Source of the DNA: Escherichia phage ELT3 | Reading direction: 5' to 3' (one strand) | DNA: 64,000 bases | Sequence record: PQ368571 | Shown: piece after piece, positions 1 through 64,000 of the stretch | Position numbering within the stretch: position 1 is the first letter of the stretch | How the letters are laid out: every line of letters starts with the position of its first letter | The notes under the pieces: model-generated | What the model was told of the DNA's origin: nothing | What the model saw: only the letters and a program-made list of their open reading frames with translations | The model's database searches: none | Position numbers and translations under genes: made by a program

Positions 1-20
1 TTTTTTATTTTAAAAAGTTG

Positions 21-80
21 TTGACTTACAGAATCCAACATTGCATAATACTCCCATTCCAAACAAAAGGAGAATCAAAG
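21..80 (+). promoter_or_regulatory. Early promoter cassette (TTGACT-N17-CATAAT) with conserved leader and RBS AGGAGAATCA before ATG at 81
   Basis: -35 at 21-26, -10 at 44-49; leader 'ccaaacaaaaggagaatcaaag' shared with other cassettes in window. Confidence 0.6.
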
Positions 81-353
81 ATGAACAACGAAAACAGCAA
101 AGTGTTAGCAATTGCAAATAAAGTAGGTTACTGGAAATGCTGGGATGATATGGAGAAATTAGGCGGTCGCTATCTCGATAACTTAGAGTTGCATTATTGC
201 CAAGCGCGTAATGCAGAAGTTGCGGGAGTAGCAATTGAAGATATTCCGTCTAAAGTCTTCGGATTCTCTAAAGATGATACTCTAGAATATGTTTTCAAGG
301 ATGTTATGGATCAAGCATGGGAAGACGCAGAGACACGCGCTCTTGATTGGTGA
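81..353 (+). CDS. hypothetical early protein (90 aa)
   Basis: ORF begins at ATG directly after conserved leader/RBS; the upstream in-frame extension in the ORF track overlaps the promoter. Confidence 0.55.
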   Translation: MNNENSKVLAIANKVGYWKCWDDMEKLGGRYLDNLELHYCQARNAEVAGVAIEDIPSKVFGFSKDDTLEYVFKDVMDQAWEDAETRALDW

Positions 354-357
354 TAAT

Positions 358-519
358 ATGAACTGGTATAAAATTTGGAAAAATCAGGTGGAGGCTTATC
401 TAGGGTATAAGCCCACCGACAAAGAATTACTTGATGCAATGTACGAAGACGGACTAAATCCGAAAGTAGCCGCGCAAGAATACGCGGAATGGGTGAAGGT
501 CGAAAATAATTTAAAATAG
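358..519 (+). CDS. hypothetical small protein (53 aa)
   Basis: ATG 4 nt after stop of preceding ORF; track ORF 289..519 trimmed to this internal Met. Confidence 0.35.
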   Translation: MNWYKIWKNQVEAYLGYKPTDKELLDAMYEDGLNPKVAAQEYAEWVKVENNLK

Positions 520-522
520 TTG

Positions 523-580
523 TTGACGTAAAGAAATGGGAGTAGTATTATACTCCCATACCAAACGAAAGGAGAATCAC
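523..580 (+). promoter_or_regulatory. PeSL-like early promoter cassette (-35 TTGACG, stem-loop GGGAGTA/TACTCCC enclosing -10 TATTAT, conserved leader)
   Basis: Inverted repeat gggagtagtattatactccc between -35 and ATG at 581. Confidence 0.65.
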
Positions 581-793
581 ATGAAATCTATCGAGCAAGT
601 AGTAACAGAGTTTATGAGCTACGAAGGAAACCGCATCTTTGGACGTTCTCAAGTTCGCGAGATCGTGGAAGAGGTCTCTGGAGAGTTTGCGGAATCTGGT
701 CACGTTATCACGCAAGAACGTAAAGAAGAAGCAGTAAACCAGATCATGGCTATGCAGAAAATGCGTATTAATGCACGAGCGGGTAAAAATTAA
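581..793 (+). CDS. hypothetical early protein (70 aa)
   Basis: ORF following cassette leader and RBS. Confidence 0.55.
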   Translation: MKSIEQVVTEFMSYEGNRIFGRSQVREIVEEVSGEFAESGHVITQERKEEAVNQIMAMQKMRINARAGKN

Positions 794-800
794 AAAGTAG

Positions 801-862
801 TTGACACCGGATTAAGGGAGTAGTAAGATACTCCCATCAAGAAAAACATTGAGGAATATATT
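801..862 (+). promoter_or_regulatory. PeSL-like early promoter cassette (TTGACA-N17-TAAGAT within stem-loop gggagtagtaagatactccc)
   Basis: Same stem-loop sequence recurs at 26690 and 35913. Confidence 0.65.
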
Positions 863-1663
863 ATGAAAAACATTATCGCTGCTATCGTTCTTTCTGCTAC
901 TGCTTTCGGTGCTAACGCTGCGTCCTTTGATTGCGCTAAAGCGACTACCAAATCAGAGAAGTTTATTTGTGCTAACGAGTCTATCTCCGCACTGGATTCG
1001 AAACTTCATGAAGTATATGTTAAGGCTGTTAAGATTGATCCGTCTCTGAAACAAGAGCAACGCAACTGGAATAAAACTGTTCGTGACACAATGATCAATA
1101 TCGGGCAGATTCAGCCACTGGAGGCTGTATACAACGCTCAAATTCAAAACTTGATGAGTGTATTATCTAAAGAAGAAACCGCGTCAGGGAGCGTTTCAGA
1201 GACTTCTGCGAAGGTTGAAGAAGAACAACCGAAACAGGAAGAAAAAGTGGTGGAAGAACAGAAGAAAGAAGAGAAAATCTCTGGGTCTATCACTTACCAG
1301 TGCATTGCAAAATTTACATGGAAAATCATTGATGGTATTGAAACAGACAGCCGCAAAGATCCATTGTATGGCAACTCTACTTATGGCAACAAGGGCGGCA
1401 AGCTGAAAATGACCATGACCGAAGGTGAATTGTCTTCTTTCGTATATGTTGATGAGCGCGAAGTGTTTAAATCAAATCTGACACGCAGCAAACAATATAA
1501 AAATATGGTTGTTGGTATGAGCAAACCGGATGTAGCAGGATACTTCAACGAGTACAAAATGTGGGTAGGGGAAAACGATGAAATCCGCTTTGAAGTCATC
1601 GAGAAAGGTCGCATTAGCTATGATTATGGTACTCAATATGTTTGTGAATATAAGAAGGGTTAA
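863..1663 (+). CDS. secreted/periplasmic protein with N-terminal signal peptide and DUF1311 (LprI N-terminal)-like domain
   Basis: N-terminus MKNIIAAIVLSATAFGANA is signal-peptide-like; 'FDCAKATTKSEKFICANESISALDSKLHEVY...QRNW' fits the C..A.T..E..IC...LD..L..Y...QR.W pattern of DUF1311. Confidence 0.5.
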   Translation: MKNIIAAIVLSATAFGANAASFDCAKATTKSEKFICANESISALDSKLHEVYVKAVKIDPSLKQEQRNWNKTVRDTMINIGQIQPLEAVYNAQIQNLMSVLSKEETASGSVSETSAKVEEEQPKQEEKVVEEQKKEEKISGSITYQCIAKFTWKIIDGIETDSRKDPLYGNSTYGNKGGKLKMTMTEGELSSFVYVDEREVFKSNLTRSKQYKNMVVGMSKPDVAGYFNEYKMWVGENDEIRFEVIEKGRISYDYGTQYVCEYKKG

Positions 1664-1945
1664 ATGATGAAATTTAACAACATGAAGTTTAAAAAAGATT
1701 GGTGGGATGCTATGAGAGCTAACGACCGGATCGGAATTGGAAAGGCAGAAAAGACAGTTGTTATTGTCAAGTATAAAGCGACGCAAGATCTTTTGATTAA
1801 GGAACTCATTCGAGCGGGTAACTATCAAACACCGGAAGGTCTTATCGACATGATGGTTGATAACATGTATAGTGACGAACCACCAAACATTAAACAATTT
1901 TACAAGAAGTATTACCGAAAGTGGCAGAAGTACAACCGAAAATAA
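1664..1945 (+). CDS. hypothetical protein (93 aa)
   Basis: ORF contiguous with the preceding gene in the same transcription direction. Confidence 0.4.
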   Translation: MMKFNNMKFKKDWWDAMRANDRIGIGKAEKTVVIVKYKATQDLLIKELIRAGNYQTPEGLIDMMVDNMYSDEPPNIKQFYKKYYRKWQKYNRK

Positions 1946-1968
1946 GTTGTTGACGTGAGGATTATATT

Positions 1969-2160
1969 ATGGTAATTTTTAATCGCGATGGTATCATAGT
2001 TCGGCAGCACCCATTCCTTGAATACTATCAGGTTGAACAATGGGGATATGGGGATTGCTCGCGCTCATATGGTCAAAGCTGGGGATACCGGACAGTTTTT
2101 GAATCAACTAATATTGACAAAGTACGACAGAAAGTTTTAGAGCTTCTTAACGATAAGTGA
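1969..2160 (+). CDS. hypothetical protein (63 aa)
   Basis: ORF with RBS GTGAGGA upstream of ATG. Confidence 0.4.
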   Translation: MVIFNRDGIIVRQHPFLEYYQVEQWGYGDCSRSYGQSWGYRTVFESTNIDKVRQKVLELLNDK

Positions 2161-2170
2161 GGATTACATC

Positions 2171-2539
2171 ATGGAAATTCAAAACAATTACGAAAAATGT
2201 GTTATTATCAATGATTTGCAACGTCAATTGCATCATTACGAAACCGATTATAAAACAGCAACCAAAACCGGAAAGCTGAAAGTGTGGGAAGTATGGTATA
2301 ACCGGAACTATCTGGGAAGCATCCACAAACTTGATCGCAGTGATGTTTATACAATGCATGTAGGTGCTTGTGGTGAATCGGATGTAGCATCTAATTTCAT
2401 GGAAGCACTTGCATTCTATGTAGAATATCTGGTAGACTATATCGAGTTGGAAGAGGAAGTGGTAGAATTGCTTCCTCCACCGGAAGAAGCACCGGAAGCA
2501 ACGATCCTGAAAGCATTAAAGAAAATCTTTGTTAAGTGA
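2171..2539 (+). CDS. hypothetical protein (122 aa)
   Basis: ORF with RBS GAGGA; acidic C-terminal tail. Confidence 0.45.
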   Translation: MEIQNNYEKCVIINDLQRQLHHYETDYKTATKTGKLKVWEVWYNRNYLGSIHKLDRSDVYTMHVGACGESDVASNFMEALAFYVEYLVDYIELEEEVVELLPPPEEAPEATILKALKKIFVK

Positions 2540-2547
2540 GGTGAACT

Positions 2548-2880
2548 ATGAAAAATGTACTGATTGTGTGGGAACTGATTCCAGAAACTACTGAATTATA
2601 CATGGTACAGGTTGACAATAAAGAATTTGAAATTCTGAAACGCGTCAACTGCAAATATATTAACATTGATGACATGACCCCAGAAATGGACTATGTAAAC
2701 TATGCTCTCATGCAGCCTAGTTGGATTATGGATGAAACTAAAGCAGACGCCGAATCGCTGGGTGTACCGGAAGAAGTATTAGCGAAATGGCATCAATTCA
2801 AAGTTGAAATAAAAGAGGGCGAACCGTTTATTCCTAGCGGTATGATCGATGCGGTGATCGTAACAGGTTTTCATCTGTAA
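2548..2880 (+). CDS. hypothetical protein (110 aa)
   Basis: ORF with RBS GAGGTG upstream. Confidence 0.45.
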   Translation: MKNVLIVWELIPETTELYMVQVDNKEFEILKRVNCKYINIDDMTPEMDYVNYALMQPSWIMDETKADAESLGVPEEVLAKWHQFKVEIKEGEPFIPSGMIDAVIVTGFHL

Positions 2881-2892
2881 GGGTATTCTATA

Positions 2893-3225
2893 ATGTTTAA
2901 CTTTGATCAATATGAATCATGGAAGGCGACCGAATTGAAAGAGGCAGCGCGGTTAATCACACCGCGTCTTTATCCGGTGTTGTTTAGCGCCGATAAAGTA
3001 ACAAGGGAAGTAAACGAGGCGCTATCGGCTTTAGGCTATCTGATCGATAAAGTAGAGAAAACATCGGTATTCACAAATAGCGTAGAATATACCCGGTATC
3101 GAGTGTTTTTAGATTCCTTGCTCGTTGTTATTAAGGCACTAAATGATCATAACTACACCATGAACATGACGAAAATAATCGACGAAGCAAGAATTATGAC
3201 AGAGAATATTTTCGGTAAATTTTGA
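2893..3225 (+). CDS. hypothetical protein, paralog of 3334..3663
   Basis: Shares length and C-terminal motif (ENIFGKF / ENVYGKFPE) with the neighbouring ORF. Confidence 0.5.
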   Translation: MFNFDQYESWKATELKEAARLITPRLYPVLFSADKVTREVNEALSALGYLIDKVEKTSVFTNSVEYTRYRVFLDSLLVVIKALNDHNYTMNMTKIIDEARIMTENIFGKF

Positions 3226-3333
3226 TTATGAAAGATGATGAATCGTTGAAAATTGCACTGGTTATGATATTACAAGGTATAGAATTAGCAAACCACGAAA
3301 AAATGTTGAAACAACAGCGTGAAATTATGAGAG

Positions 3334-3663
3334 GTGATTATGATCGAGTTTGAAATTGACAACTTTCACGAAAAAGCAGAAGACCTAACCAAAATTTTGA
3401 TTAGTCGAGGTGCATATAATACGAAAGATATTATAAAAGAAGTTAATGTAGCGATGGACGCGATCCGAAAGGAATTTAAACATATTTCAGCGATTGGAGA
3501 AAATGGTCATCTTGAAGATGTTGAGCTGGTAGCACTGCGACGCTATTACTTCTTTGTTGATTGCATCATTGATCTAGCTAAAAATTATAGTCATTACATG
3601 AAAGATATTGTAAAAGATGCACGTAAGCTGGCAGAGAATGTTTACGGGAAGTTTCCAGAATGA
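3334..3663 (+). CDS. hypothetical protein, paralog of 2893..3225
   Basis: Tandem paralog; RBS GAGAGGTG upstream. Confidence 0.5.
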   Translation: MIMIEFEIDNFHEKAEDLTKILISRGAYNTKDIIKEVNVAMDAIRKEFKHISAIGENGHLEDVELVALRRYYFFVDCIIDLAKNYSHYMKDIVKDARKLAENVYGKFPE

Positions 3664-3908
3664 AATTAGAACAAGCGATTGTATACTTTGAGATGGGCTA
3701 TGATATTGCTCGTGTGGAGTGGGAAGACGGTGATTTTGTCCGATTGATTGATCTTCCAGAAACAGCTATTGCACTGGTCAAAGTAGAAAACGGCATACAA
3801 CGCAATTACGCGTTTTCTGACGAAGACAAACAAGCCAATGACTGGTACGCTACCTGTTTTCATCATACAGCGTCAAAATGCGATTCAGGCGCGTCTATGC
3901 GCCAATAA
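3660..3908 (+). CDS. hypothetical protein (82 aa)
   Basis: Start overlaps preceding stop (ATGA), suggesting translational coupling. Confidence 0.45.
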   Translation: MKLEQAIVYFEMGYDIARVEWEDGDFVRLIDLPETAIALVKVENGIQRNYAFSDEDKQANDWYATCFHHTASKCDSGASMRQ

Positions 3909-3912
3909 AAAG

Positions 3913-3938
3913 AAGGGGAGGCCGAAAGGCTTCCCCTT
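3913..3938. terminator. Bidirectional intrinsic terminator hairpin between convergent genes
   Basis: aaggggaggccgaaaggcttcccctt flanked by A/T runs on both sides. Confidence 0.55.
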
Positions 3939-3942
3939 TAAG

Positions 3943-4599
3943 TTATCTAATCCTTCCGAGGATTCTGGCAGATTGATTGCAAAGAGTATCTAAATTCTCA
4001 ATGTCAATATCCGGTTTATTCTTCCATGAAATGGCGATACTACCAGAATAGACATTATCGAGATTGAATATAGGACAAGAATACATGAAACCTATATCGA
4101 TATTCTCTAATTTCTTTTCTCTTGATGGAATATACTGGAAATCTTTATCGGTAAAATATGATTTACCTAAAAGATGCCTACGATATTCTTCACTCGTTTT
4201 ATTGATAGGGAATCCGCCTAAATTTTTTTCATCGATTGTGTGTGGTAGCTTTCCTTCATATGCCACCAAATCAACAAAATAGTTTAGGTTTTTCGGACGA
4301 AAACTAAAAACAGCAGAAAAATCGGCATCAGCCGACACATGAACTATCTGTAACTGCTCCTGTGCTGCATTATCAAAATTGCGGTCTTTCTCTACCTGGA
4401 GAATGTGAGCATAAGTCTCATAACGAGTCTCTTTATAAAGCGCAAATAACTCGTTTTTACTATAAACGACAAATGCCAATATGGACAACACGACGGCAGC
4501 AAAAACACGAAGTACGAGCAACTCCGTGCTTTTAGTTGTGAAAATAGCGCGCAGGACATTTGAGATAGCAAAGTCTTTCCCTTTTTCAGAAACTTGCAT
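3943..4599 (-). CDS. t: holin (T4 gene t homolog)
   Basis: 218 aa, same length as T4 T; strong similarity to T4 holin as recalled (e.g. LEQLQIVHVSADADFSAVFSFRPKNLNYFVDLVAYEGKLP, CNQSARILGR); positioned after the tail fibre genes as in T4. Confidence 0.85.
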   Translation of the reverse strand: MQVSEKGKDFAISNVLRAIFTTKSTELLVLRVFAAVVLSILAFVVYSKNELFALYKETRYETYAHILQVEKDRNFDNAAQEQLQIVHVSADADFSAVFSFRPKNLNYFVDLVAYEGKLPHTIDEKNLGGFPINKTSEEYRRHLLGKSYFTDKDFQYIPSREKKLENIDIGFMYSCPIFNLDNVYSGSIAISWKNKPDIDIENLDTLCNQSARILGRIR

Positions 4600-4632
4600 A
4601 TAATGCCCTAAGATAACTATGACAGTGTACTC

Positions 4633-4872
4633 TTATTTAGGTAGTTGACTATCACCGGGTTTATCTTGCTCGTTACTATCTTCCGACTGATCTTTATTAA
4701 ACTCCTTATAAAGTTCTTCCACAAAACGATCATCAATTGGCGTATTGGTATAGGCCGCAAGACGACGAGCGCAATAGAAGAAAATTTTAGTGAGCATCTT
4801 TTCACTAATTAACTTTGACAATAATTTCATTCCGAAATTAGACAAAGCACCAATGACGATATTATAGACCAT
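4633..4872 (-). CDS. small protein with hydrophobic N-terminus and acidic C-terminus, between gene 37 and holin
   Basis: 79-aa ORF; sits where T4 has gene 38 but is far too small and unlike gp38. Confidence 0.35.
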   Translation of the reverse strand: MVYNIVIGALSNFGMKLLSKLISEKMLTKIFFYCARRLAAYTNTPIDDRFVEELYKEFNKDQSEDSNEQDKPGDSQLPK

Positions 4873-4912
4873 AGCCGTTTCTCCTTAGTAGTTCCCTTCC
4901 CTGGGAGTTTCC

Positions 4913-7858
4913 TTAATTCTTTTTAAGTTCCGCTAGTTCAGCTTTAACGGCTTTCAATTCTTCGCTCATTTCCTGAAACGCCTTAATTAAAAGAGCGTTG
5001 ACAGCAGAGTTAGAAATTGTTAAGATCTCTTCTGGCTTATCAGGATCGCCGATCTTAGAAGTTGTTACTGCTTCCGGCAATTCTTTTTCAAGATCCTGAG
5101 CAATAATACCAACTTCATGAGCGATAACAGTGCGGTCCGTCAAAGACTTAACCTTATCGTAGGTGTACACAGTCAAGCGATTAACTTTATCGGTGGCATT
5201 CTCCTTATACTCTTCCTTATTGATTTTAAGGCGAGCATCAGAACGAATATAAACATCGTTAAAGCTACCATTACGGCTTGCCTGGAAGTCACCGCTCGCA
5301 CTATGGTCAAAAGTTGCATCATTAACATGTAGACGCGCCAATGCGTTTGCTATATTTCCACCTGAAACGTGAATACCCATAGCTGCAATGTGGAATTTGC
5401 CCCAATGTGTCGCTTTCCACACGTTATGTGCAGAGTTTTCGGTATTCTGACAATCAACCAATAAGCCAGCAGCACGGTCTCTCCATTGTGTCCAAGCACC
5501 ACCTTGAACTTGTCCGCGAATCAAACCGTTACCAGATCCACTAACAGTAGCACTAGTTCCTAATTGGATCGTCTTATTGCCAAATATCCAATCTTGAGTT
5601 TGTTTTTGACCACGGAAACGAATAACGCCGTTGTCGTCACAATAAATCAAACCCAATTCTAAGCCGTCAGGATCTCTAAACCAGATGTGCTTATTGCCAG
5701 TGCGACGAAACTCAATGTCTGGTCCAGTTATCTTAATATTACCGGAAGTCTCAAAACCCTGAGATTGAACTTTCCCGTTAACATTGAATATAATCTCATT
5801 TGTTCCCGGACCGCCTGGACGTTGGGTATACCAATGCCACCCGCTTTCATCGCCGCATTCAAATATTTGTTTACGACTATCGTTACCCCATACACGTAGA
5901 GTAAACGTAGATGTGGCGGTCCCTTTACCCCATTTAATTTGACCAGCAGATTCCAAATCACCGAAAAATTTAGTTTTAATCGCACCAGTTGATAAAGTAC
6001 GTTCAGTGGTAAAATGTGCGCCCTGACTGTCTTCAATCTGTAGGATGTTATCGCGACCGTTATTGCTATCACCCCAATGGTTAAACCGGAAGTAATCGCG
6101 GGAATTTAATCGCCCAGCGTCGAAAGTCAAATGCCCTTTCTTAATGTAAACGTCATTACTAAAGCGAGCGGCACGAGAAGCACGTTCTAACGTTAATGCT
6201 TCTTCGTTACCATCACCGCCTAATTGAACGTTACCGGAAGTTAAATCATAAATGAATGGACGATAGGCATTCCATCCACCATACTTATCATTTTCAGCAG
6301 TAGAAAGAAGATAAACTTTAGTGCCGTCATTACGCCAGAATGCACCGTAATTACCAAAGATCATACGGTATGCATCAGAGTTAGCGGAATAATATTGACC
6401 ATTGGTATATACAATTTTGGTTGCACCTGTTCTGAAAGATATTTGACCAGATGTTTCTAGAACAGCACTGTTTTGTCCAATATCATTATTCCACACAATA
6501 GCATCACTAGTACCATCCGCATGACCGATATAACCACTACGTTGGTTTTTACCATCACGACGATCCCACCACGCCATATATGCAGCTTGACCAGTCTGGC
6601 GATGTAAAGTCATCGCATTACCACTACCATGCAATTCCATTTTACCAGTAATTACATATCCTTTATAGCTACCAGGTATAGCACTATTAGAATCAACTCT
6701 AAGAACTTCCGTAGAATCTGTAGCACCAGTAGCAAGACGATATACAGCACCCTGAATGGTTTCATGCCAAACCATTTCGTTATAGTTGCTACGGAATTTA
6801 CGAATATATTTTCGTCCAGTACCTCTATCATTACTCATGTGAACAATATCATAACTATTTTGTGTGTTGTCGTCAAAACTCAACACACCTCGTTTGTTTT
6901 CGGTGTTAAAAAGAGTTACCGCGCGACCGCCAATAACATTATCACCAACAGGACGATCAACAACAAAGTCTGGAACGTCATGAACTACCAGATTAACACC
7001 AACACTTTTACCAAATTCAACAATAACGTTATCAGTGTAACGCTGATATTTCACATAGATATCATAGTTATCACCAGAAGTATTAACAGCCAAAACATCA
7101 AATGATTTGTTTGTATTTCGGCGGTATGCAATAACGTTAACACCTTTAGGGCGACCATTTCCACTGCGAATAACAATTTCTACAATATCAACTTGATCGT
7201 ATGCAGTAACGTTATATCCGTTACCACCATGAATACGGAAAAATACGCTAAGACCGTTTTGTGGAATCATTGCAGTTGCTAATTTAAAATAGCCTTCAAC
7301 GATATCACTAGAAGATGTAGCAAGTTTAACGTTCTTAACAAACATGCGGTCAACTTCTTGCTTGCTATAAACGTTCAATTCTCCTGGAGTTGGTTTATCA
7401 CCTTCGTGATATACCTTATAGCTAAATGCTTTTTGACCTTCTTTATTATAGCCATAAGTTTCTACACGCGATCCAGTGTGTCCATACTGGAAAGTAAATC
7501 CTCGACCATGCTGAACACCAGTAGGATGAGGAACGTTTAGCGTTAGTTCTAGAAAACCATCAAGACCATTGGTACGGAAAGCGCCAAAGTAGTTAAGATC
7601 TCGCGCTGTCTGATCTTCCAGATAATTGGCGGTTTTACTTAAAATATAATTATTTCCTTTAACCTTACCTGCCATTGTAACATCGCGGTCATAAACCGGA
7701 GGACAACTTAAATTGATAATAGCACCGGAATCATTTTTAGTAAGAAGATATTGATCCGCAAGGTTGATTGCCAATTCCCCCGGATTCATCGTACTAGCAT
7801 CAGGTTTACGACCTTTAGTGCTAGTGCGTTTAAATTGGATTCTGCTTAAATCTGCCAT
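4913..7858 (-). CDS. 37: long tail fibre distal subunit gp37 with C-terminal intramolecular-chaperone (peptidase S74-like) domain
   Basis: 981 aa; N-terminus MADLSRIQFKRTSTKGRKPDAS...GELAINL resembles T4 gp37 N-terminus; C-terminus has SDARLK...IAQDLEKELPEAV...ALLIKAFQEMSEELKAVKAELAELKK typical of auto-cleaving fibre chaperone domains; synteny 34-35-36-37. Confidence 0.8.
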   Translation of the reverse strand: MADLSRIQFKRTSTKGRKPDASTMNPGELAINLADQYLLTKNDSGAIINLSCPPVYDRDVTMAGKVKGNNYILSKTANYLEDQTARDLNYFGAFRTNGLDGFLELTLNVPHPTGVQHGRGFTFQYGHTGSRVETYGYNKEGQKAFSYKVYHEGDKPTPGELNVYSKQEVDRMFVKNVKLATSSSDIVEGYFKLATAMIPQNGLSVFFRIHGGNGYNVTAYDQVDIVEIVIRSGNGRPKGVNVIAYRRNTNKSFDVLAVNTSGDNYDIYVKYQRYTDNVIVEFGKSVGVNLVVHDVPDFVVDRPVGDNVIGGRAVTLFNTENKRGVLSFDDNTQNSYDIVHMSNDRGTGRKYIRKFRSNYNEMVWHETIQGAVYRLATGATDSTEVLRVDSNSAIPGSYKGYVITGKMELHGSGNAMTLHRQTGQAAYMAWWDRRDGKNQRSGYIGHADGTSDAIVWNNDIGQNSAVLETSGQISFRTGATKIVYTNGQYYSANSDAYRMIFGNYGAFWRNDGTKVYLLSTAENDKYGGWNAYRPFIYDLTSGNVQLGGDGNEEALTLERASRAARFSNDVYIKKGHLTFDAGRLNSRDYFRFNHWGDSNNGRDNILQIEDSQGAHFTTERTLSTGAIKTKFFGDLESAGQIKWGKGTATSTFTLRVWGNDSRKQIFECGDESGWHWYTQRPGGPGTNEIIFNVNGKVQSQGFETSGNIKITGPDIEFRRTGNKHIWFRDPDGLELGLIYCDDNGVIRFRGQKQTQDWIFGNKTIQLGTSATVSGSGNGLIRGQVQGGAWTQWRDRAAGLLVDCQNTENSAHNVWKATHWGKFHIAAMGIHVSGGNIANALARLHVNDATFDHSASGDFQASRNGSFNDVYIRSDARLKINKEEYKENATDKVNRLTVYTYDKVKSLTDRTVIAHEVGIIAQDLEKELPEAVTTSKIGDPDKPEEILTISNSAVNALLIKAFQEMSEELKAVKAELAELKKN

Positions 7859-7904
7859 TTTATAAAATCCTTAAACGGTTATTAGAATAATATTATTTAG
7901 AAAA

Positions 7905-7923
7905 GCGGGGAGATAATCCCCGC
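7905..7923 (-). terminator. Stem-loop between genes 36 and 37 (weak U-tract)
   Basis: gcggggagataatccccgc hairpin. Confidence 0.3.
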
Positions 7924-7928
7924 TAAAA

Positions 7929-9419
7929 TTAGAAAGTACCAAAATCAATCACCGCATTAAGTGGAACCGCTCCAACATCAGCCGGAGTAGGTTTATTACC
8001 TTCATGATAAAGCTGATATCGGTCCACGGTTTGAGTATTGTTTCGAGAACGGAAAAACACGACCTTTGAGTCGTGGGTGATCCCCAGCTTTTCGGTCCCT
8101 TTAATATCACTAATACGGTGAATCATAGCAGTACCATCAGCACTATTTAACCCGGCATAGTAGTTATCACCATTATATGCACCTCTAGCCGTTCTAACAC
8201 CGTTTACAGCCGGAACAGTTAACGGTCCTGTCATGGTATCGCCAGTGACGTTAACATAGCGAATATCTGCTAATTTACGGTGATCTACATAGTTCCATGC
8301 AGTCCATGATTCATTAGAACACGAACGCCAGCACATCGGATGGTCAATAGATTCAGGATAATACACCTGAACAATTCGACGAGTACCAACAGCATCTTCT
8401 GGGCGATATACCATCAAAACGCCGTTATAATAGCTATCAGACGGTTTATTAGTACCCGACCCAGCATTTTCCACACGATAGATACCGCGATTAATAAGAG
8501 TGTTCCAATCAACGTTTCCAATGATGGTTGGATTTGCCACCATTGATTTTCTCTCAAAGTAGCTCAAACGAACCAATTCATTAGGACCAACAGGATCGTT
8601 TGTCGCCAACATTCTAGGCGCTTGCAAGTTACCTTCCATAATATCACCAGCACGTTTAACCTGTGCATCATTGGTGACATTACCTAGTCCAACATCGGCT
8701 TTAGTTGGTTTATTGTTGGTGTGATAAAAACGACCTTCTTTGCCATTAACAAAAATGGTAGGCTCATCTTTACTTCGGAAGACCAACGTGTCAAGAACGT
8801 TACCATAATAGATCTTAGTCGCATCAAAATTAATTAAATCACGTTCCCTTGCAATTAATTTAGAATCAACCGATAGTTTAACAGTGACAGTGTTTAAATT
8901 ATACGTTCCTGAGAGAGTATCACCGCGACGGGAAACTAAATCCAAATCATTATTCGTTGGTTTATTAACAGGGCTATAGACTCGTTGACCTGTGTCTTTA
9001 ATGGTTGCCCCTTCGATAGTCCCTTTAGACTTAAATTCGCCCGTTGTGGTGTCAATATACGCCATGATAACGCCATCACGGGCATTAACAAAGCCAATTG
9101 ACTTCCATGAATGCAAACCCCAGCTTACACCGTCAAAATTAGCAGCATCGCTCTGTCCTTTAAAAATACCGTTCTTTTTGGTTTCTCCAGCCGATGCACT
9201 ACCTACGCTTAAACCTTCCTCAAAATGAACTTGCTTTTGAAATGTACCACCTTCGGATGCACTAACAGCATCAAAATCGGTAGCCAACGGTTTATCAAAA
9301 GCGGTATAGATTTTATGACCTTTGTAGAAAAGCTGATCCCCCGCTGGCTGGATCGTCAAGTTTCCTTGCGTCCAAATGGGAGATCCACCTACAGTAGATC
9401 CATATTTCAAATCTGCCAT
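7929..9419 (-). CDS. 36: long tail fibre hinge/distal connector gp36 (extended, 496 aa)
   Basis: N-terminus MADLKYGSTVGGSPIWTQGN matches T4 gp36 N-terminus as recalled; synteny. Confidence 0.75.
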   Translation of the reverse strand: MADLKYGSTVGGSPIWTQGNLTIQPAGDQLFYKGHKIYTAFDKPLATDFDAVSASEGGTFQKQVHFEEGLSVGSASAGETKKNGIFKGQSDAANFDGVSWGLHSWKSIGFVNARDGVIMAYIDTTTGEFKSKGTIEGATIKDTGQRVYSPVNKPTNNDLDLVSRRGDTLSGTYNLNTVTVKLSVDSKLIARERDLINFDATKIYYGNVLDTLVFRSKDEPTIFVNGKEGRFYHTNNKPTKADVGLGNVTNDAQVKRAGDIMEGNLQAPRMLATNDPVGPNELVRLSYFERKSMVANPTIIGNVDWNTLINRGIYRVENAGSGTNKPSDSYYNGVLMVYRPEDAVGTRRIVQVYYPESIDHPMCWRSCSNESWTAWNYVDHRKLADIRYVNVTGDTMTGPLTVPAVNGVRTARGAYNGDNYYAGLNSADGTAMIHRISDIKGTEKLGITHDSKVVFFRSRNNTQTVDRYQLYHEGNKPTPADVGAVPLNAVIDFGTF

Positions 9420-9452
9420 AAAGTAACCTCAAAAATTAGTTATAGTTCCGAG

Positions 9453-9460
9453 TATTTATA
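9453..9460 (-). promoter_or_regulatory. T4-type late promoter TATAAATA upstream of gene 36
   Basis: Minus-strand TATAAATA about 34 nt upstream of the ATG at 9419. Confidence 0.6.
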
Positions 9461-9581
9461 GAATGTTAACAAAATATCGCTTCGCGACGTGCCGTAGGCA
9501 CTGACTAATTTTTAACCGAAACAAATTTTCTATTATTCTAAAGATCTTTCTTCGTTTTGGTTACATTTTAACCAACTGTAT

Positions 9582-9609
9582 AAAAATAAAGCCGACCACA
9601 TGGATCGGC
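9582..9609 (-). terminator. Intrinsic terminator downstream of gene 35
   Basis: Hairpin gccgaccacatggatcggc followed by a U-run on the minus strand. Confidence 0.55.
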
Positions 9610-9621
9610 TTGTAAAAAATG

Positions 9622-10761
9622 TTAATCAACATCGAACTCTTTAAAGTTGTTGGATGTGATATGTTTATTGTCTCTAGGCAGCTTAAGAAGACTCATTACA
9701 GGGTTAGTAAAATCACCGTTATCCTGAATATGAGTTGTTCTAACACCATTAACACCAAATGAAGTAGGACCAGTAGTTTTGACGACTCCACTGATTGGCG
9801 TTATTAGTATGTTTCTAATTTTAACAATACCTTCATTTGAGTTGGTTGGATATCTGATACAACCAGTTACTACACTATCAACTCCTTCCGGTACGGTATA
9901 GACGGCTTCAAACTTTTCCCATTGATCTTTTTTGCTGGCATTGTATCGAACACCAGTTTTATATTGTCCATCGGTGAAGTAGTTGTGATAGAAACGCGCT
10001 GTTACGTTGGCTGCGGCTGCGGCACTATCACGGAACAATTCAAAGGATATTGATAGTTTGTCACCTGCCTTTATGTTAAAATCCTCAAGTGGGGCGCTGA
10101 TCTCATCGTGAGGCCATTGTATTAGCTCGAAATGTTCGGCATCTTCGCTAACATACTCAACCGGATAATCTAAAAATCGTTGTGGTGTTCCTGTTATAGC
10201 AAGATCATCTATAGTATCATAGACTTTCTCAATTTGTATAGATGAATCTTGTCCTTCCCCGTGGGTCGCTTGCATACCTTCGCACACAATTTTACCCATT
10301 TTCGTAGAATAAATTGCTGCATAGGATACACGAGGCATTTGCTGTAACAAAATGTGATTCGGGAATGATACAGAACCCAGCTTAGAAAATACAACATCAC
10401 TTACCGGATCTGCAAACAATTCTCCATGCGTTGCCATCGCAATGATATAGTCACCTTTCAGCAAAGAAAGATAATCACGCATTGCCAAAACAGCACCGCG
10501 ACCATAGAATACCTTTTCTTCGTGTAGTTGTCCAGTTGGAGTAAGAACTTTAAAATTTAGGCCATTTTCATAGCCAGTGCCAACGATCTCCACTCCATTA
10601 AATCTAATCCTTGCTGGTTTGGTAGAATCCGCATTAGATCCGCGCACTTCCAGCTTATACATCACAGAGTTGTTTTCTGAAATGCTGGTAAATGTCGCGG
10701 AGTCCTCATCGAAATGCGCAAACCTAATTCTAGTGTTGCGTAATTCTATATCTTGTGTCAT
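9622..10761 (-). CDS. 35: long tail fibre hinge protein gp35
   Basis: 379 aa (T4 gp35 is about 372 aa); located between genes 34 and 36. Confidence 0.7.
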   Translation of the reverse strand: MTQDIELRNTRIRFAHFDEDSATFTSISENNSVMYKLEVRGSNADSTKPARIRFNGVEIVGTGYENGLNFKVLTPTGQLHEEKVFYGRGAVLAMRDYLSLLKGDYIIAMATHGELFADPVSDVVFSKLGSVSFPNHILLQQMPRVSYAAIYSTKMGKIVCEGMQATHGEGQDSSIQIEKVYDTIDDLAITGTPQRFLDYPVEYVSEDAEHFELIQWPHDEISAPLEDFNIKAGDKLSISFELFRDSAAAAANVTARFYHNYFTDGQYKTGVRYNASKKDQWEKFEAVYTVPEGVDSVVTGCIRYPTNSNEGIVKIRNILITPISGVVKTTGPTSFGVNGVRTTHIQDNGDFTNPVMSLLKLPRDNKHITSNNFKEFDVD

Positions 10762-10773
10762 AATAACCCCATA

Positions 10774-10789
10774 GGGGGCTTTCGCCCCC
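10774..10789 (-). promoter_or_regulatory. Intergenic GNRA-tetraloop RNA hairpin (GGGGGC-GAAA-GCCCCC) between genes 34 and 35
   Basis: Perfect 6-bp GC stem with GAAA loop on the transcript; identical hairpin at 21592..21607. Confidence 0.4.
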
Positions 10790-10794
10790 TTTAA

Positions 10795-13700
10795 TTAGTC
10801 TTCCCAGATAAAATCTACGGTACGAGTCAGATTATTGGCGATGATTTTAACATTACCAACCTTGATCCAGTCACGCACCGTCATAGAGTTCATTAAACCA
10901 CCTTCTGCAACTACTGCCCCGATTTCCTGAGCGGTAGGCTTATTCTGTTTGGTGTAAATTTCACCCCATGCGGTCCATTGACCACCAGTACCGGAACGGA
11001 TATAATGTTTATGAGTACCATCAGGGGACCAAAGCTGGGTAAGCCCGTCCGCGTCAGTACCCCATTGCATCAGAGTACCGTTTTTCTTCTCTGGATAAGT
11101 TTCTTTGATGTTCTGGGTAGTAACTCGCATATTCCAGAAACCGATGTTACCAATTGCCGGAGCGGTTGCCGCGCTAGCTTCATGCTTAACAGAAACAATA
11201 GGCGCATTATCCATAGTCAGCTTACCGACCATTGTATCGCCAGCATTCTTAACAAACTGACGGTTAAGAACTTCGTCAGCGTTTCCTGCGTGTACGATCT
11301 GATATTTCTGTCCGGCGATCTCTGTAGTTAACGTTTGATGACCTGCCTTGATGTTAACACTTCCACCGTGACCGATATTCAGCATACCATCTGGGGAACG
11401 AGTCATTGCCGGATTAGACTGGTCAACAATGTATAAACCGCCTTGTTTCGCATACAGGTTACGACCTGCAATAAAGTCTCTATATGCTGTCGCGTCGCCA
11501 CTGTGTTTCATAGCAAAGGCGTAATGCTCAACGACTCCACCATCATTGATTTTACCGAAAGCGATAGCATCACTATCAACAACTTGCGCTGTTCCCGTAC
11601 CACCAACGATAATCGACCAAGAGTTTTTCATGCCTTCCGATGCGGTTGTGCCATGCAGAGTAATTCCGGTGTGACCGTCAACTCCACGCTCACCCAACAC
11701 CAGATGACCATTAATCGGACCATCAGTAGAGTTCTTAGTCACAAACAGAGTTTCAAAGGAACCTGATTTTAAGCACTCTAAATCGCCCTTCACGTTAACT
11801 TTTTTATTAAACGTGTAATTGCTCTCTATAGTCTGGTCAATGTCTCTACGCGCCCATTTAGCGGCCTCTACGTTACCCAATTTCAAACTATTCTGAGCGG
11901 TTGCCATCTTAGGTAAGAAATTAGCAAGTGCGTAGTTTAATCCTTTCGGGGTAACAGCAATTCCGTCATGCTGGTAGTTTCCTAGTTCTTGAGTAGAACC
12001 TTGCAGATTATCACCAACAAAACAGTTTTCCTGAGTAGCAACTTTCAAGAAACCACGACGCGCTTCGGTTGCTTTCCATGTATCCTCTGTCTGAACAACA
12101 TATTTGAAGTTCTTCGGAGAAATTGCTACATTAGCCAATGCACCAGCCACGGTTTCGGCTTGAGTACCAACTCGGATAATACCTTCTTTACCTTCGGTGG
12201 CCTTTTTGCCTTGCAGCTTTTTAGGAGTAATGATTGTAGTATCATCTTGACCAGCATCCGTAAGCTGAGTAGTAGCAACTTTAGCGACACCTTTTGTGTC
12301 TTCGGTTGCATCCAGACCGCTGATCATGATACCTTGCCACAAATCACCAGTAAGGTTAAGCCCCTGAGTCGGATCTACTTTCAAACGCTGTGCATTCTCA
12401 AAGAAGGTTTTAATCTTCAATGGGGTAGAAATGCGAGCATCGTCACGACCTGCGTCAAATTCCGGCTGAGTTGCAATTTCTGCTAAACCGTGTAAAGTTT
12501 CCGTTGCGCGGCGAGTATGCAGCTTTTTAGGCGTGATGATATGGTTATCACTTTGACCTAAGTTTGTTTCTTCCTGAGTTGCAATTTCAGCGATACCAGT
12601 GCGCGATTCGGTAGCAGTACGTTTCGTTAGCGTGCGAGTCGTGATTAGTAAAGCATCTTGCGGGGTTGATTCTGTAGCCCCTTGCACTTCCGCGTCAGTT
12701 GCCAGATAGCCAACACCACGGGAAGTTTCGGTCGCCTTGACTTCGTTGATGTTTTGTGGCGTAACAATTTTAACATGGTCGTTGATGTTATAGATCCCTG
12801 TACCAGCTTCGCCACGTCGAGCGGCAGCACTACCGCCAGCCTGAACAATTTCAGCAATACCAGCGAGATCTTCGGAAGCGCGACGTTCTTCTAATTTCTT
12901 AGGAGTAATAGCGCGGGTATCGTCTAAACCTTCATTGGTTTCGTGCTGGGTTGCAATTTCCATCACACCACGACGGGCTTCGGTAGCAACACAGTCATTT
13001 AACTTTTTAGGAGTAACGATAACATCATCCAGGAAGTTGGAACCAGTATCTTGATGCGTTTCCGCTTGAGTCGCAATGCGAGCAATACCGCGTCGAGTTT
13101 CGTTGGCGGTTTTATTAGCCAGCATTTTTGGTGTTACTGCAACTTCGTCGCTAGGATTCTCTTCATGGTTTTTATTCGTTTCAGTCTGGGTAGCCAGTGC
13201 AATTACACCGACACGCGCTTTACGAGTCGGATCTACTCGTTCTACGATCGGATGAGCGTGTGCTACCAGCCAATGTTTCTTACCATCATCGCCTTCTGAA
13301 TAAGAGAACTCCAGATAAGGTACATAATCACTAGCCGCATTGAACGACAATTCAGACACTTCCTTCCATGTCTCGGTCCCGTTGAATGGGTACTCGCTAC
13401 GCTTAGGAAACTGAACCATATTTTTCTGCATAAGGATTTTTGTATCCTCTGCGGCGGTGATAATACGGCAATTCTGGTTTCCGTGCATATACTGCATAGA
13501 AACTTGAATACGATCACCCGGCTCGACATTGGTCGGTAGCGTCAGAGTAACATCACGATCACCAAATACAGCAACATAGCTATTAGGTTGCAAGCGAGTG
13601 TCATCGATGATCGGTTTAAGACGAACAGACTGATCACCATCCCACACCCGCCATAAGTTTTCCGGCTTATCAAAGATGAATACACCATGACCGCTACGCT

Positions 13701-14535
13701 TACCGATAATCTCTTTTAGACCGGACGTGCCGATTGATTGTTCTTCTGCGTGCTCATGGACTTTAACCGTAACGTGGTTGGTTGCGGTTAATCCGTCAAG
13801 GTCTGTAGTCTGGATCATGTCGCCATTGTTGGCAAACTTAGGAAGCACTAAGGTAATATTACCCAACGAACTACGACGAAATACCTGATCACCATTCTGC
13901 ATTTGAATAGCATCAATCGCTGGCTGTGCGTACACACCGCGTGGCTCTGTTCCTGTCTGATAAACATGCCAACGATTACGAACAAAGATGAAATAGTTCA
14001 TTGCATACGGGGTAGTGCAATACCATTTTCGGTTGTACACATTACCGTTATGGTAAAACTCATGTCCTGTACTCAAGAACGATAATTCGTTAACACCACA
14101 CTTGCCACCGATGTCTTTTACTGTTATAGTGTCTCCCTCTGCTGGTTTAGTTGGCATAGAGAAAGTCAAGTTTGCAAATTGACCATCTGCTGCGATATAA
14201 TCACCAGACTTTAAAGGAGTATCACTGGAAGTTGCTGCAATATAATCCCAACGTGGGTCCGTGCGCAGTGCTTGCCATTTAGTCGGGTCAAAATCACCTG
14301 CTGGCTTTGTGATATCTTCTTTTGCATAATACGGACGGTTTTGATAGATTGTAGTTCCGTATTGATCATAACCGCGAGTTGTGTCATACTGAGTAATACC
14401 ATTATGGTAATTGAAAAATTCAACGTTGACCGCATCCGTTGATGTGTTTTTATCTGCGTATGCTACATTGACGACCTTTTCATTACCAGCGTCAAAGCCA
14501 AATGTGGCCTTGAAATGTTGAGAAAAATCTGCCAT
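10795..14535 (-). CDS. 34: long tail fibre proximal subunit gp34
   Basis: 1246 aa; similarity to T4 gp34 as recalled (e.g. WQALRTDPRW, PKFANNGD, ARVGVIALATQ, repeated TPKKL motifs, C-terminal FIWED); divergent from rnh as in T4. Confidence 0.85.
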   Translation of the reverse strand: MADFSQHFKATFGFDAGNEKVVNVAYADKNTSTDAVNVEFFNYHNGITQYDTTRGYDQYGTTIYQNRPYYAKEDITKPAGDFDPTKWQALRTDPRWDYIAATSSDTPLKSGDYIAADGQFANLTFSMPTKPAEGDTITVKDIGGKCGVNELSFLSTGHEFYHNGNVYNRKWYCTTPYAMNYFIFVRNRWHVYQTGTEPRGVYAQPAIDAIQMQNGDQVFRRSSLGNITLVLPKFANNGDMIQTTDLDGLTATNHVTVKVHEHAEEQSIGTSGLKEIIGKRSGHGVFIFDKPENLWRVWDGDQSVRLKPIIDDTRLQPNSYVAVFGDRDVTLTLPTNVEPGDRIQVSMQYMHGNQNCRIITAAEDTKILMQKNMVQFPKRSEYPFNGTETWKEVSELSFNAASDYVPYLEFSYSEGDDGKKHWLVAHAHPIVERVDPTRKARVGVIALATQTETNKNHEENPSDEVAVTPKMLANKTANETRRGIARIATQAETHQDTGSNFLDDVIVTPKKLNDCVATEARRGVMEIATQHETNEGLDDTRAITPKKLEERRASEDLAGIAEIVQAGGSAAARRGEAGTGIYNINDHVKIVTPQNINEVKATETSRGVGYLATDAEVQGATESTPQDALLITTRTLTKRTATESRTGIAEIATQEETNLGQSDNHIITPKKLHTRRATETLHGLAEIATQPEFDAGRDDARISTPLKIKTFFENAQRLKVDPTQGLNLTGDLWQGIMISGLDATEDTKGVAKVATTQLTDAGQDDTTIITPKKLQGKKATEGKEGIIRVGTQAETVAGALANVAISPKNFKYVVQTEDTWKATEARRGFLKVATQENCFVGDNLQGSTQELGNYQHDGIAVTPKGLNYALANFLPKMATAQNSLKLGNVEAAKWARRDIDQTIESNYTFNKKVNVKGDLECLKSGSFETLFVTKNSTDGPINGHLVLGERGVDGHTGITLHGTTASEGMKNSWSIIVGGTGTAQVVDSDAIAFGKINDGGVVEHYAFAMKHSGDATAYRDFIAGRNLYAKQGGLYIVDQSNPAMTRSPDGMLNIGHGGSVNIKAGHQTLTTEIAGQKYQIVHAGNADEVLNRQFVKNAGDTMVGKLTMDNAPIVSVKHEASAATAPAIGNIGFWNMRVTTQNIKETYPEKKNGTLMQWGTDADGLTQLWSPDGTHKHYIRSGTGGQWTAWGEIYTKQNKPTAQEIGAVVAEGGLMNSMTVRDWIKVGNVKIIANNLTRTVDFIWED

Positions 14536-14563
14536 TATTGGGTCTCCTTTTATAGTATGTTCA

Positions 14564-14571
14564 TATTTATA
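14564..14571 (-). promoter_or_regulatory. T4-type late promoter TATAAATA upstream of gene 34
   Basis: Minus-strand TATAAATA about 29 nt upstream of the ATG at 14535. Confidence 0.6.
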
Positions 14572-14649
14572 AAATGAGGCTTGATAGAAACAAAAGAGGA
14601 TGATATATTATGGTTAAAGTTGATTTGTCAGAAGGTGCAAAATGGGTAG

Positions 14650-14678
14650 TTGACAGAATCCCTGATAAGGATTATAAT
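14650..14678 (+). promoter_or_regulatory. Sigma70-like early promoter (TTGACA-N17-TATAAT) upstream of rnh
   Basis: -35 at 14650-14655, -10 at 14673-14678. Confidence 0.5.
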
Positions 14679-14795
14679 TATTTCCGTGCCGAATTAAACA
14701 ATGCAATTCTGCGAGTTAGAGAAGTACGGGTATGATCGTGACGTATCTAACTCGTTTGGCGAATATGTTGTTGTGAGAGTGGAGAGAACTTAATT

Positions 14796-15743
14796 ATGAC
14801 GTATAACCCGTTTACAAAAACTACCGCTACACTTAATGATTTCTTCGATGATCCAGAAGATAAACTGCCGGAAGGTGTGCATTTGATTGATATGTCACAG
14901 CTTATGATTGCTACTATCTCGCATACCTTTAAACCGGAAGATCCTATTAATGAAGGCATGATTCGTCATCTTATCCTTGACACCATGCGTTATAATATGA
15001 CAAAATTCAAAGAGCAATACCCAATTACGGTACTTGCCTTTGATTCAAGTAAAGGTTACTGGCGACGTGATATCGCACCTTACTATAAACGCAACCGTAA
15101 GGAAAAACGAGACGCAGATCCGCGTGATTGGGAGATGATCTTTGCTGCGATCAATAAGATCACCGAAGAGTTTAAAGAGAACATGCCTTATCACGTTATT
15201 AAGGTTGACAAAGTTGAAGCGGATGATATAATCGCTGTGTTAACTAAAAAGTTTTCTGTAGAAGGTCGCCAGGTGCTAATCAACTCCGGCGATGGTGACT
15301 ACACACAGTTGCACAAATACAAAAATGTGAAACAGTGGGCGCCAGTACAGAAAGCATGGAAGAAATGCAAATATGGTAGCCCTTACAAAGACCTTATGGT
15401 AAAATGTGTTAAGGGTGACGCAAAAGACGGTGTAGCTTCTATCAAGTGCCGTAGTGATTTCATCATCTCTCGACTGGAAGGGGAACGAGCTAAACCAATT
15501 GCAACCAAATGGTTAGAGCAAATTTTCGATGCCGAAGATCCAAAGTCTTTGATGACAGAGGAAGAAGCACGACGCTTTGACGAAAACCGCGAACTTATTG
15601 ATTTTGAATTTATTCCTGATAACATCGAATATGAAATTTTGTTAGCATGGGAGAAATCTAAACCAGCACCACGCGGTAAAATTTATAACTATTTTGTAAC
15701 AAATGCGTTAGTTAAAATGTTGCAGAAAATTGGTGAGTTCTAA
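14796..15743 (+). CDS. rnh: RNase H / 5'-3' flap endonuclease
   Basis: 315 aa; strong similarity to T4 RNase H as recalled (HLILDTMRYN, GYWRRD, YKRNRK, EADDIIAVLTKKFS, GDGDYTQLHKY, PPRGKIYNYF). Confidence 0.9.
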   Translation: MTYNPFTKTTATLNDFFDDPEDKLPEGVHLIDMSQLMIATISHTFKPEDPINEGMIRHLILDTMRYNMTKFKEQYPITVLAFDSSKGYWRRDIAPYYKRNRKEKRDADPRDWEMIFAAINKITEEFKENMPYHVIKVDKVEADDIIAVLTKKFSVEGRQVLINSGDGDYTQLHKYKNVKQWAPVQKAWKKCKYGSPYKDLMVKCVKGDAKDGVASIKCRSDFIISRLEGERAKPIATKWLEQIFDAEDPKSLMTEEEARRFDENRELIDFEFIPDNIEYEILLAWEKSKPAPRGKIYNYFVTNALVKMLQKIGEF

Positions 15744-15753
15744 GGGTTGACAT

Positions 15754-16350
15754 ATGAAAGAACTTGAATTAAAATACTATGCACACTCACAGGAAGGTGT
15801 AGAAACAATCCATGATGTGTGGGTAGCAATGTATGACGGGTACAATCTCGTAGACCGAGATAACATATTAAAACACGAGTTTTATTATGACACCGAAGAC
15901 CATGCACTACGTCGAAAAGGAATTTATGCACGACTTGACGTTTACAGAACATTAGTTATGGTCAAAATGGGAGATAGTGAATCTGGACTGTTCAACCGTG
16001 AGGAAATGACGTTTTCAAAATGGGATGAGTTCGCCCATTTTGTTGATAGTCTAGGGGTGAACTCAGAACATGTCATTCCTCTAATGCAGATAATGACACA
16101 TCGCAAGTCATTGACTCTAGATATGGGTTGTGGTATAGTGGAAATGTGCAAAGACACTTTCTATTATCGACGTTTAGACGAAGGAATGGGCGATGCCCAC
16201 TATGAACTTGAGTTCGAGTTAAAATCAGGTGATGAAAAAGCACTTGACATTATCCGAGAAATGATGCTAGAATATGTGGGTGACGATTTAAGTCCTAGCG
16301 AAATCTCAAAAGCTGAACGTGGTTTTCAATTAATGACGAAAGAGGGTTAA
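15754..16350 (+). CDS. CYTH-like (triphosphate tunnel metalloenzyme fold) protein
   Basis: N-terminal ELELKY matches the CYTH ExExK signature; internal RR pair and C-terminal YELEFEL acidic strand; no counterpart between rnh and dsbA in T4. Confidence 0.4.
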   Translation: MKELELKYYAHSQEGVETIHDVWVAMYDGYNLVDRDNILKHEFYYDTEDHALRRKGIYARLDVYRTLVMVKMGDSESGLFNREEMTFSKWDEFAHFVDSLGVNSEHVIPLMQIMTHRKSLTLDMGCGIVEMCKDTFYYRRLDEGMGDAHYELEFELKSGDEKALDIIREMMLEYVGDDLSPSEISKAERGFQLMTKEG

Positions 16351-16355
16351 ATATT

Positions 16356-16631
16356 ATGACTGAACAGAAAAAAGAAAAAGTAGTATTCGATGAAAATGTA
16401 CACGGAAATACCCTGGCACAACTGATTAAAGAAGCCAGCGATCAGAAAACCATTCAAGAAGCATACGGCGATAAGATCAAAGAGATCAAACAGCGTGCTA
16501 AAGAAGAATTAGGCGTAGATGGTAAAATGTGGGGCATTCTGTTTAAACTGTATCACCAGCAACAGCGCGAAACCTTCGAAGCAGAACGCGATGAAGCGGT
16601 AGAACTCTATGATCGGGTGTTCAATGCTTAA
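16356..16631 (+). CDS. dsbA: double-stranded DNA-binding protein DsbA (late transcription enhancer)
   Basis: 91 aa; similarity to T4 DsbA as recalled (FDENVHG, IKEASD, AKEELGVDGKM, FEAE..E.VELYD.VF); synteny. Confidence 0.8.
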   Translation: MTEQKKEKVVFDENVHGNTLAQLIKEASDQKTIQEAYGDKIKEIKQRAKEELGVDGKMWGILFKLYHQQQRETFEAERDEAVELYDRVFNA

Positions 16632-16878
16632 TGAACATGCGGTAAAAGCCGCGAACAAAACAGCAAACGGTCTTGCAATCGAAAAACTGGTTGTTGAAGA
16701 GGGATTGACTTATCTTGAAGCGACAACGCAGTTTGTAGAGGAAAACTCTATCGAATATGGTCACTATCAGAAGTATATTCCGGTGTCCATTATTGACAAG
16801 ATCACACAAGAATGTATAGTAAATAGAACGCTCAGGAAGGGAGTGATCGACGAACCGACCAACACTCTCGATATTTAA
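16624..16878 (+). CDS. 33: late transcription co-activator gp33 (assigned by synteny; start uncertain, alternative ATG at 16609)
   Basis: Small ORF between dsbA and gene 59, where T4 has gene 33. Confidence 0.45.
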   Translation: MLNEHAVKAANKTANGLAIEKLVVEEGLTYLEATTQFVEENSIEYGHYQKYIPVSIIDKITQECIVNRTLRKGVIDEPTNTLDI

Positions 16879-16887
16879 GGGGTATGT

Positions 16888-17568
16888 ATGATCAGAAACC
16901 GTCTTCCTCCAGATCCAGATATGCGAATTAATGCTAAATCTGTGTATATGTTATATTGCATGATGAAAGCTCATATGAACGGGCGTTATGATTGCGTAAA
17001 ATACAATTGGAGGATGCGGTTATCTGATGCCGCATTCAATAAACGCAGAGATAAGTATTATTTCGCAAAATTAGCGGAAAAGTACAATCTAAGAGAATTA
17101 TACTTCCTATTCCTAAGCAATCTGGTAGCCAATACCGATGCATGGGTAGGTGAAATCACTGATGTTGACGCATACGGATTTTATATGGAATACATAGGAA
17201 AGATAACCGATGCAGCAACAAGATTTGACGATGACATTAAAAGTCTGGTATACTTCTCAGAGAAACGCGGGGTTACTCTTAAAGAGCTAATTACATACAA
17301 TCCCGCAACCGAAACTAGCGGTATCTTTAAACTACTGCAAAATCGGATTATATCGTTTGAGTCGTTTATGTTGTTAGATAGCTTTCTAAATATAATCGAC
17401 GAACACGACAAGGTAGCCAAAGACTTGATTTGGCAAACTTATAGTGTTAAAATGAAGGCGTACAAGAAACTACTTGTTATTGACGCCGCAAAAGCAAGAG
17501 CATTATTTGTTAAAGTAGTTAAAGAGTGTAAAGAAATATCTCAATTAAAAGCCGAAACAAATAGTTGA
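16888..17568 (+). CDS. 59: helicase loader gp59
   Basis: 226 aa; similarity to T4 gp59 as recalled (KSVY.LY.M.K.HMNG.YD..KYNW.MR.SDAA..KRRDKY, SNLVAN.DAW, ISFE.F.LLDSFLNIID.HD). Confidence 0.85.
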   Translation: MIRNRLPPDPDMRINAKSVYMLYCMMKAHMNGRYDCVKYNWRMRLSDAAFNKRRDKYYFAKLAEKYNLRELYFLFLSNLVANTDAWVGEITDVDAYGFYMEYIGKITDAATRFDDDIKSLVYFSEKRGVTLKELITYNPATETSGIFKLLQNRIISFESFMLLDSFLNIIDEHDKVAKDLIWQTYSVKMKAYKKLLVIDAAKARALFVKVVKECKEISQLKAETNS

Positions 17569-17592
17569 CAAGTAAATTTAAATCTGTATAAT
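17565..17592 (+). promoter_or_regulatory. Sigma70-like promoter (TTGACA-N16-TATAAT) upstream of gene 32
   Basis: -35 at 17565-17570, -10 at 17587-17592. Confidence 0.5.
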
Positions 17593-17633
17593 AATCTAGA
17601 AAATTAATAGTTAATGTATAAAGAGGTATAATT

Positions 17634-18608
17634 ATGAACATGTTTCGTCGTCAAGATTCTTCCAAACTGCAAGCTCAACTGGCCGCACTGAAAGGTGGCA
17701 ACGGTTTCTCCAAAGAAGATCCGAAAGAGTGGAAGATTAAGACTGATGCAGCAGGTAACGGTGAAGCCCTGATTCGCTTCCTGCCGTCTAAGACAGAAGA
17801 CGGTCTGCCGATTGTGAAACTGGTAAACCATTCCTTCAAAGTTAATGGCAAATGGTATTGGGAAAACTGCTCCAGCACCCACGGTGATTTTGATTCTTGC
17901 CCTGTGTGCAAATATATTAACGAAAAAGACCTGTACAATACCGATAAAACCGAATGGCAACTGATTAAGCGTAAAGCCTCTTACTACGCAAATATTCTGG
18001 TACTGAAAGATCCTCAAGCACCAGAAAATGAAGGTAAGGTATTCAAATTCCGCTTCGGTCAGAAAATTTATGATAAGATCGTTGCAATGGTGAACGTGAA
18101 TACCGACATGGGCGAAGTTCCGGTCGATGTAACTTGTGTGTTCTCCGGTGCTAACTTCCTCCTGAAAGCTAAGAAGGTTGATAAACACCAGAACTATGAT
18201 GATTCTCGTTTCATGCAGCAATCACAGCTTCCGAAAATTGAAGACGAAGCATATCAGAAATATCTGATGGAAAACATGGTTGACCTGAGTGAGATTGTAG
18301 CGCCTAGCCAGTTTAAACCGTTCGATGAACTGGAAACCAAATTTAAGAAAACTATGGGCGTTTCTATGGTAGCTGGTGCTGCGGCTTCCAGTGCTGCGGC
18401 AGCGATTAACAGCCAGCTTGACGATTTTGACGCACAGATGAATGCATTCGATGCTGGTATTAACGCAGCTAGCACTGTAGTTGGTATTAACGCAGCTAGC
18501 ACGGCGTTAGATTCTTCCGCTGATGACCTGATGGCATCGCTGGATCTGGGTGGCGGTACTTCCTCCGCTTCTGATCTGGATGATCTGGACTCTCTGTTAG
18601 CGATGTAA
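17634..18608 (+). CDS. 32: single-stranded DNA-binding protein gp32
   Basis: 324 aa; strong similarity to T4 gp32 as recalled ([52 protein letters not shown], acidic C-terminal tail). Confidence 0.92.
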
Positions 18609-18618
18609 TGAATTTTAC

Positions 18619-18645
18619 AGCCTCCCTTCGGGGAGGCTTTTTTAT
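18619..18645 (+). terminator. Intrinsic terminator after gene 32
   Basis: cctcccttcggggagg hairpin followed by a T-run. Confidence 0.7.
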
Positions 18646-18670
18646 TACCTAAAAATTTATGAAAAATGTG

Positions 18671-18698
18671 TTGACATGTTGGCGAGGTAATGTATAAT
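18671..18698 (+). promoter_or_regulatory. Sigma70-like early promoter (TTGACA-N16-TATAAT)
   Basis: -35 at 18671-18676, -10 at 18693-18698. Confidence 0.5.
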
Positions 18699-18734
18699 GA
18701 ACTAATCGAAACAACGGAGGATTAACAATGTTTT

Positions 18735-19058
18735 TTGAATGCTACCCTTTCCCAGAAAAGTGATAAAATCGAACTTCTGTATGTCATTGCTGATGTGGAC
18801 GTACAACGAAGAAATATAGATTTAAAAATTCACAAATATTATAATATGAGCGAATATCATGAAATCGAGATCCCACATAGTGTGTATCCTGCATTATTGT
18901 TAGGAAAAGGAAATCTAAGTGAATATTCTTTGAAAGTCATCAAAGATTCTAAATCAATGCTTGCTCATATGGAAAAAGATTTTCTTGATGAAGTTTCCGC
19001 GCTAGTTATTAAACTGAAAGAAGAAACAGCACCGCTTTTCATGGAACAAAAAGGTTGA
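18735..19058 (+). CDS. hypothetical protein (107 aa); start ambiguous (TTG start, or ATG at 18728 in another frame across a T6 run)
   Basis: RBS GGAGG precedes ATG at 18728, which is followed by TTTTTT; the long ORF is in the adjacent frame. Confidence 0.4.
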   Translation: MNATLSQKSDKIELLYVIADVDVQRRNIDLKIHKYYNMSEYHEIEIPHSVYPALLLGKGNLSEYSLKVIKDSKSMLAHMEKDFLDEVSALVIKLKEETAPLFMEQKG

Positions 19059-19082
19059 CAGCGTAACGCAATAGTGTATAAT
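19055..19082 (+). promoter_or_regulatory. Sigma70-like early promoter (TTGACA-N16-TATAAT)
   Basis: -35 at 19055-19060, -10 at 19077-19082. Confidence 0.5.
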
Positions 19083-19113
19083 ACAAACATCAAAACAAAG
19101 AGAGGATTATATT

Positions 19114-19443
19114 ATGTGGACTGTAGAACAAATCGTAGATGAAAAAGTAAGTATTATCTCATGCGGCACTATTGAAGAATGCCTTAAAGCCGCTAACCGT
19201 GAATGTATTACGGTTTATGAAGCCCGTCGCGGTGATGGTACTGTGTTAACCAGCGACTATCGATATGAACCAAAAATGATTACCTTTCGTTTTTGGGAAC
19301 ATGGTGTTAATGTTGGGGTATCTCACTTAAAACGTTTTCGTGATTATTCAGACCGTTATTTCATCACACCGGATAACGGTCAAGAATTTAAGACAGCAAT
19401 CACAGAAGAAAATGTAAACGAAAACTATTTCAAACTGATTTGA
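19114..19443 (+). CDS. hypothetical protein (109 aa)
   Basis: ORF with RBS GAGAGGA; lies between gene 32 and frd. Confidence 0.45.
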   Translation: MWTVEQIVDEKVSIISCGTIEECLKAANRECITVYEARRGDGTVLTSDYRYEPKMITFRFWEHGVNVGVSHLKRFRDYSDRYFITPDNGQEFKTAITEENVNENYFKLI

Positions 19444-19458
19444 TGGGAGATTTATATT

Positions 19459-20028
19459 ATGATTCAATGTGTATTTGCGATCGGTGACACTAAAATGTCA
19501 GATGAAAATTGGGCTTTTGGTTTTAAAGGCGGTTTACCGTGGGGACGTCCAATCAAAAAGGACATGGAAAACTTTAAAATGCGCACTATGGGAGATGTTG
19601 ATTTTGCGGCGGTTGTAATGGGACGTAATACCTTTGAAAGTCTGCCTAAATCACTGGAAGGTCGTCTTAATGTGGTTATTAGCACCGATACCAGCAAGCC
19701 AGAACCGAAAGCTAAAAACGGCGACCAACCTGATGTGTATACTGGAATTGAATTGAAGGATCTGTTAAAAGTCCTGGAGAAAACGCAAGGTTTGGTAAGT
19801 GTTATCGGTGGACCTTCCCTGATTGAAAAAGCGGTTGACTTTGCGGACCGTATTGTGTTAACGTATGTTCAACGTTCAGGGATCAACGATCCATTTGAAT
19901 ATGATGTTGGTATCTCTAAGGAAATGATTCAGGAATTGTATTTTGACTTTGTAACCAAAGAAGAACATAATTACTTCCTTGATAATTACCTGATCAGCGA
20001 ACAAATTTTAGAACGTAAGAAGGCGTAA
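19459..20028 (+). CDS. frd: dihydrofolate reductase
   Basis: 189 aa; DHFR-like motifs (GLPW, VVMGR.TFESLP, VIGG); immediately upstream of td as in T4. Confidence 0.75.
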   Translation: MIQCVFAIGDTKMSDENWAFGFKGGLPWGRPIKKDMENFKMRTMGDVDFAAVVMGRNTFESLPKSLEGRLNVVISTDTSKPEPKAKNGDQPDVYTGIELKDLLKVLEKTQGLVSVIGGPSLIEKAVDFADRIVLTYVQRSGINDPFEYDVGISKEMIQELYFDFVTKEEHNYFLDNYLISEQILERKKA

Positions 20029-20029
20029 C

Positions 20030-20122
20030 ATGAAAATTCTGACAGATTATGAGTGCAAACATTGTGGTGAATCTTTGATGTTTGCTGGTAGTCGGTGCTT
20101 ACATTGCGGACGGGAACAATAA
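20030..20122 (+). CDS. putative zinc-ribbon micro-protein (30 aa)
   Basis: CKHCG...CLHCG motif; stop overlaps the next start (TAATG). Confidence 0.25.
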   Translation: MKILTDYECKHCGESLMFAGSRCLHCGREQ

Positions 20123-20391
20123 TGAAAGTCGGTATTATTCAATTATGGACGGCTACCAGTGAAAACTACGCAGTAGCCGTAGATTATTATGGTTTACAAT
20201 ATCTCTATGATGAAGCGAGCGCATCATGGCTTCCAGTACAGGAAAATAGCGACATTTCAAGACCTGCTACTGTATTCGACCGTGGCGTTGTCTTTATCGA
20301 TATTGACGAGACAGTAGCAAAACTGCGTAAGAAAGCAATCAACAAGAAAAAGGTGATGTGGGATGAAAGAATATTTGAAACTGTTGCGTGA
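20122..20391 (+). CDS. hypothetical protein (89 aa)
   Basis: ORF between frd and td; track ORF 20095..20391 trimmed to the ATG overlapping the upstream stop. Confidence 0.4.
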   Translation: MKVGIIQLWTATSENYAVAVDYYGLQYLYDEASASWLPVQENSDISRPATVFDRGVVFIDIDETVAKLRKKAINKKKVMWDERIFETVA

Positions 20392-21586
20392 TGTTCTTGA
20401 TAATGGTTGGCCTCGTGAAGACCGCACGGGGGTAGGTACGCTCTCTAAATTCGGTGCAGAGATGCGAATTGATTTAAGCAAGGGTTTCCCATTACTGACC
20501 ACTAAAAAGATGGCTACAGCCTCTGTAATTGGCGAATTGCTATGGTTTATGGAGGGATCACTTGACCGCCGTCGCTTACAGGAAATTACACGCGGCAAGT
20601 TTGACGAGGAAGCCTTTGATATTTGGCGCGGCAACTGTCTTGATATGAAAGAAAAGAATCCATTGCGATTCAATGGTTATAATGTCGGTAATATGTATGG
20701 TATGGCGTGGCGACGCAAACCGATTCATCCACATGGTGAAATCAAAATTAAGCGCGTTAAGAGCAAATATACACATACATTTAAGCACCCGTGGGTAGAA
20801 GACTTTACGCCAACCAATGACACAGAAGACCGTTTATGTGCTATCTGGCGTGGTATGCGTTATGAAGAGTTTGATTATATTCTGGTAGCAGACCACTGGA
20901 AGACTCAATCTAATTTTGTTAATGATGCATATTGCTTGTGGGGATTCCAGGAATGGGTAGATGATGGTTATTTCGGTTATCTGCTTGATAGTGATTATCT
21001 GGGTGGGGATATTATAGCACCGGATACCACGATGTTTGTTAGTATGGACGTAGACACATCAAGCACTAAAGACGATGAAGAATATGTCTATCGCCCGAAG
21101 ATTTGGGAAGACCAGTTACAAAAAGTTATTGACATGATCAAGAATGATCCATATAGTCGTCGTATTATCATTGATTCATGGAACGTACAGGAAACGCATA
21201 ATGCTGTGTTAGGTGTATGTCATCCGATGGTACAGTTTTATGTTTCCAACGACAACAAATTGAGTTGTTTATTTTTCATGCGTTCGAATGATCTCTTTTT
21301 AGGGAATCCGTTCAACGTAGCGAGCTATGCACTGTTAACGCATATCATCGCGAAGATTTGCGGGTTAGAAGTTGGCGAACTGGTTTATCAGTGTGGGGAT
21401 TGCCACATTTACAAAAACCATTTTGATCAAGTTATGGAACAGTTAAGCCGTGTTCCGTTTGATAAACCAACAATTGAGTTGCCGGAATTTAAATCTTTAG
21501 ATGAGGTATTGACAAAGACTCCGAAAGATTTTAAAATTCACAACTATCAAAGCCATCCAGCGATCACCGCTCAAATGGCAGTATAA
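20363..21586 (+). CDS. td: thymidylate synthase, intron-less, with a ~115-aa internal insertion
   Basis: ThyA motifs (DRTGVGT, GFPLLTTKK, RRIIIDSWNV, CHPMVQFYV, LSC.FFMRS.D.FLG.PFN.ASYALL, GDCHIY, C-terminal MAV); 407 aa versus 264-286 aa for E. coli/T4 enzymes. Confidence 0.85.
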   Translation: MKEYLKLLRDVLDNGWPREDRTGVGTLSKFGAEMRIDLSKGFPLLTTKKMATASVIGELLWFMEGSLDRRRLQEITRGKFDEEAFDIWRGNCLDMKEKNPLRFNGYNVGNMYGMAWRRKPIHPHGEIKIKRVKSKYTHTFKHPWVEDFTPTNDTEDRLCAIWRGMRYEEFDYILVADHWKTQSNFVNDAYCLWGFQEWVDDGYFGYLLDSDYLGGDIIAPDTTMFVSMDVDTSSTKDDEEYVYRPKIWEDQLQKVIDMIKNDPYSRRIIIDSWNVQETHNAVLGVCHPMVQFYVSNDNKLSCLFFMRSNDLFLGNPFNVASYALLTHIIAKICGLEVGELVYQCGDCHIYKNHFDQVMEQLSRVPFDKPTIELPEFKSLDEVLTKTPKDFKIHNYQSHPAITAQMAV

Positions 21587-21591
21587 ACAAA

Positions 21592-21607
21592 GGGGGCGAA
21601 AGCCCCC
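21592..21607 (+). promoter_or_regulatory. GNRA-tetraloop RNA hairpin (GGGGGC-GAAA-GCCCCC) between td and nrdA
   Basis: Perfect hairpin without a following U-tract; same sequence as the minus-strand transcript hairpin at 10774..10789. Confidence 0.4.
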
Positions 21608-21654
21608 AATATGGAGGATAAACTTGTTCCTGCTAAAATATGAAGTGAGGTAAT

Positions 21655-23898
21655 ATGATTAAAAATGTTGTTAAGTCTTCCGGTCTGACTGTTCCGTTTG
21701 AAAAAGAAAAAGTAATGAAAATTCTGGAAGCGGCAGCCGAAGGTCATAACGTTGATCCATATGAATTGTTTGATATGGTTGAACCACTTCTGACAGAAGG
21801 TATGTCTACCAATGATATCCAGAAAGTATTGATTAAGGTCGCAGCAGATAACATTACTGTCGAAACACCCGATTATCAATATGTAGCAAGTAACCTTGCA
21901 ATGTTCGCGCTTCGTAAATCAGTATACGGTCAATTCCAACCGATTGATTTTTACAGCCATATTGAGCGTAATATTGCAACCGGAAAATATGATCGCGAAA
22001 TTCTGCAAAAGTATTCCCGTGAAGAAGTGGAATATCTGGAGAAATTCATCGACCATAAACTTGATTTTAAAATGACCTATGCTGGTGCGATGCAGTTAAA
22101 AGAGAAATATCTTGTTCAGGATCGCAGCACTAAGAAAATCATCGAAACACCGCAATTTGCGTATATGCTGATCGGTATGTGCTTACATCAAGAAGAGACA
22201 GAAAATCGACTTGAACATGTGATTGATTTTTATAATGCTGTTGCGAATAAGCAAATCTCTCTGCCTACTCCGATTATGGCGGGTGTGCGTACTCCAACAC
22301 GACAATTTAGTTCGTGTGTGGTGATTGAAAGTGATGACTCATTGCAGGGTATTAATGAAACCGCAAATGCAATCATTAAGTATATTAGCAAGCGTGCTGG
22401 TATCGGTATCAACGCTGGCATGATTCGCGCGGAAGGATCTAAGATCGGGCATGGTGAAGTTCGTCATACTGGCGTTATCCCATTCTGGAAACATTTTCAG
22501 ACTGCCGTTAAGTCATGCTCACAAGGCGGTATTCGTGGCGGGGCAGCGACTCTCTATTACCCAATGTGGCATTTAGAATTTGAAAGTCTTATTGTGTTGA
22601 AGAATAACAAAGGGGTAGAAGATAACCGCATTCGTCATCTTGACTACGGCGTACAGATTAATAACCTGATGGTAGAGCGATTCCTTAAACGGGATTACAT
22701 TACTCTGTTTAGTCCAGATGTTGCGGGTGGCTTGTTGTGGGATCTGTACTTCCGAGATGAGGAAGGTTTCCGCCAGCTTTACGAAAAACTGGAAAAAGAT
22801 CCGAGTGTTCGTAAAACTCGTGTTAAAGCCGAAGACCTGTTTTTAGCGGTGGCAATTGAACGTTTTAACACTGGTCGAATCTACCCAACGTTCACAGACA
22901 ACATGAACAATCACGGGGCGTTTATTCGTAATGTAGCACCGATTAAACAATCTAACCTGTGTTGTGAAATTGCACTGCCTACTAAACCGATGGGTCGTGA
23001 TGATTCAGAGATCAGCCTATGCACTTTGGCAGCATATGTTTTAGGTAATTTCGATATCGAAAACATGGAAGAAGTAGAACGCATTGCTATGGTTATGGTG
23101 CGTGCACTTGACAACCTGTTAGATTATCAGGATTATCCTGTAGAACAAGCTCTGACAGCCAAAAAACGTCGCTCTCTGGGTGTTGGTGTTACTAACTTTG
23201 CATCATATCTAGCAGATAATTTCTTCACGTATGAAGACGCTAACGAGTTTACGCATAAAACGTTTGAACGCTTGCAATATGCTCTGATTAAGGCTAGTGT
23301 GCGACTGGCTAAAGAGAAGGGTGCTTGCGAACTGATGCACGAAACACGCTATGGTCGCGGTGAACTTCCTATCGACTGGTACAAAAAGACAGTAGATGAA
23401 CTGGTTGATCCGGTGTATGAGATGGATTGGGAAGAACTGCGCGAAGACCTGAAAAAATATGGCATTCGTAACAGTACGCTTTCGGCGCTGATGCCCTGTG
23501 AGTCGTCTTCTCAGGTGTCTAACAGCACAAACGGTATTGAACCGCCTCGCGGGATTGTATCGGTTAAAGGATCGAAAGAAGGGCAATTTAATCAGGTTAT
23601 TCCGAACGTAGAGAATAATGCTGATGTTATTGACCTGCTTTGGACACTGATCAAGAAAGGTAACAAGCCTTATCTGACACTGGCAGCGATCATGCAGAAG
23701 TTTGTGGATCAGGCGATTAGTTCCAATACATCCTATGATCCAAGCACTTATAAGACTGGTAAAGTCGATATTGCTGATGTGTTAGATGATATGTTGTTCG
23801 CTCAACATTACGGTCTGAAAACCCTGTATTATGCGAACGTTCGCGACGGTGCAGATGGTACGGAAGACGCTATCGAGTGCTCATCTTGCAAGCTGTAA
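21655..23898 (+). CDS. nrdA: ribonucleoside-diphosphate reductase large subunit
   Basis: 747 aa; class Ia RNR alpha motifs (N-terminal ATP cone, SNLC.EI, C-terminal C..CKL); synteny with nrdB. Confidence 0.9.
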   Translation: MIKNVVKSSGLTVPFEKEKVMKILEAAAEGHNVDPYELFDMVEPLLTEGMSTNDIQKVLIKVAADNITVETPDYQYVASNLAMFALRKSVYGQFQPIDFYSHIERNIATGKYDREILQKYSREEVEYLEKFIDHKLDFKMTYAGAMQLKEKYLVQDRSTKKIIETPQFAYMLIGMCLHQEETENRLEHVIDFYNAVANKQISLPTPIMAGVRTPTRQFSSCVVIESDDSLQGINETANAIIKYISKRAGIGINAGMIRAEGSKIGHGEVRHTGVIPFWKHFQTAVKSCSQGGIRGGAATLYYPMWHLEFESLIVLKNNKGVEDNRIRHLDYGVQINNLMVERFLKRDYITLFSPDVAGGLLWDLYFRDEEGFRQLYEKLEKDPSVRKTRVKAEDLFLAVAIERFNTGRIYPTFTDNMNNHGAFIRNVAPIKQSNLCCEIALPTKPMGRDDSEISLCTLAAYVLGNFDIENMEEVERIAMVMVRALDNLLDYQDYPVEQALTAKKRRSLGVGVTNFASYLADNFFTYEDANEFTHKTFERLQYALIKASVRLAKEKGACELMHETRYGRGELPIDWYKKTVDELVDPVYEMDWEELREDLKKYGIRNSTLSALMPCESSSQVSNSTNGIEPPRGIVSVKGSKEGQFNQVIPNVENNADVIDLLWTLIKKGNKPYLTLAAIMQKFVDQAISSNTSYDPSTYKTGKVDIADVLDDMLFAQHYGLKTLYYANVRDGADGTEDAIECSSCKL

Positions 23899-23906
23899 AA
23901 TAAGTG

Positions 23907-23966
23907 TTGACGCGGGGAGAAATCCCCGCTATAATACAACCATCAAAAACAAGTGAGGATTTTATT
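23907..23966 (+). promoter_or_regulatory. PeSL-like early promoter cassette (TTGACG, stem-loop gcggggagaaatccccgc, -10 TATAAT)
   Basis: -35 at 23907-23912, -10 at 23930-23935, stem-loop between them. Confidence 0.6.
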
Positions 23967-24134
23967 ATGACCAAATTAAAATGTGTTGCTGTAGATTTTT
24001 AGCTAGCTGATAGCTTTGTTGTCGGTGATGAATATGATGCTCGAAATGATGGGGCTTGCTACTACGTTGAGGATGAATATGGCGTAGAATGGGCTATTCT
24101 TCCTGATGATAAATGCTTTGAGGTTGTCGAATAA
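23967..24134 (+). other. Small ORF interrupted by an in-frame amber (TAG) codon at 24000..24002 (11 aa, then 44 further in-frame codons)
   Basis: ATG follows cassette leader/RBS; frame stays open after the TAG up to TAA at 24132. Confidence 0.35.
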
Positions 24135-24307
24135 TGGCTACTGTATGGTTATTGATTGCAATCAGCCATTCAATGTATAATTACGGAAATATGTCAAGCA
24201 TTGAATTTGCAACAAAGCAGGATTGCGTTAAAGCTCGCGAGATTATCCGCGAAGACAATAAACGCTTTATGAATCTATATTGCGTTGAAAAACAGAAGGT
24301 GAACTAA
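24134..24307 (+). CDS. small protein with hydrophobic N-terminus (57 aa), tandem paralog 1
   Basis: MATVWLLIAIS...; start overlaps upstream stop (TAATG). Confidence 0.4.
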   Translation: MATVWLLIAISHSMYNYGNMSSIEFATKQDCVKAREIIREDNKRFMNLYCVEKQKVN

Positions 24308-24474
24308 TGGCTACAATATGGTTATTGCTTTCCGTTAGCGTAGGCGTATATAATAAAGGAACTGTTACCAGCGTAGAGTTTTCATCACATCAAAATTGTT
24401 TTGAAGCTGTGCAGGAATTGCAGCAGGATAGCGAAATAAACAGAAATACTAAGTTCTTTTGTGTTAAAAAGTGA
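24307..24474 (+). CDS. small protein with hydrophobic N-terminus (55 aa), tandem paralog 2
   Basis: MATIWLLLSVS...; paralog of 24134..24307; overlapping TAATG junction. Confidence 0.4.
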   Translation: MATIWLLLSVSVGVYNKGTVTSVEFSSHQNCFEAVQELQQDSEINRNTKFFCVKK

Positions 24475-24489
24475 TAGTGAGGTGAATTA

Positions 24490-25653
24490 ATGAGCGTATT
24501 TAACCGCGAACATGTTGATATTATGAACGAACCGATGTTTCTGGGTAGTGGGTTGGGTATCGCTCGCTATGATATTCAGCGTCATCAAGTATTTGAAGAA
24601 TTAATTGAAAAATCTCTGTCATTTTTCTGGCGTCCAGAAGAGATTTCACTTGCAACCGACCGCATTCAATATCTTAATATGGGTGACGTTGAAAAGCGTT
24701 TCTTTACTGAAAACTTGAAGTATCAGACATTACTTGATTCTATTCAAGGTCGCGCACCGTCCGCAGCATTTGGTCCAATTGTATCTGATCCAACTCTCGA
24801 TACATGGTTGCAAACATGGACATTCAGCGAAACGATTCATAGCCGAAGCTATACACACATTATGCGTAACTGTTTCATTGATCCGGCTAGTGAGTTCGAC
24901 CAGATCATCGATAACCCTGCTATCATGAAGCGAGCGGAATCTATCGGGAAATATTATGATGATGTTCTGGTGAAAATCCGTGAATACGAGGACGCTAAAG
25001 AAAGTTTTAGTCGTTCTTCTGAAAATGAATTTGACCTTGATGCATATTCTGATAGCATTTCGTACGTGGAAGAAACTAAACGCAATCTGATGGAATCACT
25101 CTATCTGTGTATGCATTGCGTTAATGCACTGGAGGCAATCCGTTTTTATGTGTCCTTTGCATGTACTTTCAGCTTTGCCGAACGTGGTTTACTGGAAGGT
25201 AACGCGAAGATCATGAAATTTATTGCGCGTGATGAACAACTTCACTTAAAAGGCACACAATACATTATTCGTCAATGGCAAACGGGGGTTGATGGTGATG
25301 AGTGGAAACAGATTGCGGAAGAACTTGAAGGCGAAGCAACGAAAATCTTTCTGGATGTTGTCGAGCAAGAAAAAGAATGGGTAGACCACCTATTCGCAAT
25401 GGGGGCAATTCCTGGCTTGTCACCGGAAATTCTGAAAACCTATGTAGAATACCTGGCAGATTCCCGTATGCGTGCTGTCGGACTGAAAAGCCCGTTTAGT
25501 GTTCGTCGTCATCCGTTACCGTGGATGCGTAAATGGTTAAACTCTGACGAAGTTCAAAACGCGGCACAAGAAGTAGAGATTATGTATCTGGTATCTCAGG
25601 TTAATACCGATTTAACAGACGATGACTACAACCGATTCGGGAAATATCTATGA
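24490..25653 (+). CDS. nrdB: ribonucleoside-diphosphate reductase small subunit (intron-less)
   Basis: 387 aa; R2 motifs (FFWRPEE, iron-ligand E/H residues, acidic C-terminal tail); synteny. Confidence 0.9.
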   Translation: MSVFNREHVDIMNEPMFLGSGLGIARYDIQRHQVFEELIEKSLSFFWRPEEISLATDRIQYLNMGDVEKRFFTENLKYQTLLDSIQGRAPSAAFGPIVSDPTLDTWLQTWTFSETIHSRSYTHIMRNCFIDPASEFDQIIDNPAIMKRAESIGKYYDDVLVKIREYEDAKESFSRSSENEFDLDAYSDSISYVEETKRNLMESLYLCMHCVNALEAIRFYVSFACTFSFAERGLLEGNAKIMKFIARDEQLHLKGTQYIIRQWQTGVDGDEWKQIAEELEGEATKIFLDVVEQEKEWVDHLFAMGAIPGLSPEILKTYVEYLADSRMRAVGLKSPFSVRRHPLPWMRKWLNSDEVQNAAQEVEIMYLVSQVNTDLTDDDYNRFGKYL

Positions 25654-26126
25654 TATATTTTGTCGATTTAGATTTTACGATCACAGATCCAACACATCGG
25701 CTAGCAAAGATGCCAACCGAAAATCTTGATAAAGTCGAGTCATGGATCGAATATAACAAGGCATGTGGGGGAGATTCCCCCATTTACGATGTAATTCGTG
25801 TTATTAATGCTCTTTCCGACAACGGGCATTTGATTTACATCCTCACCGGACGAAGTTCACATGCTTACATGGAAACAATTGATTGGTTAATTTCTAACGG
25901 GGTGTGTTTTGATAAAATCTTTATGAGAGGCCGTACCGATTCCCGTAAAGACTATCACATCAAATTAGAGGTAATTAAATCCTTTGATAAAGATGAAGTT
26001 GTCGGAGTCTTTGAGGATAACCCAGAAGTGATTAAAGTTTTGCGTGAAAATGGTTATCGTGTCTTTGACGTAGGAAATCACAAAGATAAGACGCGAGCGG
26101 ATATTGCAAATCACGGTCATGATTAA
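25650..26126 (+). CDS. HAD-superfamily phosphatase-like protein (putative nucleotidase)
   Basis: N-terminal DLDFT (DxDxT), ILTGR, later K and FEDNPE motifs; occupies the position where T4 has denA. Confidence 0.45.
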   Translation: MIYFVDLDFTITDPTHRLAKMPTENLDKVESWIEYNKACGGDSPIYDVIRVINALSDNGHLIYILTGRSSHAYMETIDWLISNGVCFDKIFMRGRTDSRKDYHIKLEVIKSFDKDEVVGVFEDNPEVIKVLRENGYRVFDVGNHKDKTRADIANHGHD

Positions 26127-26136
26127 TGTTTGTTCA

Positions 26137-26166
26137 AAGTCGCCCAATAGTGGCGACTTTTTTTGT
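26137..26166 (+). terminator. Intrinsic terminator
   Basis: agtcgcccaatagtggcgact hairpin followed by a T-run. Confidence 0.6.
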
Positions 26167-26175
26167 TATTGGGTG

Positions 26176-26226
26176 TTGACAATCGGATCTTGCCATAGCA
26201 TAATACACATCGAAACGGAGGAACAT
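26176..26226 (+). promoter_or_regulatory. Early promoter (TTGACA-N17-CATAAT) with cassette-type leader
   Basis: -35 at 26176-26181, -10 at 26199-26204; leader 'acatcgaaacggaggaacat'. Confidence 0.55.
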
Positions 26227-26445
26227 ATGGAAACAGAAGAACAAGTCATTGCATATTTTCATCGTAAAAAGATGAAACTTAGAATCGAAAAGCAGTACAT
26301 CAATCACTACATTGACCGAGTTCACTTAACAAGTACACCTTACCTATTCCGGTTGATAAACCCTAGAAAACGGTGGGAGAAGTTGGATAGAAACACAAAA
26401 ATAATTGATAAGCTAACCCAATGGTGGAATGAATACAACAAGTAA
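26227..26445 (+). CDS. hypothetical protein (72 aa)
   Basis: ATG after promoter leader; the longer track ORF would overlap the promoter. Confidence 0.45.
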   Translation: METEEQVIAYFHRKKMKLRIEKQYINHYIDRVHLTSTPYLFRLINPRKRWEKLDRNTKIIDKLTQWWNEYNK

Positions 26446-26452
26446 AAAGTAG

Positions 26453-26519
26453 TTGACACTGAATAACGGGGGTAGTAATATACCCCCATCGAAACGAAAT
26501 ACACTTTAAGGAGAATCAA
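26453..26519 (+). promoter_or_regulatory. PeSL-like early promoter cassette (stem-loop gggggtagtaatataccccc)
   Basis: TTGACA at 26453, -10 TAATAT at 26476, conserved leader ...gaaacgaaat...aaggagaatcaa. Confidence 0.6.
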
Positions 26520-26669
26520 ATGAACAACTTTGACGCGGTACTGAAAATGGCAATCGAAACTTACGCGGAGATCTCCGGCGAGAAAGTAGAGGACATTATC
26601 AAAGAATGTCAGAATTTTGAAAGCCAGACAGCCAAGAATGTTCAAATGTTGATGTTTGCGGTTGCATAA
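26520..26669 (+). CDS. hypothetical small protein (49 aa)
   Basis: ORF immediately after cassette RBS. Confidence 0.45.
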   Translation: MNNFDAVLKMAIETYAEISGEKVEDIIKECQNFESQTAKNVQMLMFAVA

Positions 26670-26678
26670 AAAAAGCAG

Positions 26679-26740
26679 TTGACAGCATATCACGGGAGTA
26701 GTAAGATACTCCCATACCAAAACAACTAAGGAGTATCAAG
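26679..26740 (+). promoter_or_regulatory. PeSL-like early promoter cassette (stem-loop gggagtagtaagatactccc)
   Basis: TTGACA at 26679, -10 TAAGAT at 26702. Confidence 0.65.
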
Positions 26741-27139
26741 ATGATTAAATTTCAAACTCGCAAAGACGTTCTGGACTTCGTTAAAGTTTTCGGTTACGCT
26801 GCATTGCAACATGCAATGGACAAAATGACCATCTCCCCAGATCAGACTATGCTGATCCGTATGGTTAAAGCAACCGCCTACAAAAACGACATTACCCTCT
26901 CAGAAATCAACGACGGTAATACTGTTCGCGAGGTAATTGTTTCTTTCGAATCACCGAAAATTGGCGGTTTTCATACCACGATGTTAGGTGAAATCACTGT
27001 CACTGTATACGGGCAAGGTGGCGGAGTGTTTACCGTCAAAGAAGCAATGGAAAACGGAACACTAAACAAAGAAAAACTGGAATTTGTCCTGAAAATCATC
27101 AAGGAGCGTAACGAAGCTCGCGATATTCTGGAAAGTTAA
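26741..27139 (+). CDS. hypothetical protein (132 aa)
   Basis: ORF after cassette; followed by a terminator. Confidence 0.5.
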   Translation: MIKFQTRKDVLDFVKVFGYAALQHAMDKMTISPDQTMLIRMVKATAYKNDITLSEINDGNTVREVIVSFESPKIGGFHTTMLGEITVTVYGQGGGVFTVKEAMENGTLNKEKLEFVLKIIKERNEARDILES

Positions 27140-27145
27140 TAAGGT

Positions 27146-27170
27146 GGGCGGGAGAAATCCCGCCTTTGTT
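27146..27170 (+). terminator. Intrinsic terminator
   Basis: gggcgggagaaatcccgcc followed by tttgtt. Confidence 0.6.
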
Positions 27171-27189
27171 GTGACGTGAGGAAAGGATA

Positions 27190-27444
27190 ATGATTAATGA
27201 GCTAATAGAAAACTATGGATTCGTTAAATATTCATGTTTAGAGTGTAAAGATGGTGATGTGATTCTGCCGCCTCAGAAGAACCGTTTAAATGTTCTTTAC
27301 GCTATTGTTGTTGATGATGAACTGGTATATATATTGGTCAGACTGTCAATCTCAGAAAGCGGATCAATTATTACCGGACTAGCATTAACAGACAAACACC
27401 AACAGCGGATACTCGCAAGAGTAAGAATATTCATAAGGCGCTAG
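27190..27444 (+). CDS. hypothetical protein (84 aa)
   Basis: ORF with RBS GAGGAAAGGA upstream. Confidence 0.4.
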   Translation: MINELIENYGFVKYSCLECKDGDVILPPQKNRLNVLYAIVVDDELVYILVRLSISESGSIITGLALTDKHQQRILARVRIFIRR

Positions 27445-27588
27445 AGGAAGGTAAGACAGTAACATTCTATTACCGACAGTGCTTTGAGTTGTACATCGAG
27501 AATCCAACGGGTAAGGATATTATAAGCACTGCCGATATCGAAGAACCTGTTTTGATCACCAAATTTAAACCAGAATGGAACACAAATT

Positions 27589-28758
27589 ATGTCAACAAAA
27601 GAAAACAACAAAAAAGTTTTAGCATTGTTCAAAAATCTGATGGCACTATGTGACGGATCTGATACGTTCTATTACAAAGATGAAATTACGGCGATGCAAA
27701 CCCGTATGCGCATTTTTAGCTATCTGTACTTGAGCAAACCGGAAATGTGGAATAAACCAGATGCGTTAGAGTGTCGCGGGATCATGTTTGAAATTGACGA
27801 TAAAGGTCGTCCGGTCCGCATCGCATCTCGTCCTATGGAGAAGTTTTTTAATTTGGGTGAGAATGATCGCGCTCGCTTTAAGCCGGAAGATGTGGAAATG
27901 GTCATGGACAAAATGGACGGTAGTCTAGTAAGCACATACATTGATAACGGCTATGTTCAGTTGAAGTCTAAAGCGGCCTTGTACTCAAGCCAGGCAGAGA
28001 GAGCAAACGGTCTTCTGTATTCAGAGAAGTATGCGGATCTACGCGCTAAGATTGCTGATATTGGGTCTGATTATACTTTCAACTTTGAATATACAGCACC
28101 CAGCAACCGAATTGTTGTAGAATATTCTGAACCGTCGCTAACACTTCTGAATGTACGCCATAACGTCACAGGAGAGTACGTACCGCATCAAATGCTATTT
28201 GCTGACGCAATCCTACGTCCTCATCTGGTAAATGCGTTACAGGTTGATTCAGCGCGTTTTAGCAATATTCTTGATGAAGTTAGGACCGCAGAAGGTATCG
28301 AAGGAATTGTTGCACGCACTAAAGACGGTCAAATGTTCAAAGTGAAGAGTGAATGGTATATTGGTGTGCATAACATTAAAAACACATCGATGTTTCCTAA
28401 TAACCTGATCTACTATGTCGTAGAAAGCGAAACCGATGATTTGCGTGCTGCATATGAAGGCGAACCGGAAGCACTGGAACGAATCGAGCTATTCGAGGAA
28501 GCATTCAGGTCTATTCTTCGCAATGCCTTCACGACAGCAACAGAATTTTATAACGCACACGCGGGAGAAGACAGAAAGACATATGCATCCAATGCGACGA
28601 TCGAATCAAGTAAACATGGTGATGCACAAGCATATATTTTCATGTGTCTGATGATTGCATTTGATGGCCTTGATTATGACCGTATTCTGAATTCAATGAA
28701 AACTTACTATCTACGGAATTATAAGAAACTTATTCCGGCTGATAAGATTGATTGGTAA
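27589..28758 (+). CDS. rnlA: RNA ligase 1
   Basis: 389 aa; similarity to T4 Rnl1 as recalled (PDALECRGIMFE, RPMEKFFNL, KxDGSLVSTY nucleotidyltransferase motif, C-terminal NYKK.IP). Confidence 0.88.
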   Translation: MSTKENNKKVLALFKNLMALCDGSDTFYYKDEITAMQTRMRIFSYLYLSKPEMWNKPDALECRGIMFEIDDKGRPVRIASRPMEKFFNLGENDRARFKPEDVEMVMDKMDGSLVSTYIDNGYVQLKSKAALYSSQAERANGLLYSEKYADLRAKIADIGSDYTFNFEYTAPSNRIVVEYSEPSLTLLNVRHNVTGEYVPHQMLFADAILRPHLVNALQVDSARFSNILDEVRTAEGIEGIVARTKDGQMFKVKSEWYIGVHNIKNTSMFPNNLIYYVVESETDDLRAAYEGEPEALERIELFEEAFRSILRNAFTTATEFYNAHAGEDRKTYASNATIESSKHGDAQAYIFMCLMIAFDGLDYDRILNSMKTYYLRNYKKLIPADKIDW

Positions 28759-28764
28759 TAATAA

Positions 28765-28788
28765 GCGGGGCTAGTTCCCCGCCTTTTG
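28765..28788 (+). terminator. Intrinsic terminator after rnlA
   Basis: gcggggctagttccccgc followed by cttttgt. Confidence 0.55.
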
Positions 28789-28802
28789 TCGTTGGGGGTA
28801 AT

Positions 28803-29126
28803 ATGTCAAAGCTGGTATACATTGTTATCATATCTGCGTTGCTGGGGGTGGGTGGCAATATGTGGTGGGAAAATAAAAAGGAGGTAGATCGACTGAATCA
28901 GGAATTTACAGAGTATAAGAAAAAGACAGATGAGAAGATGAAGGTCGTAGACTCACTACAAAAGGAGATGTACGGAATAAGAACTAAGTTTGCAGAAGAA
29001 CAAAACAAAGCAATGAAAGACGCTACACGAGGTTATGTAGTAGCACAAAAACCCAAGTTGGTAGAGAAACAGCTTAATGACTCATTTAAGGAGTTTACTG
29101 AAGAATTAAAGGAGGCTACTAAATGA
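28803..29126 (+). CDS. putative i-spanin (N-terminal transmembrane segment plus coiled coil)
   Basis: MSKLVYIVIISALLGVGG hydrophobic N-terminus then charged helical region; located next to pseT, where T4 has pseT.3. Confidence 0.5.
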   Translation: MSKLVYIVIISALLGVGGNMWWENKKEVDRLNQEFTEYKKKTDEKMKVVDSLQKEMYGIRTKFAEEQNKAMKDATRGYVVAQKPKLVEKQLNDSFKEFTEELKEATK

Positions 29127-29575
29127 GCATAGAAATATTGCCTACACAAGAGCAGATAAGCAATTTTAATCTGGTTGATTATCTGGGGATAGGTGCAAGC
29201 ATTATTATCCTGATGGTGTTTTCAATTTTCGTGATACACTGGATGTTTAAGAAAGCACATAAGAATTTTCAGACCGCCATAATCCATGTCTTCGCTGTGC
29301 CTATTGTATTTGCTCTTTCTTCGTGTACAATGGACCAGTATTCACAGGAACCGAAATTACATCCTCAACTACCAGCACCAATAGAAAAAGTTGACATTGA
29401 CCTGAAAGTGGATACAATAGACGGTAAACCTAGAGTTTCTATGTCGTGGGAGGACTCCCAAAAATTTAGAGTCTGGCTTGCGGATATTAAGAGATATACA
29501 CTTGAAAGTAAGTTGATCATGTGTTATTATCGAAAAGAACTTAATGAGGAACGGTGCAAACCGAAGGAGAAATAA
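29123..29575 (+). CDS. putative o-spanin lipoprotein (lipobox LSSC); mature product may start at internal ATG 29243
   Basis: ...VFALSSC lipobox after a hydrophobic stretch; ATGA overlap with upstream stop; adjacent to the i-spanin as for T4 pseT.2. Confidence 0.45.
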   Translation: MSIEILPTQEQISNFNLVDYLGIGASIIILMVFSIFVIHWMFKKAHKNFQTAIIHVFAVPIVFALSSCTMDQYSQEPKLHPQLPAPIEKVDIDLKVDTIDGKPRVSMSWEDSQKFRVWLADIKRYTLESKLIMCYYRKELNEERCKPKEK

Positions 29576-30453
29576 TGCCGAAATGTGAAGTGATTTTAAC
29601 CGTTGGTTGTTCTGGGTCCGGTAAAACTACATGGGCTATGGAAACGTGTAAACGGTTTAGTAATTATCGTAATGTGAATCGCGATGATCTTCGTCTTATG
29701 TTGTTTGGTGTTGACTCACATTTGAAATACAAGTACACTAAGGAAAAAGAAAAGCTGGTAGAGTCTATTCAGAGAATGATTGCTCGTGAGACTCTATCAC
29801 GCGGATTGAGTATCATTATCTCCGATACCAACCTGAAAGAAAAACATCGTGTATTCTACAAAGAACTTGCAAAAGAATTTAACGCGGTGTATACTGAACA
29901 AGTGTTCAATGAATCATTTGAGACACTAAAGAAACGTAATTTCTATCGCGGCGAGAAAGCAATTCCACTTTCTCATTTGCGCAACCAATTTTATCTGATG
30001 CAGGAATATATGGGTCAAGAAGTATACAAACCGAATACCATGCTGCCAAAGGCAGTGATCTTTGATATTGATGGAACATTAGCGGATAAGGGCGGTCGTC
30101 ATCCGTTTGACTGGACAAAGGTCAAAGAAGATAAACCGCGTCCGCAAGTGATCGAAATGCTTAAACTGTATCGTGATAATGGCTATCGTATCATTACATG
30201 CTCAGGGCGTGAGGATGTTTGCGAAGAAGATACTCTGCAATGGCTGCGTGAACAAGGTATTGAACCTAGTGATCACTTTCAACGTGAAACTAATGATCGT
30301 CGTCCTGATCATGAAGTGAAGAAAGAGATCTTCTTCTCTGAAATTGCACCGCGTTATCATGTTGTTTTGGCGGTAGATGACCGTGATCAAGTGGTTGACA
30401 TGTACCGCTCAATTGGTGTAGAATGTTTTCAGGTTAACTACGGAGAATTTTAA
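29575..30453 (+). CDS. pseT: polynucleotide 5'-kinase / 3'-phosphatase
   Basis: Similarity to T4 Pnk as recalled: kinase P-loop GCSGSGKTTWA, NRDD.R; phosphatase DxDxT motif (IFDIDGTLA), DDRDQVV, GVECFQV. Confidence 0.9.
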   Translation: MPKCEVILTVGCSGSGKTTWAMETCKRFSNYRNVNRDDLRLMLFGVDSHLKYKYTKEKEKLVESIQRMIARETLSRGLSIIISDTNLKEKHRVFYKELAKEFNAVYTEQVFNESFETLKKRNFYRGEKAIPLSHLRNQFYLMQEYMGQEVYKPNTMLPKAVIFDIDGTLADKGGRHPFDWTKVKEDKPRPQVIEMLKLYRDNGYRIITCSGREDVCEEDTLQWLREQGIEPSDHFQRETNDRRPDHEVKKEIFFSEIAPRYHVVLAVDDRDQVVDMYRSIGVECFQVNYGEF

Positions 30454-30656
30454 TGTTTACCGATAAACTCAAGCAATTAGGCGAAGCACTTGCTAAACGT
30501 GGTTTTAGTGTTGATATTGAACCAGCGCCAGTTATGCCGTTTAGCGATGAACGTCGCAGTGTATATGTCATCATGAGAAATAATCATGGTGTGAATACAT
30601 TCAATGTAAAACAGTATAGCGACGGATCAGTAGAATACTTTCGCGTATACGGTTAA
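30453..30656 (+). CDS. hypothetical protein (67 aa)
   Basis: Start overlaps pseT stop. Confidence 0.4.
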   Translation: MFTDKLKQLGEALAKRGFSVDIEPAPVMPFSDERRSVYVIMRNNHGVNTFNVKQYSDGSVEYFRVYG

Positions 30657-30677
30657 TTACTATGTGAGGATTATATT

Positions 30678-31184
30678 ATGTTGTCACAAACTTACATGCA
30701 GATCGCCTATCTGATCGCAAAGAACTCTAAATGTGTTTCGTGGAAGGTAGGCGCACTGATCGAAAAAGACGGGCGAATCATTTCTACTGGATTTAACGGA
30801 ACTCCAGCAGGGCAAGTAAATTGTAGCTGTCATGCACATAAAAACGGTTGGCTGGATGATGACGGCAAAATGATCCCAGAAAAACGACCAGAGCATAGTG
30901 CATGGTCACAGAAAAACGAGATCCATGCTGAATTAAATGCTATTTTGTTTGCTGCCCGTAGCGGTGTATCGATTGAAGGCGCTAGTATGTGGTGTACTGC
31001 TTCACCGTGTCCAGATTGCGCTAAAGCAATTGCAAACAGTGGTATTAAACATCTATACTATTGCGACACATATGATCGAAATGGTGGGCGTGATTGGGCT
31101 GATATTCTGAATAATGCAGATATTACGATCACGCGTATTCCAAAAGCATTATTGACTGATTTGAAGGGTATTGATAATGACTGA
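30678..31184 (+). CDS. cd: dCMP deaminase
   Basis: Cytidine/dCMP deaminase zinc motifs (HAELNAI and SPCPDCAKAI); synteny between pseT and gene 31. Confidence 0.85.
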   Translation: MLSQTYMQIAYLIAKNSKCVSWKVGALIEKDGRIISTGFNGTPAGQVNCSCHAHKNGWLDDDGKMIPEKRPEHSAWSQKNEIHAELNAILFAARSGVSIEGASMWCTASPCPDCAKAIANSGIKHLYYCDTYDRNGGRDWADILNNADITITRIPKALLTDLKGIDND

Positions 31185-31491
31185 ACAAGTTGATAATATC
31201 GCACTTCGTGAAGCACTAAAGAAAATGTTTTCGGTCGGTACTCACTCTTTGCAGTTTACTAAGAAAGATGGTACTGTCCGTGAGATGATCGCCACGCGAG
31301 ATCCGGCACTGATGCCGTTTGAAACATACGAAAAGTGGTTAGTTCCGAATGTTGAAAAACCGCGTAAAGAATCAGAAACATCTTTGCCAGTATATGAAAT
31401 TGCAGTTGAAGGTTTCCGTAGTTTTGGGCTTGATAGTCTGATTAATGTAGACGGGCTGACTCCAGCGCAGATCGTCGAAATTTATAAATAA
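31171..31491 (+). CDS. hypothetical protein (106 aa)
   Basis: ORF overlapping the cd stop. Confidence 0.45.
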   Translation: MIMTEQVDNIALREALKKMFSVGTHSLQFTKKDGTVREMIATRDPALMPFETYEKWLVPNVEKPRKESETSLPVYEIAVEGFRSFGLDSLINVDGLTPAQIVEIYK

Positions 31492-31532
31492 TTCATCATT
31501 AAACTGTATTGATTTGAAGAGGTAATAAAATT

Positions 31533-31856
31533 ATGACCGTTAAAACTCCTAAAGCACTTGGTGACTATGTGATCATTGAAGCTAAAGCAGAAAGCGCAGG
31601 GACAGAAGTAAAAAGCTCTATGGGGATCATTATTGAGCAAAAGCGCACTATGGGCGAGATTCCGCTGGTAGGTAAGATTATTGATATCGGTGAAACGGTA
31701 GATAAAGAATTGCTGGGTAAAACTGTTTTACTGCCACATGGCAAGATGAATAAAGTTCCTCATCCAGACGTTATTAACGGCGTTAAGAAGGAAGAAGAGA
31801 TCGACCTGAAATGGACTGTAACGCACAAACAGAATATTGTGGTAGTTTACGGTTAA
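31533..31856 (+). CDS. 31: co-chaperonin gp31 (GroES-like)
   Basis: 107 aa; GroES-like pattern (GDYVIIEAKAE, KVPHP); synteny. Confidence 0.75.
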   Translation: MTVKTPKALGDYVIIEAKAESAGTEVKSSMGIIIEQKRTMGEIPLVGKIIDIGETVDKELLGKTVLLPHGKMNKVPHPDVINGVKKEEEIDLKWTVTHKQNIVVVYG

Positions 31857-31867
31857 TGATTTTAAAC

Positions 31868-31896
31868 GGCGGGAAATAATCCCGCCTATATTTTGG
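31868..31896 (+). terminator. Intrinsic terminator after gene 31
   Basis: ggcgggaaataatcccgcc hairpin followed by a T-rich tract. Confidence 0.55.
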
Positions 31897-31939
31897 TTAT
31901 ATGATTTTGTAAGTTATTGATTATTAAGGAAATTTTATT

Positions 31940-32104
31940 ATGAAAACTATGAATGTAAACATCCACGAAATCCATACCGAAGTATTCACCGAAGAAGACC
32001 AGTTTGGTGTACGGGTAAACCCTCATTCGATTACTATCGATATTCCTAATGACGATTATGATCCGTTCTCTCTGATTAGCGAGATTAGTTTCAATGACTT
32101 CTGA
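31940..32104 (+). CDS. hypothetical small protein (54 aa)
   Basis: ORF with RBS; overlaps the next start. Confidence 0.35.
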   Translation: MKTMNVNIHEIHTEVFTEEDQFGVRVNPHSITIDIPNDDYDPFSLISEISFNDF

Positions 32105-32573
32105 AATTGATATCTATGCGGGTGGACCTTATCCATCGGGTGAATTGAGTAATTTCAATAAAAGACCATTCCGTCTATTTGGTTGCGATATTAACAGCAC
32201 AGAAGGATTTTTACAGGGGCTAAGATTTAAGAACCCTCAGAGACAAAGAGAAATCTTTTTGATGCACGGTGGCAAAGCAAAAAGAACCGGAAGAACTGAA
32301 AAGATTGAGAATAACATGTTATATTTTCAGGGTCGCCCGATTCATCGAATGAGTGAGCATTATTACAGACTGGCACATCTGGCATTTGTTACGATGGCAC
32401 GGAATAACCCAGAATTTTGTAAAGCATTACTCTCTACCGGAAATAAGAAATTACGTCATAGCATAGGTGGAACTGATCCGTTAAAGACTATATTGACTGA
32501 ATCGGAATTTTGTAGTATCCTCAATGATATTCGTGAACGTTTAACAAAACGAGGTGAAAATGTCAATTCTTAA
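32094..32573 (+). CDS. NADAR (YbiA-like, DUF1768) domain protein
   Basis: GELSNFNKRPF...GCDINSTEGFLQGLRF and ...NPEFCKALLSTGNKKL resemble the YbiA/NADAR core motifs as recalled. Confidence 0.55.
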   Translation: MTSEIDIYAGGPYPSGELSNFNKRPFRLFGCDINSTEGFLQGLRFKNPQRQREIFLMHGGKAKRTGRTEKIENNMLYFQGRPIHRMSEHYYRLAHLAFVTMARNNPEFCKALLSTGNKKLRHSIGGTDPLKTILTESEFCSILNDIRERLTKRGENVNS

Positions 32574-34056
32574 TATCATTAATCAGCTTGCAGCAACAGA
32601 CAAAACATCGCTGAAAGAAAAGATTCTGAAAGAATCCGCGAGCAATGAAACGCTGAAAGAATGCTTTTATCTGGCATATTGCAAACAGGTTACGTTTGGC
32701 GTAAAGAAATACGATAAACCGTCTCGCTATTCGTCTGTATTGTCTTTATCCGGTGCATTACAGGTCTTTAAAAATAAACTTGCCACGCGTCAAGTAACTG
32801 GTAATGCAGCATTACAGCTAGTTACCGATACTCTGACTTGCTTGTCAGAAGATGATGCTAAAGTTGCAATGATGGTCCTGAATCGTGATCTGGAATGTGG
32901 TTGTTCCGCTACTACTGCAAACAAGGTATGGAAGAAACTGATCCCCCAGCAGCCGTGCCACCTTGCATCGTCATGTTCTGATAAGACTATTGCTAATATC
33001 AAGTATCCGGCGTATGCACAACTTAAAAGCGATGGCGCTCGTGGTATGGCTGATATTGACGGGGAAACATTAGCAATCTATACCCGCTCAGGTAATACCT
33101 ATCAAGGGCTTGATGATTTGTTTGCGGTTTTAGAGCGTCTACGAGGACGTGGAATTGTTCTAGATGGCGAATTGGTATATATGCCTACCCTTTCGCAAAC
33201 ACCAGCGCAGAACTTCGTTGAAAGCGTTTATGATGGTACTCTGTCATGGATATTTGAAGAAGAGGAAATGCCATTAACGCCAGTAGCGGAAGCAGTGAAA
33301 GAATCCGTTGTTGCAGATCGTCAGACCGGAAATGGTATCCTCAACAAATCACTTAAAGGAACTATTCCAAAAGAAGAAGCCCAATGTATTGTTTACACTG
33401 TCTGGGATGTTATCGACCGTGATGTGTATTACGGAAACGAGAAAGCAACGAAGCAATATAAAGATCGATTCGAAGAACTAAAACAGATTGTTGAAGAACT
33501 TAACGATCCTCGTGTTCAGATCATCGAAAACACTGTAGTTAACAATATCGATGAAGCTCGCGAAGTATATCATCGTTATGTCAACATGGGCTTAGAAGGT
33601 ATTATCCTTAAAAATTTACATGGTGTATTTGAAGATCGCCGTAGTAAAGATCAGGTTAAATTTAAAGAAGTGATTGACTTCGACGCGGAAATTGTTGATG
33701 TATATCCGCATAGTAAAGACCCCAATAAGGTAGGCGGTTTTACTGTCCGTAGTGCGTGCGGACGAATGATGACTAACACCGGATCGGGATTAACCGACAC
33801 TACAACCGAAAAAGGTGATGATGGTACTGAACGTGTAATTCCGTTCGATCGTCGAAATGAACTCGACCGAGAAATGTTATGGGCTGACCGTCATAACCTG
33901 ATTGGAAAAGTTATTGAGATGACATGCAACGGGTATATCCGCAGCAAATCACGTAAAGAAGATGAACCGGAGTTCTCTTTATTTCTCCCGATCATCAAAC
34001 GTATTCGATACGACAAGACCACTGCAAATACAGTAAAAGAGGTATTCGATGTGTGA
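32554..34056 (+). CDS. 30: ATP-dependent DNA ligase
   Basis: 500 aa; similarity to T4 ligase as recalled (TGNAA, MMVLNRDLECG, adenylation motif AQLKSDGAR, DGELVY, LEGIILKN, FLPI..R.R.DKT.ANT). Confidence 0.9.
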   Translation: MKMSILNIINQLAATDKTSLKEKILKESASNETLKECFYLAYCKQVTFGVKKYDKPSRYSSVLSLSGALQVFKNKLATRQVTGNAALQLVTDTLTCLSEDDAKVAMMVLNRDLECGCSATTANKVWKKLIPQQPCHLASSCSDKTIANIKYPAYAQLKSDGARGMADIDGETLAIYTRSGNTYQGLDDLFAVLERLRGRGIVLDGELVYMPTLSQTPAQNFVESVYDGTLSWIFEEEEMPLTPVAEAVKESVVADRQTGNGILNKSLKGTIPKEEAQCIVYTVWDVIDRDVYYGNEKATKQYKDRFEELKQIVEELNDPRVQIIENTVVNNIDEAREVYHRYVNMGLEGIILKNLHGVFEDRRSKDQVKFKEVIDFDAEIVDVYPHSKDPNKVGGFTVRSACGRMMTNTGSGLTDTTTEKGDDGTERVIPFDRRNELDREMLWADRHNLIGKVIEMTCNGYIRSKSRKEDEPEFSLFLPIIKRIRYDKTTANTVKEVFDV

Positions 34057-34525
34057 TAATGAAGGGGCGAAAGCCCCTAAACCTAAAAAAATGTCAAAGA
34101 AAGAGCAACGCCAGATCCTGAAAATGAAATATGGTGGACGTTGTGCCTATTGTGGCGAGGAACTAGGGGATCGCTGGCACGCAGACCACATCAAACCAGT
34201 ATTGCGACGCTCAAAAGTAGTCTATGATGAAAATGGACGAATTGCCCGTAATGATGATGGATCGTGGAAGTATAAGGTTGTAGGAATGCATAAACCGGAA
34301 CATGATATACTTGATAACATGAATCCGTCGTGTGTGCAATGCAATCTTTATAAAAGCTGTATGGGCTTAGAATACTGGCGTAAGTGTATACGCGAGAACT
34401 TCCAGAAATACATTCAGCGCAATATGGGGTTGCGAGCGGCTAAACGCTTTGGCTTACTGTCAATCCACGACCAGCCAGTAGAATTTTATTTCGAAAAGTA
34501 TGAGCGCGAGCATCAAGAAAAATAA
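34049..34525 (+). CDS. HNH endonuclease
   Basis: CAYCG...HADHIKP...N...CVQCN HNH/zinc-finger signature; start may be the internal Met (MSKKEQ). Confidence 0.6.
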   Translation: MCDNEGAKAPKPKKMSKKEQRQILKMKYGGRCAYCGEELGDRWHADHIKPVLRRSKVVYDENGRIARNDDGSWKYKVVGMHKPEHDILDNMNPSCVQCNLYKSCMGLEYWRKCIRENFQKYIQRNMGLRAAKRFGLLSIHDQPVEFYFEKYEREHQEK

Positions 34526-34539
34526 TTCAAAAAAAGTTG

Positions 34540-34602
34540 TTGACAGGGGATCACCGATCCCCTATACTACACACATACCGAAACGAACTAGGAGAATCAA
34601 TT
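34540..34602 (+). promoter_or_regulatory. PeSL-like early promoter cassette (stem-loop ggggatcaccgatcccc)
   Basis: TTGACA at 34540, -10 TATACT at 34563, conserved leader ACACATACCGAAACGAA...AGGAGAATCAA. Confidence 0.65.
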
Positions 34603-34782
34603 ATGAACTTCAACGAAATCATCGCTAAAATCCGCTACAACGAAGAAACCATTGAACTGATGCAAAACAATATCACCAATGGTTATATGATTGCAGCGTC
34701 ACAAGAAATCATTGATTTGACGGTAGCAGAAAATGCTCAGTTGAAACATCAACTTTCAACGGCTGGCGTGATTGTTATGTAA
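34603..34782 (+). CDS. hypothetical small protein (59 aa)
   Basis: ATG after cassette leader. Confidence 0.45.
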   Translation: MNFNEIIAKIRYNEETIELMQNNITNGYMIAASQEIIDLTVAENAQLKHQLSTAGVIVM

Positions 34783-34799
34783 TAAAGAGAGGTGACTAA

Positions 34800-35102
34800 A
34801 TGGCCAAAGTTCAGGTAGGTGAGGTCTTCAAAATGGAAGACCATACCGTGGAAGAGATGAAAGGCGCAGTATTGAAAGTAATTAATTCAATGTGGCGTAG
34901 TGTGCTTTACATCAACTTTATCGACGGTGATGTGTGGTGGGCTAGCGATAGCGATAAATGGGATATCAAGTTCTACAAAGGCCATACTCACTGGTTAGGG
35001 TCCGAGGATGTTGTAGAAGTTCTGGCGGTTGATGTTATGCCAGGCGAGATCGAGAATCTTAGCGGAACAGCAAAAGAAGCATTGACACGCCATTTTGCGT
35101 AA
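34800..35102 (+). CDS. HxHW-family small protein (paralog family member 1 of 5)
   Basis: KGHTHWLGSEDVVEVLAVDV motif shared with ORFs at 36153, 36832, 37142, 37853. Confidence 0.55.
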   Translation: MAKVQVGEVFKMEDHTVEEMKGAVLKVINSMWRSVLYINFIDGDVWWASDSDKWDIKFYKGHTHWLGSEDVVEVLAVDVMPGEIENLSGTAKEALTRHFA

Positions 35103-35158
35103 TGTAGTATAACAATAATCGGGAGGGTAATACTCTCCCACAAATTGAGGATAATATT

Positions 35159-35350
35159 ATGTGTGGTCTTAAAATGGTTGCTGAATATAAGCGAACTGGT
35201 AATGTTATGATGTATCGACGCAATGCCAACGAAGAATGGAAACCTTCAAACCGCATTAAATCCATCCAGACGTTTATGAATAACATCAAAGAAAACCTTT
35301 TCGTTAAGCGTGCTGGTGTTGGACATTGGGAAGTTTACGAAGCTGTATAA
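35159..35350 (+). CDS. hypothetical small protein (63 aa)
   Basis: ORF with RBS GAGGA. Confidence 0.35.
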   Translation: MCGLKMVAEYKRTGNVMMYRRNANEEWKPSNRIKSIQTFMNNIKENLFVKRAGVGHWEVYEAV

Positions 35351-35366
35351 TTTTGAGGAAATTACT

Positions 35367-35660
35367 ATGGAACATACTAATTTGTTTGTAGCCGAACCTT
35401 TCGTTGAAGGCAATAAAAATCTTGCTAATACCGTTATTCTTTATGAAGATTGGATCTTTTACATCGACGAGCATTTAGATGTATTTTGTCGCACAGATAA
35501 AAGTGACCAATTTCCAATTGAAAAAAATCGAACATCAAATCATTGGTACGGCGGGAATGACGAAACCGACCTAGCTATTGTTCTCGAATCAGGCGTAGAA
35601 TCTGAACATGCCAATGAAGTGGCAGACAAATTTATGAAATACGCATATAAAGCATTATAA
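35367..35660 (+). CDS. hypothetical protein (97 aa)
   Basis: RBS GAGGAAA before internal ATG of track ORF 35310..35660. Confidence 0.4.
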   Translation: MEHTNLFVAEPFVEGNKNLANTVILYEDWIFYIDEHLDVFCRTDKSDQFPIEKNRTSNHWYGGNDETDLAIVLESGVESEHANEVADKFMKYAYKAL

Positions 35661-35665
35661 AGTTG

Positions 35666-35728
35666 TTGCCAGGGGATCGGTGATCCCCTATAATACACAC
35701 ATACCAACGAGATATAGGAGAATCAAAA
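35666..35728 (+). promoter_or_regulatory. PeSL-like early promoter cassette (TTGCCA, stem-loop ggggatcggtgatcccc, -10 TATAAT)
   Basis: -35 variant at 35666, -10 at 35689. Confidence 0.6.
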
Positions 35729-35896
35729 ATGTTCCAGACTAAAGCAGAATGCGAAGCATACATTGTAGCAAATCACGGTGAAGACTACCTGAAATTCGAT
35801 ATCGTAGTGGCACAGAAGATCACCGGAATGGTTGCAAAATATCTGGGTGTTAAAGAAGGTTACTATCCTAGCAACGCACCAGAAATTAACAAATAA
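35729..35896 (+). CDS. small protein (55 aa), near-identical paralog of 38985..39152
   Basis: MFQTKAECEAY...GYYPSNAPEINK versus MFETKAACEAY...GYYPSNAPEINK. Confidence 0.55.
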   Translation: MFQTKAECEAYIVANHGEDYLKFDIVVAQKITGMVAKYLGVKEGYYPSNAPEINK

Positions 35897-35898
35897 TA

Positions 35899-35960
35899 GT
35901 TGACAATGATTAAAGGGAGTAGTAAGATACTCCCATCAAGACAACAAACGGAGAATCAAA
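35899..35960 (+). promoter_or_regulatory. PeSL-like early promoter cassette (stem-loop gggagtagtaagatactccc)
   Basis: TTGACA at 35899, -10 TAAGAT at 35923. Confidence 0.65.
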
Positions 35961-36140
35961 ATGAAAGCTATCGAAGTTCAGAAGTACATGGAACTCATCA
36001 TTGAAGGTAAAGCACATACAGTATTGACTACCCACGTAGGATATGATAAAAATGTGCATATGCTGGTAGACAATATCGGTTGGATGAAGTTTAATCCTAA
36101 CGAGAATGTACAAGCTCAAGAAATGACCATCCCTTTCTAA
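35961..36140 (+). CDS. hypothetical small protein (59 aa)
   Basis: ATG after cassette leader. Confidence 0.45.
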   Translation: MKAIEVQKYMELIIEGKAHTVLTTHVGYDKNVHMLVDNIGWMKFNPNENVQAQEMTIPF

Positions 36141-36152
36141 GAGGAATATATT

Positions 36153-36431
36153 ATGATGCGAATTACTGCAACGCTGGATAAGACACACAAAGAAAGATTT
36201 TTAGGTATGATCTTAAAAACGCCGATTTTCGATAATTACCTTTATGTTGACTATGACGGTCACATTAGCTATAAATGTAAAAATGATATTCGTGATTCCT
36301 TTGGTGATAAATCACAAGCCGATATTCATGACCACTGGTGGAACCATGACGAACCTTTACGAGTTATCGCAGTTGATGTAAAAACAACAAAAGAAGCTGA
36401 TAAGGTAGTGAATGATTATGAGCAAATTTAA
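36153..36431 (+). CDS. HxHW-family small protein (member 2)
   Basis: DIHDHWWNHDEPLRVIAVDV motif. Confidence 0.55.
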   Translation: MMRITATLDKTHKERFLGMILKTPIFDNYLYVDYDGHISYKCKNDIRDSFGDKSQADIHDHWWNHDEPLRVIAVDVKTTKEADKVVNDYEQI

Positions 36432-36627
36432 AGAATACAAAGCATATCAACAGATTTTGCGAGTATACGCACCAGAGTTCGCCGAAAAGATGATGGAAGA
36501 TGCATCAAAATGCCCGTCCTTTTCTGGAAACAAAAACCATTATTCGACTGGTATTGTGTCATGGAAAGAAACCGCATATACTCAACAATGGATAGAGGTT
36601 TTCTCAAAAACTCTTGATTGGTGTTAA
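36418..36627 (+). CDS. small protein (SKFKEYKAY family), tandem paralog 1
   Basis: MSKFKEYKAY...MMEDA...GIVSWKET; paralog of 36630..36845. Confidence 0.5.
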   Translation: MSKFKEYKAYQQILRVYAPEFAEKMMEDASKCPSFSGNKNHYSTGIVSWKETAYTQQWIEVFSKTLDWC

Positions 36628-36629
36628 TT

Positions 36630-36845
36630 ATGAGCAAATTTAAAGATTATCGAGCATATAAAGCGATCTGCGATATATTCGATGAAAAGACCGCTCATGC
36701 AATGATGGAAGATGCAGAACAATATGAATCATTCGTCAATTCCAAAGATTGCACAGTAAACGGGATTGTGTGCTGGAAAGATACAAAGTATGAAGAAAAA
36801 TGGATTACTGTGTATTACGGAGAACTAGAATATGAAATTAACTAA
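36630..36845 (+). CDS. small protein (SKFKDYRAY family), tandem paralog 2
   Basis: MSKFKDYRAY...MMEDA...GIVCWKDT. Confidence 0.5.
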   Translation: MSKFKDYRAYKAICDIFDEKTAHAMMEDAEQYESFVNSKDCTVNGIVCWKDTKYEEKWITVYYGELEYEIN

Positions 36846-37152
36846 AAATATTTTCCCAGAATTGCGTAACTGTCTGTTACTGGTTACTGAATATAAACCT
36901 TATACGATCTATTTGTACGTCGATGAAAATCTGAAAATCCGTTACTATGATTATACGTCTCCGGTGATGAAATCATTTGCTCACTCGATCGCAAATAACT
37001 GTATGAATCACAATCATTGGGTATCAGAAACGGATGACGATGCGTCAGAAGTTGTAGTGGTTGCATGGAATCTATCACCATCGGAAGCAGATCAAGCACG
37101 CATTAAGCATTATGCGAAAAACAATTGGTTTGACCTTATAAGTGAGGACTAA
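36832..37152 (+). CDS. HxHW-family small protein (member 3)
   Basis: NHNHWVSETDDDASEVVVVAWNL motif. Confidence 0.5.
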   Translation: MKLTKNIFPELRNCLLLVTEYKPYTIYLYVDENLKIRYYDYTSPVMKSFAHSIANNCMNHNHWVSETDDDASEVVVVAWNLSPSEADQARIKHYAKNNWFDLISED

Positions 37153-37435
37153 TATTATGTTCAAAGTAGGTGATAAGTTTATTCTTAGTCGTGATATTAT
37201 CCCTAATCTGAAAGGTTGTATCATCAATCCTAGTAAAAATTCATGGTTTTATCTGTTTATCGACGACAAACTGAATGTACGCGCCGAATATAAAGAAGGT
37301 CTTCGCACTGGCCTCGGTTTCTTTAACGATCACGATCATAGCCATTGGCTAAACGGTGGATTCGAAGCAACGGTGCTCGCGGTTGATGTGACCTACACAA
37401 ACATCATAGAAAAATATCAAAAAATTATTTTATAA
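37142..37435 (+). CDS. HxHW-family small protein (member 4)
   Basis: HDHSHWLNGGFEATVLAVDV motif. Confidence 0.55.
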   Translation: MRTNIMFKVGDKFILSRDIIPNLKGCIINPSKNSWFYLFIDDKLNVRAEYKEGLRTGLGFFNDHDHSHWLNGGFEATVLAVDVTYTNIIEKYQKIIL

Positions 37436-37441
37436 AAAGTG

Positions 37442-37516
37442 TTGACATAAGATCGGGTGTATAGCATAATACACCCATCGAAACGAGATACACTTTCTAA
37501 CTAGGAGAATCAAATT
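37442..37516 (+). promoter_or_regulatory. PeSL-like early promoter cassette (stem-loop gggtgtatagcataatacaccc)
   Basis: TTGACA at 37442, -10 CATAAT at 37465. Confidence 0.65.
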
Positions 37517-37804
37517 ATGGCATACATCACCATCACTCTGAAAGTTAACAAATTTGCTCACGCTGCACACGAAACCGATAATGCAATCCGTAACAACAAG
37601 TTCGCACGTCTGGTACGCGATGCGGTAGCTAAAGAGTTCAACTTCAAATTTGCCGATGGTAAAGTTATCACTAAATGGACTCATGACGGCGAAACTAAAG
37701 TAGAACTTGCTGACAACTTCGCAAATCAGGAATATGCACACCGTCGCATTAATGAAATTATCAGCGATGAACTCTACTACGGTGTACAGGAAGGACTGTT
37801 TTAA
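37517..37804 (+). CDS. hypothetical protein (95 aa)
   Basis: ORF after cassette; terminator downstream. Confidence 0.5.
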   Translation: MAYITITLKVNKFAHAAHETDNAIRNNKFARLVRDAVAKEFNFKFADGKVITKWTHDGETKVELADNFANQEYAHRRINEIISDELYYGVQEGLF

Positions 37805-37809
37805 TATAC

Positions 37810-37829
37810 GGGGCGTTAAGCCCCTTTTC
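37810..37829 (+). terminator. Intrinsic terminator
   Basis: ggggcgttaagcccc followed by tttt; same hairpin sequence at 41830. Confidence 0.6.
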
Positions 37830-37852
37830 ATCCAACTATTGAGGATAATACT

Positions 37853-38161
37853 ATGAAAGATAATATCTTTGAATTTACCCGCGAAAATCTCCCAATGTTC
37901 CGAAAGTCTCTGCTTAAGCTAGAGAACAGCAATTACGATGTATATTTTTACATCACCGAAGATCTAGAGATCCTTTACGCTGATTACCCAGGTCCGATTC
38001 GTACCTTCGAAGAAGCATCGCAGTATAAAAATGTTCACGGTCATGAGCACTGGTTACGAGAAAACCCAGGTCGCAAGAAAGCACGCGTTAAAGTGCTGGC
38101 GATTGACATAACACCAGCATACGCCGACCGGATTGCACAGAATGATTATTTGTCTAAATGA
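37853..38161 (+). CDS. HxHW-family small protein (member 5)
   Basis: HGHEHWLRENPGRKKARVKVLAIDI motif. Confidence 0.55.
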   Translation: MKDNIFEFTRENLPMFRKSLLKLENSNYDVYFYITEDLEILYADYPGPIRTFEEASQYKNVHGHEHWLRENPGRKKARVKVLAIDITPAYADRIAQNDYLSK

Positions 38162-38168
38162 TTTTATT

Positions 38169-38194
38169 AGCCGACCTTAGTGTCGGCTTTTTTA
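38169..38194 (+). terminator. Intrinsic terminator
   Basis: agccgaccttagtgtcggct followed by tttttt. Confidence 0.65.
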
Positions 38195-38218
38195 TTGCAT
38201 AAAATTTTAAAAAAGGCA

Positions 38219-38287
38219 TTGACACCAGATCACGCCTATAGCATAATACACACATCGAAACGAGATACCACTTAGGAGAATCAAACA
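38219..38287 (+). promoter_or_regulatory. Early promoter cassette (TTGACA-N17-CATAAT) with conserved leader
   Basis: -35 at 38219, -10 at 38242. Confidence 0.6.
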
Positions 38288-38557
38288 ATGGCACTGACTA
38301 AAACCACTACCAACTTTGCAAAACGTCACGGCTTCGACCTTGAACTCAATAGCTTTGAAGATTACACTCTTCTGTGTGTATATGAAATCGAAAATGATTG
38401 CGAGTGGATGTTCAGCTATCGCGTAAACGAAGACGGATCTTTCACTTGGAACGGAAATATCTATCTTGCACAGGAAGTAAAAGAAGAACTTCCGGCGACT
38501 ATCAAAGATGAGAAACATTTACGTCAAGTTTTAAAATTTATTTCTGAAAATATCTAA
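38288..38557 (+). CDS. hypothetical protein (89 aa)
   Basis: ORF after cassette. Confidence 0.5.
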   Translation: MALTKTTTNFAKRHGFDLELNSFEDYTLLCVYEIENDCEWMFSYRVNEDGSFTWNGNIYLAQEVKEELPATIKDEKHLRQVLKFISENI

Positions 38558-38564
38558 AAAGTTG

Positions 38565-38626
38565 TTGACACCAAAGTAAGAACATAGCATAATACACCCA
38601 TACCGAAACGAACTGGAGAATCAAAA
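38565..38626 (+). promoter_or_regulatory. Early promoter cassette (TTGACA-N17-CATAAT) with conserved leader
   Basis: -35 at 38565, -10 at 38588. Confidence 0.6.
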
Positions 38627-38908
38627 ATGAAATTCATCAAAGCAACCGAAATCCTGAAAAACAAAGAAGCATACATCGGAAACATCGTTGGTATGAACAT
38701 TCGCGGTGCTGGTAGCCAGTGGACCAAACTGGTTGATGTTAAAGCTAAAGGCGATAAAATCGAGTTCACTGTAAAAATGCTTACTCATAACGCACATATG
38801 GGTATCAAGACAAAAACGATGGCAGCAGATAAAAGCATCAACTATCAAGATCTGGGCGATTGGCTGAACTGGTGCAAAATGCACAACATCGAAACTAATC
38901 ACGAATAA
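38627..38908 (+). CDS. hypothetical protein (93 aa)
   Basis: ORF after cassette. Confidence 0.5.
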   Translation: MKFIKATEILKNKEAYIGNIVGMNIRGAGSQWTKLVDVKAKGDKIEFTVKMLTHNAHMGIKTKTMAADKSINYQDLGDWLNWCKMHNIETNHE

Positions 38909-38922
38909 TTTTAAAAAAGTTG

Positions 38923-38984
38923 TTGACGGGGATCGGGAGATCCCCTATAATACACACATACCGAAACGAAATAGGAGAATCAAA
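38923..38984 (+). promoter_or_regulatory. PeSL-like early promoter cassette (stem-loop ggggatcgggagatcccc)
   Basis: TTGACG at 38923, -10 TATAAT at 38946. Confidence 0.65.
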
Positions 38985-39152
38985 ATGTTCGAGACTAAAG
39001 CAGCATGTGAAGCATATATCATTGAAACCTACGGTGAAGATTATCTGAAATTTGACATTGTAGTAGCACAGAAGATTGTAGGGATGGTTGCGAAATACCT
39101 CGGAGTTAAAGAAGGTTACTATCCTAGCAACGCACCAGAAATTAACAAATAA
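38985..39152 (+). CDS. small protein (55 aa), near-identical paralog of 35729..35896
   Basis: Duplicated gene including its promoter cassette. Confidence 0.55.
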   Translation: MFETKAACEAYIIETYGEDYLKFDIVVAQKIVGMVAKYLGVKEGYYPSNAPEINK

Positions 39153-39166
39153 TTTTATAAAAAGTG

Positions 39167-39235
39167 TTGACAGGGGAGGATAACTCCCCTACAATACAAC
39201 CATCAAGACGAGATACCACTTAGGAGAATCAAACA
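39167..39235 (+). promoter_or_regulatory. PeSL-like early promoter cassette (stem-loop ggggaggataactcccc)
   Basis: TTGACA at 39167, -10 TACAAT at 39190. Confidence 0.65.
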
Positions 39236-39487
39236 ATGGCTAACATCGAAACCGCAAAGAAAATCGCTAAAGACCTGAACGTTAAAGGCTTCCGTAAACT
39301 GAAATTACAGCGTGTACGCTACACCATCGGCAAACAGTGCTCTTTCATGAGCGAAGAAGTTGCTAACAGCCTGATTGATAACCTGATTGCGGCTGGCTGG
39401 GAAGTTGCGGATCTGAAAACTTGCCGCGAACTGGCTAACAAAGGTCTTTTAGATTCTGTTACTATCAAACCAATGGGGGCAGCGTGA
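39236..39487 (+). CDS. hypothetical protein (83 aa), first gene of a translationally coupled operon
   Basis: ORF after cassette; stop overlaps the next start. Confidence 0.5.
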   Translation: MANIETAKKIAKDLNVKGFRKLKLQRVRYTIGKQCSFMSEEVANSLIDNLIAAGWEVADLKTCRELANKGLLDSVTIKPMGAA

Positions 39488-39729
39488 AAAGAAAATTAAT
39501 TAAACGCAATAAGGAATTTCTTAATAACTGCATTAAGGCCGCTAATGGTTGGCCTTTGTGCCTCTTCCTTTATGATTGGTATTCTAAACAATCGGTTGAG
39601 GAAGCACGACACTATAAGAAGATCAGAAAAGAATCACACACAAAACAAGGTCGCATTAACGGACTTTACTTAATGTGGCACGGTAAAGAACCGACTAAAA
39701 TCTGTGCTGGGTTAAAGGGTCGTATATGA
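39484..39729 (+). CDS. hypothetical basic protein (81 aa)
   Basis: ATGA overlaps on both sides. Confidence 0.45.
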   Translation: MKRKLIKRNKEFLNNCIKAANGWPLCLFLYDWYSKQSVEEARHYKKIRKESHTKQGRINGLYLMWHGKEPTKICAGLKGRI

Positions 39730-40442
39730 AACAAAAATTAATATTCTGCAACTTTGACGGATCGGGGATAATGGGGCTAGAATGGGCTAAAGCAGGTCAT
39801 AAGGTAGTCTGCTTTAATGCGGATGACGCCGACCACGGTACATACAAAAAGTATAATACCAGATTTGAACATCCAAACATTACCTATGTAAACACATGGA
39901 TTGATTTGAACTGGCTGGAAAGAGCAATGGACCTTGAATGGGGGAAACCGGATATTATCTTTGCATTCCCACCGTGCACCAATTTAGCTGTTAGTGGCGC
40001 TGCGCACTTTGAACGAAAGAAACGAGAACAAGGACCATTGATTCAAGTTCATGATGTACGGGCAGCTAAAATAACCGCTTATTTGGGTGAATGGCTCGGA
40101 GTTCCCTACATGATAGAGAATCCTGTAAGCGTTATCTCTAGCATGTGGCGTAAGCCTGATTACATGTTCCATCCGTGGGAATATGGCGGTTATTTGCCGG
40201 AAGATGATAAGCATCCTACGTTTCCTGAGTATATTGCCGCCCGTGATATGTACCCGAAAAAGACTTGCTTATGGACCGGACAAGGCTTTATAATGCCAGA
40301 AAAGAAACCGTTGCAGATTAATAAAGGGTACAGTAAACAGCATTCTAAGCTAGGCGGGAAAGGAACGAAAACAAAGACTATAAGGTCACTTACCCCGCGA
40401 GGATTCGCAAAGGCAGTATTTGAAGCAAATAAGGATCTATAA
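39726..40442 (+). CDS. C5-cytosine methyltransferase-like catalytic-core protein (238 aa; no obvious target-recognition domain)
   Basis: Motif I-like FCNFDGSGIMG, motif IV-like FPPCTNLAVSGA (Pro-Cys), motif VI-like IENPVSV. Confidence 0.4.
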   Translation: MKQKLIFCNFDGSGIMGLEWAKAGHKVVCFNADDADHGTYKKYNTRFEHPNITYVNTWIDLNWLERAMDLEWGKPDIIFAFPPCTNLAVSGAAHFERKKREQGPLIQVHDVRAAKITAYLGEWLGVPYMIENPVSVISSMWRKPDYMFHPWEYGGYLPEDDKHPTFPEYIAARDMYPKKTCLWTGQGFIMPEKKPLQINKGYSKQHSKLGGKGTKTKTIRSLTPRGFAKAVFEANKDL

Positions 40443-40771
40443 TGAGATTGTTTAAGTATTCGCTAACGTCAAATTACGATAAACAAGGTCATTGCATCCG
40501 TTGCCCTGATTGTCATAGCCATAACATCGAAAGCAAGATCACCGATCATATTGATGGACTTTGGTCGCCAGCAAGTGAAATAGAATACTATTGCGCTGAT
40601 TGTGGAATTGTAGTAGCATATTGGGCATACGGATCATATGATCCATACTTCCAGATGGGAGAGCGTTCAATCCCTGCTCTTATCTGGAGAATTAAGAACA
40701 ACATCCGCCATTCATGGGATGAGTTCTTAAAAGATATTGATTTACGTGATGATCCATTCAGGAGACTATAA
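40442..40771 (+). CDS. zinc-ribbon protein (109 aa)
   Basis: CIRCPDC...CADCG paired CxxC motifs. Confidence 0.45.
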   Translation: MRLFKYSLTSNYDKQGHCIRCPDCHSHNIESKITDHIDGLWSPASEIEYYCADCGIVVAYWAYGSYDPYFQMGERSIPALIWRIKNNIRHSWDEFLKDIDLRDDPFRRL

Positions 40772-40772
40772 C

Positions 40773-41291
40773 ATGAACCGTTTAACGCCTAAACGCCGTT
40801 ACTATACCAATACTAAAAACTTTGTCATCTCTGTTTATGATGCATGGTTAGAAGATGGCTATATCAACATGAACCCAGATTATCAGCGTCCTTTAGTATG
40901 GGACACCGAAAACAAACGTATGTTTATCGAAAACCTGATTAATGATTTTCCGGTTGGTGCTATCGCAATGGCTAAGATTGATGATGGCTCTCGCTATGAG
41001 ATCGAAATCGTGGACGGTAAACAGCGTTTAAACGCAATATTCTCCTTTATGAAGGATGAGTTTAGCATTGCTTGTAATGATGATTCTATGTTGTATTACA
41101 GTGATTTTACGCCAGCAGAAAAGCGACGTTTCCGAAATCTCGGACTACCCGCGATCATGATGGAAGAGAGCACACGAGAAGACCGATTAGAGTATTTCTA
41201 CAAAACAAACTTTTTCGGTGTGCCTCAATCGGAAGAACATCGCCAGCATGTGATTGCCCTATTGCAAGATGAGCAATTAAAAAATAACTAA
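40773..41291 (+). CDS. DUF262 (ParB/Srx-like NTPase domain) protein
   Basis: DYQRPLVW and IVDGKQRLNAI motifs (DUF262 hallmarks (Y)QR..VW and DGQQR). Confidence 0.5.
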   Translation: MNRLTPKRRYYTNTKNFVISVYDAWLEDGYINMNPDYQRPLVWDTENKRMFIENLINDFPVGAIAMAKIDDGSRYEIEIVDGKQRLNAIFSFMKDEFSIACNDDSMLYYSDFTPAEKRRFRNLGLPAIMMEESTREDRLEYFYKTNFFGVPQSEEHRQHVIALLQDEQLKNN

Positions 41292-41299
41292 AAAATTTG

Positions 41300-41360
41300 T
41301 TGACAGGGGATCATCGATCCCCTATAATACACCCATACCGAAACGAAAGGAGAATCAAAC
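41300..41360 (+). promoter_or_regulatory. PeSL-like early promoter cassette (stem-loop ggggatcatcgatcccc)
   Basis: TTGACA at 41300, -10 TATAAT at 41323. Confidence 0.65.
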
Positions 41361-41540
41361 ATGAAACAATTAACCATCGAATCGGCAATCATCGCAATCG
41401 CTAAAGTTCAAGCGGCTTATAATTGCACTGACATTGAAGCCATTTCAAAAATGCAAGCAGAAGCCGCAAAAGCAGGTGACGAGAAATCTTTAGATGTTCT
41501 CTGCGAAATCAAAGCAGAATTAATTTCAAAAATGTTCTAA
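41361..41540 (+). CDS. hypothetical small protein (59 aa)
   Basis: ORF after cassette. Confidence 0.45.
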   Translation: MKQLTIESAIIAIAKVQAAYNCTDIEAISKMQAEAAKAGDEKSLDVLCEIKAELISKMF

Positions 41541-41545
41541 AAGTT

Positions 41546-41611
41546 GTTGACATAACAGAGGGTGTATATCATAATACACCCATACCGAAACGAACTACTA
41601 AGGAGTATCAA
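41546..41611 (+). promoter_or_regulatory. PeSL-like early promoter cassette (stem-loop gggtgtatatcataatacaccc)
   Basis: TTGACA at 41546, -10 CATAAT at 41570. Confidence 0.65.
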
Positions 41612-41824
41612 ATGGCTAACATCGAAATCATCATTACCGACGTAACTTATGACCGCATTAACGAAATCGGTACTGCATTACTGGAAGATGGAACAACTCG
41701 TACCATCAACTACGCAGAATACGTTGAAATGCGTGGTTGTATTAAACGAGTAGGAAAATATATCCTGATTGAAAAAGACTATTCAGGATACACCTTAGAG
41801 CAATTGCTTGATGGTGCATTATAA
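41612..41824 (+). CDS. hypothetical protein (70 aa)
   Basis: ORF after cassette; terminator downstream. Confidence 0.5.
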   Translation: MANIEIIITDVTYDRINEIGTALLEDGTTRTINYAEYVEMRGCIKRVGKYILIEKDYSGYTLEQLLDGAL

Positions 41825-41829
41825 TAAAT

Positions 41830-41849
41830 GGGGCGTTAAGCCCCGTTTT
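41830..41849 (+). terminator. Intrinsic terminator
   Basis: ggggcgttaagccccgtttt. Confidence 0.6.
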
Positions 41850-41890
41850 CATAAATATAGGTTTATAGGTTATCAACTAGAGGATATAAA

Positions 41891-43942
41891 ATGTTTAACT
41901 TAGAAATCGACGATCTAATGATTGAATCTTTCGAGAAATGGCTGTTGACGGAAGAGGAAGAAAACTTTGGCAGTATTGCTCCGGTACAGTGCTTAAAGCC
42001 TAAGCAGAATCCTAAACAGCTTTTTGCAGTACAGACACGCGATAAAGATGTGATTGTCCGTCTTTGTAACTTCACCAACAAAACACCTAAAATCATTCGT
42101 ATGGGTGACAAGACCGCACATGTTGTACTGTGCGAAATGAACAAAAGCGGTCGTATTGTACAGCTTAAAAATGGTCTAGGCGATAACCCGATTGCAGTTA
42201 TGGCAAGTGCTTTTGATGTGGTTATGGAAACAGCCCGTAAAGCGCAATTAGACGCTGTTATGTTCCGTTTTAACGTATCCCGCATGAAAGGTAAGACCGA
42301 ACTGGTTAAGCGCGTTATAGAGCGTTTGGTGCGTCGTACACCGAAGTTTGAAGTATTCCAGCAGGAAGTAATGACCAGCAAAAAGATCGCTTTAGTTGTT
42401 GTCAAGCGTCGCGGGATGGCGATTGATAAGATTAAAGGGATTAAACTTGATGAATCCTTGTTCACTAAAGTAGAAAGTGATTTAGGTGATCGCTGGGTAT
42501 CTAAGGCTACTGGTGAATCTCTGACTAAAGATGAGGCGTATGCGGCTAGTCTTGTGTCAGAAGAAGAACGAAACGCGGAAGCAGAACAACGCGTAGCGGC
42601 TAAATCTCGTTTGACTAAAGAAGAAATGCTGAAAACTCAAGCGACCTATAACAGCGACTACGTGAATCATCCAGAAAAAATTAATCTTAAACCGGAAGAA
42701 GATATCACCGAAGCAGAACCTAAGAAACAGTTTAATACTCTGATTGACCGTCAAGCCTTAGAACGTTCAACCGCCCGTTCTCTGAATGACTGGACAAGTG
42801 ATATTATCACTCGCTATGGTTTCATGCGTACTATTTTTGAAAGCGAAGCCGATGCAAAATACGCAGTAAGCGAACTGGTAAAAGTTCAGGATCAATATGA
42901 TCCGTTGTCTGCGGAAGTTATCGCAGCATCAATCAAACGCTTAAAAGAAATCATGAGCGAGGAAGTATTTGAAAACAAGATCACCGCCCTGGCAATGGAT
43001 CGAGTAGACCAGTCTATGCCAGCAGATGTAAAAGCTGAAATGCTGCGTAGTCATATCACCCAGATTAAAACCGATGCCCTTCGTAATGTTGCGTCCGGTA
43101 TGTTTGAAGCAATTGCTAGCAACATGGGTGAAATGATGGCAGATATTGATCTTGATCTGCCGGGCGCGGAAGGTTTTGTGTTGAGCGAATATGCCGATGC
43201 AGCATACATCAATATGAACAACTTCCTAACTGATCGCAAGCTGGAAGAGTTTGAGGGAATCGCAGATCCAGAAGAATTGGTCAAGATGTGCGATGCACTG
43301 GATAATGCCTTCTCTAACTATGGTGTTAAACTTGATCCGGGTACTATTCTGTATCGTGGTATGGACTTCCGGTCGCAAATGTGGGAAACTGCACGTAAGC
43401 AAAAAGCGTTTTACTTTAAAAACTATGTGAGCACTTCCCTTGCACCTAACATTTTTGGTGGCTGGAATGCAAACGTGGCTAGTGCCATTGCTGGTGTTGA
43501 TTCTATGGCTGGCTCTCGCGGTGAAGGTGGCGCTAATGTTGCTTTCTCCATTGCTGGCGCGGAAAACATCCCTGTATTGCCAGTAGGTAACAAAGCATTT
43601 GCTTACAAAGAATGCGAGATTTTACTTCCTCGCGGTGTTGTGTTATCCTTTGATACGGTAACTCGTGCTACTGCATCGACGGATTCACAAGAAACTTATT
43701 ACATCGAGGCACATATTATGAACAAAAATGAACTGGCAGCATTACAAGAATCTGGCGAGATGATCGCGGACGGCGATGCATTCATCCGTGAAGGTGTTGT
43801 TAAACCTGCTTCTGACCTGTCTTTCTCCAGATTTATTACCGAAGCTAAAACCGAACGTAAGAAAGCAGATAAGGCAACTCTACGTCAGCTTATCGCTGAT
43901 CTGGTATCTGTAGACGCAATGCCAGATAAATTTAAAATGTAA
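41891..43942 (+). CDS. alt: ADP-ribosyltransferase Alt (packaged RNA polymerase-modifying enzyme)
   Basis: 683 aa (T4 Alt is about 682 aa); ART motifs YRG, STS (YVSTSLAP), ExE (ECEILLPRG); similarity to T4 Alt as recalled (LFTKVES.LGD, FYFKNYVSTSL.PNIFGGW). Confidence 0.85.
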   Translation: MFNLEIDDLMIESFEKWLLTEEEENFGSIAPVQCLKPKQNPKQLFAVQTRDKDVIVRLCNFTNKTPKIIRMGDKTAHVVLCEMNKSGRIVQLKNGLGDNPIAVMASAFDVVMETARKAQLDAVMFRFNVSRMKGKTELVKRVIERLVRRTPKFEVFQQEVMTSKKIALVVVKRRGMAIDKIKGIKLDESLFTKVESDLGDRWVSKATGESLTKDEAYAASLVSEEERNAEAEQRVAAKSRLTKEEMLKTQATYNSDYVNHPEKINLKPEEDITEAEPKKQFNTLIDRQALERSTARSLNDWTSDIITRYGFMRTIFESEADAKYAVSELVKVQDQYDPLSAEVIAASIKRLKEIMSEEVFENKITALAMDRVDQSMPADVKAEMLRSHITQIKTDALRNVASGMFEAIASNMGEMMADIDLDLPGAEGFVLSEYADAAYINMNNFLTDRKLEEFEGIADPEELVKMCDALDNAFSNYGVKLDPGTILYRGMDFRSQMWETARKQKAFYFKNYVSTSLAPNIFGGWNANVASAIAGVDSMAGSRGEGGANVAFSIAGAENIPVLPVGNKAFAYKECEILLPRGVVLSFDTVTRATASTDSQETYYIEAHIMNKNELAALQESGEMIADGDAFIREGVVKPASDLSFSRFITEAKTERKKADKATLRQLIADLVSVDAMPDKFKM

Positions 43943-43959
43943 TTTTTAAGAAATAATGG

Positions 43960-44020
43960 TTGACTCAAACGGGGACTAGTTTTATACTAGCCCCGTTTTC
44001 TGTTATATGGGAGGCTTAAA
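43960..44020 (+). promoter_or_regulatory. PeSL-like promoter cassette overlapping a terminator hairpin (stem ggggactagt...actagcccc)
   Basis: TTGACT at 43960, -10 TATACT at 43983; hairpin followed by a T-run. Confidence 0.55.
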
Positions 44021-44845
44021 ATGTTCAAGAAATTACAGGATTTTCGTCTTTCAGAAGAATCACGCGAATCAATGATGGAACGTATGGATAATTACATCGA
44101 AACATATGACATTGAGGGGATTAATGGTTACATGATCACTGAGATGATCAGCGATCAGATTAACTTTGATGATTATGTGAAGGTTATCCGCTTCCTTGAG
44201 CGTGAGACACAAGATTATGGATTTGTCAAGAAAATCATTAATGTGATGTATGAAGTACACTCCGAAGACTTTGGAGATAATGTATTCAAACATTACAAAC
44301 ATAACAACATAACCCCAGCAGAATATAATGCAATCTGTGATTATGTGTCTGAACAATACGAATGGGTAAATGGTGCTCTCTTAGGGGAAGAAGACATGAC
44401 CGATGAGATATCAGAGATTGTTGATTTGATGGATTGCGTCATGGATAAAACCGAAAAGTTAAACGGTACTCTTTATCGCGGTCAACATCTTGACATTCAG
44501 ACAATAGAGCGTATTATTGAAGATAAGGAGTTTACCTTTAAAAACTTTGTATCTACCAGCATGACACCGATCATCTTTGGAGGATGGCTATCAAACAGCA
44601 CTAGCCTTTATTGTGAGAATCGATATGAATCAATGACCGGAAAGATGCAACATTCTTGTAATGTATCATGGGTAATTGACGTAAAAGATCATAAAGGTTT
44701 TGTTGTTGGGTCAATTGCATGGAACCCTTGCGAATGTGAAGTAATTTTACCGCGCGGGACTTGCGTCAAGGTAAACGACGTAGTAGAATCTTTCGGCGAT
44801 GAGAATCGTAGACAATTTACAATTTTCGGTGAGGTGACTAAATGA
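44021..44845 (+). CDS. second ADP-ribosyltransferase (Alt/Mod family)
   Basis: R-S-E triad motifs LYRG, FVSTSMTP, CECEVILPRG, paralogous to the Alt C-terminal domain. Confidence 0.7.
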   Translation: MFKKLQDFRLSEESRESMMERMDNYIETYDIEGINGYMITEMISDQINFDDYVKVIRFLERETQDYGFVKKIINVMYEVHSEDFGDNVFKHYKHNNITPAEYNAICDYVSEQYEWVNGALLGEEDMTDEISEIVDLMDCVMDKTEKLNGTLYRGQHLDIQTIERIIEDKEFTFKNFVSTSMTPIIFGGWLSNSTSLYCENRYESMTGKMQHSCNVSWVIDVKDHKGFVVGSIAWNPCECEVILPRGTCVKVNDVVESFGDENRRQFTIFGEVTK

Positions 44846-45327
44846 AAATGATTAAACTGATTGGTCTTGCGGCTGCATTCATGCTTACTGGTTGTGCCAA
44901 CATGGAAGCTATGATGAATGCTAAATCAGATCCGGTTTTCTTGCTTCGTGAATGTAAAGCAGCATATGCAAGTGATGATCAGATCGAGTCGTGCTTTATT
45001 TCTAAAATGGAACGTCGAGACGTGGATCGCGTTAAAGTTGGTTTAGCACCACAAACGCAGATGTTCAAGGATGCAATCAAAGAAGCGCGGGAAGAGAAAG
45101 CACAAGAAGAAAAGAAGCGTCAAGAAGAATTGCGCAAACAGAAAGAAGAGTCTATACAACTTGAGAAGATGAAAGCACGGGATCGCTGTATTATCATGTC
45201 TGACATGCAGATAGAGCAAGAAGCAAGAAAGGCAGCATTAAACGGTGATTATGACCGTTATGAAGAACTTAACAGCGCAGAATTTCAAACTAAGGCACTA
45301 AAATATTGCAATGATTTAGCAAAATAA
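44842..45327 (+). CDS. putative lipoprotein with charged helical region
   Basis: Signal peptide plus lipobox (AAFMLTGC); EEKKRQEELRKQKEE region. Confidence 0.5.
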   Translation: MKMIKLIGLAAAFMLTGCANMEAMMNAKSDPVFLLRECKAAYASDDQIESCFISKMERRDVDRVKVGLAPQTQMFKDAIKEAREEKAQEEKKRQEELRKQKEESIQLEKMKARDRCIIMSDMQIEQEARKAALNGDYDRYEELNSAEFQTKALKYCNDLAK

Positions 45328-45353
45328 AAAGGCGGGGGATAATCCCCGCCTTT
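45321..45353. terminator. Bidirectional terminator between convergent genes
   Basis: ggcgggggataatccccgcc flanked by A-run and T-run. Confidence 0.55.
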
Positions 45354-45359
45354 CGCTTA

Positions 45360-46292
45360 TCAGAACCAGTTAGTGACAGTATTCACCACACGCCCACCAA
45401 CGCCATTTAGACGCGATAAAGCATTACCAGCAGCAGATAACCCACTATCAAGTAAATTATTGCCGAAAGTGTTTGTTATTGCGTTTATTGCCTTATCCTC
45501 AATCCATTCTCGCGCGGCTTGCTCTCCTACAGCACCAGTTTGCATAGAACGATATGCGAAAGTAACATCGAATGTTGTAATTTCGTTGTTGTTTTCATAG
45601 GTTAATTCCGGTGCACTCACACCAACAGGAACACAACCATTAAACATCATGATCGTGTGAGGAACTCCCATTCGGTTATGTAAGTTGACCTGAATATCTG
45701 CTTCAACGTCAACAGGAAGCGCACGAAGCCCTGTAACGGGGTCTTCTACTGAGTTAACCCAATCCTGCATTGCTCGATAGTTTGATGCGCTAGAGTCCAT
45801 TCTAAAGCTAAATACAAGCGGATCGAAATCACGTCCGGTAATTCGAATGTTTGGCGCATTGTGGTTACGGTCCATTTCATAATTCAATCTGTTTTCTGGA
45901 ACCTTAACAGCATACACCAGAAGACCGCTTGTCTTATATGCCATATTGAACCAGTCAAGCGCATATGTACCAACATCAAATTGCCCCAGAAGAGATTGAA
46001 CTACGCGGGATGACATTGCACCTAAAAGATACTTTTTGACACCAGATGAATCAACAGCACGCCTAACACCCTGTACAGCAAGATTTGTTAATGCGTCAGT
46101 ATAATCACCACGAGTAATCCCGAAATAGTCATTTAATGCATTTGGTATAATATCATATACCGCACCGCCCATACTTTCTAGGATCGCTTGTGTCTTATTA
46201 CTTGGAGTGGTGGCAAATGCCACGCTGAATAAGTTAGATCGCTGAAAGTCAAGGTTAGCGGCTTGTTCGTTAAAGTCATTTAAATCAAACAT
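45360..46292 (-). CDS. 54: baseplate tail-tube initiator gp54
   Basis: 310 aa; synteny (alt-54-48-29-28-27-51) and similarity to T4 gp54 as recalled. Confidence 0.75.
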   Translation of the reverse strand: MFDLNDFNEQAANLDFQRSNLFSVAFATTPSNKTQAILESMGGAVYDIIPNALNDYFGITRGDYTDALTNLAVQGVRRAVDSSGVKKYLLGAMSSRVVQSLLGQFDVGTYALDWFNMAYKTSGLLVYAVKVPENRLNYEMDRNHNAPNIRITGRDFDPLVFSFRMDSSASNYRAMQDWVNSVEDPVTGLRALPVDVEADIQVNLHNRMGVPHTIMMFNGCVPVGVSAPELTYENNNEITTFDVTFAYRSMQTGAVGEQAAREWIEDKAINAITNTFGNNLLDSGLSAAGNALSRLNGVGGRVVNTVTNWF

Positions 46293-47350
46293 TATGCCGC
46301 ACTCCCAAATATAGTACCACGGGAAAGTGTCAAGATCTCTCTAAATGATACTTCCAGGACAAAGGTACTCGGCAAGTTAGGAGAAATAGCAAGGCCATTA
46401 AACTTACCATCAGGCGACTTGTCCAGACGTACACTTGAGATCTGAGCGGGACCAAATGCATCGCTACGCCCTTCAAACGATGTACGCTTACCGAAGTTAG
46501 AGATCATCCATATTGTCGGGTTAGATACAGTAATTGCGTTTGATAGAAAATCGGTGATCCCTTCAAACAGAGTATCATTTCTCTTCGCTTCCTCTGGGGT
46601 GGATTTTCTCAATAGTGTATTTTTATACCACGCATCAACTTCCGCTTTTAATTCTTTTGCGGTGCTGGAAATACCACTAGAACCATAAGACAATTCTAAA
46701 AACGTTTCGTATATGATCAGAATATTGCGAAGGTCTTCAATACTACGTGGGGTTAGATGCCATACGTAGTTTTTAGTTCGTGCGTCAGCACCCGCATACA
46801 TGCTTCGCGCAGTATTATAAATCTGTTCACCGTGATCGGCAAGGTATCCACCAGTAATACTTTCGATACCACCAAAAACGGCAGTAGATGCCATATTAGA
46901 AAGAGCACCGCCTAAAGTACCACCGCCGCGAGAGATGACAGATTCACCAACATCATTAAACTTATGGCTAGCAGCGTCAACGTCAGATTGACTACGAGGA
47001 AGAAGAATATTAGCAATTGCCTCTCGGTCAAATGCAGCATTTCTCCCACCCAAATTTAAATCAAAACCAGCGATATTAACGCTACCGCCAAAACCGCTAG
47101 CAACATTTTTCTTTTTCCTGAAATCACGCAACGATCCAGTAGTACGAGATGTATAATCGTATGCAGTGAATAACAGACCATTATTATATAAGTCGTTGAT
47201 ATAATAACCGCTAGCATCATTACCGCTAGCACGTTCAGCGGGGAATTGAGCGGTTAATGTTTTCCCTTTATTTTTTGAGGTAAAACCAGCGGAGGTTTTA
47301 ACCCCCGCTTTAAAGCTATCAACGGCATCATTGATAACACTAATTTTCAT
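46292..47350 (-). CDS. 48: baseplate tail-tube cap gp48
   Basis: 352 aa; synteny and size versus T4 gp48 (about 364 aa). Confidence 0.7.
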   Translation of the reverse strand: MKISVINDAVDSFKAGVKTSAGFTSKNKGKTLTAQFPAERASGNDASGYYINDLYNNGLLFTAYDYTSRTTGSLRDFRKKKNVASGFGGSVNIAGFDLNLGGRNAAFDREAIANILLPRSQSDVDAASHKFNDVGESVISRGGGTLGGALSNMASTAVFGGIESITGGYLADHGEQIYNTARSMYAGADARTKNYVWHLTPRSIEDLRNILIIYETFLELSYGSSGISSTAKELKAEVDAWYKNTLLRKSTPEEAKRNDTLFEGITDFLSNAITVSNPTIWMISNFGKRTSFEGRSDAFGPAQISSVRLDKSPDGKFNGLAISPNLPSTFVLEVSFREILTLSRGTIFGSAA

Positions 47351-49083
47351 TAAAAGTTCCCCATATTAATTGTACCGGGGGCATCAATTCTAGTTGTTGG
47401 TGCACCCTGTTTAATAGTTCTATTGTTTGTTACAATTTGTGTATTATTTACGTTTGAGGTCTGATTTGTCGTTTGTTGCTGGATTGCAGCTTGTTTCTGC
47501 ATTTGTTCAGTACGCTCCGCTTGTTTTGCTGTTTCCGTTTCAGTTGCCGGAACTGGCTGTGTTTGCACAACACCCTTAGTTTTATCAGCATACATCTCAT
47601 CAAATTTTTCAATAAGACGCTCTAACTGAGAACGATCACTTTCAACTAATGTAGGATCTTGAACTTTCTCACGGTAAACATCAATATCCTTTTTCAACTC
47701 TCCCATTCTTTCTTTGTCATAGTCACCGCTCAAATTCTCCATAACTTCATTAATATTATTGATCGCTCCCTCGCTTTTAATTTTAAGTTTACGACTAGCA
47801 GATCGTTGTTCAGCAGAAACAGACTTGTATTCCCCGCGCTTTAACTCTTCTTGTCGTTTCTCTGCGTCAACATCCTTTTGATCTCTCCAACCCAGACTAA
47901 CAAGACCTTCGTTAACTTTATCCTTAATAGAATCCCCAATAGCTTCGCCAATATCACGGGCTTTTCCGGTCCACCCTGTGCGCTCCCCGTATTTGTCCTC
48001 TTCGTGTTCAGACTCGACCTTATCCATTAATTCGAGTTCTCTTTCATTTGGCGTATAGCCTTGAGCGACAGCAGATTTTAAAGCACCATATTCTAACTTA
48101 TCGGCATAATCACCCATACCAGGGATCATGCGAAGAATTTTAGCAATACCAGTAGTGATAATTCGATCAAGTTGGATAAAGGTTTTATAGAATGCATCAC
48201 CAATACCCATAACCAGCGATTTAATTAATTCTCCATATTCACCTTTAGACCAATAATCTCGAACTTGACGAATAGTTGTTAGAATATCACTAATTGGTCC
48301 AGCCCATTCTCCGGCCTTATCCATAAATTCATCGAATTGTGTTTCGAATAAATCACTCCAATATCTGAAATGAACCATCAGGGTATCAATGACAAAAACA
48401 ATACCCATCAAAATAGCACCCCATTTTGCGGCTTCTGCCATAGCGGTCAAAGTGATCTTAAATAACATCCCTAAGACCTTATTAGAGATACCTATGGTTT
48501 CTTTAAATCCTCCACGAACAACTTTAAGAAGATTTTCCATAGAATCCGCATTACGCTTATCTGTGGCGTTCTTTTTCTTTCGGTCATCAACATCTGGTTT
48601 TTTCTTCGGAAGACCTTGATAGTTGTCATTATTAGGCTGTTCCGGTACAGTAGGCAAAACTGGCTGAGGTGATGGCATTGTTTGCGGTTGTTCCGGTTTT
48701 TTCAGTGCTTCTTCAATCGCACCAATACCGCTAGCCATTTTACTGACAACACCAAATCTACGTTCCATCATAACACCAAAACCACGTAATTTCTCATTCA
48801 TCTGAGAAGAGAAATTATTGAGTTTTTGCAATTCTTCATAAGTTTTTTGGGTATTGCCAGCGGTAGATTGTGTATTTTCTGCCGTCAATTCATTGGCTGC
48901 GGTGTTATCCTCTACCGCACCAACAACTTCATTAGATTTTTGTTCTACTGTCTCCGCCACCAATTCGGTAGCGGCTTGCAGATTATCAATAGAATCAAGT
49001 TTATCTAACTTGTTAAGTTTATCAATCGGGTTTTCTTCCGCTTCCTTGCGCATCCCGCGAAATGATGTTAATGCGTCATTCAT
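47350..49083 (-). CDS. 29: tail tape-measure / baseplate hub protein gp29
   Basis: 577 aa; synteny and size versus T4 gp29 (about 590 aa). Confidence 0.7.
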   Translation of the reverse strand: MNDALTSFRGMRKEAEENPIDKLNKLDKLDSIDNLQAATELVAETVEQKSNEVVGAVEDNTAANELTAENTQSTAGNTQKTYEELQKLNNFSSQMNEKLRGFGVMMERRFGVVSKMASGIGAIEEALKKPEQPQTMPSPQPVLPTVPEQPNNDNYQGLPKKKPDVDDRKKKNATDKRNADSMENLLKVVRGGFKETIGISNKVLGMLFKITLTAMAEAAKWGAILMGIVFVIDTLMVHFRYWSDLFETQFDEFMDKAGEWAGPISDILTTIRQVRDYWSKGEYGELIKSLVMGIGDAFYKTFIQLDRIITTGIAKILRMIPGMGDYADKLEYGALKSAVAQGYTPNERELELMDKVESEHEEDKYGERTGWTGKARDIGEAIGDSIKDKVNEGLVSLGWRDQKDVDAEKRQEELKRGEYKSVSAEQRSASRKLKIKSEGAINNINEVMENLSGDYDKERMGELKKDIDVYREKVQDPTLVESDRSQLERLIEKFDEMYADKTKGVVQTQPVPATETETAKQAERTEQMQKQAAIQQQTTNQTSNVNNTQIVTNNRTIKQGAPTTRIDAPGTINMGNF

Positions 49084-49598
49084 GATAGGCGATCCAATAT
49101 GTTAATTCCACCATAGATAGTACCTTCCGGTGTATCAAGTGCAATAGTTTTTCTTAATCCTGTAGCCCAATCCATAATAAAAGCTGGGAAATCATGGAAG
49201 TCTACACTAGGATCGTGATAATGATGACTCAAGAAATCAGCGTCATCGATAATGGGGTCAGAAGTATACATTGGATTTTTAAATTTAAAGACTTTACCAT
49301 TTAAAGTAAATTCAGTCTCTGTACAAATATACACATCAGACAGCTTAAGACCATCTTTTTCTTCCAGACACTTACCATTAAACGCACAAAGGTTAAGCAT
49401 AACCAATTCAGACTCGGCAGCGTTTAACCCAGGACAGATTGAATCAAGAAGAATCTTTAATGTTTCATCACAGCTACGAACATCTTTTAATAATCGATGT
49501 TGCTTAATCCCCATTTTTGGGATCTTGATATGTTTCCCGTTTATCTCTAATTTTTTTACAGGAACAACAAATTTTAACATAGGTTTAGTTTCTGTCAT
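49080..49598 (-). CDS. 28: baseplate distal hub subunit gp28
   Basis: 172 aa; synteny. Confidence 0.65.
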   Translation of the reverse strand: MTETKPMLKFVVPVKKLEINGKHIKIPKMGIKQHRLLKDVRSCDETLKILLDSICPGLNAAESELVMLNLCAFNGKCLEEKDGLKLSDVYICTETEFTLNGKVFKFKNPMYTSDPIIDDADFLSHHYHDPSVDFHDFPAFIMDWATGLRKTIALDTPEGTIYGGINILDRLS

Positions 49599-50707
49599 TA
49601 TATCTTACCTTCAAATTTGACTTCCTGTAATTCTTCGCTGTTACCGATCATATACAGGTGAGTTAATGATTGCTCTCGGCTAATTTCATGCACCACTTCG
49701 TCAACAATAAAATCATTGCGTGCTTGTTGCTTCTCATCAAAGAATCGAATAACCATACCGGGGCGCAACGAAAAATTACCGTGACACACGGCGGTAGCAT
49801 ATGAATCATATTGTTCTATTGTGGCAAGTTTAGAACCTTCCAAAAACGCATTCTTATAAGTTAAATTACCATAAGCGCCACCATGAGCAAAGTGTGCAAT
49901 ATTATCCCCATTACCAACAACAATTTTATTATACTGCTTAGTAACAAAATCAATAGTTGTGTATGTCACATTGCTAAATGAATTTTTAACTTTAGCATTG
50001 CTCTTAGTCTGCCACTCGAAATTAAAAACCATCAGATTAGGCGACATATCAATAAATTGCCCCATGAGTCTAGGCTCACAGATTATAGCTGGTATTGGCT
50101 CATTTTTTAATATTGTATCGTGTCCAGCGATCGTTATACCATCAAAATCTTCCCAGCAATACACGAAAGACTCGGTTTCTACGCTTTGCCCGTATGCCCT
50201 AACAAAATCCATATAGTCATTTATGGTACTAACCCACGGACAACGAGGAATAACAACGTTATCACCCTTTATAGTAGGTTTCCATAAAGGAACTTCCTTA
50301 TAGATGGCATCAATCATACTGGTTACGTTATTAACAGCGTTATTTGTCAATGCGCGAGAAAATTTAAGGTTTAGTGTTTCGTGATAGCTCTTTAACTGGA
50401 ATGTTAAAATGTTGTCAGATTTTTGGTCAATAGTTACATTACTATGAGAGATCCCATAGATTCGGTTGAACACTTCATCTGTGTTGGCAGTGGATAGCGA
50501 AATCTGAATAATCTCTCGTCCGTTTAATTTTGTATGCATCGCTTTATTATCATAGAATTGCAACAATCCTTCGTTCACCCCACGAATCGAATCACGCAGA
50601 GTCATTGTAACAAAGGTAGCACCCAATTCTATAAAGCGATGATTTAGAAACGCCTCATAATCCTGATAAAGTTTTATTGAGACATTAGGAAACCCCGTTC
50701 TTTGCAT
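49598..50707 (-). CDS. 27: baseplate hub subunit gp27
   Basis: 369 aa; synteny. Confidence 0.7.
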   Translation of the reverse strand: MQRTGFPNVSIKLYQDYEAFLNHRFIELGATFVTMTLRDSIRGVNEGLLQFYDNKAMHTKLNGREIIQISLSTANTDEVFNRIYGISHSNVTIDQKSDNILTFQLKSYHETLNLKFSRALTNNAVNNVTSMIDAIYKEVPLWKPTIKGDNVVIPRCPWVSTINDYMDFVRAYGQSVETESFVYCWEDFDGITIAGHDTILKNEPIPAIICEPRLMGQFIDMSPNLMVFNFEWQTKSNAKVKNSFSNVTYTTIDFVTKQYNKIVVGNGDNIAHFAHGGAYGNLTYKNAFLEGSKLATIEQYDSYATAVCHGNFSLRPGMVIRFFDEKQQARNDFIVDEVVHEISREQSLTHLYMIGNSEELQEVKFEGKI

Positions 50708-51455
50708 TGTTTGCCTCTTTTACGTCTTTCTCGACCAGTGTCAGTGCAATGTTTCTCTCGACGGGCAACATGTCCATAAGATCACTGATAGAATAATTTG
50801 ATTTTGCCAATAGATGGTTTATTCGATAAAAGATGAATAACTCATCTGGATTCAACAACAATTTGAATAATGGAAGAAGACCTATGTATTTCAGGTCATG
50901 ACTTTCACAACAAGATATCTTTTGTTCGATCTTGATCGTGTGCATCTGCTTAACAACTTCTTCAAATTCAGCAAATGAGATTGAATCGATAACCTGTTCT
51001 CTGACTTCTTCCGGTAATTCAGTCCATAGATAATCATTAACACCATCAGATACACGCTCTATCGCATCCAGAAACGTTTTTGCATAGTCGGTTGATGGTT
51101 TAACATACCGGAAAGTTATTTTAAGCCCTGCGGCCTCCAGAACGATTGGTTTTAGTGCTTCAACCTGTAAGTTAAGCAACATTCTTCTTTCTTTGTTGCA
51201 AGTCGGGCAAGTAAAACAAAGCGGTATCTTCGTTTTACCAATTGAACTAGTAAAGACATTCAGGAAAATATATTCACGAAATGCCGGATCTACATCTGGA
51301 TATATTTCTTCTAATAGCTCATCAAGAATCGTGTGTTCTTCTTCTGGATTCATCTTAATTTCAGTTGACACCAGAAGGAAATCTCTATAATCTTTTACCG
51401 TGAATGGTTTAAATCTCTGCACACCTTCCGGTAGTTTTATTCGGATAATATTCAT
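50685..51455 (-). CDS. 51: baseplate hub assembly catalyst gp51
   Basis: 256 aa; synteny; shares a Cys motif with the divergently transcribed gene 26. Confidence 0.65.
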   Translation of the reverse strand: MNIIRIKLPEGVQRFKPFTVKDYRDFLLVSTEIKMNPEEEHTILDELLEEIYPDVDPAFREYIFLNVFTSSIGKTKIPLCFTCPTCNKERRMLLNLQVEALKPIVLEAAGLKITFRYVKPSTDYAKTFLDAIERVSDGVNDYLWTELPEEVREQVIDSISFAEFEEVVKQMHTIKIEQKISCCESHDLKYIGLLPLFKLLLNPDELFIFYRINHLLAKSNYSISDLMDMLPVERNIALTLVEKDVKEANNAKNGVS

Positions 51456-51475
51456 GGTATAATCCCCCTTTCGGG

Positions 51476-51483
51476 TATTTATA
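51476..51483 (-). promoter_or_regulatory. T4-type late promoter TATAAATA upstream of gene 51
   Basis: Minus-strand TATAAATA about 21 nt upstream of the ATG at 51455. Confidence 0.55.
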
Positions 51484-51525
51484 AAATACTAAATAATTCT
51501 ATGTGTTTATAAAGGGTGTTTTATT

Positions 51526-52155
51526 ATGCAATACTTTTTCAAGATCCAATTAGGCGAAAAGTTAATACACGCCCGTGCTTTCACCTTCGGCGAATTTCAA
51601 AAACTGGTAGCAGCAAAAGAGACTGGCAAGCTGTCAGAGGTTGTTATAGAGATCATACATGAATGTACGGGGATCAATGCATTAGAGCTAGAGAAATGCG
51701 AAGCAGAATATATTTTTCTTCTCTTATGGTGTCACAGCCTAAATAAGATGAAAATTGATGCTACTTGGGTATGTGGTGTATGCAATAAAGAGAAAGTATA
51801 TTCTCTTGATGTTTCACGCACACAGATACCAGAAGTTGAACCGTATATTCTGGACTTAGGTCAAATAAAAATTAAATTTCGTCAACCTAAGTTTACAGAA
51901 GATGTTGATATTATGCAGATGGTAATTGCATGTATCGAATATATCGTGATCGGCGATCAGCAATTCAATATAGACGACCTGAACGCACAGGACTTTGACC
52001 GTGTGTTGGATATGCTTACCACGGATAAAGTGGAAGAAGTGATCGACGAGCTAACAAGAAATCAAATCACGCTGGCAGTACCGATCAAATGCGAATGCGG
52101 GGAATCTGGTGTATATTCATTATCAGGTCTATCCAGTTTCCTTAAAATTCTTTGA
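51526..52155 (+). CDS. 26: baseplate hub subunit gp26
   Basis: 209 aa (T4 gp26 is 208 aa); synteny with gene 25. Confidence 0.7.
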   Translation: MQYFFKIQLGEKLIHARAFTFGEFQKLVAAKETGKLSEVVIEIIHECTGINALELEKCEAEYIFLLLWCHSLNKMKIDATWVCGVCNKEKVYSLDVSRTQIPEVEPYILDLGQIKIKFRQPKFTEDVDIMQMVIACIEYIVIGDQQFNIDDLNAQDFDRVLDMLTTDKVEEVIDELTRNQITLAVPIKCECGESGVYSLSGLSSFLKIL

Positions 52156-52550
52156 GGTATAACATGGCAACTATTAATCAGATGTATACTGATTTGGATC
52201 TCAATATATCCAGATCATGGAATAACGACGTTAAAAAGAACATAGGAATTAAAGCGGTTAAGGATTCGATTCTACTGATCGTTACTACTCGCAAGGGATC
52301 TCGTCCATTTGATCCACTGTTTGGATGCGATCTCAATAAATCACTGTTTGAGAACATGAACCCACTGACAGTGGACACCTTATCAAAAAACATCAATGAG
52401 GCGATCCGAAACTATGAACCACGGGTCCGAAACCTGACAGTAGAAGTAACTCCGCAGTACGACGATAACTCAATCATAGTATCAATCTACTTTTCAGTAA
52501 TAGATAACCCAGATGATCTTGAACAACTACGCATAAGACTTGCAAAGTGA
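52152..52550 (+). CDS. 25: baseplate wedge subunit gp25
   Basis: 132 aa; strong similarity to T4 gp25 as recalled (TTRKGSRPFDP.FGCDL...LFENM.PLT.DT, RNYEPR, FSVIDNPDD.EQ). Confidence 0.9.
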   Translation: MRYNMATINQMYTDLDLNISRSWNNDVKKNIGIKAVKDSILLIVTTRKGSRPFDPLFGCDLNKSLFENMNPLTVDTLSKNINEAIRNYEPRVRNLTVEVTPQYDDNSIIVSIYFSVIDNPDDLEQLRIRLAK

Positions 52551-52597
52551 TTTTGTGTGTGATATGATATAGGTCTTAGTGTGAATAAGGGGATATT

Positions 52598-53005
52598 ATG
52601 GACCTAAACGATTTGAAAGAACAATTAGAAGCTGACATGAAGATCGATGCGACTAAGTTGCAATGGGAGGCGCTGAATAATCCGGTAGTATACTCAAAGT
52701 GGTTAAGGATTTACAGCGAGGCGAAAAGAGAGACGATTGCTCTTGAGGCTAAAAAGAAAAAGGCTATGAAAAATCGTCTTGACTTTTACACTAACCGTAG
52801 TGATGACTGGTGTCGCGCTGAGTATGAGAAATCAGAATTGAAAGTTGTCATGGCAGCAGACGACGAGATCTTACCACTTGATACGAAAATTGCATACTAC
52901 CAGATGGTAATGGATTTCGCTGGTCGCGCACTTGATATCGTTAAATCTCGTGGATTTGCGATCAAGAATGCTATAGAATTGCGTATGCTTGAATCTGGTC
53001 GCTAA
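52598..53005 (+). CDS. uvsY: recombination mediator UvsY
   Basis: 135 aa; similarity to T4 UvsY as recalled (TKLQ.EA.NN...YSKWL, YEKSE.K.V..AD, KSRGFAIK). Confidence 0.88.
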   Translation: MDLNDLKEQLEADMKIDATKLQWEALNNPVVYSKWLRIYSEAKRETIALEAKKKKAMKNRLDFYTNRSDDWCRAEYEKSELKVVMAADDEILPLDTKIAYYQMVMDFAGRALDIVKSRGFAIKNAIELRMLESGR

Positions 53006-53026
53006 ATACATGCAGGAGGAATTTTT

Positions 53027-53203
53027 ATGAAAATCTGTATTTGTTGTAAACAACCTGTCGAGGATGCGTTAGCCGTCCAGACAGAAAACGGCGTTGTTCA
53101 CACTGGCTACTGCTTACAGCTAGTAACAGAACGTTCGATTAGTGAAGATGCGAACGGCGAAGAACAAGAACAACTCGTAGAGCAAACAATGCTGTTAATG
53201 TAA
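53027..53203 (+). CDS. small Cys-rich protein (58 aa)
   Basis: KICICCKQP...GYC; positioned like the uvsY.-1 family. Confidence 0.4.
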   Translation: MKICICCKQPVEDALAVQTENGVVHTGYCLQLVTERSISEDANGEEQEQLVEQTMLLM

Positions 53204-53236
53204 TTTGTTGATAACCGATTTTAATTGGTTTATTTT

Positions 53237-53262
53237 GCCCCATCATTGATGGGGCTTTTTTA
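53237..53262 (+). terminator. Intrinsic terminator
   Basis: gccccatcattgatggggc followed by tttttt. Confidence 0.65.
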
Positions 53263-53266
53263 TATC

Positions 53267-53503
53267 TTAAAAATCCTCTTCTGGCTCCTCTTCTGGCTCG
53301 TTGTCGGCCTCCAATTGCTTACGGCGTCCAGCGATGGCATCACGGATCGAAATATCATCAGCAGGTTTCAATTCTGTTTCTTTCTTGCGCTTCTCATAAT
53401 ATGCCTCAAGTTCATTTAATCCCTCGATAGTATTACAAGAATAAATCTTACTCATGAAACCGTCAATAGCGGCCTCAACCAAAAAACGTTTAAAGCTAAT
53501 CAT
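53267..53503 (-). CDS. uvsW.1: UvsW.1-like small protein
   Basis: 78 aa ORF immediately downstream of uvsW on the same strand (T4 UvsW.1 is 76 aa); acidic C-terminus. Confidence 0.6.
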   Translation of the reverse strand: MISFKRFLVEAAIDGFMSKIYSCNTIEGLNELEAYYEKRKKETELKPADDISIRDAIAGRRKQLEADNEPEEEPEEDF

Positions 53504-53546
53504 TTTTAATCTCCGTAGAATAAAGGGGCATTAAAGCCCCTATTTA

Positions 53547-55064
53547 TTAAATCTCGATGGTTTTCGTGACATATTCGAATCGATCGGTGTTGTAAATTTT
53601 TATTCTTTCAAGGGCATGTTTAAGAGCATAATTAAGGTGACTAAACTGTTTCTTAGCATTCTTGCTCTTTGTCTTCACCGCCAGATGATCTATAAGATCC
53701 CAAACGGTAGCAATATCCTTAGAACCATGTTTACGCAATGCACGACCGATACTCTGACGAACGATAGTTGATTCCTTCACTGGATGACCGAAAATAACAT
53801 GGTGCAAATTCTTAATTGAAACACCAGTAGAGAACACACCATAAGACGCAACACAAATGATCCCTGTGTCACCCTCCGCCATTTTCTTAAATTCATCACG
53901 TTCTTCTGTCTTAACTCCACCGTCAATATAATAAACCTTGTCGTGTACCTTCTGTAACGCATCATACATAAGTTTTCCGTGCTTAGTATTGCGGAACATC
54001 AGGAATACGTTTTCGCCCTTCTTAGCGAGTTTTAGCGCCAAATTACAAGCAAACTTATTTCGTCGTGGGTTAGACGTAATATACTTGATCTCTTCCGCAT
54101 ATTCTCTACCCTTAACCGCGCTACATTCCTCATCGGTATAACGAAGGAAAAGACAGTTAATTTTCAGTTTTGTCACCTGCCCTTCTTCCATCAGGCGGTC
54201 AATACTCACGATCTTAGAAATATCACCGAAAAGCCCGACATACTGCATCATGTTAGCTTTCCCGTCACGAGGGGAACCAGTCATGCCGATCTTAAACTGG
54301 CAATGATCCATATCAGTAACGATGTTTAGCAGGTTTTTAGCAGTAGCCTTGTGACATTCGTCAACAATAACCATCCCGAATTGTTGGAACCACTCACGAG
54401 GCTGTTTACATGCTGATTGCCACGTACTAACAACGATCAGGCGATCACCTACGTGTTTACTAGTACCGCTCATGATAGTATGAATTGCTTCATAAGGAAA
54501 CTGGCGATAATCAACAAAATCATCACGCATTTGCAGCACTAGCGACGTGGTAGGAACGATGATCAGCACTTTCCCTTCGTAGTTCTCTAAGTACCAACGA
54601 GACAACATACAAGCAATCGCAGATTTACCAGCGGACGTAGGCAAAACTAACATACGGCGTTTATGATGAATACCTTCAAAGACAGCCTTTGATTGATACC
54701 AGTGCGGGGTGATCCTGTTAGCACCGGAATATAATTCTAAGTCATTACACCATTTTGTAATTTCTTCTTCTGTAACTTGTTCTTTTTCGAATAAGCGAGG
54801 ATCTACCCATACGCTATAGCCCATATTTTTAGCGAAGATTCCCACGGTTTTAGTTAGGCCGATTGGCAGCTTTCCGTTGTAATCTAAAAGACGAATACGC
54901 CCATCCCATCCACCATACTTAAATCTTTTTTGGAACCGCGCTCCCTCGACTTCAAAACTAAAATAATCTCGCATTTCTAATAAAATTGAATCGCTACATT
55001 CAATTTGAACATGGGAGTAGTTCAGAAAGTGAATTTTAATATCTTGCATAGCGAATAGCCTCAC
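53547..55064 (-). CDS. uvsW: UvsW DNA/RNA helicase
   Basis: 505 aa; similarity to T4 UvsW as recalled (PHWYQ, Walker A LPTSAGKS, EGKVLIIVPTT, DECH, GSPRDGKANMMQYVG, IGR.LRKHGSK). Confidence 0.9.
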   Translation of the reverse strand: MRLFAMQDIKIHFLNYSHVQIECSDSILLEMRDYFSFEVEGARFQKRFKYGGWDGRIRLLDYNGKLPIGLTKTVGIFAKNMGYSVWVDPRLFEKEQVTEEEITKWCNDLELYSGANRITPHWYQSKAVFEGIHHKRRMLVLPTSAGKSAIACMLSRWYLENYEGKVLIIVPTTSLVLQMRDDFVDYRQFPYEAIHTIMSGTSKHVGDRLIVVSTWQSACKQPREWFQQFGMVIVDECHKATAKNLLNIVTDMDHCQFKIGMTGSPRDGKANMMQYVGLFGDISKIVSIDRLMEEGQVTKLKINCLFLRYTDEECSAVKGREYAEEIKYITSNPRRNKFACNLALKLAKKGENVFLMFRNTKHGKLMYDALQKVHDKVYYIDGGVKTEERDEFKKMAEGDTGIICVASYGVFSTGVSIKNLHHVIFGHPVKESTIVRQSIGRALRKHGSKDIATVWDLIDHLAVKTKSKNAKKQFSHLNYALKHALERIKIYNTDRFEYVTKTIEI

Positions 55065-55119
55065 TCAATAAATACAGTATACAAATATTTATACAAACAC
55101 CCCCAATCAGGAGAATAAC

Positions 55120-55845
55120 ATGTTTGATAAAGAATATTTCGAAGAACTCCGCGCTATTGCGGCGTCCGACGACAAAGAAGCACAGAAAACAGCTAAAACA
55201 GAATTAGCTGACTACGCAAAACAATTTGATATTAAGGTCAAAAAGACTTTATCACTAGAGAACATGATCGAGTTCGTAGAAACCGAATTAACTAAACTGG
55301 CTTCCGAAATGGAAGAAGAAACTCCGGCAGAAGGAACCAGTATTAACGATCTTATTCTGGCAGCAGACACCGCAGATGATAAAGTGGTATTCGACGAAGT
55401 TGACCCGTCTCTGGTTGAAGCAATGAAAGAAACTGAGATCGTCATTGAAGAAACAAAAGAAGAATCTCCAGCAGTTGAACCAGTGGTCGAAGAAGTTAAG
55501 TCAGATGTTGAAGAAGCACCGGAAGTTAAAGTGGAATCTCCGGTAGCCAACATTTTCTCTAACGAAGCAGAGCATCGTTCCCCAGCACATGACACTGATT
55601 CATTTTGCGATCTTACTGGCTTCCGTCCGACCATTTGCTTGATCGGTGGCGGTCGTGGTTACTACTCCTGCCCGTGGTGGATTTTCGACTGGATCGTTAA
55701 TACTCCAGATTGGAAGAAGTATCCAGAGCGTTTCCCGCACGCGTATGTACACGACACCCTCAAGTCACTGATCTATTATATCAAACGCGATGGGTCTGTC
55801 AAGGTGCGAGAGACTAAACATAGCCAATTCCACACACTCAAGTAA
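55120..55845 (+). CDS. Inh-like protein with acidic central region and Hoc-like C-terminal module
   Basis: C-terminal WWIFDWIV resembles Hoc C-terminal WWVFDEIV in this window; position upstream of hoc matches T4 inh. Confidence 0.4.
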   Translation: MFDKEYFEELRAIAASDDKEAQKTAKTELADYAKQFDIKVKKTLSLENMIEFVETELTKLASEMEEETPAEGTSINDLILAADTADDKVVFDEVDPSLVEAMKETEIVIEETKEESPAVEPVVEEVKSDVEEAPEVKVESPVANIFSNEAEHRSPAHDTDSFCDLTGFRPTICLIGGGRGYYSCPWWIFDWIVNTPDWKKYPERFPHAYVHDTLKSLIYYIKRDGSVKVRETKHSQFHTLK

Positions 55846-55941
55846 TTTTTGGGTGATAAAAGTTGTGAAATATTTGTTATAATTTTAATTGTAGTTCCGT
55901 TATGCAATTAAAAAGAGGATACTACATGTCTAACAAAATCA

Positions 55942-56133
55942 ATGTATTACATCAAACAGAACAAATACCCAGACGAGATCGATACTATTTCGGCATCGTT
56001 GCATCACTATTCTAATACTCATGTATTGGAATCTCGCAATGGTTATCTGGTTGATGACAATCAACTATTTCAATTAATTAAATTCGGATTTTCGATGGGA
56101 GTGGCTTTATATGGCTTTCACAGTATCAATTAA
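55942..56133 (+). CDS. small ORF resembling a fragment of the Hoc C-terminal domain (possible remnant)
   Basis: ESRNGYLVDDNQLFQL versus Hoc ESRNGFMYHSKDLHKL; N-terminal MYYIK echoes the YYIK at the end of the preceding ORF. Confidence 0.3.
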   Translation: MYYIKQNKYPDEIDTISASLHHYSNTHVLESRNGYLVDDNQLFQLIKFGFSMGVALYGFHSIN

Positions 56134-57325
56134 ATCTAACAAAAGATGTTTTCTTGCTGGAGATGGTTTCACCTTAACGGCGACTTTAGCGGGTGACGAC
56201 CCATTACCCAGCAATTTGACATATACATGGACAAAAGACGGCCAACCGCATGAAAATAACACAGCTACGCTAACTGTAGAAGGCGCAACAAGTGAAAATG
56301 CGGGTAGCTATAAAGTAACGGTACAAGATACCGATACGATGGCATCAGTAGAATCTGAAGTTTTCCTCATGGAAGAAGCGGAATTAATCGTAAATATCAC
56401 CGAACCGCCGCATTTCTACGTATCATCACAAAAAGACGTAGAATTACATGCAACAGTAAATTTTTCGGGTGGGAAGACTCCAGCAGACAACTATGAACTA
56501 CATTATAGTTGGAGTAAGGGCGAAGAAGTTATAGACACAAAACAGAATACTACAATCAAAAAATTTACAGCAGATAAAAACGGCGTGTATACTGTAAAAG
56601 TGTGGGGTGAGTCGGAAAATTCAGCCGATAGCGCATCGACTAAAATCATGCTGGCAACAATGAACGTAGATCAGGATGTGGTGGAATCAAAGACCGTGGC
56701 ACTAGGTAATGAGATCTTACTTAATTATGTTGTATCAGAGGACATTGTAGGCGATTCTAGCGGTATGCCTGAATTGACGATCAAACATAACTGGTATTTG
56801 CAGCGCGAAGGGCAACCGTCACCGACTCTAATCGGTAGTGAGGACGGCGAAGCACTGGAAGGATTTTCTATCATGCCAGACGGTCATCTGTTCAAAGAGA
56901 GTGCTACTTACGATGACACAGCCAAATTCTGGTGTGTTGCTAAACTATATCAACAGATCGAAGATGAAACAGTAGAAGTTGCAGCAAGTACAAGCAGAAA
57001 ATGTTCCATTGAAGTTGTTAAAATGTTTCGTTACGTACACCCGATCCCGTGGCGCAAAACTTCATTTATCTACATTGGATGGTGGGTATTTGACGAGATT
57101 GTTAAATTCAATGAGGCTGGGTTAGAGTGGCGTGACCGAGAAGTTTATTCTACCAGCAAGTACGCCAAAGATCTGGAGACGATCGCGGCAGCGGAAGAAA
57201 AATATAGTGATTGCACTTGCATGGAATCTCGCAATGGTTTCATGTATCATTCCAAAGATTTACATAAACTGGACCGAGATACGTTAGAGCGAGTTCTATG
57301 CATTCGTGAAACGCATCCTGCTTAA
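56111..57325 (+). CDS. hoc: highly immunogenic outer capsid protein Hoc (Ig-like repeats plus capsid-binding C-terminal domain)
   Basis: 404 aa; repeated Ig-like segments (TYTW, YSW) and C-terminal similarity to T4 Hoc as recalled (HP.P.R...YI.GWWV.DEI, ESRNG). Confidence 0.8.
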   Translation: MAFTVSIKSNKRCFLAGDGFTLTATLAGDDPLPSNLTYTWTKDGQPHENNTATLTVEGATSENAGSYKVTVQDTDTMASVESEVFLMEEAELIVNITEPPHFYVSSQKDVELHATVNFSGGKTPADNYELHYSWSKGEEVIDTKQNTTIKKFTADKNGVYTVKVWGESENSADSASTKIMLATMNVDQDVVESKTVALGNEILLNYVVSEDIVGDSSGMPELTIKHNWYLQREGQPSPTLIGSEDGEALEGFSIMPDGHLFKESATYDDTAKFWCVAKLYQQIEDETVEVAASTSRKCSIEVVKMFRYVHPIPWRKTSFIYIGWWVFDEIVKFNEAGLEWRDREVYSTSKYAKDLETIAAAEEKYSDCTCMESRNGFMYHSKDLHKLDRDTLERVLCIRETHPA

Positions 57326-57336
57326 TGAAATCTATC

Positions 57337-57362
57337 AGCCATCCTTCGGGGTGGCTTTTTTG
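57337..57362 (+). terminator. Intrinsic terminator after hoc
   Basis: agccatccttcggggtggct followed by tttttt. Confidence 0.7.
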
Positions 57363-57372
57363 TTTTTAGTGC

Positions 57373-57400
57373 TTGACAGAGCGATTTAGATGCCTATAAT
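57373..57400 (+). promoter_or_regulatory. Sigma70-like promoter (TTGACA-N16-TATAAT)
   Basis: -35 at 57373, -10 at 57395. Confidence 0.5.
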
Positions 57401-57526
57401 GGCACGCATCGACATGCTACTGTCATCGTGAGGCGAAGAAAATATTATGAATATGGGGTTGAAAATGGCGTTGATAACTGTTACTGTCCTATTCGTTGTT
57501 GTGTTTATGAATGTATGAGGTGAAGT

Positions 57527-57724
57527 ATGAATGAGATTGTACGATTGATCAAAGAAGCACCAATCGAGATGTATTTTCTGGCTTTGGTTGCAACAATGGT
57601 CTATCAGCTAGTCGCATGTCATGTGTGGAAGTCGGAAAATGCGTTTATCCGGTTTATTGGCACTATCATGATCCAGTTTCCGGTGCTGATCACTATCCTG
57701 TTAATCGTCAATGGGGCGAAGTGA
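57527..57724 (+). CDS. small hydrophobic (membrane) protein (65 aa)
   Basis: Two hydrophobic stretches; RBS GAGGTGA upstream. Confidence 0.4.
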   Translation: MNEIVRLIKEAPIEMYFLALVATMVYQLVACHVWKSENAFIRFIGTIMIQFPVLITILLIVNGAK

Positions 57725-57999
57725 TGGACAAGAAAACAGCGTTAATGGTTTACATGCTACGCGAAGACCACGGTCTTAATTTTGTTGATATTGCTAAGAA
57801 GATTGGCGGGATCAGCGGACAAGATGCGGCTAAGGCATGGTTGATGGTAAAAGACGCACGCGAGGCTTACGCCAACCGTGAAAAGGTTGTTTATCGTAAA
57901 CACCACATCAACAAAAAATTTAAAAATAAAGTTCAAAAACGTGTTGACATGCCAAATAACACTGTTATAATGGACGCATTCAAACGGGCAATGTCCTGA
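57724..57999 (+). CDS. small basic protein with helix-turn-helix-like segment (91 aa)
   Basis: ATG overlapping upstream stop; LREDHGLNFVDIAKKIGGISGQDAAKAW looks like an HTH. Confidence 0.35.
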   Translation: MDKKTALMVYMLREDHGLNFVDIAKKIGGISGQDAAKAWLMVKDAREAYANREKVVYRKHHINKKFKNKVQKRVDMPNNTVIMDAFKRAMS

Positions 58000-58045
58000 T
58001 TTGTAATTAATATTCTGAATAACTAATCAATAGAGGTGACTAATT

Positions 58046-58483
58046 ATGAAATTCCGTAAAAACCACGTAGCAATGAAAAAGGCAATGTTTGAAGCATTCA
58101 AAGCAGTTGATCAGGGCGGTGTTACTCTGATTGAGCAAATTAATGTTGATGTTTGGCAATCTCCGGCGATCACCTGCTCCCGTCTTGCTACGGCTGGCCT
58201 TCTGAAAGTTCACAGCTCTACCGCATACGACGAAGCATTGCAAGTTATTAAGGCTTTTGCTGGAGACGTTACCAGCAAGTGGGTCTATGAGAATAAAGGT
58301 GAAATTGCGGTTGCTCACGTAGGCAACAATATCCAGATGGAAATCAAGATTAAGGAAGGGTCTAAACGCAATCAGATGCTTGTTCGCTTCCAGCCATACA
58401 AAACTAACGTAGTGCCGGATGATCTGATCATCTCTAAGAGTAATGTTACCATTCGCCGAAATCAGATCGTTATCAACAAATAA
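58046..58483 (+). CDS. hypothetical protein (145 aa)
   Basis: ORF with RBS GAGGTGA; terminator downstream. Confidence 0.5.
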   Translation: MKFRKNHVAMKKAMFEAFKAVDQGGVTLIEQINVDVWQSPAITCSRLATAGLLKVHSSTAYDEALQVIKAFAGDVTSKWVYENKGEIAVAHVGNNIQMEIKIKEGSKRNQMLVRFQPYKTNVVPDDLIISKSNVTIRRNQIVINK

Positions 58484-58491
58484 TTAACATT

Positions 58492-58516
58492 AGCCGTCCT
58501 TCGGGGCGGCTTTTTT
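58492..58516 (+). terminator. Intrinsic terminator
   Basis: agccgtccttcggggcggct followed by tttttt. Confidence 0.7.
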
Positions 58517-58540
58517 GTATCTGTTATCAACATAATTTTA

Positions 58541-58750
58541 GTTTACATGTGCACAATATTAATACTGTTTGATTAAATTATGATCAAAACGAAGAAAGAT
58601 CTTTAGAACATAGAAAATGTATCTTTGGTTAATTATTAATCACTACATATTGTAACACAAATGTTATACTCCGTAGGAGTTCGCGAAGCGATATCCTTTT
58701 GTGTAGTTTTTACATGTATGATTAAATTATGATCAAAACGAAGACTTATC
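58541..58750. repeat. AT-rich non-coding region with two copies of a direct repeat (25-nt core gattaaattatgatcaaaacgaaga at 58571..58595 and 58720..58744)
   Basis: Exact 25-nt repeat, each preceded by a tacatgt motif, 149 nt apart. Confidence 0.6.
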
Positions 58751-58897
58751 TTATAGAATAATAAAAATTTGTTTCGAACATTTATTAGTCAATTGCTGGA
58801 AGTGTTTTTATTGCTCGCTGTGCTCGCTTCCGCTACGCGGATACTTGTATTTGTTATTAACTTGTAGTATGATACTGCTTTCTATGGAGGAAATATT

Positions 58898-59485
58898 ATG
58901 TTTGACCAGTTACAAGATCTATTTGGAGTAAAACCACTTCGTAGATGTGCTTTAATAGGCTCTAGAAAAGCGCCTAGCGACATTTTGATAATGGCTAGTA
59001 CCATTGGGAGGGTATTGTCAGAAAATCGCGTTGTAGCGCATTCTGGAGGGGCTTACGGTATGGACAATGCTTTCATGAAGTATTACGATCCAGATTATAG
59101 AAAAATTTTCATTCCAAATTGGAAGTTTTATGACCACAAGCATAACGGTCATGATGTGATTGCATGGCAAACCTTAGAACAAAAAAATCTGGCGATGGAT
59201 GAATTAGAACATGTTTATGATAATCCTCGTTCTATACCGTTATACATGCAAAATCTGTTTTCTAGAAATGTTGCTCAAGTCTTAGGTGAGACACTTGATG
59301 ATCCTGTAGATTGTGTGATATTCTGGGCGAAAGAAGTTAATGGAATCGTTTCGGGAGGAACTAGAATTGCTGTTTATGTTGCCCGTAGACATGGGATACC
59401 ATGTTTTAACTTATATCATCAAGAAAATAGATCCGCCGTCGAAAAAATCTTGGGCGGATCTGACTTGTCTTGGTTAGATATTTAG
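58898..59485 (+). CDS. DprA/Smf-like (SLOG-type Rossmann fold) protein
   Basis: ALIGSRKAP, HSGGAYGMD and GTRIAVYVARRHGIPCF resemble DprA Rossmann-domain motifs; located where T4 has rnlB. Confidence 0.4.
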   Translation: MFDQLQDLFGVKPLRRCALIGSRKAPSDILIMASTIGRVLSENRVVAHSGGAYGMDNAFMKYYDPDYRKIFIPNWKFYDHKHNGHDVIAWQTLEQKNLAMDELEHVYDNPRSIPLYMQNLFSRNVAQVLGETLDDPVDCVIFWAKEVNGIVSGGTRIAVYVARRHGIPCFNLYHQENRSAVEKILGGSDLSWLDI

Positions 59486-60727
59486 TTAAGCGTTGTCAAT
59501 CTCAAGCGGTGGCAGTTCGATTCCTAAAATGTAGGACATTTCTGAACGTCCAGCCATTTTACCCCAATCGTCACCCTTGATGACCTGGTGTTCTTCCTGA
59601 TCAACTTTTGATGTATATGGGTTGACAGAGAGTGAATAACGATTCATAATAGCTACATGATGCTGGAAGCTATTAGGGTCAATTACGCTCTTATACGCGC
59701 CAGCGCCGTCGGCTTCTGTATATGGAGAGTAGAACAGAGAACCTACACTCTCCATATCACCGATCATGTGCTTACAACCAACGAGCATATAATCGAAAGG
59801 TGTTGTCGTGTCTGCGTACACTTCCAGACCGCAACGTAGACGACCTTCGCTTAGAGCATTGTCGGTTTCTTCCATCCATCCGGTAGATTGCAGGAGGCCA
59901 ACAACGCGAGAAGACGCCAAAACGTATGTACCAGCAAAGGAGGAAGTCCGCAACATTTGATTGCTCATTTCGCAAGCATAGCGGTAAAGTTCACGCGCTT
60001 GTGTTGGTGCATCCTGAACGCTAACGAGAGAAAGTACGCCATCAGGGGTGATCCCTTTAATTTTATAGCGAGATGATACAGTGATCAACTTCTGAATAAT
60101 ATCTTTGTTGATCTCTTCGGAAGCAACAGTAGCCAGAAGATCAATTACAGAGTTTTCAGAGTTGATTTGGCTTGCCTCAAGATCCTGCATCAATTCGGTC
60201 GTGAATGAGGTTTTCAGTTTACGAGAACCTACATTAACCTGCCATTTATCAAACTGCATAGAGGTAGACGAAATTTCGGTGTTTTTATCTTCAAAGTATT
60301 CTACCGATGCACAATCGCTATAGAAACGAATTTTGTTTGTCATTACGCCTTTAAAGATTGCAGCTTCTGGAGTTTCGGCATCTTCACCGACTGTACCAGC
60401 GGTCACAACTTCGTATACAACATCGTCTGATTTGAACAGTGCGCCTTCGTCATAAGATTTTTCTTTTGAAAACTCTTCAATCTCTGTGCGATCACCAGCC
60501 GCGCCACCGTAGGTTGTAGCAGTTCGGAAAGTCATCTGACCATCACGATTAAGATAACGTAGGCCGTACAATGCAGATACTGGTTGATCCGTTGGCTGGA
60601 TTGCTACCAGATCAGAGAAAATCAGGTTGTTTACCGCGCGAGTTAATGATAATAGTTGCGGTCGCGCTGTCTGGTTAGCTACTGAGGAAGTAGATTCCCG
60701 CAACAGTTCAGTAAAAATATGAGTCAT
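59486..60727 (-). CDS. 24: capsid vertex protein gp24
   Basis: Similarity to T4 gp24 as recalled (ELLRESTS, NKWQ..V.SRKLKT, ITVS.RYK..GIT, C-terminal SANPYT); start set at the ATG matching the T4 N-terminus, downstream of the late promoter. Confidence 0.88.
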   Translation of the reverse strand: MTHIFTELLRESTSSVANQTARPQLLSLTRAVNNLIFSDLVAIQPTDQPVSALYGLRYLNRDGQMTFRTATTYGGAAGDRTEIEEFSKEKSYDEGALFKSDDVVYEVVTAGTVGEDAETPEAAIFKGVMTNKIRFYSDCASVEYFEDKNTEISSTSMQFDKWQVNVGSRKLKTSFTTELMQDLEASQINSENSVIDLLATVASEEINKDIIQKLITVSSRYKIKGITPDGVLSLVSVQDAPTQARELYRYACEMSNQMLRTSSFAGTYVLASSRVVGLLQSTGWMEETDNALSEGRLRCGLEVYADTTTPFDYMLVGCKHMIGDMESVGSLFYSPYTEADGAGAYKSVIDPNSFQHHVAIMNRYSLSVNPYTSKVDQEEHQVIKGDDWGKMAGRSEMSYILGIELPPLEIDNA

Positions 60728-60764
60728 GTTTATGAATCCTGTATTTGCCTTAATGGATATATCA

Positions 60765-60772
60765 TATTTATA
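60765..60772 (-). promoter_or_regulatory. T4-type late promoter TATAAATA upstream of gene 24
   Basis: Minus-strand TATAAATA 38 nt upstream of the ATG at 60727. Confidence 0.55.
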
Positions 60773-60801
60773 CAAAAAGAAAAAGGAATCCGAAGGATTC
60801 C
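60773..60801 (-). terminator. Intrinsic terminator between the small ORF and gene 24
   Basis: ggaatccgaaggattcc hairpin followed by a U-run on the minus strand. Confidence 0.5.
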
Positions 60802-60811
60802 AAAAATAAAC

Positions 60812-60964
60812 TTACTTCTTCCTAGAAACATTATCAACGCTACGGTTAACTTTGTTTACCAGATTAATTGCATGATCAGAACGAATAATTGCATAAGCTA
60901 ATGCTAACATCAATTCGTTGTATTCCTTACGAGTCATAACATAGCTGTTTTCTTTCTTACTCAT
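60812..60964 (-). CDS. hypothetical small protein (50 aa)
   Basis: ORF with GGAGG RBS on the minus strand, between genes 23 and 24. Confidence 0.4.
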   Translation of the reverse strand: MSKKENSYVMTRKEYNELMLALAYAIIRSDHAINLVNKVNRSVDNVSRKK

Positions 60965-60996
60965 GCATTCCTCCTTATGGAGAATTTTGGGTTAAT

Positions 60997-61149
60997 TCAG
61001 GGAACAGCGTACCAAAACCAAAAATTACCGCTAGCGTCACGCTGGAATGTCATAAAAAGGTCGGCATACACCAGATCTGTATATCTACCAAATCTATCCG
61101 ACCCAATATCAACATGAACGCTCATTTCATTCATTGGTCCCTTTGCCAT
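60997..61149 (-). CDS. hypothetical small protein (50 aa)
   Basis: Minus-strand ORF between genes 23 and 24; weak evidence. Confidence 0.2.
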   Translation of the reverse strand: MAKGPMNEMSVHVDIGSDRFGRYTDLVYADLFMTFQRDASGNFWFWYAVP

Positions 61150-61348
61150 GCAGTTACTACGAAAATTGGTGGAATTGTTTGTTGTGTTTTAATAAATCCA
61201 GCATCAAAAGAAATCACATATCATAGCCACCGGATTTAGGCTAGCAACCCACCGATGTTCTGCATCTTCCTGTCTTTGTTGTGTGTATCTATTTTCGCTC
61301 ACAATAGAATATAGGCTTGCAACCTTATTTATAACTGGTTATAATACG

Positions 61349-61378
61349 CAAAAAGGGAAGACCCTTTCGAGTCTTCCC
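61349..61378 (-). terminator. Intrinsic terminator downstream of gene 23
   Basis: gggaagactcgaaagggtcttccc hairpin followed by a U-run on the minus strand. Confidence 0.65.
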
Positions 61379-61462
61379 TTTGGAATTAACACTTTACACT
61401 GTCATAAGGTTTATGATAAGTCGGGTATTGCACCCGACCGGAGTTTTCAGGAATGGCTTATA

Positions 61463-63049
61463 TTAGCAACCTTTAACCCATACACGACGGAAGTATGCGT
61501 TTTTACCTACGCTGTCTTTGCTCAACATACCGGAGGTGATGCGAGCGGACGGTGCCTGGGATTTGCTGTCTGCAAACGGGTTAATGCCGATGCCATAGCG
61601 AGTCTTGAAGCCCAGAACCGGGTGGAAAGACTGCGGGTCAGTTGCACGCAGCGGAGTCAGAGCAACATACGGAGCATAGTAGATACCAGCATCCATTTCG
61701 TTGTCGCCTTTGTAACCTACGGTGAAGTAGTCTTGACGAGCATACTGGTCGATGAACACTTTGTACTTACCAGCCAGAACACCAGCGAAAACAGCTTTAG
61801 TGGTGTCGGTATTCAGACCTTTTGCAGCACCCTGCATAGCAAGACTGATACCCTGATCAGCAGAAGCCAGAATGTTTACAACGTTACGGGAAGCGATAAC
61901 AAAGTTACCCGCACCGCGACCAGTCTGACGAGCGATTTCAGCAGCTTCTTTGTCGATCTGGTAGATCAGAGATTTGAAGGATTCACCAGCCCAACGAGCA
62001 CCGCGAGTATCGATCGGGTCTTGCAGGTCAAATACACCAGCTTTAGAACCAACGGTCTGAGTCATACCAGTTTTACCAACCTGAGCGGTAAAGTTGATAA
62101 CGTCAACGATTTCACGGTTGATTTCCAGCAGAACTTCGTTAGCCAGGATAGCATTCAGTTCGGCATCAGCATCCATACCGTGTACAGCACGCAGATCCTG
62201 CGCAACTTCGATAGAATAACGGGCTTTCAGTTGGCGAGATTTCGCTTCAACAACCTGTTTGTCAATACGCATTGACATTTCAGCCCACGGGTTATTGCTG
62301 GAACCGTTAAAGCCTTCCTGAATTTCGGCAATGGAAGTAGCCATACCGAAAGCGATTTCAGCCAATTTACCTTCTTCAATCAGCTTCATTACTACTTCAT
62401 CTTCGGATTCGCTACCTACTTTCTGTGGTGTTACAGAATCACCAGTTACGTTTTGCAGATAAGCAATACCAGTTTCTGCGAAGGTGTGATATACGATATC
62501 ACCAGCAGCGATAGCCTGGGAAAGAGTTAGTTTAGCGAATGCAGTACCAGTTGGTGAACCTACAGTTGCCTCTTTAGCAGCAAGAGAGCTATGGAACGCA
62601 TCAGGTGCATACATCGGATGGAATGCTTCGCGAGCACCAGATTTCAGCGGATCGCCACCGTATACAGAACGGATTGCAAAGATCTGGCTAGTCGGAGTGC
62701 TCATCGGCTGAACACCACAAATATCAAATGCAATCAGGTTAGGGATAGCACGGCGAACCATACCGATAACAGCCGGACCTACGTTGGTGATTGCACCGGT
62801 AGTCTGACCAGCCGCGATATTAGATGCGTCATAACCGTGGTCGCCAGCAACTTCGGCTTCTGCGATAAAGCCACCGAATGCTTCAACAACTTTTTCATCC
62901 TTATAGATCGGGTCTACAGCAAAATCCGCTTCCTGAGATTCCAGAATTTTAGCAACCAGTTTCTGCTTAGACGCAGTTGCGATTTCCGGCAGTTTTTCGT
63001 TCTCCAGCAGCGGGGACCATTTTTCCATCAGTTCTTTGGTAGTTTTCAT
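61463..63049 (-). CDS. 23: major capsid protein gp23
   Basis: 528 aa; very strong similarity to T4 gp23 as recalled (GPAVIGMVRRAIPNLIAFDICGVQPM, DKQVVEAKSRQLKA.YSIE.AQDLRAVHGMDADAEL, ASRNVVN.LAS, YFTVGYKG.NEMDAGIYYAPYVALTPLR, GIGINPFA). Confidence 0.95.
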   Translation of the reverse strand: MKTTKELMEKWSPLLENEKLPEIATASKQKLVAKILESQEADFAVDPIYKDEKVVEAFGGFIAEAEVAGDHGYDASNIAAGQTTGAITNVGPAVIGMVRRAIPNLIAFDICGVQPMSTPTSQIFAIRSVYGGDPLKSGAREAFHPMYAPDAFHSSLAAKEATVGSPTGTAFAKLTLSQAIAAGDIVYHTFAETGIAYLQNVTGDSVTPQKVGSESEDEVVMKLIEEGKLAEIAFGMATSIAEIQEGFNGSSNNPWAEMSMRIDKQVVEAKSRQLKARYSIEVAQDLRAVHGMDADAELNAILANEVLLEINREIVDVINFTAQVGKTGMTQTVGSKAGVFDLQDPIDTRGARWAGESFKSLIYQIDKEAAEIARQTGRGAGNFVIASRNVVNILASADQGISLAMQGAAKGLNTDTTKAVFAGVLAGKYKVFIDQYARQDYFTVGYKGDNEMDAGIYYAPYVALTPLRATDPQSFHPVLGFKTRYGIGINPFADSKSQAPSARITSGMLSKDSVGKNAYFRRVWVKGC

Positions 63050-63082
63050 GTTCTTTAAACCTTGTTTGTTGTTAACCTAAAG

Positions 63083-63090
63083 TATTTATA
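63083..63090 (-). promoter_or_regulatory. T4-type late promoter TATAAATA upstream of gene 23
   Basis: Minus-strand TATAAATA about 34 nt upstream of the ATG at 63049. Confidence 0.65.
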
Positions 63091-63108
63091 AAGTAGATTT
63101 GAATTACA

Positions 63109-63903
63109 TTAGATGAAATTCAGGTAGCGGGATACGCCGGAATCTACAGTTGCCTTTTTATCTGATTTTTCGACATTTTCTGCAATAACATTCAGCTTGT
63201 CGGCATCAGTATTTAGTGATTCTTCAATCTTCGATTGTTTGTCTTCTTTCTTAGCAACCATTTCGACAATTGCAGTTAATTTCTTATCGAAAGTTTCGCT
63301 ATATTCCAGACCTTCAATCAGCGCGGTTACTTTTTCTTTCTGAGTATCGGAAAGATCACGAGTGCTTTCATTGATCGCTTGTTCGCGCTTCATGCCACGA
63401 ATTTCGCTTTCAAGTTGCAGTTTGGCATCAAAGAGTTCGGAGGTTTTTTCTTTTTCTTCTTTGAGTGCTTCGTCAAGTTCAGCAACAACGTCTACAGATT
63501 CTTCCGGTACTACAACATTGTGAGTAACGAAAACATCTTTCAGAGAACCAATCAGGGATTCGCACAGATCCGCTTTAATATTACGGGTGACGGCTTCTTT
63601 ATTTTCTGCCAGCCATTTAGCGCCTAAGTGATTCAGGAATTTATCTGCATCTTCGTACAGTTTGGTTTCAATCTCGGTGCGTGCTTCTTCGACCTTTGAT
63701 TCTACCAGTTCATCGGCTTTAGCGGCGATTTTTTCAATGTGGCTTTCTGCCAGAGCAACAGCATTAGCTTTTACCGCCTGAGCGTAGATAGCACCAAAAT
63801 TTTCTTTTACTTCCGGCGACAGTTCGACGGATTCAAACAGGTCATCGAGAGCAACGTCTACGGTGATCTGTTTTGCTTCTTCGAGCAGCATTTCTTTAAG
63901 CAT
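63109..63903 (-). CDS. 22: prohead core scaffold protein gp22
   Basis: 264 aa; similarity to T4 gp22 as recalled (HNVVVPEESVDVVAE, ALIEGLEYS, LTAIVEMV); highly charged. Confidence 0.85.
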   Translation of the reverse strand: MLKEMLLEEAKQITVDVALDDLFESVELSPEVKENFGAIYAQAVKANAVALAESHIEKIAAKADELVESKVEEARTEIETKLYEDADKFLNHLGAKWLAENKEAVTRNIKADLCESLIGSLKDVFVTHNVVVPEESVDVVAELDEALKEEKEKTSELFDAKLQLESEIRGMKREQAINESTRDLSDTQKEKVTALIEGLEYSETFDKKLTAIVEMVAKKEDKQSKIEESLNTDADKLNVIAENVEKSDKKATVDSGVSRYLNFI

Positions 63904-63934
63904 GGTTATAACCTTCTTGTTGATAACGACGTTA

Positions 63935-64000
63935 TTATTTATAGCGTTTAGATAACGCTTCTGCGAGCGCCATAAACGCGCTATTATTCGATTCTACGAT
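63935..64000 (-). CDS. 21: prohead protease gp21, 3' end only (gene continues beyond the window)
   Basis: Open frame running off the window edge, ending 31 nt upstream of gene 22; assigned by synteny. Confidence 0.4.
   Translation of the reverse strand: MVESNNSAFMALAEALSKRYK

Follow-up and report, generated by a model that had tools for sequence, protein, structure and literature searches.

The short gaps between early genes of the phage studied here carry a repeated module that, judged by its sequence and position, is the PeSL of RB49-like T4-type coliphages, an early-promoter/stem-loop cassette already in the literature and ordinary in kind. We analysed one stretch of 64,000 nucleotides from Escherichia phage ELT3 (sequence record PQ368571; hereafter the window), which belongs to a Krischvirus (RB49-like coliphage) with 95-98% identity to Phi1, RB49, GEC-3S and ELT4. 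Collinear alignment with Phi1 and RB49, at 94-98% identity, put the cassettes into corresponding intergenic gaps, among them 206/205, 193/191 and 212/209, as positional orthologues of the PeSLs that Arbiol, Comeau, Kutateladze, Adamia and Krisch described there (2010, Genome Biol Evol 2:140; PMC2839356). The initial annotation had noted a resemblance to RB49-like PeSLs, and this is borne out by the identity of the phage and by the shared loci: the window cassettes are very probably PeSLs (promoter-early stem-loops), which in RB49-like T4-type phages form compact regulatory units between genes. A known RNA family or tRNA was rejected as an identity for the module, as Rfam at gathering thresholds gave 0 matches and ARAGORN 0 genes.

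Few concrete proposals exist for a shuffling of accessory genes in large lytic phages that does without a dedicated recombinase, and PeSLs are among them. The window adds one more genome with the published pattern, along with several clean presence/absence events in newer Krischvirus isolates, and leaves that picture unchanged. Two modest points go beyond the literature: most stems overlapping the -10 box are without any U-run, and the leader looks like a RegB site (see below).

Copies and architecture of the cassette

Searched with an nhmmer profile made from 15 copies, the window yields 18 cassettes at E<0.01, every one on the + (early) strand, with -35 boxes starting at 21, 523, 801, 19055, 23907, 26176, 26453, 26679, 34540, 35666, 35900, 37442, 38219, 38565, 38923, 39167, 41300 and 41547 (by which we refer to them), in keeping with the at least 17 copies initially claimed. 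Motif counts and a repeat search likewise place the module far above chance: CATACCGAAACGAA occurs exactly five times on the + strand and six times at up to two mismatches (0.53 expected), GTTGAC-N16-19-TANAATAC occurs six times (0.00 expected), and the repeats fall into families with 10, 7, 7 and 4 copies. Eleven cassettes lie within 34.5-41.6 kb among hypothetical ORFs, and the late-gene blocks (tail-fibre, baseplate) gave 0 profile matches. This agrees with the published PeSLs, most of which precede ORFans in hyperplastic regions and lie on the early strand. The same profile has 35 matches in Phi1, all on the Phi1 early strand. An independent scan also called 18/18 profile copies promoter-like with a 17-nt spacer, and the GEC-3S annotation has promoters at orthologous sites; a literature search for start sites of transcription in Krischvirus returned no paper.

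The cassettes sit in gaps of 70-90 nt between small ORFs and open with an AT-rich tract (AAAAAGTTG type); TTGACA and the -10 box follow, 17 nt apart, and then an A/C-rich leader, most often GGAGAATCAA, that runs up to the ATG. In the 18 copies and in a further element at 43960, the promoter is of the near-consensus sigma-70 TTGACA-N17-TATAAT type, always with a 17-nt spacer and with 10-12 of 12 hexamer positions in agreement, and GGAG or GAGG lies 6-9 nt 5' of the ATG (19/19). The upstream stop codon is 0-18 nt 5' of the -35 in the 15 copies that have no upstream terminator; at 19055 the TGA stop of the upstream ORF falls inside the -35 hexamer. A terminator separates stop and promoter at 26176 and 38219, and the copy at 21 is cut by the window start. 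Calling the leader near-invariant was an overstatement, since it is exact in only five copies and comes in about four variants (CATACCGAAACGAA; CATCGAAACGAG/A; CATCAAGAC; CATACCAAA), with GGAGAATCA present in 12/18 copies.

Two relatives of the cassette on the + strand depart from this scheme. A degraded half-cassette (1935..1971) consists of the AT-rich tract and TTGACG joined directly to GAGGATTATATTATG, without -10, stem or leader; it marks a breakpoint relative to Phi1, in which a 28-nt unit is triplicated. A diverged member (18619..18730, ATG 18728) has TTGACA-N16-TATAAT and the leader ATCGAAACAACGGAGG, its promoter being preceded by a UUCG-loop terminator after gene 32.

Hairpins in and around the promoters

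Internal hairpins of 7-8 bp, rich in GC and built as G-run/C-run palindromes, are found in 13/18 copies (dG -12 to -15 kcal/mol, z -2.2 to -5.4), each with a lower energy than at least 97% of the dinucleotide-shuffled versions of its sequence. Among eight other consensus-like promoter sites of the window 7/8 are without such a hairpin, and the remaining site (x15205) folds more weakly (-9.8 kcal/mol, z -2.9). The inverted repeat with its 3' arm over the -10, as first described, is therefore only partly general: a stem exists in 13 of the 18 copies and the three example stems quoted are all present in the window, but the overlap is confined to seven copies, six stems lie wholly in the spacer and five copies are stemless. 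Apart from the two copies without any stem, this distribution (six in the spacer, seven over the -10, three upstream of the -35) matches the PeSL scheme, in which a stable G-run/C-run stem-loop takes up one of five positions with respect to the promoter.

In the overlapping class, exemplified by GGGAGTAGTAAGATACTCCC, the 3' arm covers the -10. It comprises the copies at 523 (509..583, ATG 581; TGGGAGTA/TACTCCCA) and 26453 (26439..26522, ATG 26520; GGGGGTA/TACCCCC), three with GGGAGTA/TACTCCC at 801 (787..865, ATG 863; -10 TAAGAT), 26679 (26665..26743, ATG 26741) and 35900 (35886..35963, ATG 35961), and two with GGGTGTAT/ATACACCC at 37442 (37428..37519, ATG 37517; -10 CATAAT, leader of 40 nt) and 41547 (41533..41614, ATG 41612). 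Spacer stems occur at 23907, after nrdA (23893..23969, ATG 23967; GCGGGGA/TCCCCGC), where the downstream ORF is truncated in this phage, at 39167 (39153..39238, ATG 39236; AGGGGAG/CTCCCCT), as AGGGGATC/GATCCCCT at 34540 (34526..34605, ATG 34603) and at 41300 (41286..41363, ATG 41361; perfect TTGACA-N17-TATAAT), and as GGGGATC/GATCCCC at 35666 (35652..35731, ATG 35729; -35 TTGCCA), the PeSL206/205 orthologue, and at 38923 (38909..38987, ATG 38985).

The internal stem is absent from the other five. Canonical terminators (hairpin plus T-run) lie directly upstream of the copy at 26176 (26136..26229, ATG 26227), where the terminator at 26136-26160 is followed by TTGACA-N17-CATAAT, and of that at 38219 (38169..38290, ATG 38288), with a terminator at 38169-38188 and a decayed internal stem. 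The copy at 21 (8..83, ATG 81) has TTGACT-N17-CATAAT after the AT-rich tract, then the leader and GGAGAATCAAA; its Phi1 orthologue has an upstream terminator in the region that the window start cuts off. No hairpin whatever accompanies promoter and leader at 19055 (19041..19116, ATG 19114) and 38565 (38551..38629, ATG 38627).

The element at 43960 (43946..44023, + strand, ATG 44021) lies behind the alt stop at 43942 and precedes an Alt-like ORF, ORF183. Its TTGACT-N17-TATACT promoter is embedded in a hairpin of -20 kcal/mol (ACGGGG(A)CTAGT/ACTAGCCCCGT) with the T-run TTTTCTGTT behind it; the profile missed it because its leader is unrelated. Its membership of the family, as proposed in the initial annotation, thus stands for the promoter within a terminator-like hairpin and fails for the leader, and the fold and T-run make a role as putative alt terminator plausible. 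A GC hairpin with a U-run was otherwise found only in the separate terminators upstream of 26176 and 38219: the internal stems are followed by only 0-3 T in 8 nt (sense strand), and a terminator scan of the + strand called none of them terminator-like.

These features suggest how the cassette may work. Extending over the entire gap between the stop of one small early gene and the ATG that follows, it would offer unmodified host RNA polymerase an AT-rich tract and a near-consensus sigma-70 promoter (TTGACA-N17-TAnnAT) for initiation right after infection, and the short, unstructured A/C-rich leader with its strong GGAG Shine-Dalgarno would favour efficient translation. We infer that transcription starts ~7 nt past the -10, at the A of CAT and just beyond the 3' arm, which would put the GC hairpin wholly upstream of the start and hence leave it out of the cassette's own mRNA. 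It would form only in read-through transcripts from upstream, which it may attenuate, terminate (predicted also for the -10-overlapping stems) or stabilise at the 3' end, insulating cassette from cassette. In the experiments of Arbiol et al. a single clone carrying wild-type PeSL206/205, the orthologue of the copy at 35666, had a promoter activity of ~13,000 Miller units, and the PeSL211/210 stem cut lacZ expression about as strongly as rrnB T1; the stem assayed was only of the spacer type, GGGGATC...GATCCCC (PMC2839356).

Comparison of the stems among relatives bears on whether they are selected as RNA. There are 32 distinct stem sequences, 24 of them perfect, and compensatory changes preserve pairing (AU to GC via GU intermediates; UA/GC to GC/AU). 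With a single compensatory pair for one class of stem and two for the other class, stemming from few independent events, strong proof by covariation was dropped. Six internal mismatches were found, all G.T on the sense strand. The idea that the stems serve as Dam sites was rejected too: the window shows no avoidance of GATC (352 occurrences, 339 expected), and although the spacer stems hold two GATC sites, the excess in cassette cores (11 versus ~5 expected) is too weak.

Indels and paralogues at the cassettes

Cassette-flanked genes had been predicted to vary among relatives, and comparison of the window with relatives confirmed this, with breakpoints that we observe inside the cassettes themselves. 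Within 31-45.5 kb, 6/7 indels among nine relatives have both ends inside cassettes, and four further breakpoints relative to Phi1/RB49 elsewhere in the window also lie within them. These sites include the copy at 801, followed by a 266-aa ORF (breakpoint versus Phi1 and RB49), 26453, where the Phi1 ORF227 cassette is missing from the window, 38219 (presence/absence of ORF195/196) and 38923 (presence/absence of ORF192, which Arbiol et al. illustrate in their Fig. 3). Loss at the cassette pairs around 38985-39152 and 41361-41540 is seen in Brandy, JK32 and PHB13. The copy at 34540, where ORF210 or ORF211+210 may be present or absent, is a left/right chimera of the two Phi1 cassettes that flank ORF210, PeSL212/210 and PeSL210/209, and is what the loss of ORF210 left behind. 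To some extent, breakpoints within promoter regions between genes are to be expected anyway, since indels elsewhere would not leave a viable phage.

The presence of many cassette-flanked paralogous families, also proposed at the outset, was rejected. All-against-all blastp of the cassette-led ORFs returned one pair, the ORF205-like and ORF191-like genes at 35729 and 38985 (87% amino-acid identity), which are the only cassette-borne duplicates; the seven more pairs in the wider ORF set are mostly tandem genes without a cassette in between.

The copies share 50-100 nt of near-identical direct repeats, at which the phage's own homologous-recombination machinery may cross over, so that flanked genes would be deleted, inserted or swapped; in the relatives, mini-circles arise by exchange between one PeSL and another (PMC2839356). 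Recombination would in this case be passive. The hairpin could instead act as DNA, with an extruded cruciform or the GGGG...CCCC motif being recognised or cleaved by a phage recombination protein, for instance endonuclease VII, or by some other binding protein, and recombination would then be targeted. Arbiol et al. themselves raised this speculation (PMC2839356), and both the concentration of breakpoints in cassettes and the G-run/C-run palindromes speak for it; we nevertheless regard it as improbable. The mismatches mentioned above are A.C on the other strand, an asymmetry to be expected of an RNA or single-strand fold and not of a symmetric duplex site; crossovers fall anywhere along the shared 58-97 nt, leader included, and not at the stem; and the stemless cassette at 38219 is a breakpoint as well. 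Arms of 7-8 bp are, moreover, short for cruciform extrusion.

Still less likely is that the GC palindrome mainly tunes its own promoter towards shut-off, through sensitivity to supercoiling or to a phage-changed RNA polymerase (Alt/ModB ADP-ribosylation, anti-sigma factors), with no action on upstream transcripts: the stems do lie within the promoter, at either of two set distances from the -10, the strength of wild-type PeSL promoters stands in the way of cloning them (PMC2839356), and Alt is encoded in the window (the relative Phi1 also has ModB and Srd), but three copies have a terminator 5' of the promoter in place of the internal stem, which fits a role on upstream transcripts, the isolated PeSL211/210 stem reduces downstream expression behind a foreign promoter, and the wobble-pair asymmetry favours an RNA fold.

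The leader and likeness to known systems

RegB/S1-sensitive Shine-Dalgarno regions of T4 early mRNAs have the 11-nt consensus GGAGRAYARAA, in which position 8, an A, ranks among the three most strongly conserved (Durand et al. 2006; PMC1702504), and the cassettes likewise place GGAG and then an A-rich tract before early genes. Their block GGAGAAUCAAA agrees with the consensus at 10/11 positions, position 8 being C in every cassette and not A. The form GGAGAATCAAA is found in 10 cassettes, again with 10/11 in agreement, the copies being homologous and hence not independent. Such 10/11 sites number 16 among the 209 GGAG sites in the window, and 10 of these 16 are in cassettes. The regB gene is annotated in Phi1 (phi1p094), at a place outside the window and with GGATAATAAAA as its own Shine-Dalgarno, and RB49 RegB was reported to be active. 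We tentatively raise the possibility, from sequence agreement, that GGAGAAUCAAA is a candidate RegB/S1 cleavage site, i.e. a third cassette function, and that the sense-strand G.U bias reflects hairpins selected as RNA. If so, each cassette-borne early gene would carry a programmed mRNA shut-off signal besides promoter and insulator. The PeSL papers mention neither a RegB-site leader nor a sense-strand G.U bias.

The closest system is that of Phi1 and RB49, with which the window shares genus and loci (Phi1 ORFs 264-182), the order of stop codon, AT-rich tract, TTGACA-N17-TATAAT, Shine-Dalgarno and ATG, a G-run/C-run stem-loop that lies within the spacer, covers the -10 or sits upstream, and the indels at ORF192, ORF210, ORF211 and ORF195/196, with no essential difference (PMC2839356). 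Particular to the window are its own combination of genes, without ORF210, ORF211, ORF192, ORF195/196 and ORF227, and the TTGCCA -35 of its PeSL206/205 orthologue. The PeSLs and PmSLs of T4/PST and KVP40/nt-1 (Comeau, Arbiol and Krisch 2014; PMC4122927) are likewise composite promoter-terminator repeats in hyperplastic regions, likewise tied to indels and likewise accompanied by degraded half-elements. They differ in promoter consensus (TTTACW..., TTGYVH..., Mot boxes) and in having AT-richer stems upstream of the promoter (PMC4122927), and are analogues of the window cassettes, not sequence homologues.

Morons of lambdoid phages and integron gene cassettes are further cases in which a single gene moves together with the signals for its expression. 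Morons differ in that movement via their flanking signals is not thought to occur. Integrons need an integrase and attC sites, whereas PeSL cassettes have, to our knowledge, no dedicated recombinase, and here the regulatory repeat would itself be the recombination substrate.

A recurrent promoter cassette ahead of early ORFs

The 34000-42000 region matched 63 phage records, all of them RB49-like coliphages of the genus Krischvirus (98.2% identity to ELT4, ~95% to Phi1 and GEC-3S), and the 14600-34600 region followed the same pattern, with a top match of 97.5%. By blastn the window aligns collinearly along its whole length, in inverted orientation, to Phi1 160047-93684 and the corresponding RB49 segment. 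Annotation carried over from Phi1 and RB49 puts the small early ORFs (264-255) at 1-4 kb. The late tail-fibre genes 37-34 follow at 4.9-14.5 kb on the minus strand, and the plus strand carries an early block from 14.6 to 45.3 kb (rnh, 32, frd, td, nrdA, nrdB, denA, rnlA, pseT, cd, 31, ligase, and ORFs 212-182, alt among them); baseplate and head genes lie beyond 45.3 kb. Within gene 37 (distal tail fibre), segment 6376-6716 gave no alignment to Phi1 at the blastn settings used and is probably a host-range variable region.

The initial annotation had described at least 17 copies of a cassette before early ORFs, and this recurrence is confirmed by counts far over expectation. An nhmmer profile built from 15 copies detected 18 at E<0.01. 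All are plus-strand, and the minus strand of the window gave no significant match. The leader word CATACCGAAACGAA has five exact plus-strand occurrences and six with up to two mismatches (0.53 expected), six instances of the promoter pattern GTTGAC-N16-19-TANAATAC were counted where none was expected, and a repeat search of the window returned overlapping families of 10, 7, 7 and 4 copies. Every copy, named here by the position at which its -35 hexamer starts (e.g. c34540), fills the gap from one ORF's stop codon to the next ORF's ATG. Unless a separate terminator intervenes, 0-18 nt separate the upstream stop codon from the -35 hexamer; in c19055 that stop is the TGA within TTGACA. Across cassettes the ATG follows 48-76 nt downstream of the -35 start.

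The order of elements is an AT-rich tract (AAAAAGTTG), TTGACA, 17 nt, TAnnAT, AC(A/T/C)C(C/A)CAT, an A/C-rich leader, a Shine-Dalgarno sequence, 6-9 nt and the ATG; the spacer is 17 nt in all copies, and an independent consensus scan likewise lists all as promoter-like. The leader varies more than the "near-invariant" one first described, falling into about four variants, with GGAGAATCA in only 12 of 18 copies. In c35666, the orthologue of Phi1 PeSL206/205 (the promoter-early stem-loop between ORFs 206 and 205), the -35 (35666-35671) reads TTGCCA versus TTGACA in all relatives examined; clones of PeSL206/205, a very strong promoter, usually acquired -35 or -10 point mutations (Arbiol et al., PMC2839356). 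Downstream of c23907, the first gene (Phi1 ORF233 homologue, 23967-24002) ends after 11 codons in this phage because TAG replaces the GAA of Phi1/RB49, a two-base change.

The conserved leader block GGAGAATCAAA matches 10 of 11 positions of GGAGRAYARAA, the RegB/S1 target consensus of T4 early mRNAs (PMC1702504), and 10 of the 16 such matches across the window's 209 GGAG sites fall in cassettes. The regB gene is present in Phi1, with GGATAATAAAA as its own Shine-Dalgarno, such sites are reported to be cleaved by RB49 RegB, and the PeSL papers (PMC2839356, PMC4122927) make no mention of RegB. This reading may add to the literature. However, the block carries a C at position 8, where A is strongly preferred in T4 sites, GGAG with an A-rich stretch behind it is in any case a good ribosome-binding site, and the copies are not independent evidence because they are homologous. 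We regard the block as a candidate RegB/S1 cleavage site, albeit a rather doubtful one.

Stem-loops and terminators

Folding 46 nt from each -35, with z scores against dinucleotide shuffles, revealed a GC-rich 7-8 bp hairpin in 13 of 18 copies (-12 to -15 kcal/mol, z -2.2 to -5.4). Of the window's other consensus-like promoter sites, eight were folded as well; seven lacked a comparable hairpin, and the eighth, x15205, folds more weakly (-9.8 kcal/mol, z -2.9). The stems occupy two registers: six sit in the spacer, immediately following the -35 (GGGGATC..GATCCCC, GGGGAG..CTCCCC, GCGGGGA..TCCCCGC) and seven overlap the -10 (GGGAGTA..TACTCCC, GGGGGTA..TACCCCC, GGGTGTAT..ATACACCC). These 46-nt folds gave no internal stem in c21, c26176, c38219, c19055 and c38565. 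A textbook hairpin and T-run terminator lies directly upstream of c26176 and c38219, and an upstream terminator is present in the Phi1 orthologue of c21, the window starting inside its T-run; for c19055 and c38565 neither internal stem nor upstream terminator was found. These placements correspond to the published stem-position classes of PeSLs (Arbiol et al., PMC2839356).

Surveyed across the window, Phi1, RB49 and a further six relatives, the stem-loops comprise 32 distinct forms, 24 of them perfect. Every one of the six internal mismatches is a G.T on the sense strand; two A.C mismatches lie at stem ends. At one pair of the GGGAGTA class, A-U gives way to G-C in three distinct sequences, with G-U intermediates present, and in the GGGTGTAT class two adjacent pairs change jointly (UA/GC to GC/AU). 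The latter class has lost the 5' arm and kept the 3' arm, which also serves as -10 and start-site region, in 10 of 18 distinct variants. This pattern, though drawn from few events, speaks more for a stem formed by the sense-strand RNA than for a symmetric site in duplex DNA.

None of the internal stems has a plus-strand T-run or was called terminator-like by the window scan. Attenuation by spacer-type stems is supported by assay of a close homologue: the PeSL211/210 stem, of the same GGGGATC...GATCCCC type as c34540, c35666 and c41300, cut lacZ expression about as strongly as rrnB T1 (Arbiol et al., PMC2839356); we only infer that -10-overlapping stems might act likewise.

The copy at 43960 escaped the profile because its leader is unrelated. 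Lying 18 nt past the alt stop codon, its promoter (TTGACT-N17-TATACT; the GEC-3S annotation has a promoter at the orthologous site) is embedded in a hairpin (-20 kcal/mol, z -5.9) that is followed by TTTTCTGTT. The start site would lie within the hairpin 3' arm, so that the terminator would fold in read-through alt mRNA and could not be made by the promoter's own transcript. The earlier reading, in which this copy doubles as the terminator for alt, is a reasonable prediction.

A second repeated regulatory element, the terminator AGCCnnCCTT(C/A)G(G/T)GnnGGC plus T6, occurs at 18616-18645, 38166-38195, 57334-57363 and 58489-58518, with a TTCG loop in three of the four and a consensus promoter within ~30-60 nt downstream of each. 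The hairpin GGGGCGTTAAGCCCC is present after the ORF198-like gene (37810-37824), where it precedes TTTTCATCC and is terminator-like on the plus strand by scan, and after the ORF185-like gene (41830-41844), where it precedes GTTTTCAT and received no plus-strand call; the latter copy is also followed by CATAAATATAG, resembling a late promoter, just ahead of alt.

Breakpoints and variable genes

Breakpoints relative to Phi1 and RB49 fall at 783-803 (in c801), 1928-1954 (in a degraded half-cassette), 18730-19048 (gene replacement between the promoter at 18671 and c19055), 26443-26524 (in c26453), 34506-34587 (in c34540), 38170-38266 (in c38219) and 38904-38908 (in c38923). Outside these elements lie only the variable segment of gp37 (6376-6716), a minor difference around 55960 and the left-hand boundary (1264) of an RB49-specific replacement. 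The half-cassette (1928-1959) consists of the AT-rich tract and TTGACG fused straight to the Shine-Dalgarno, and its 28-nt unit AGTACAACCGAAAATAAGTTGTTGAC is present once in the window versus three tandem copies in Phi1 (L004 34531-34640). At 18725-19050, a 326-bp segment with one small ORF stands in place of the 1.4-kb ORF240 (Phi1) or ORF239 (RB49); this short allele is common to 27 Krischvirus records, therefore constituting a two-allele cassette polymorphism with promoter elements at both boundaries. Following the gene 32 terminator/promoter, the ORF starts with ATG and T6 (18728-18737) versus T5 in phage MIZ6, a difference that shifts the frame after codon 2 and leaves an 11-codon ORF; this could be a homopolymer sequencing error or a real frameshift.

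Cassette-flanked genes are variably present among relatives, a point that the initial annotation had proposed to check: against nine relatives, the 31-45.5 kb region displays seven distinct indel events, six with both ends within cassettes (ORF210; ORF211+210; ORF195/196; ORF192; loss of the ORF191-like gene; loss of the ORF186-like gene). The exception is 39500-39727, an ORF189.1-like gene lost in JK32, whose ends lie outside cassettes. Junctions share 58-97 nt, as determined from overlapping alignment ends. Clustering of breakpoints at intergenic promoters is, however, partly expected whatever the mechanism, since viable indels need ends between genes. In c34540 the upstream part is that of Phi1 PeSL212/210 and the leader that of PeSL210/209, and by sequence this chimera is the product predicted for excision of the ORF210 mini-circle of Arbiol et al. 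(PMC2839356). In ELT4, a single annotated 465-bp CDS (L007 10759-11223), versus two cassette-separated ORFs (186, 185) in the window and Phi1, may be a mis-annotation.

Paralogues and published PeSLs

The association with many paralogous families stood for one pair, the ORF205-like and ORF191-like genes (87% aa identity), the sole paralogue pair among cassette-led ORFs, for which the whole cassette is duplicated. It did not hold for the other pairs, most of which are tandem and lack an intervening cassette (36412/36630, 24134/24307, 36832/37853, 2893/3340), alt/ORF183 being the exception.

The proposed resemblance to the PeSLs of RB49-like phages is supported by both architecture and orthology. 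Arbiol et al. 2010 (PMC2839356) defined PeSLs from Phi1, with 52 copies, and RB49, with 51, and their architecture is exactly that of the window cassettes; our profile, narrower than the published definition, finds 35 copies in Phi1, all on the early strand. The same study reported promoter activity of PeSL206/205, terminator activity for one PeSL stem and mini-circles formed by PeSL x PeSL exchange around ORF192 and ORF210, and put forward the modular-shuffling model, and Comeau et al. 2014 (PMC4122927) widened the concept to T4/PST and KVP40/nt-1, degraded half-elements included. Every testable defining feature of PeSLs was found in the window cassettes, and the finding is thus a correct re-identification: the cassettes are an already known element, here in a further Krischvirus phage.

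Follow-up and report, generated by a model that had tools for sequence, protein, structure and literature searches.

In the 64-kb stretch of the Escherichia phage ELT3 genome analysed here (the window), the fibre genes most probably encode a T2/T6/S16-type distal end of the long tail fibre (probability roughly 0.88), set in a phage that is itself an RB49-like member of Krischvirus. The domain identity, catalytic motif and fold of the gp37 C-terminus, the gene order around it and the distant gene 38 of relatives were all observed. The fibre and holin region (positions 3900-9500, 5.6 kb) shares 91-96% nucleotide identity with RB49 and E26, and its order along the minus strand, i.e., genes 36 and 37, a 79-aa ORF (ORF79) and t, matches that of RB49-type phages. 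The ORF list and Pfam confirm the initial annotation in that gene 37 is followed only by ORF79 and the holin gene. The locus comprises:

9453..9460, minus strand: T4-type late promoter TATAAATA upstream of gene 36 (pattern search)
7929..9419, minus strand: gene 36, distal fibre connector, 496 aa (full-length match to phrog_16472; RB49 annotation)
4913..7858, minus strand: gene 37, distal subunit precursor of the long tail fibre, 981 aa plus stop (ORF list; phrog_1699, 'long tail fiber protein distal subunit', E 8.9e-184)
4633..4872, minus strand: ORF79, homologue of RB49 ORF251w/Dc5, in the usual gene 38 slot (phrog_402, PF26925)
3943..4599, minus strand: holin gene t (Pfam Phage_holin_T, E 4.5e-61; phrog_860)

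The promoter is the closest exact T4-type late match upstream of gene 37, ORF79 and t, and genes 36, 37, ORF79 and t are probably co-transcribed from it. Searching NCBIfam with ORF79, gp36 and gp37 returned no match.

Within gp37, the following parts were distinguished:

6248..6583, minus strand: Gp34_trimer-like shaft domain, aa 426-537 (Pfam PF21446, E 2.7e-37; PDB phmmer to T4 gp34 structures 4uxe and 5nxh)
5243..7858, minus strand: predicted mature gp37, aa 1-872, with the putative cut between R872 and S873 (cleavage-site alignment)
5243..5638, minus strand: distal tip of the mature protein, aa 741-872, where gp38 is predicted to dock (homology to T2-type gp37 C-termini)
4916..5242, minus strand: Peptidase_S74 intramolecular chaperone (IMC), aa 873-981, predicted to be removed on maturation (Pfam PF13884, S16 phmmer, AF2/Foldseek)
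5225..5242, minus strand: catalytic motif S873-D-A-R-L-K878, Ser nucleophile with Lys at +5 (alignment; T5 pb1 spacing)
4919..5011, minus strand: long C-terminal helix of the chaperone, aa 950-980, expected to form a trimeric coiled coil (model helix H210-240, pLDDT about 90)

The PF13884 profile matched residues 873-932 of gp37 over model positions 1-58 (E 1.5e-11) with 44.8 bits, well above the curated cut-off of 22 bits, and model position 1 falls on Ser873. The chaperone occupies the extreme C-terminus (residues 873-981 of 981), and the sequence before it gave matches to fibre families and to the gp34 trimerisation domain. The S16 gp37 construct 6F45_A matches across the chaperone by phmmer (E 2e-4), and within Krischvirus the chaperone is 97-100% identical. 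Profile, motif and fold uphold the original proposal that gp37 ends in an auto-cleaving S74-type IMC, with the cleavage itself predicted. Its assignment to the last ~130 residues needs adjustment: the 135-aa stretch first named (aa 847-981) does match Peptidase_S74 (E 7.6e-13) and contains the chaperone, but the chaperone proper is the last 109 residues, and the longer stretch takes in 26 residues of the mature tip.

The motif SDARLK covers residues 873-878, with the Ser codon at 5240-5242 and the Lys codon at 5225-5227. An alignment of 24 homologous sequences shows no variation at its S, D, R, L and K, and the spacing of Ser873 and Lys878 equals that of the catalytic pair Ser1264/Lys1269 of T5 pb1 (PMC4690869). 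The sequence DVYIR^SDARLKI aligns with the published cleavage site of S16 gp37, DLNVS^SDRRIKK (PMC7917993), and with DVYIR^SDGRLKI of fPS phages. On the strength of these alignments, gp37 is predicted to cleave itself at R872-S873.

We modelled aa 741-981 as a monomer using AF2. The chaperone part (pLDDT 76-93) leads from a mixed alpha/beta region into a long helix at the C-terminus, as in solved IMCs. The structural match to IMC domains was found with Foldseek: the top 11 hits of the model were 7DC3, 3GW6 and 3GUD (probability 0.96-1.0), and all matches up to E=0.04 were IMC/ICA structures, the next one having E=0.24. The tip was poorly resolved (pLDDT 42-55 over the first 50 residues). Neither 6F45 nor T5 pb1 came up among the Foldseek matches for the tip, as is to be expected when an intertwined trimer is modelled as a monomer.

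The same Pfam family includes the endosialidase K1F CIMCD (3GW6), the GA-1 neck appendage IMC (3GUD), the T5 pb1 IMC and the MyRF ICA (7DC3), all of which share with ELT3 gp37 a Ser and a Lys five residues apart. In the endosialidase, GA-1 and T5 phage proteins, however, enzymatic activity or receptor binding resides in the mature protein's own C-terminal domain, whereas a separate adhesin cap is expected in ELT3. S16, of the T2/T6 type (PDB 6F45), has both the C-terminal S74 chaperone and the aligned cleavage site in common with ELT3 (PMC7917993). Before the cut, the S16 sequence is not detectably similar to ELT3 by phmmer, whereas other T2-type tips are 56-62% identical. T4 gp37 holds the same position in the fibre and has a homologous shaft (Gp34_trimer-like domain and N-terminal region), but T4 is devoid of an S74 domain and its gp38 is a non-structural chaperone (PMC3157838). 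The needle tip of T4-type gp37 is folded by the chaperones gp38 and gp57A. ELT3 gp37 gave no Pfam match to the T4-type tip domains gp37_C and gp37_trimer (PF12604, PF20744) and, unlike in T4, no gene 38 stands beside gene 37. The presence of an S74 chaperone, which T4 lacks, supports the earlier suggestion of a maturation route different from that of T4. A self-cleaving fibre chaperone is the ordinary design of most T4 relatives and has already been described. The result matters for little beyond correct annotation.

A tblastn search of the whole 64-kb window with RB49 gp38 found nothing at E<=10, and a scan of the window for glycine-rich ORFs likewise revealed no gp38. The ORF list, Pfam and tblastn thus establish as real both the gene order (37, small ORF, t) and the lack of gene 38 in the window. 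A T2-type gp38 gene is nevertheless present in RB49, E26, 011D4, Whisky, SSG23, Phi1, JSE, ECD7, Sf20, Makalu and others, i.e., in every close relative sampled. In RB49, gene 38 lies at 45367-46143 and gene 37 at 151717-154656; in E26 they lie at 45.5 kb and 151.6 kb. The resulting distance of ~105 kb, taken from these two genomes in which both positions were read, sets the RB49-like phages apart from the S16/T2/T6 type. Trojet et al. described the displaced gene 38 and the small ORF in its place (PMC3157838); RB49, Phi1 and JSE have the same 36-37-small ORF-t order, a gp37 of 979-981 aa and a displaced gene 38. In relatives, gp38 carries polyglycine motifs as well as a docking domain at its N-terminus, and among the Krischvirus sampled the N-domain is 98-100% identical, with both N-terminal tryptophans kept. 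Judged by these relatives, the ELT3 genome itself probably carries gene 38, at a locus that by synteny would lie outside the window. The initial annotation was therefore right that the window holds no gene 38, but a phage that lacks the gene is unsupported, since all sampled close relatives carry it far away: absence from a window or from the usual slot is not absence from the genome. RB49ORF143w (279 aa, encoded between genes 8 and 9), considered as a gp38 candidate, was ruled out as a methyltransferase.

These observations suggest the following maturation route. gp37 would be synthesised as a 981-aa precursor, whose last 109 residues (S873-N981) would make the fibre trimerise and fold, starting at its C-terminal end. 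After correct folding of the trimer, Lys878 would activate Ser873 to cut the R872-S873 bond, and the chaperone would leave. The exposed tip of mature gp37 would then dock one copy of the gp38 adhesin via the conserved gp38 N-terminal domain, and receptor specificity would reside in the glycine-rich C-terminal domain of gp38. Gene 38 would have been relocated in the RB49-like lineage to a distant early-region locus and would for that reason fall outside the window. According to Efimov et al. 2022 (PMC9569957), RB49 gp37 bears a self-cleaving chaperone and gp38 attaches once the chaperone is removed; the receptor-binding protein is gp38, one monomer of which caps the fibre, and host-range mutations in gp38 are E230K and E230K + Y231S. 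The idea that receptor specificity resides just upstream of the cut does not agree with these mutants, which map to gp38 and not to the gp37 tip (PMC9569957). Predictions of host range should be based on the distant gp38 gene rather than on the gp37 C-terminus, and annotation should mark the final 109 residues of gp37 as a removable chaperone.

A 241-aa query (aa 741-981) showed 56-70% identity to T2-type gp37 C-termini, and in Tequatrovirus CT01 gp38 and then t come directly after a 60% identical tip and IMC module; by analogy with S16, the ELT3 tip is likely to dock gp38 (PMC7917993). ELT3 gp37 is a mosaic unlike that of RB49, with an N-terminal third and tip resembling E26/011D4 and an RB49-like segment at aa 401-450; over aa 751-850 the tip is only 56-72% identical to RB49. 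Within Krischvirus, aa 751-850 are variable (56-74% identity) and aa 851-872 conserved. Given the invariant gp38 N-domain, this variation implies either that the docking surface is only part of the tip or that the tip has an added role.

The variable segment and the window free of gp38 homologues would both fit a fibre without gp38, built like T5 pb1 or endosialidase, in which the receptor-binding tip is formed by the gp37 domain before the cut. T5 pb1 does carry its receptor-binding domain directly before the chaperone (PMC4690869), and siphovirus-like elements carry homologues of the tip and IMC module (56-62% identity) on their fibres, the flanks read there containing no gp38. Such a fibre is nonetheless highly improbable in ELT3: every close relative sampled has gp38 at a locus beyond the window, T2-type tips that precede gp38 are homologous to the ELT3 tip, the RB49 host-range mutations lie in gp38 (PMC9569957), and descriptions of RB49 put gp38 on the cleaved gp37 (PMC9569957, PMC3157838). 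We also consider it improbable, though slightly less so, that specificity is dual, with gp38 capping the fibre as in RB49 and the tip (aa about 750-850) adding a second binding activity, e.g., for O-antigen. Tip type and gp38 type assort independently, SSG23 having a different tip from E26 with the same gp38 type; together with the invariant gp38 N-domain, this means that co-evolution with gp38 does not account for the variation of the tip. Efimov et al. moreover called it counter-intuitive that a small gp38 recognises several O-antigens (PMC9569957). On the other hand, the variation fits ordinary recombinational mosaicism all along gp37, and RB49 mutants gaining growth on strain F17 were altered in gp38 only (PMC9569957). 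That aa about 750-850 form a second receptor-binding site beside gp38, the same module perhaps being the sole receptor binder on siphovirus-like elements without nearby gp38, is a speculative extension and unlikely.

ORF79 occupies the gene 38 slot and could in principle stand in for gp38 as a fibre chaperone or minimal adhesin, an idea that Trojet et al. raised for the small ORFs after gene 37 of Aeh1, not for that of RB49 (PMC3157838). A homologue after the tail needle knob gene of Aeromonas phage LAh_6 would fit such a role, which we regard as very doubtful because relatives have gp38 elsewhere and the ORF79 product is small, helical and acidic-tailed, without fibre-like features. Its AF2 model (pLDDT 57) was too poor for a fold search, and no mention of PF26925, the family precomputed for its homologues, was found in the literature. 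ORF79 is 96-99% identical to its RB49, Phi1 and JSE counterparts. In a Suspvirus, the homologue lies between the holin gene and a tail fibre that has gp37_C/Gp10_C but no S74 domain, and in a Vibrio podophage it directly follows a GH108 endolysin. These contexts led us to reject the notion that ORF79 travels with S74 fibres and indicate a linkage at least as much with lysis genes. ORF79 represents a small family whose members, in unrelated phages, lie next to holins or endolysins and show no tie to S74 fibres; it is possibly lysis-associated.

Four consecutive minus-strand ORFs make up the fibre/holin locus (window 3943-9419; ORF list with Pfam/PHROGs):

7929-9419, minus strand: g36, 496 aa
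4913-7858, minus strand: distal tail-fibre gene g37, 981 aa
4633-4872, minus strand: ORF79, 79 aa
3943-4599, minus strand: holin gene t

The ORF list agrees with the order g37, ORF79, t described in the initial annotation. At the nucleotide level, the 5.6-kb fibre/holin block shares 91-96% identity with Krischvirus phages and matches 117 records, including RB49, E26, 011D4, Phi1, JSE, and Whisky. By synteny with RB49, the window stretches from gene 22 across the fibre genes to a point a few kb past t, corresponding to ~92-160 kb of RB49. RB49 carries a 485-aa hypothetical ORF239c together with ORF238c between g32 and frd (RB49 locus L001, 25004-26838); the counterpart of the ORF239c region, window 18608-19459, comprises only ~850 bp, so the 485-aa ORF is absent. 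The g37 of phage Brandy (L010 1016-3945) is annotated as two overlapping CDSs of 1347 and 1638 nt, which suggests a frameshift or sequencing error in that record.

Using Pfam, we detected Peptidase_S74 (PF13884, "chaperone of endosialidase") on gp37 residues 873-932 (E 1.5e-11, 44.8 bits; gathering score 22 bits), with the match beginning at model position 1. Since the SDARLK motif occupies residues 873-878, the removable domain comprises the last 109 residues. The stretch originally claimed as chaperone, aa 847-981, does contain the C-terminal S74 domain, but 26 of its residues belong to the mature protein. When the last 241 residues of gp37 were aligned with 23 database homologues, S873, D874, R876, L877, K878, and N880 proved invariant. 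The five-residue spacing between serine and lysine is the same as in T5 pb1 (Ser1264, Lys1269), where the S1264A mutant does not cleave itself and activation of the serine by the lysine has been proposed (PMC4690869). A phmmer search of PDB sequences gave an alignment between residues 871-981 and the S16 gp37 construct in entry 6F45 (E 2e-4). In an AlphaFold2 model of residues 741-981, the chaperone part has a pLDDT of 76-93 and ends in a 31-residue helix. Foldseek comparison of this model with the PDB returned exclusively intramolecular chaperones (IMC) up to E=0.04, namely MyRF ICA 7DC3 (E 2.5e-5), endosialidase 3GW6, and the GA-1 appendage 3GUD; the next match had E=0.24. Because of the PF13884 match and the IMC-only Foldseek matches, the S74/IMC assignment held in both the profile and the structure test proposed for it.

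The predicted cut region of the window gp37, DVYIR^SDARLKI, resembles that of T2-like Yersinia phages, DVYIR^SDGRLKI, which has been aligned with the S16 cut, DLNVS^SDRRIKK; in S16 the auto-cleaved chaperone is the last 113 residues (PMC7917993). In T2 and T6, C-terminal proteolytic cleavage of gp37 is followed by capping with gp38 (Trojet et al., 2011, PMC3157838), and in RB49 a gp38 monomer is attached once the gp37 chaperone has been removed (Efimov et al., PMC9569957). The end of the window gp37 is the standard RB49/T2-type fibre maturation module, already described. Domain, motif, fold, and gene neighbourhood are the directly observed parts of the mechanism. By analogy with the family, three chaperone domains would nucleate trimer folding from the C-terminus, and Ser873, activated by Lys878, would cut R872-S873 only in the correctly folded trimer, upon which the chaperone would dissociate. 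As in S16 and RB49, one gp38 would then dock on the exposed gp37 apex via its N-terminal domain, and receptor specificity would reside in its glycine-rich C-terminal domain.

Searching the whole 64-kb window by tblastn with RB49 gp38 yielded no homologue up to E 10, and the initial annotation had taken gene 38 to be missing. RB49, however, encodes a 258-aa gene 38 product ("similar to T2 and RB69 gp38 adhesin") at 45367-46143, distant from its g37 at 151717-154656. Full-length homologues of RB49 gp38 were found by tblastn in close relatives of the window phage: E26, 011D4, PTE-Eco09, SAP, TB34, Whisky, and SSG23 as well as in Phi1, ECD7, Sf20, JSE, Makalu phages, and others; in E26, which is the closest relative across the fibre genes, the two positions are 45.5 kb (g38) and 151.6 kb (g37). 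By synteny, the g38 locus lies tens of kb outside the window, beyond either end, and its absence there therefore says nothing about the genome. The apparent loss probably reflects the limits of the window together with the known displacement of the gene, and the phage very probably carries g38. Tequatrovirus CT01 has a gp37 C-terminus that shares 60% identity with the last 241 residues of the window gp37, with gp38 (Gp38_N + GP38) directly after it and then t. A 303-aa protein from an E. coli assembly (P0022; PF13884 + PF05268 + PF21721) carries the N-terminal domain of gp38 with the first glycine-rich motifs, joined to a gp37 tip end and S74 chaperone; this is a natural gp38::gp37 chimera or else a misassembly.

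Receptor specificity had been placed just upstream of the cut, which is contradicted by published RB49 genetics: mutants that had gained growth on a new host were altered in gp38, one isolate by E230K only and the other by E230K with Y231S (PMC9569957). Variation of the tip fits this picture less neatly. Within Krischvirus the gp37 chaperone is 97-100% identical, whereas the mature tip (aa 751-850) of the window/E26/011D4 type shares 56-74% identity with those of RB49, Whisky, SSG23, or FL37. Tip type is independent of gp38 type, as SSG23 combines the E26 gp38 type with a different tip; the gp38 N-domain is invariant. Among RB49, E26, 011D4, Whisky, and SSG23, this N-domain (aa 1-90) is 98-100% identical, with W7 and W20 kept; the C-terminal part exists in two types, which share 76-79% identity. 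Residues 1-350 and 700-981 of gp37 are 96-100% identical to E26/011D4, whereas aa 401-450 are 100% identical to RB49 and only 34-36% to E26/011D4. The whole of gp37 is a recombination patchwork, and ordinary mosaic recombination is the simplest reading of the tip variation. On this mosaic reading, gp38 docking would rely on those last residues and patches that are conserved. It is improbable that the tip has a second binding role.

With tblastn, the chaperone alone matched 931 phage records, including Krischvirus, T2-type Tequatrovirus, T5-like phages, RB43, Aeromonas and Vibrio T4-likes, and pneumococcal PblB; judged from these matches, the domain is commonplace. Tip+IMC modules 56-62% identical to the window's are also present in the fibres of siphovirus-like elements, including one that resides in a Salmonella chromosome:

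L017 3001-3921: tip+IMC fibre, siphovirus-like element
L020 3001-3852: tip+IMC fibre, siphovirus-like element
L018 4001-5266: tip+IMC fibre, siphovirus-like element

Downstream of these fibres lie three ~100-aa ORFs, a major tail protein, and a tail assembly chaperone; no gp38 was seen in the flanks read.

Exact T4-type late-promoter motifs near the fibre genes precede only g36 and g34, and none was found directly before g37, ORF79, or t:

9453-9460, minus strand: TATAAATA, exact motif match, g36
14564-14571, minus strand: TATAAATA, exact motif match, g34
7909-7921, minus strand: short GC hairpin and T-run after g36

Given this promoter distribution, ORF79 and t may be read through from g36-g37.

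ORF79 is a homologue of RB49 ORF251w/Dc5 (phrog_402; PF26925, precomputed) and belongs to a widespread family of small proteins. Identity within the genus is 96-99%, and more distant homologues, at 29-47% identity, are found in Ounavirinae, Erwinia, Vibrio, and Aeromonas phages:

L014 3992-4189: ORF79 homologue
L015 4004-4213: ORF79 homologue
L016 3992-4192: ORF79 homologue

The Suspvirus mistaenkt homologue sits between tail fibre and holin, the same order as in Krischvirus, and the fibre has gp37_C and Gp10_C domains without S74; a Vibrio podophage has its homologue after a GH108 endolysin, and Aeromonas LAh_6 after a needle-knob gene. These neighbourhoods show that ORF79 is not tied to S74 fibres. 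Lysis genes adjoin the family in two of the three outside contexts, as in the window, and ORF79 may be lysis-associated. The family shares the core F..K....SE....FF..A....T.TP.DD.F, and the structure model predicts, at low confidence, three helices.

What the first reader, a model, noticed from the sequence alone, without database searches (positions are those of the whole stretch)
20363..21586. Intron-less thymidylate synthase carrying a ~115-aa insertion
T4 td is interrupted by a group I intron; this td is one continuous 407-aa ORF. Compared with ThyA (E. coli 264 aa, T4 286 aa) there is an insertion of about 115 residues between the conserved GxxYGxxWR segment (here NMYGMAWRRKP) and the DQ...NDP.SRR segment (approximately nt 20700..21060). 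The insert (KPIHPHGEIKIK...CAIWRGMRYEEFDYILVADHWK...DTSSTKDDEEYVYRPKIWE) lacks intein boundary residues. It may be a novel accessory domain in an essential enzyme.
Basis: seen in the sequence. Interest (0 to 1): 0.5.

Follow-up and report, generated by a model that had tools for sequence, protein, structure and literature searches.

The report
Eroded homing-endonuclease-like domain inside thymidylate synthase
This phage's thymidylate synthase carries an extra 132-residue folded domain that is a shrunken, probably inactive remnant of a homing-endonuclease-like DNA cassette, and the full-size cassette sits unspliced at the same loop in many other phage thymidylate synthases.

Summary
ORF 20363-21586 encodes a 407-aa ThyA-type thymidylate synthase (TS) with intact catalytic residues and no intron or intein. 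It has one block insertion, aa 118-249 (nt 20714-21109), between YGMAWR and DQ. The window is a Krischvirus (RB49/JSE/GEC-3S-like), and all 58 td genes found in that genus carry the insert.

The insert is not a unique domain. A profile built only from 176-274-aa inserts at the same TS loop in other phages matches it at 69 bits (best shuffle 11). Of the 150 best cluster representatives, 82 are TS proteins interrupted at this position.

The long inserts match phrog_2081 "HNH endonuclease" (E down to 2e-50), and one also has an I-HmuI NUMOD-like domain. Free-standing relatives lie between nrdA and nrdB, between primase and polymerase, beside td, and next to a group I intron splitting terL.

In Asteriusvirus the insert is present or absent among syntenic genomes and comes with a sharply bounded divergent tract of flanking td sequence. 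That indicates gene-conversion mobility.

The Krischvirus copy keeps only the central module. It has lost the family's conserved Lys/Tyr/Ser/Cys/Asn, is strongly acidic, and is still under purifying selection (omega about 0.24-0.33). Most likely it is a fixed, inactive passenger domain.

The parts
20363..21586 (+). td gene: 407-aa ThyA-type thymidylate synthase including the in-frame insert (stop codon 21584-21586)
   Evidence: catalytic residues R21, E58, W88, R266/R267, C286, H287, R307, S308, D310, N318, H348 and Y350 are invariant in alignment A2
20363..20713 (+). TS N-terminal core, aa 1-117, ending in NMYGMAWR. Its last ~27 codons (CLD..NP.RFNGYNVGNMY) resemble the upstream flank that travels with the insert in other phages
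20714..21109 (+). The insert, aa 118-249 (132 aa), one block between R117 and D250
20714..20752 (+). First stalk strand (aa 118-130, basic: RKPIHPHGEIKIK)
   Evidence: AF2 secondary structure E118-130; net charge +7 for insert residues 1-26
20801..21091 (+). Segment homologous to the central module of the long TS inserts and free-standing relatives (aa 147-243; positions 101-206 of the long-insert HMM)
   Evidence: 69.3 bits, E 1e-19, against a best of 11.2 bits in 5000 shuffles; weak direct match to phrog_2081 positions 132-193, E 0.075
20819..20962 (+). Helical part of the module (aa 153-200; helices 153-171, 177-180, 182-189, 195-200). Keeps family core residues W162, V175, W179, F185, D188; the family Cys is Ala176
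20978..21043 (+). Beta-hairpin with a long connecting loop (aa 206-227; LLDSDYLGGDIIAPDTTMFV). This is the eroded counterpart of the family motif LDKDYYGS..YSP.TC.F, with K210S, Y218I, S219A and C223T
21044..21082 (+). Acidic linker (aa 228-240, SMDVDTSSTKDDE) where the family has a conserved Asn (N231D here). Long forms continue here into a C-terminal NUMOD-like module that is absent in the window
21083..21112 (+). Second stalk strand (aa 241-250, EYVYRPKIWE-D) returning to the TS core
   Evidence: AF2 E241-250; the 'YV.RP.I' segment is conserved across short and long inserts
21110..21583 (+). TS C-terminal core, aa 250-407, with the catalytic Cys286
21102..21442 (+). Recombinant patch of td core directly 3' of the insert (gene nt ~740-1080). 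It is shared with phage KFS-EC and 25-50% divergent from other Krischviruses whose inserts are (near-)identical

Best explanation
The gene encodes a working ThyA-type thymidylate synthase. Its surface loop after the YGxxWR helix is a loop that varies in length across the family (established knowledge, from memory: one of the two eukaryotic TS inserts lies here). That loop carries an unspliced 132-residue domain.

The domain is a cut-down descendant of a homing-endonuclease-like cassette. In full form the cassette is 245-275 aa and has three parts: a beta-rich N-module, a central 'W..M..RC...VC.RW..F.NF...LDKDYYG..YSP.TC.F...N' module, and a NUMOD-like helix-turn-helix tail. The full form sits at exactly this TS position in many phages. 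It also occurs as free-standing genes and as an ORF next to a group I intron.

The cassette spreads between td alleles at the DNA level by gene conversion, taking with it about 27 upstream and 100 downstream td codons. Because it lands in frame in a permissive loop and folds on a two-strand stalk, TS can tolerate it without RNA or protein splicing.

In Krischviruses the cassette is fixed and has decayed. The N and C modules are gone. The conserved Lys, Tyr, Ser, Cys and Asn positions are replaced, and the globule has become very acidic. It therefore most likely no longer binds or cuts DNA. It persists as a passenger domain, and purifying selection keeps it foldable so that TS stays functional.

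Shown: the block insertion, the homology, the wide distribution, the habitats of relatives, the conversion tract, the residue erosion, the charge shift and omega below 1. Inferred: that the full-length cassette is an active endonuclease, that it homes by cleaving td alleles lacking it, and that the Krischvirus copy has no function of its own.
For: - TS identity and intact catalytic residues. Context frd-td-nrdA.
- One block of 132 aa.
- Homology of the insert to long inserts, using a profile built without any Krischvirus-like sequence: 69.3 bits against a best shuffle of 11.2.
- Long inserts match phrog_2081 'HNH endonuclease' at E 1e-16 to 2e-50, and also phrog_953, 374, 3377 and 8790. PF22083 I-HmuI NUMOD-like scores 30.4 bits against a threshold of 27 in P0037.
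- The family is very large (48,997 representatives at E<=1e-3), and 82 of the best 150 are TS interrupted at TS-profile position ~119-125.
- 1,446 places in 1,020 phage records, mostly free-standing genes. Positions include nrdA|nrdB, primase|DNA polymerase, next to td in Bacillus phage Chotacabras, and between two terL fragments right after a group I intron match at E 2e-6.
- That intron-adjacent ORF and the other free-standing copies have no other Pfam or NCBIfam domain, so any nuclease activity would have to lie in this unit.
- Asteriusvirus: td is 309 aa (121Q), 517 aa (UE-S1) or 546 aa (ph0011) in syntenic loci whose upstream flanks are 92-96% identical. Within td, identity is 96-98% for codons 1-90, 42-62% across the insert and adjacent core, then 91-98% again.
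- Intermediate-length inserts lacking one or another module exist.
- Erosion in the window: K210S, Y218I, S219A, C223T, N231D, C176A, R178H, with hydrophobic core residues kept.
- Module net charge is -12 (pI 4.05), against medians of 0 and +1 in free-standing and long forms.
- Confident fold as a stalked domain: pLDDT 94-95.
- Median pairwise omega is 0.24; a minimum-event count gives 19 nonsynonymous to 14 synonymous changes, p=0.002 against neutrality.
Against: - No member of the family has a canonical HNH Pfam match, and no PDB sequence match exists even at E<=10.
- The conversion tract in Asteriusvirus could come from ordinary homologous recombination between co-infecting phages without any endonuclease.
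- Insert identity between Krischvirus and the P0003-5 lineage (52-54%) is not far below my estimate for the core (~68%, derived). The insert is also fixed in 58 of 58 genomes with omega below 1. Both facts fit a domain that has acquired a use as well as they fit a constrained passenger.
- The group I intron match in vB_Kp_Z1 is below Rfam's gathering score (37.8 against 50 bits).
Confidence: 0.68

Rival explanations
1. Exapted accessory domain. The relic has been recruited for a new job in Krischviruses and their relatives. Examples would be docking TS to other enzymes of the dNTP-synthesising complex, binding a host or phage protein, or regulating TS. Under this view it is kept for that function rather than only for foldability.
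For: - Fixed in all 58 Krischvirus td genes.
- Omega 0.24-0.33, significantly below 1.
- High-confidence compact fold.
- The segment DAYCLWGFQEWVD and the stalk are conserved across short forms that are only 52-54% identical overall in the insert.
- A shift to a strongly acidic surface could reflect a new interaction surface.
Against: - No partner or activity is known.
- Omega in the insert is about five times higher than in the TS core within the same comparisons (0.24 against 0.05).
- A 12-nt indel is tolerated inside the domain.
- Purifying selection is also expected for any domain whose misfolding would inactivate an essential enzyme.
Confidence: 0.24
2. Still-active mobile element. The Krischvirus insert itself retains DNA binding or cleavage and drives its own inheritance, or excludes competing phages.
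For: - The insert is identical at nucleotide level between the window and phage kvi, while the adjoining td core differs at dS ~0.4.
- A recombinant patch begins exactly at the insert's 3' edge.
Against: - The N-terminal beta module and the C-terminal NUMOD-like module are missing.
- The most conserved polar and Cys positions of the family are replaced.
- Net charge is -12.
- No Krischvirus td allele lacking the insert was found that it could home into.
Confidence: 0.05
3. Intein, unrecognised intron or annotation/assembly artefact. The extra sequence would be removed at the protein or RNA level, or would not be real.
For: T4 td has a group I intron, and thymidylate synthase genes (ThyX type) of actinobacteriophages carry inteins.
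Against: - The reading frame is continuous in 58 independent genomes.
- There is no Rfam match and no Hint or intein domain.
- The boundaries are R118 and E249|D250, not Cys/Ser ... His-Asn|Cys/Ser/Thr.
- The stalk strands are modelled with high confidence as part of the TS fold.
Confidence: 0.02
4. The domain arose within TS and the free-standing genes derive from it, rather than the reverse.
For: 82 of the best 150 matches to the insert profile are TS proteins. This is expected, however, because the profile was built from TS inserts.
Against: - The family has about 49,000 representatives, mostly outside TS, including tandem repeats and fusions to AP2-like repeats.
- Its members are found in 1,020 phage genomes of many families.
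- TS proteins without the insert are the overwhelming majority (2,486 phage records with TS).
Confidence: 0.02

Closest known systems
Inteins carrying homing endonucleases (for example in phage RNR, terminase and ThyX genes)
   Same: An in-frame insertion of a selfish, endonuclease-type element into a conserved DNA-metabolism gene. It is translated as part of the host protein, has a sporadic distribution, and degenerates into 'mini' forms.
   Different: There is no Hint/splicing domain and no splice-junction residues (and the sequence). The insert is predicted to stay in the mature protein as a stalked surface domain.
T4 td group I intron with I-TevI
   Same: The same host gene (td). A selfish element is tolerated in an essential gene, and spread is accompanied by co-conversion of flanking exon sequence.
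   Different: The mechanism of tolerance differs (RNA splicing there, a permissive loop here). The insertion site differs (from memory, T4's intron lies in the FLG|LPFN active-site region, about aa 314 here). The nuclease family differs (GIY-YIG there). No intron is present here.
Free-standing phage homing endonuclease genes (T4 mob/seg type), and specifically the phrog_2081 / 953 / 374 / 3377 'HNH endonuclease' PHROG families
   Same: The long TS inserts are homologous over ~220 residues to phrog_2081. Relatives sit between nrdA and nrdB, between primase and polymerase, and next to td, as T4 mobE does between nrdA and nrdB (PMC2790892).
   Different: Here the unit is fused in frame inside its probable target gene. 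The window's copy retains only the central module, with the conserved polar residues lost. No canonical HNH motif is detectable in any member.
PacI restriction endonuclease (His-Me finger group 20: HTH-like N part plus beta-beta-alpha finger, with Tyr replacing the catalytic His; PMC5714182)
   Different: The score is weak and Foldseek does not reproduce it. There is no sequence-profile match. Equivalence of the Tyr was not tested, and the window has Ile at that position.
Lineage-specific TS inserts (from memory: the L. casei/S. aureus 50-residue small-domain insert, the eukaryotic inserts, the T4 TS surface insertions)
   Same: Surface insertions are tolerated by the TS fold, and the loop after YGxxWR is one of the length-variable sites. 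Asteriusvirus 121Q has its own unrelated ~35-aa extension there.
   Different: Those inserts are short extensions of TS secondary structure, not an autonomous domain with homologues outside TS. The L. casei insert lies before YGxxWR (alignments), not after it.

Membership tests
Thymidylate synthase ThyA/Td (PF00303, TIGR03284) | Profile match above the curated threshold | tested here: met
   PF00303 279.6 bits (cutoff 24.3). TIGR03284 276.7 bits (cutoff 108.35). PDB TS chains at E 1e-66.
Thymidylate synthase ThyA/Td (PF00303, TIGR03284) | Catalytic and substrate-binding residues: Cys nucleophile, the Arg residues binding the dUMP phosphate, and the Asp/Asn/His/Tyr of the active site | tested here: met
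   R21, E58, W88, R266, R267, C286, H287, R307, S308, D310, N318, H348 and Y350 are invariant or nearly invariant in alignments A1/A2. The assignment to E. coli numbering is from memory.
Thymidylate synthase ThyA/Td (PF00303, TIGR03284) | dUMP to dTMP activity of the full-length, unspliced protein | not testable with these tools
   Needs an enzyme assay and intact-mass measurement.
Intein | Hint splicing domain, N-terminal Cys/Ser, C-terminal His-Asn followed by Cys/Ser/Thr | tested here: not met
   No Pfam Hint or intein match. The insert begins R118-K-P and ends W248-E249 followed by D250.
Group I intron (as in T4 td) | Catalytic RNA structure interrupting the reading frame | tested here: not met
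   Continuous ORF. No Rfam match at E<=1 in 19900-22000.
phrog_2081-type homing-endonuclease-like family (Pfam-unclassified two-module unit) | Significant profile similarity to the family | tested here: met
   69.3 bits, E 1e-19, to a profile of 23 long TS inserts that themselves hit phrog_2081 at E down to 2e-50. The direct PHROG match of the window insert is only E 0.075.
phrog_2081-type homing-endonuclease-like family (Pfam-unclassified two-module unit) | Complete unit: N-terminal beta-rich module plus central W..M..RC / LDKD..YS..TC.F module (often with a NUMOD-like HTH) | tested here: not met
   Only profile positions 101-206 are present. The N and C modules are absent.
phrog_2081-type homing-endonuclease-like family (Pfam-unclassified two-module unit) | Conserved polar/Cys positions (C176, R178, K210, Y218, S219, C223, N231 in window numbering) | tested here: not met
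   The window has A, H, S, I, A, T, D at these positions. They are 40-97% conserved in 104 long TS inserts and 107 free-standing domains.
phrog_2081-type homing-endonuclease-like family (Pfam-unclassified two-module unit) | Homing-endonuclease-type genomic behaviour: intergenic or intron positions in conserved DNA-metabolism genes, presence/absence polymorphism, co-conversion tracts | tested here: met
   Met for relatives, not for the window copy: habitats; Asteriusvirus polymorphism and tract. In Krischvirus the insert is fixed.
phrog_2081-type homing-endonuclease-like family (Pfam-unclassified two-module unit) | Site-specific DNA cleavage | not testable with these tools
   No characterised member was found in PDB or in the papers searched.
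Canonical HNH / His-Me finger nucleases | HNH-type profile match (PF01844, PF13392 and related) | tested here: not met
   No such match for the window insert, the long inserts or the free-standing relatives.
Canonical HNH / His-Me finger nucleases | Beta-beta-alpha-metal fold with a catalytic His (or the PacI-type Tyr) and a metal-binding Asn/His | tested here: inconclusive

The most novel reading that the evidence does not exclude
Homing-endonuclease genes may have a fourth way of living inside essential genes, besides free-standing, intron-borne and intein-borne. In this mode they insert in frame, without splicing, into a permissive surface loop, so the host enzyme is made as an enzyme-nuclease chimera. 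On this reading the full-length TS inserts (UE-S1, KP13-7, ph0011, Vibrio D69 and at least 82 clusters at 50% identity) are active endonucleases of a Pfam-unclassified, possibly PacI-like, family. They would cut td alleles lacking the insert near the YGxxWR|DQ codons and be copied in together with flanking td sequence. The Krischvirus domain would then be the end stage of the invasion, fixation and decay cycle, frozen because it cannot be excised cleanly.
Probability: 0.4. Interest if true: 0.75.

Novelty: new variant of a known kind. Interest (0 to 1): 0.55.

Why it matters
Selfish endonuclease genes are thought to survive in essential genes only if an intron or intein removes them from the product. 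Here a homologous cassette appears to stay in the finished enzyme, in a widely used model phage group (RB49/JSE) and in many other phages. If confirmed, this has four consequences:
- It shows a splicing-independent route for such elements.
- It explains why these TS genes are repeatedly misannotated as 'HNH endonuclease' or 'hypothetical protein'.
- It defines a large endonuclease-like family that Pfam does not cover.
- It identifies a TS loop that accepts 130-275-residue domains, which is useful for protein engineering.

For this window alone, the practical result is that the 'novel domain' is a decayed relic and not a new enzymatic function.

Tried and rejected
- The search for homologous proteins with the insert alone returned nothing because of its word index. 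The full-length query and the exhaustive profile search were needed instead.
- Pfam and NCBIfam have no model for the insert or its free-standing relatives.
- A PDB sequence-profile search was empty even at E<=10.
- The AFDB50 fold library was unavailable.
- Intein and intron readings are rejected (and the junction residues).
- A second copy of the module elsewhere in the 64-kb window was not found. There is only a 13-bit hit in the small ORF upstream of td, barely above the best shuffle.
- The search for related loci in IMG/VR gave only two Krischvirus loci and four uninterrupted TS loci, so GenBank records were used for the selection analysis.
- The rough binomial test printed used rounded counts and is superseded.
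- The RB49 genome paper (PMC135041) is not held. Reviews of T4-type mobile elements and of jumbo phages do not mention an interrupted TS.
- I could not read model coordinates, so contacts between the insert and the TS core, dimer interface or active site were not measured.
Full report
**1. The observation**

The ORF at 20363-21586 (+) is a continuous 407-codon frame. It lies between frd (19459-20028) and nrdA (21655-23898), with a small ORF (20095-20391) overlapping its start. RB49 has the same layout.

The DNA is 99.4% identical to phage GEC-3S and 91% identical to RB49, so the window is a Krischvirus. All 58 matching phage records contain the gene at full length.

The protein matches PF00303 at 279.6 bits in two stretches, the second being aa 250-407 against profile positions 110-266. 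It also matches TIGR03284 above its cutoff and solved TS structures at E about 1e-66.

All the extra length falls in one block between R117 and D250. That block is 132 residues, against 10 in E. coli and 5 in T4, and spans nt 20714-21109. The catalytic residues are all present.

No intron is detectable. There is no intein domain, and the junction residues are not those of an intein.

**2. The insert is a folded domain**

AlphaFold2 with a 35-sequence alignment gives mean pLDDT 94.8 and pTM 0.92, with 88-98 across the insert. The insert alone gives pLDDT 94.0.

Two long strands (118-130 and 241-250) form a stalk leaving and re-entering the TS core. Between them lie four helices (153-200) and a beta-hairpin with a long loop (206-227).

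**3. The insert is not unique**

A search with the whole protein found TS proteins of 401-414 aa at 51-63% identity. It also found many of 454-613 aa at 33-50% identity, including Klebsiella phage phiKp_21. In the alignment, all carry extra residues at the same site, and these residues are alignable with the window's insert.

I built a profile from the 23 inserts of at least 176 aa, excluding every Krischvirus-like sequence. It scores the window's insert at 69.3 bits (E 1e-19). The best of 5000 shuffles scores 11.2 bits.

The match covers only profile positions 101-206, the central module. The long forms add an N-terminal beta-rich module and a C-terminal module. Intermediate lengths lacking one or the other also exist.

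**4. What the long inserts are**

They match phrog_2081 'HNH endonuclease' at E 1e-16 to 2e-50 over about 220 profile positions. They also match phrog_953, 374, 3377 and 8790. The tail of one of them (P0037) passes Pfam's threshold for the I-HmuI NUMOD-like domain. The window's insert alone hits the same part of phrog_2081 only at E 0.075.

An exhaustive profile search of 1.84 billion cluster representatives found 48,997 matches at E<=1e-3 and 431 at E<=1e-30. Of the best 150, 82 are TS proteins interrupted at TS-profile position ~119-125. The other 68 are not TS. The non-TS group includes 175-300-aa proteins made of just the two-module unit, tandem duplications of it, and fusions to AP2-like repeats.

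None of these has a Pfam or NCBIfam nuclease domain. The 'HNH' label is therefore an annotation, not something I could verify.

In sequenced phages the module occurs at 1,446 places in 1,020 records. I inspected several of these:
- between nrdA and nrdB in Salmonella phage UAB_1;
- between primase and DNA polymerase in Vibrio phage D252;
- just upstream of td in Bacillus phage Chotacabras;
- between two fragments of terL in Klebsiella phage vB_Kp_Z1, immediately after a group I intron match (RF00028, 37.8 bits, E 2e-6, below the gathering score of 50).

These are the habitats of homing endonuclease genes. T4 mobE between nrdA and nrdB is a described example (PMC2790892).

**5. Fold**

The match is weak. 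Foldseek against PDB found nothing, and the PDB sequence-profile search was empty. BFVD returned another interrupted TS, small uncharacterised phage proteins, and weaker hits labelled DNA-binding, NUMOD-like or homing endonuclease. I treat the PacI link as a lead only.

**6. Evidence for mobility**

Three syntenic genomes of the genus Asteriusvirus have td starting at the same position. The td lengths are 309 aa (121Q), 517 aa (UE-S1) and 546 aa (ph0011). Their upstream flanks are 92-96% identical.

Within td, UE-S1 and 121Q are 96-98% identical for codons 1-90. Identity is 42-62% from codon ~91 through the insert and about 100 codons beyond it, and returns to 91-98% at the end. ph0011 shows a different insert variant with different breakpoints.

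The insert therefore entered as a DNA cassette with co-converted td sequence, at least twice in one genus. This is what endonuclease-driven homing produces. Ordinary recombination between co-infecting phages is not excluded.

**7. The state of the Krischvirus copy**

I compared it with 107 free-standing and 104 long TS-insert domains. The window keeps the hydrophobic core: W162, V175, W179, F185, L208 and F225. It has replaced the family's conserved polar and Cys positions: C176A, R178H, K210S, Y218I, S219A, C223T and N231D.

Its module has net charge -12 and pI 4.05. The medians are 0 (pI 7.1) in free-standing copies and +1 (pI 8.2) in long TS inserts.

Among ten Krischvirus td genes, median pairwise omega is 0.24 in the insert and 0.05 in the core. 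A minimum-event count gives 19 nonsynonymous and 14 synonymous changes over 319 and 77 sites, p = 0.002 against neutrality. A 12-nt indel is tolerated inside the domain.

**8. Interpretation**

The most economical reading is a homing-endonuclease-like cassette that invaded td in frame at a length-variable loop. It became fixed in the Krischvirus lineage, lost its outer modules and functional residues, and survives as a stalked passenger domain. Its foldability is under selection because TS is needed.

What is not shown:
- that the intact cassette cleaves DNA;
- that homing rather than plain recombination moves it;
- that the relic has no acquired role.

An exapted function is the main rival. 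The fixation, omega below 1, and the conservation between Krischvirus and the P0003-5 lineage (52-54% in the insert, against roughly 68% that I estimate for the core) are compatible with it.

**9. Novelty**

I found no paper describing an interrupted ThyA of this kind. Inteins in phage thymidylate synthase genes concern ThyX (IPR003669) and have splicing domains.

GenBank annotators have called these genes 'thymidylate synthase', 'HNH endonuclease' (Vibrio phage D69) or 'hypothetical protein' (phiKp_21, ph0011). This suggests the architecture has not been recognised.

The window's own feature is a decayed member of this class. Interest lies mainly in the class: an unspliced endonuclease-like insertion in an essential enzyme.

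Noticed in passing
window 21102-21442 (td gene nt ~740-1080, aa ~247-360): The window and phage KFS-EC share a ~340-nt patch of td core that starts at the 3' edge of the insert. It differs from other Krischviruses by up to 28-30 of 60 nt (peak at gene nt 901-960), while the rest of the gene is 95-100% identical. GoldenSnicker has only the distal part of the patch. The peak coincides with the segment homologous to the T4 td intron insertion / I-TevI cleavage region (FLG|NPFN; T4 position from memory). The patch could therefore be a scar of a past homing or resistance event.
   Followed up: partly
window 20095-20391 (+): A 98-aa ORF between frd and td overlaps the td start by 29 nt and is annotated 'hypothetical protein' in all Krischvirus records. 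It gives a 13.4-bit hit (E 0.0017 over 603 ORFs) to the long-insert profile, barely above the best shuffle (11.2 bits). This is probably chance.
   Followed up: partly
window ~20875/20876 (after aa 171): RB49, KFS-EC and one IMG/VR contig have a 12-nt insertion (SEYN) inside the insert's helical region relative to the window. The domain therefore tolerates small indels.
   Followed up: no
L007:2641-4074 (Vibrio phage D69); L019:4001-5641 (Escherichia phage ph0011); P0007 (Klebsiella phage phiKp_21): Thymidylate synthase genes carrying the long insert are annotated 'HNH endonuclease' or 'hypothetical protein' in GenBank. Pfam shows D69's CDS is a TS (E 2e-47).
   Followed up: yes
P0159, P0166, P0169, P0175, P0186, P0189, P0190, P0200, P0240, P0246, P0254, P0260: Twelve of the 82 interrupted TS representatives have a second, smaller gap (about 25-45 aa) at TS-profile position ~172-176. 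This suggests another recurrent insertion site in the C-terminal core.
   Followed up: no
L018:4001-4930 (Escherichia phage 121Q td): The Asteriusvirus TS without the long insert has its own unrelated ~35-aa extension at the same loop (WREWEDYKFSSSTEEIQELKDKGYKVIDYTGSHGVVMKRTTDQ). The site is therefore generally permissive.
   Followed up: no
L021:680-3368 (Klebsiella phage vB_Kp_Z1): The large terminase gene is annotated as two fragments separated by a group I intron match (1194-1410, E 2e-6, below the gathering score) and a 201-aa ORF made only of the two-module unit. This is a candidate intron-encoded endonuclease of a family that Pfam does not cover.
   Followed up: partly
L020:1477-3414 (Bacillus phage Chotacabras): A free-standing 240-aa member of the family lies immediately upstream of an uninterrupted td, separated by a 78-aa Cys-rich ORF. 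This is a possible free-standing stage of a td-targeting element.
   Followed up: no
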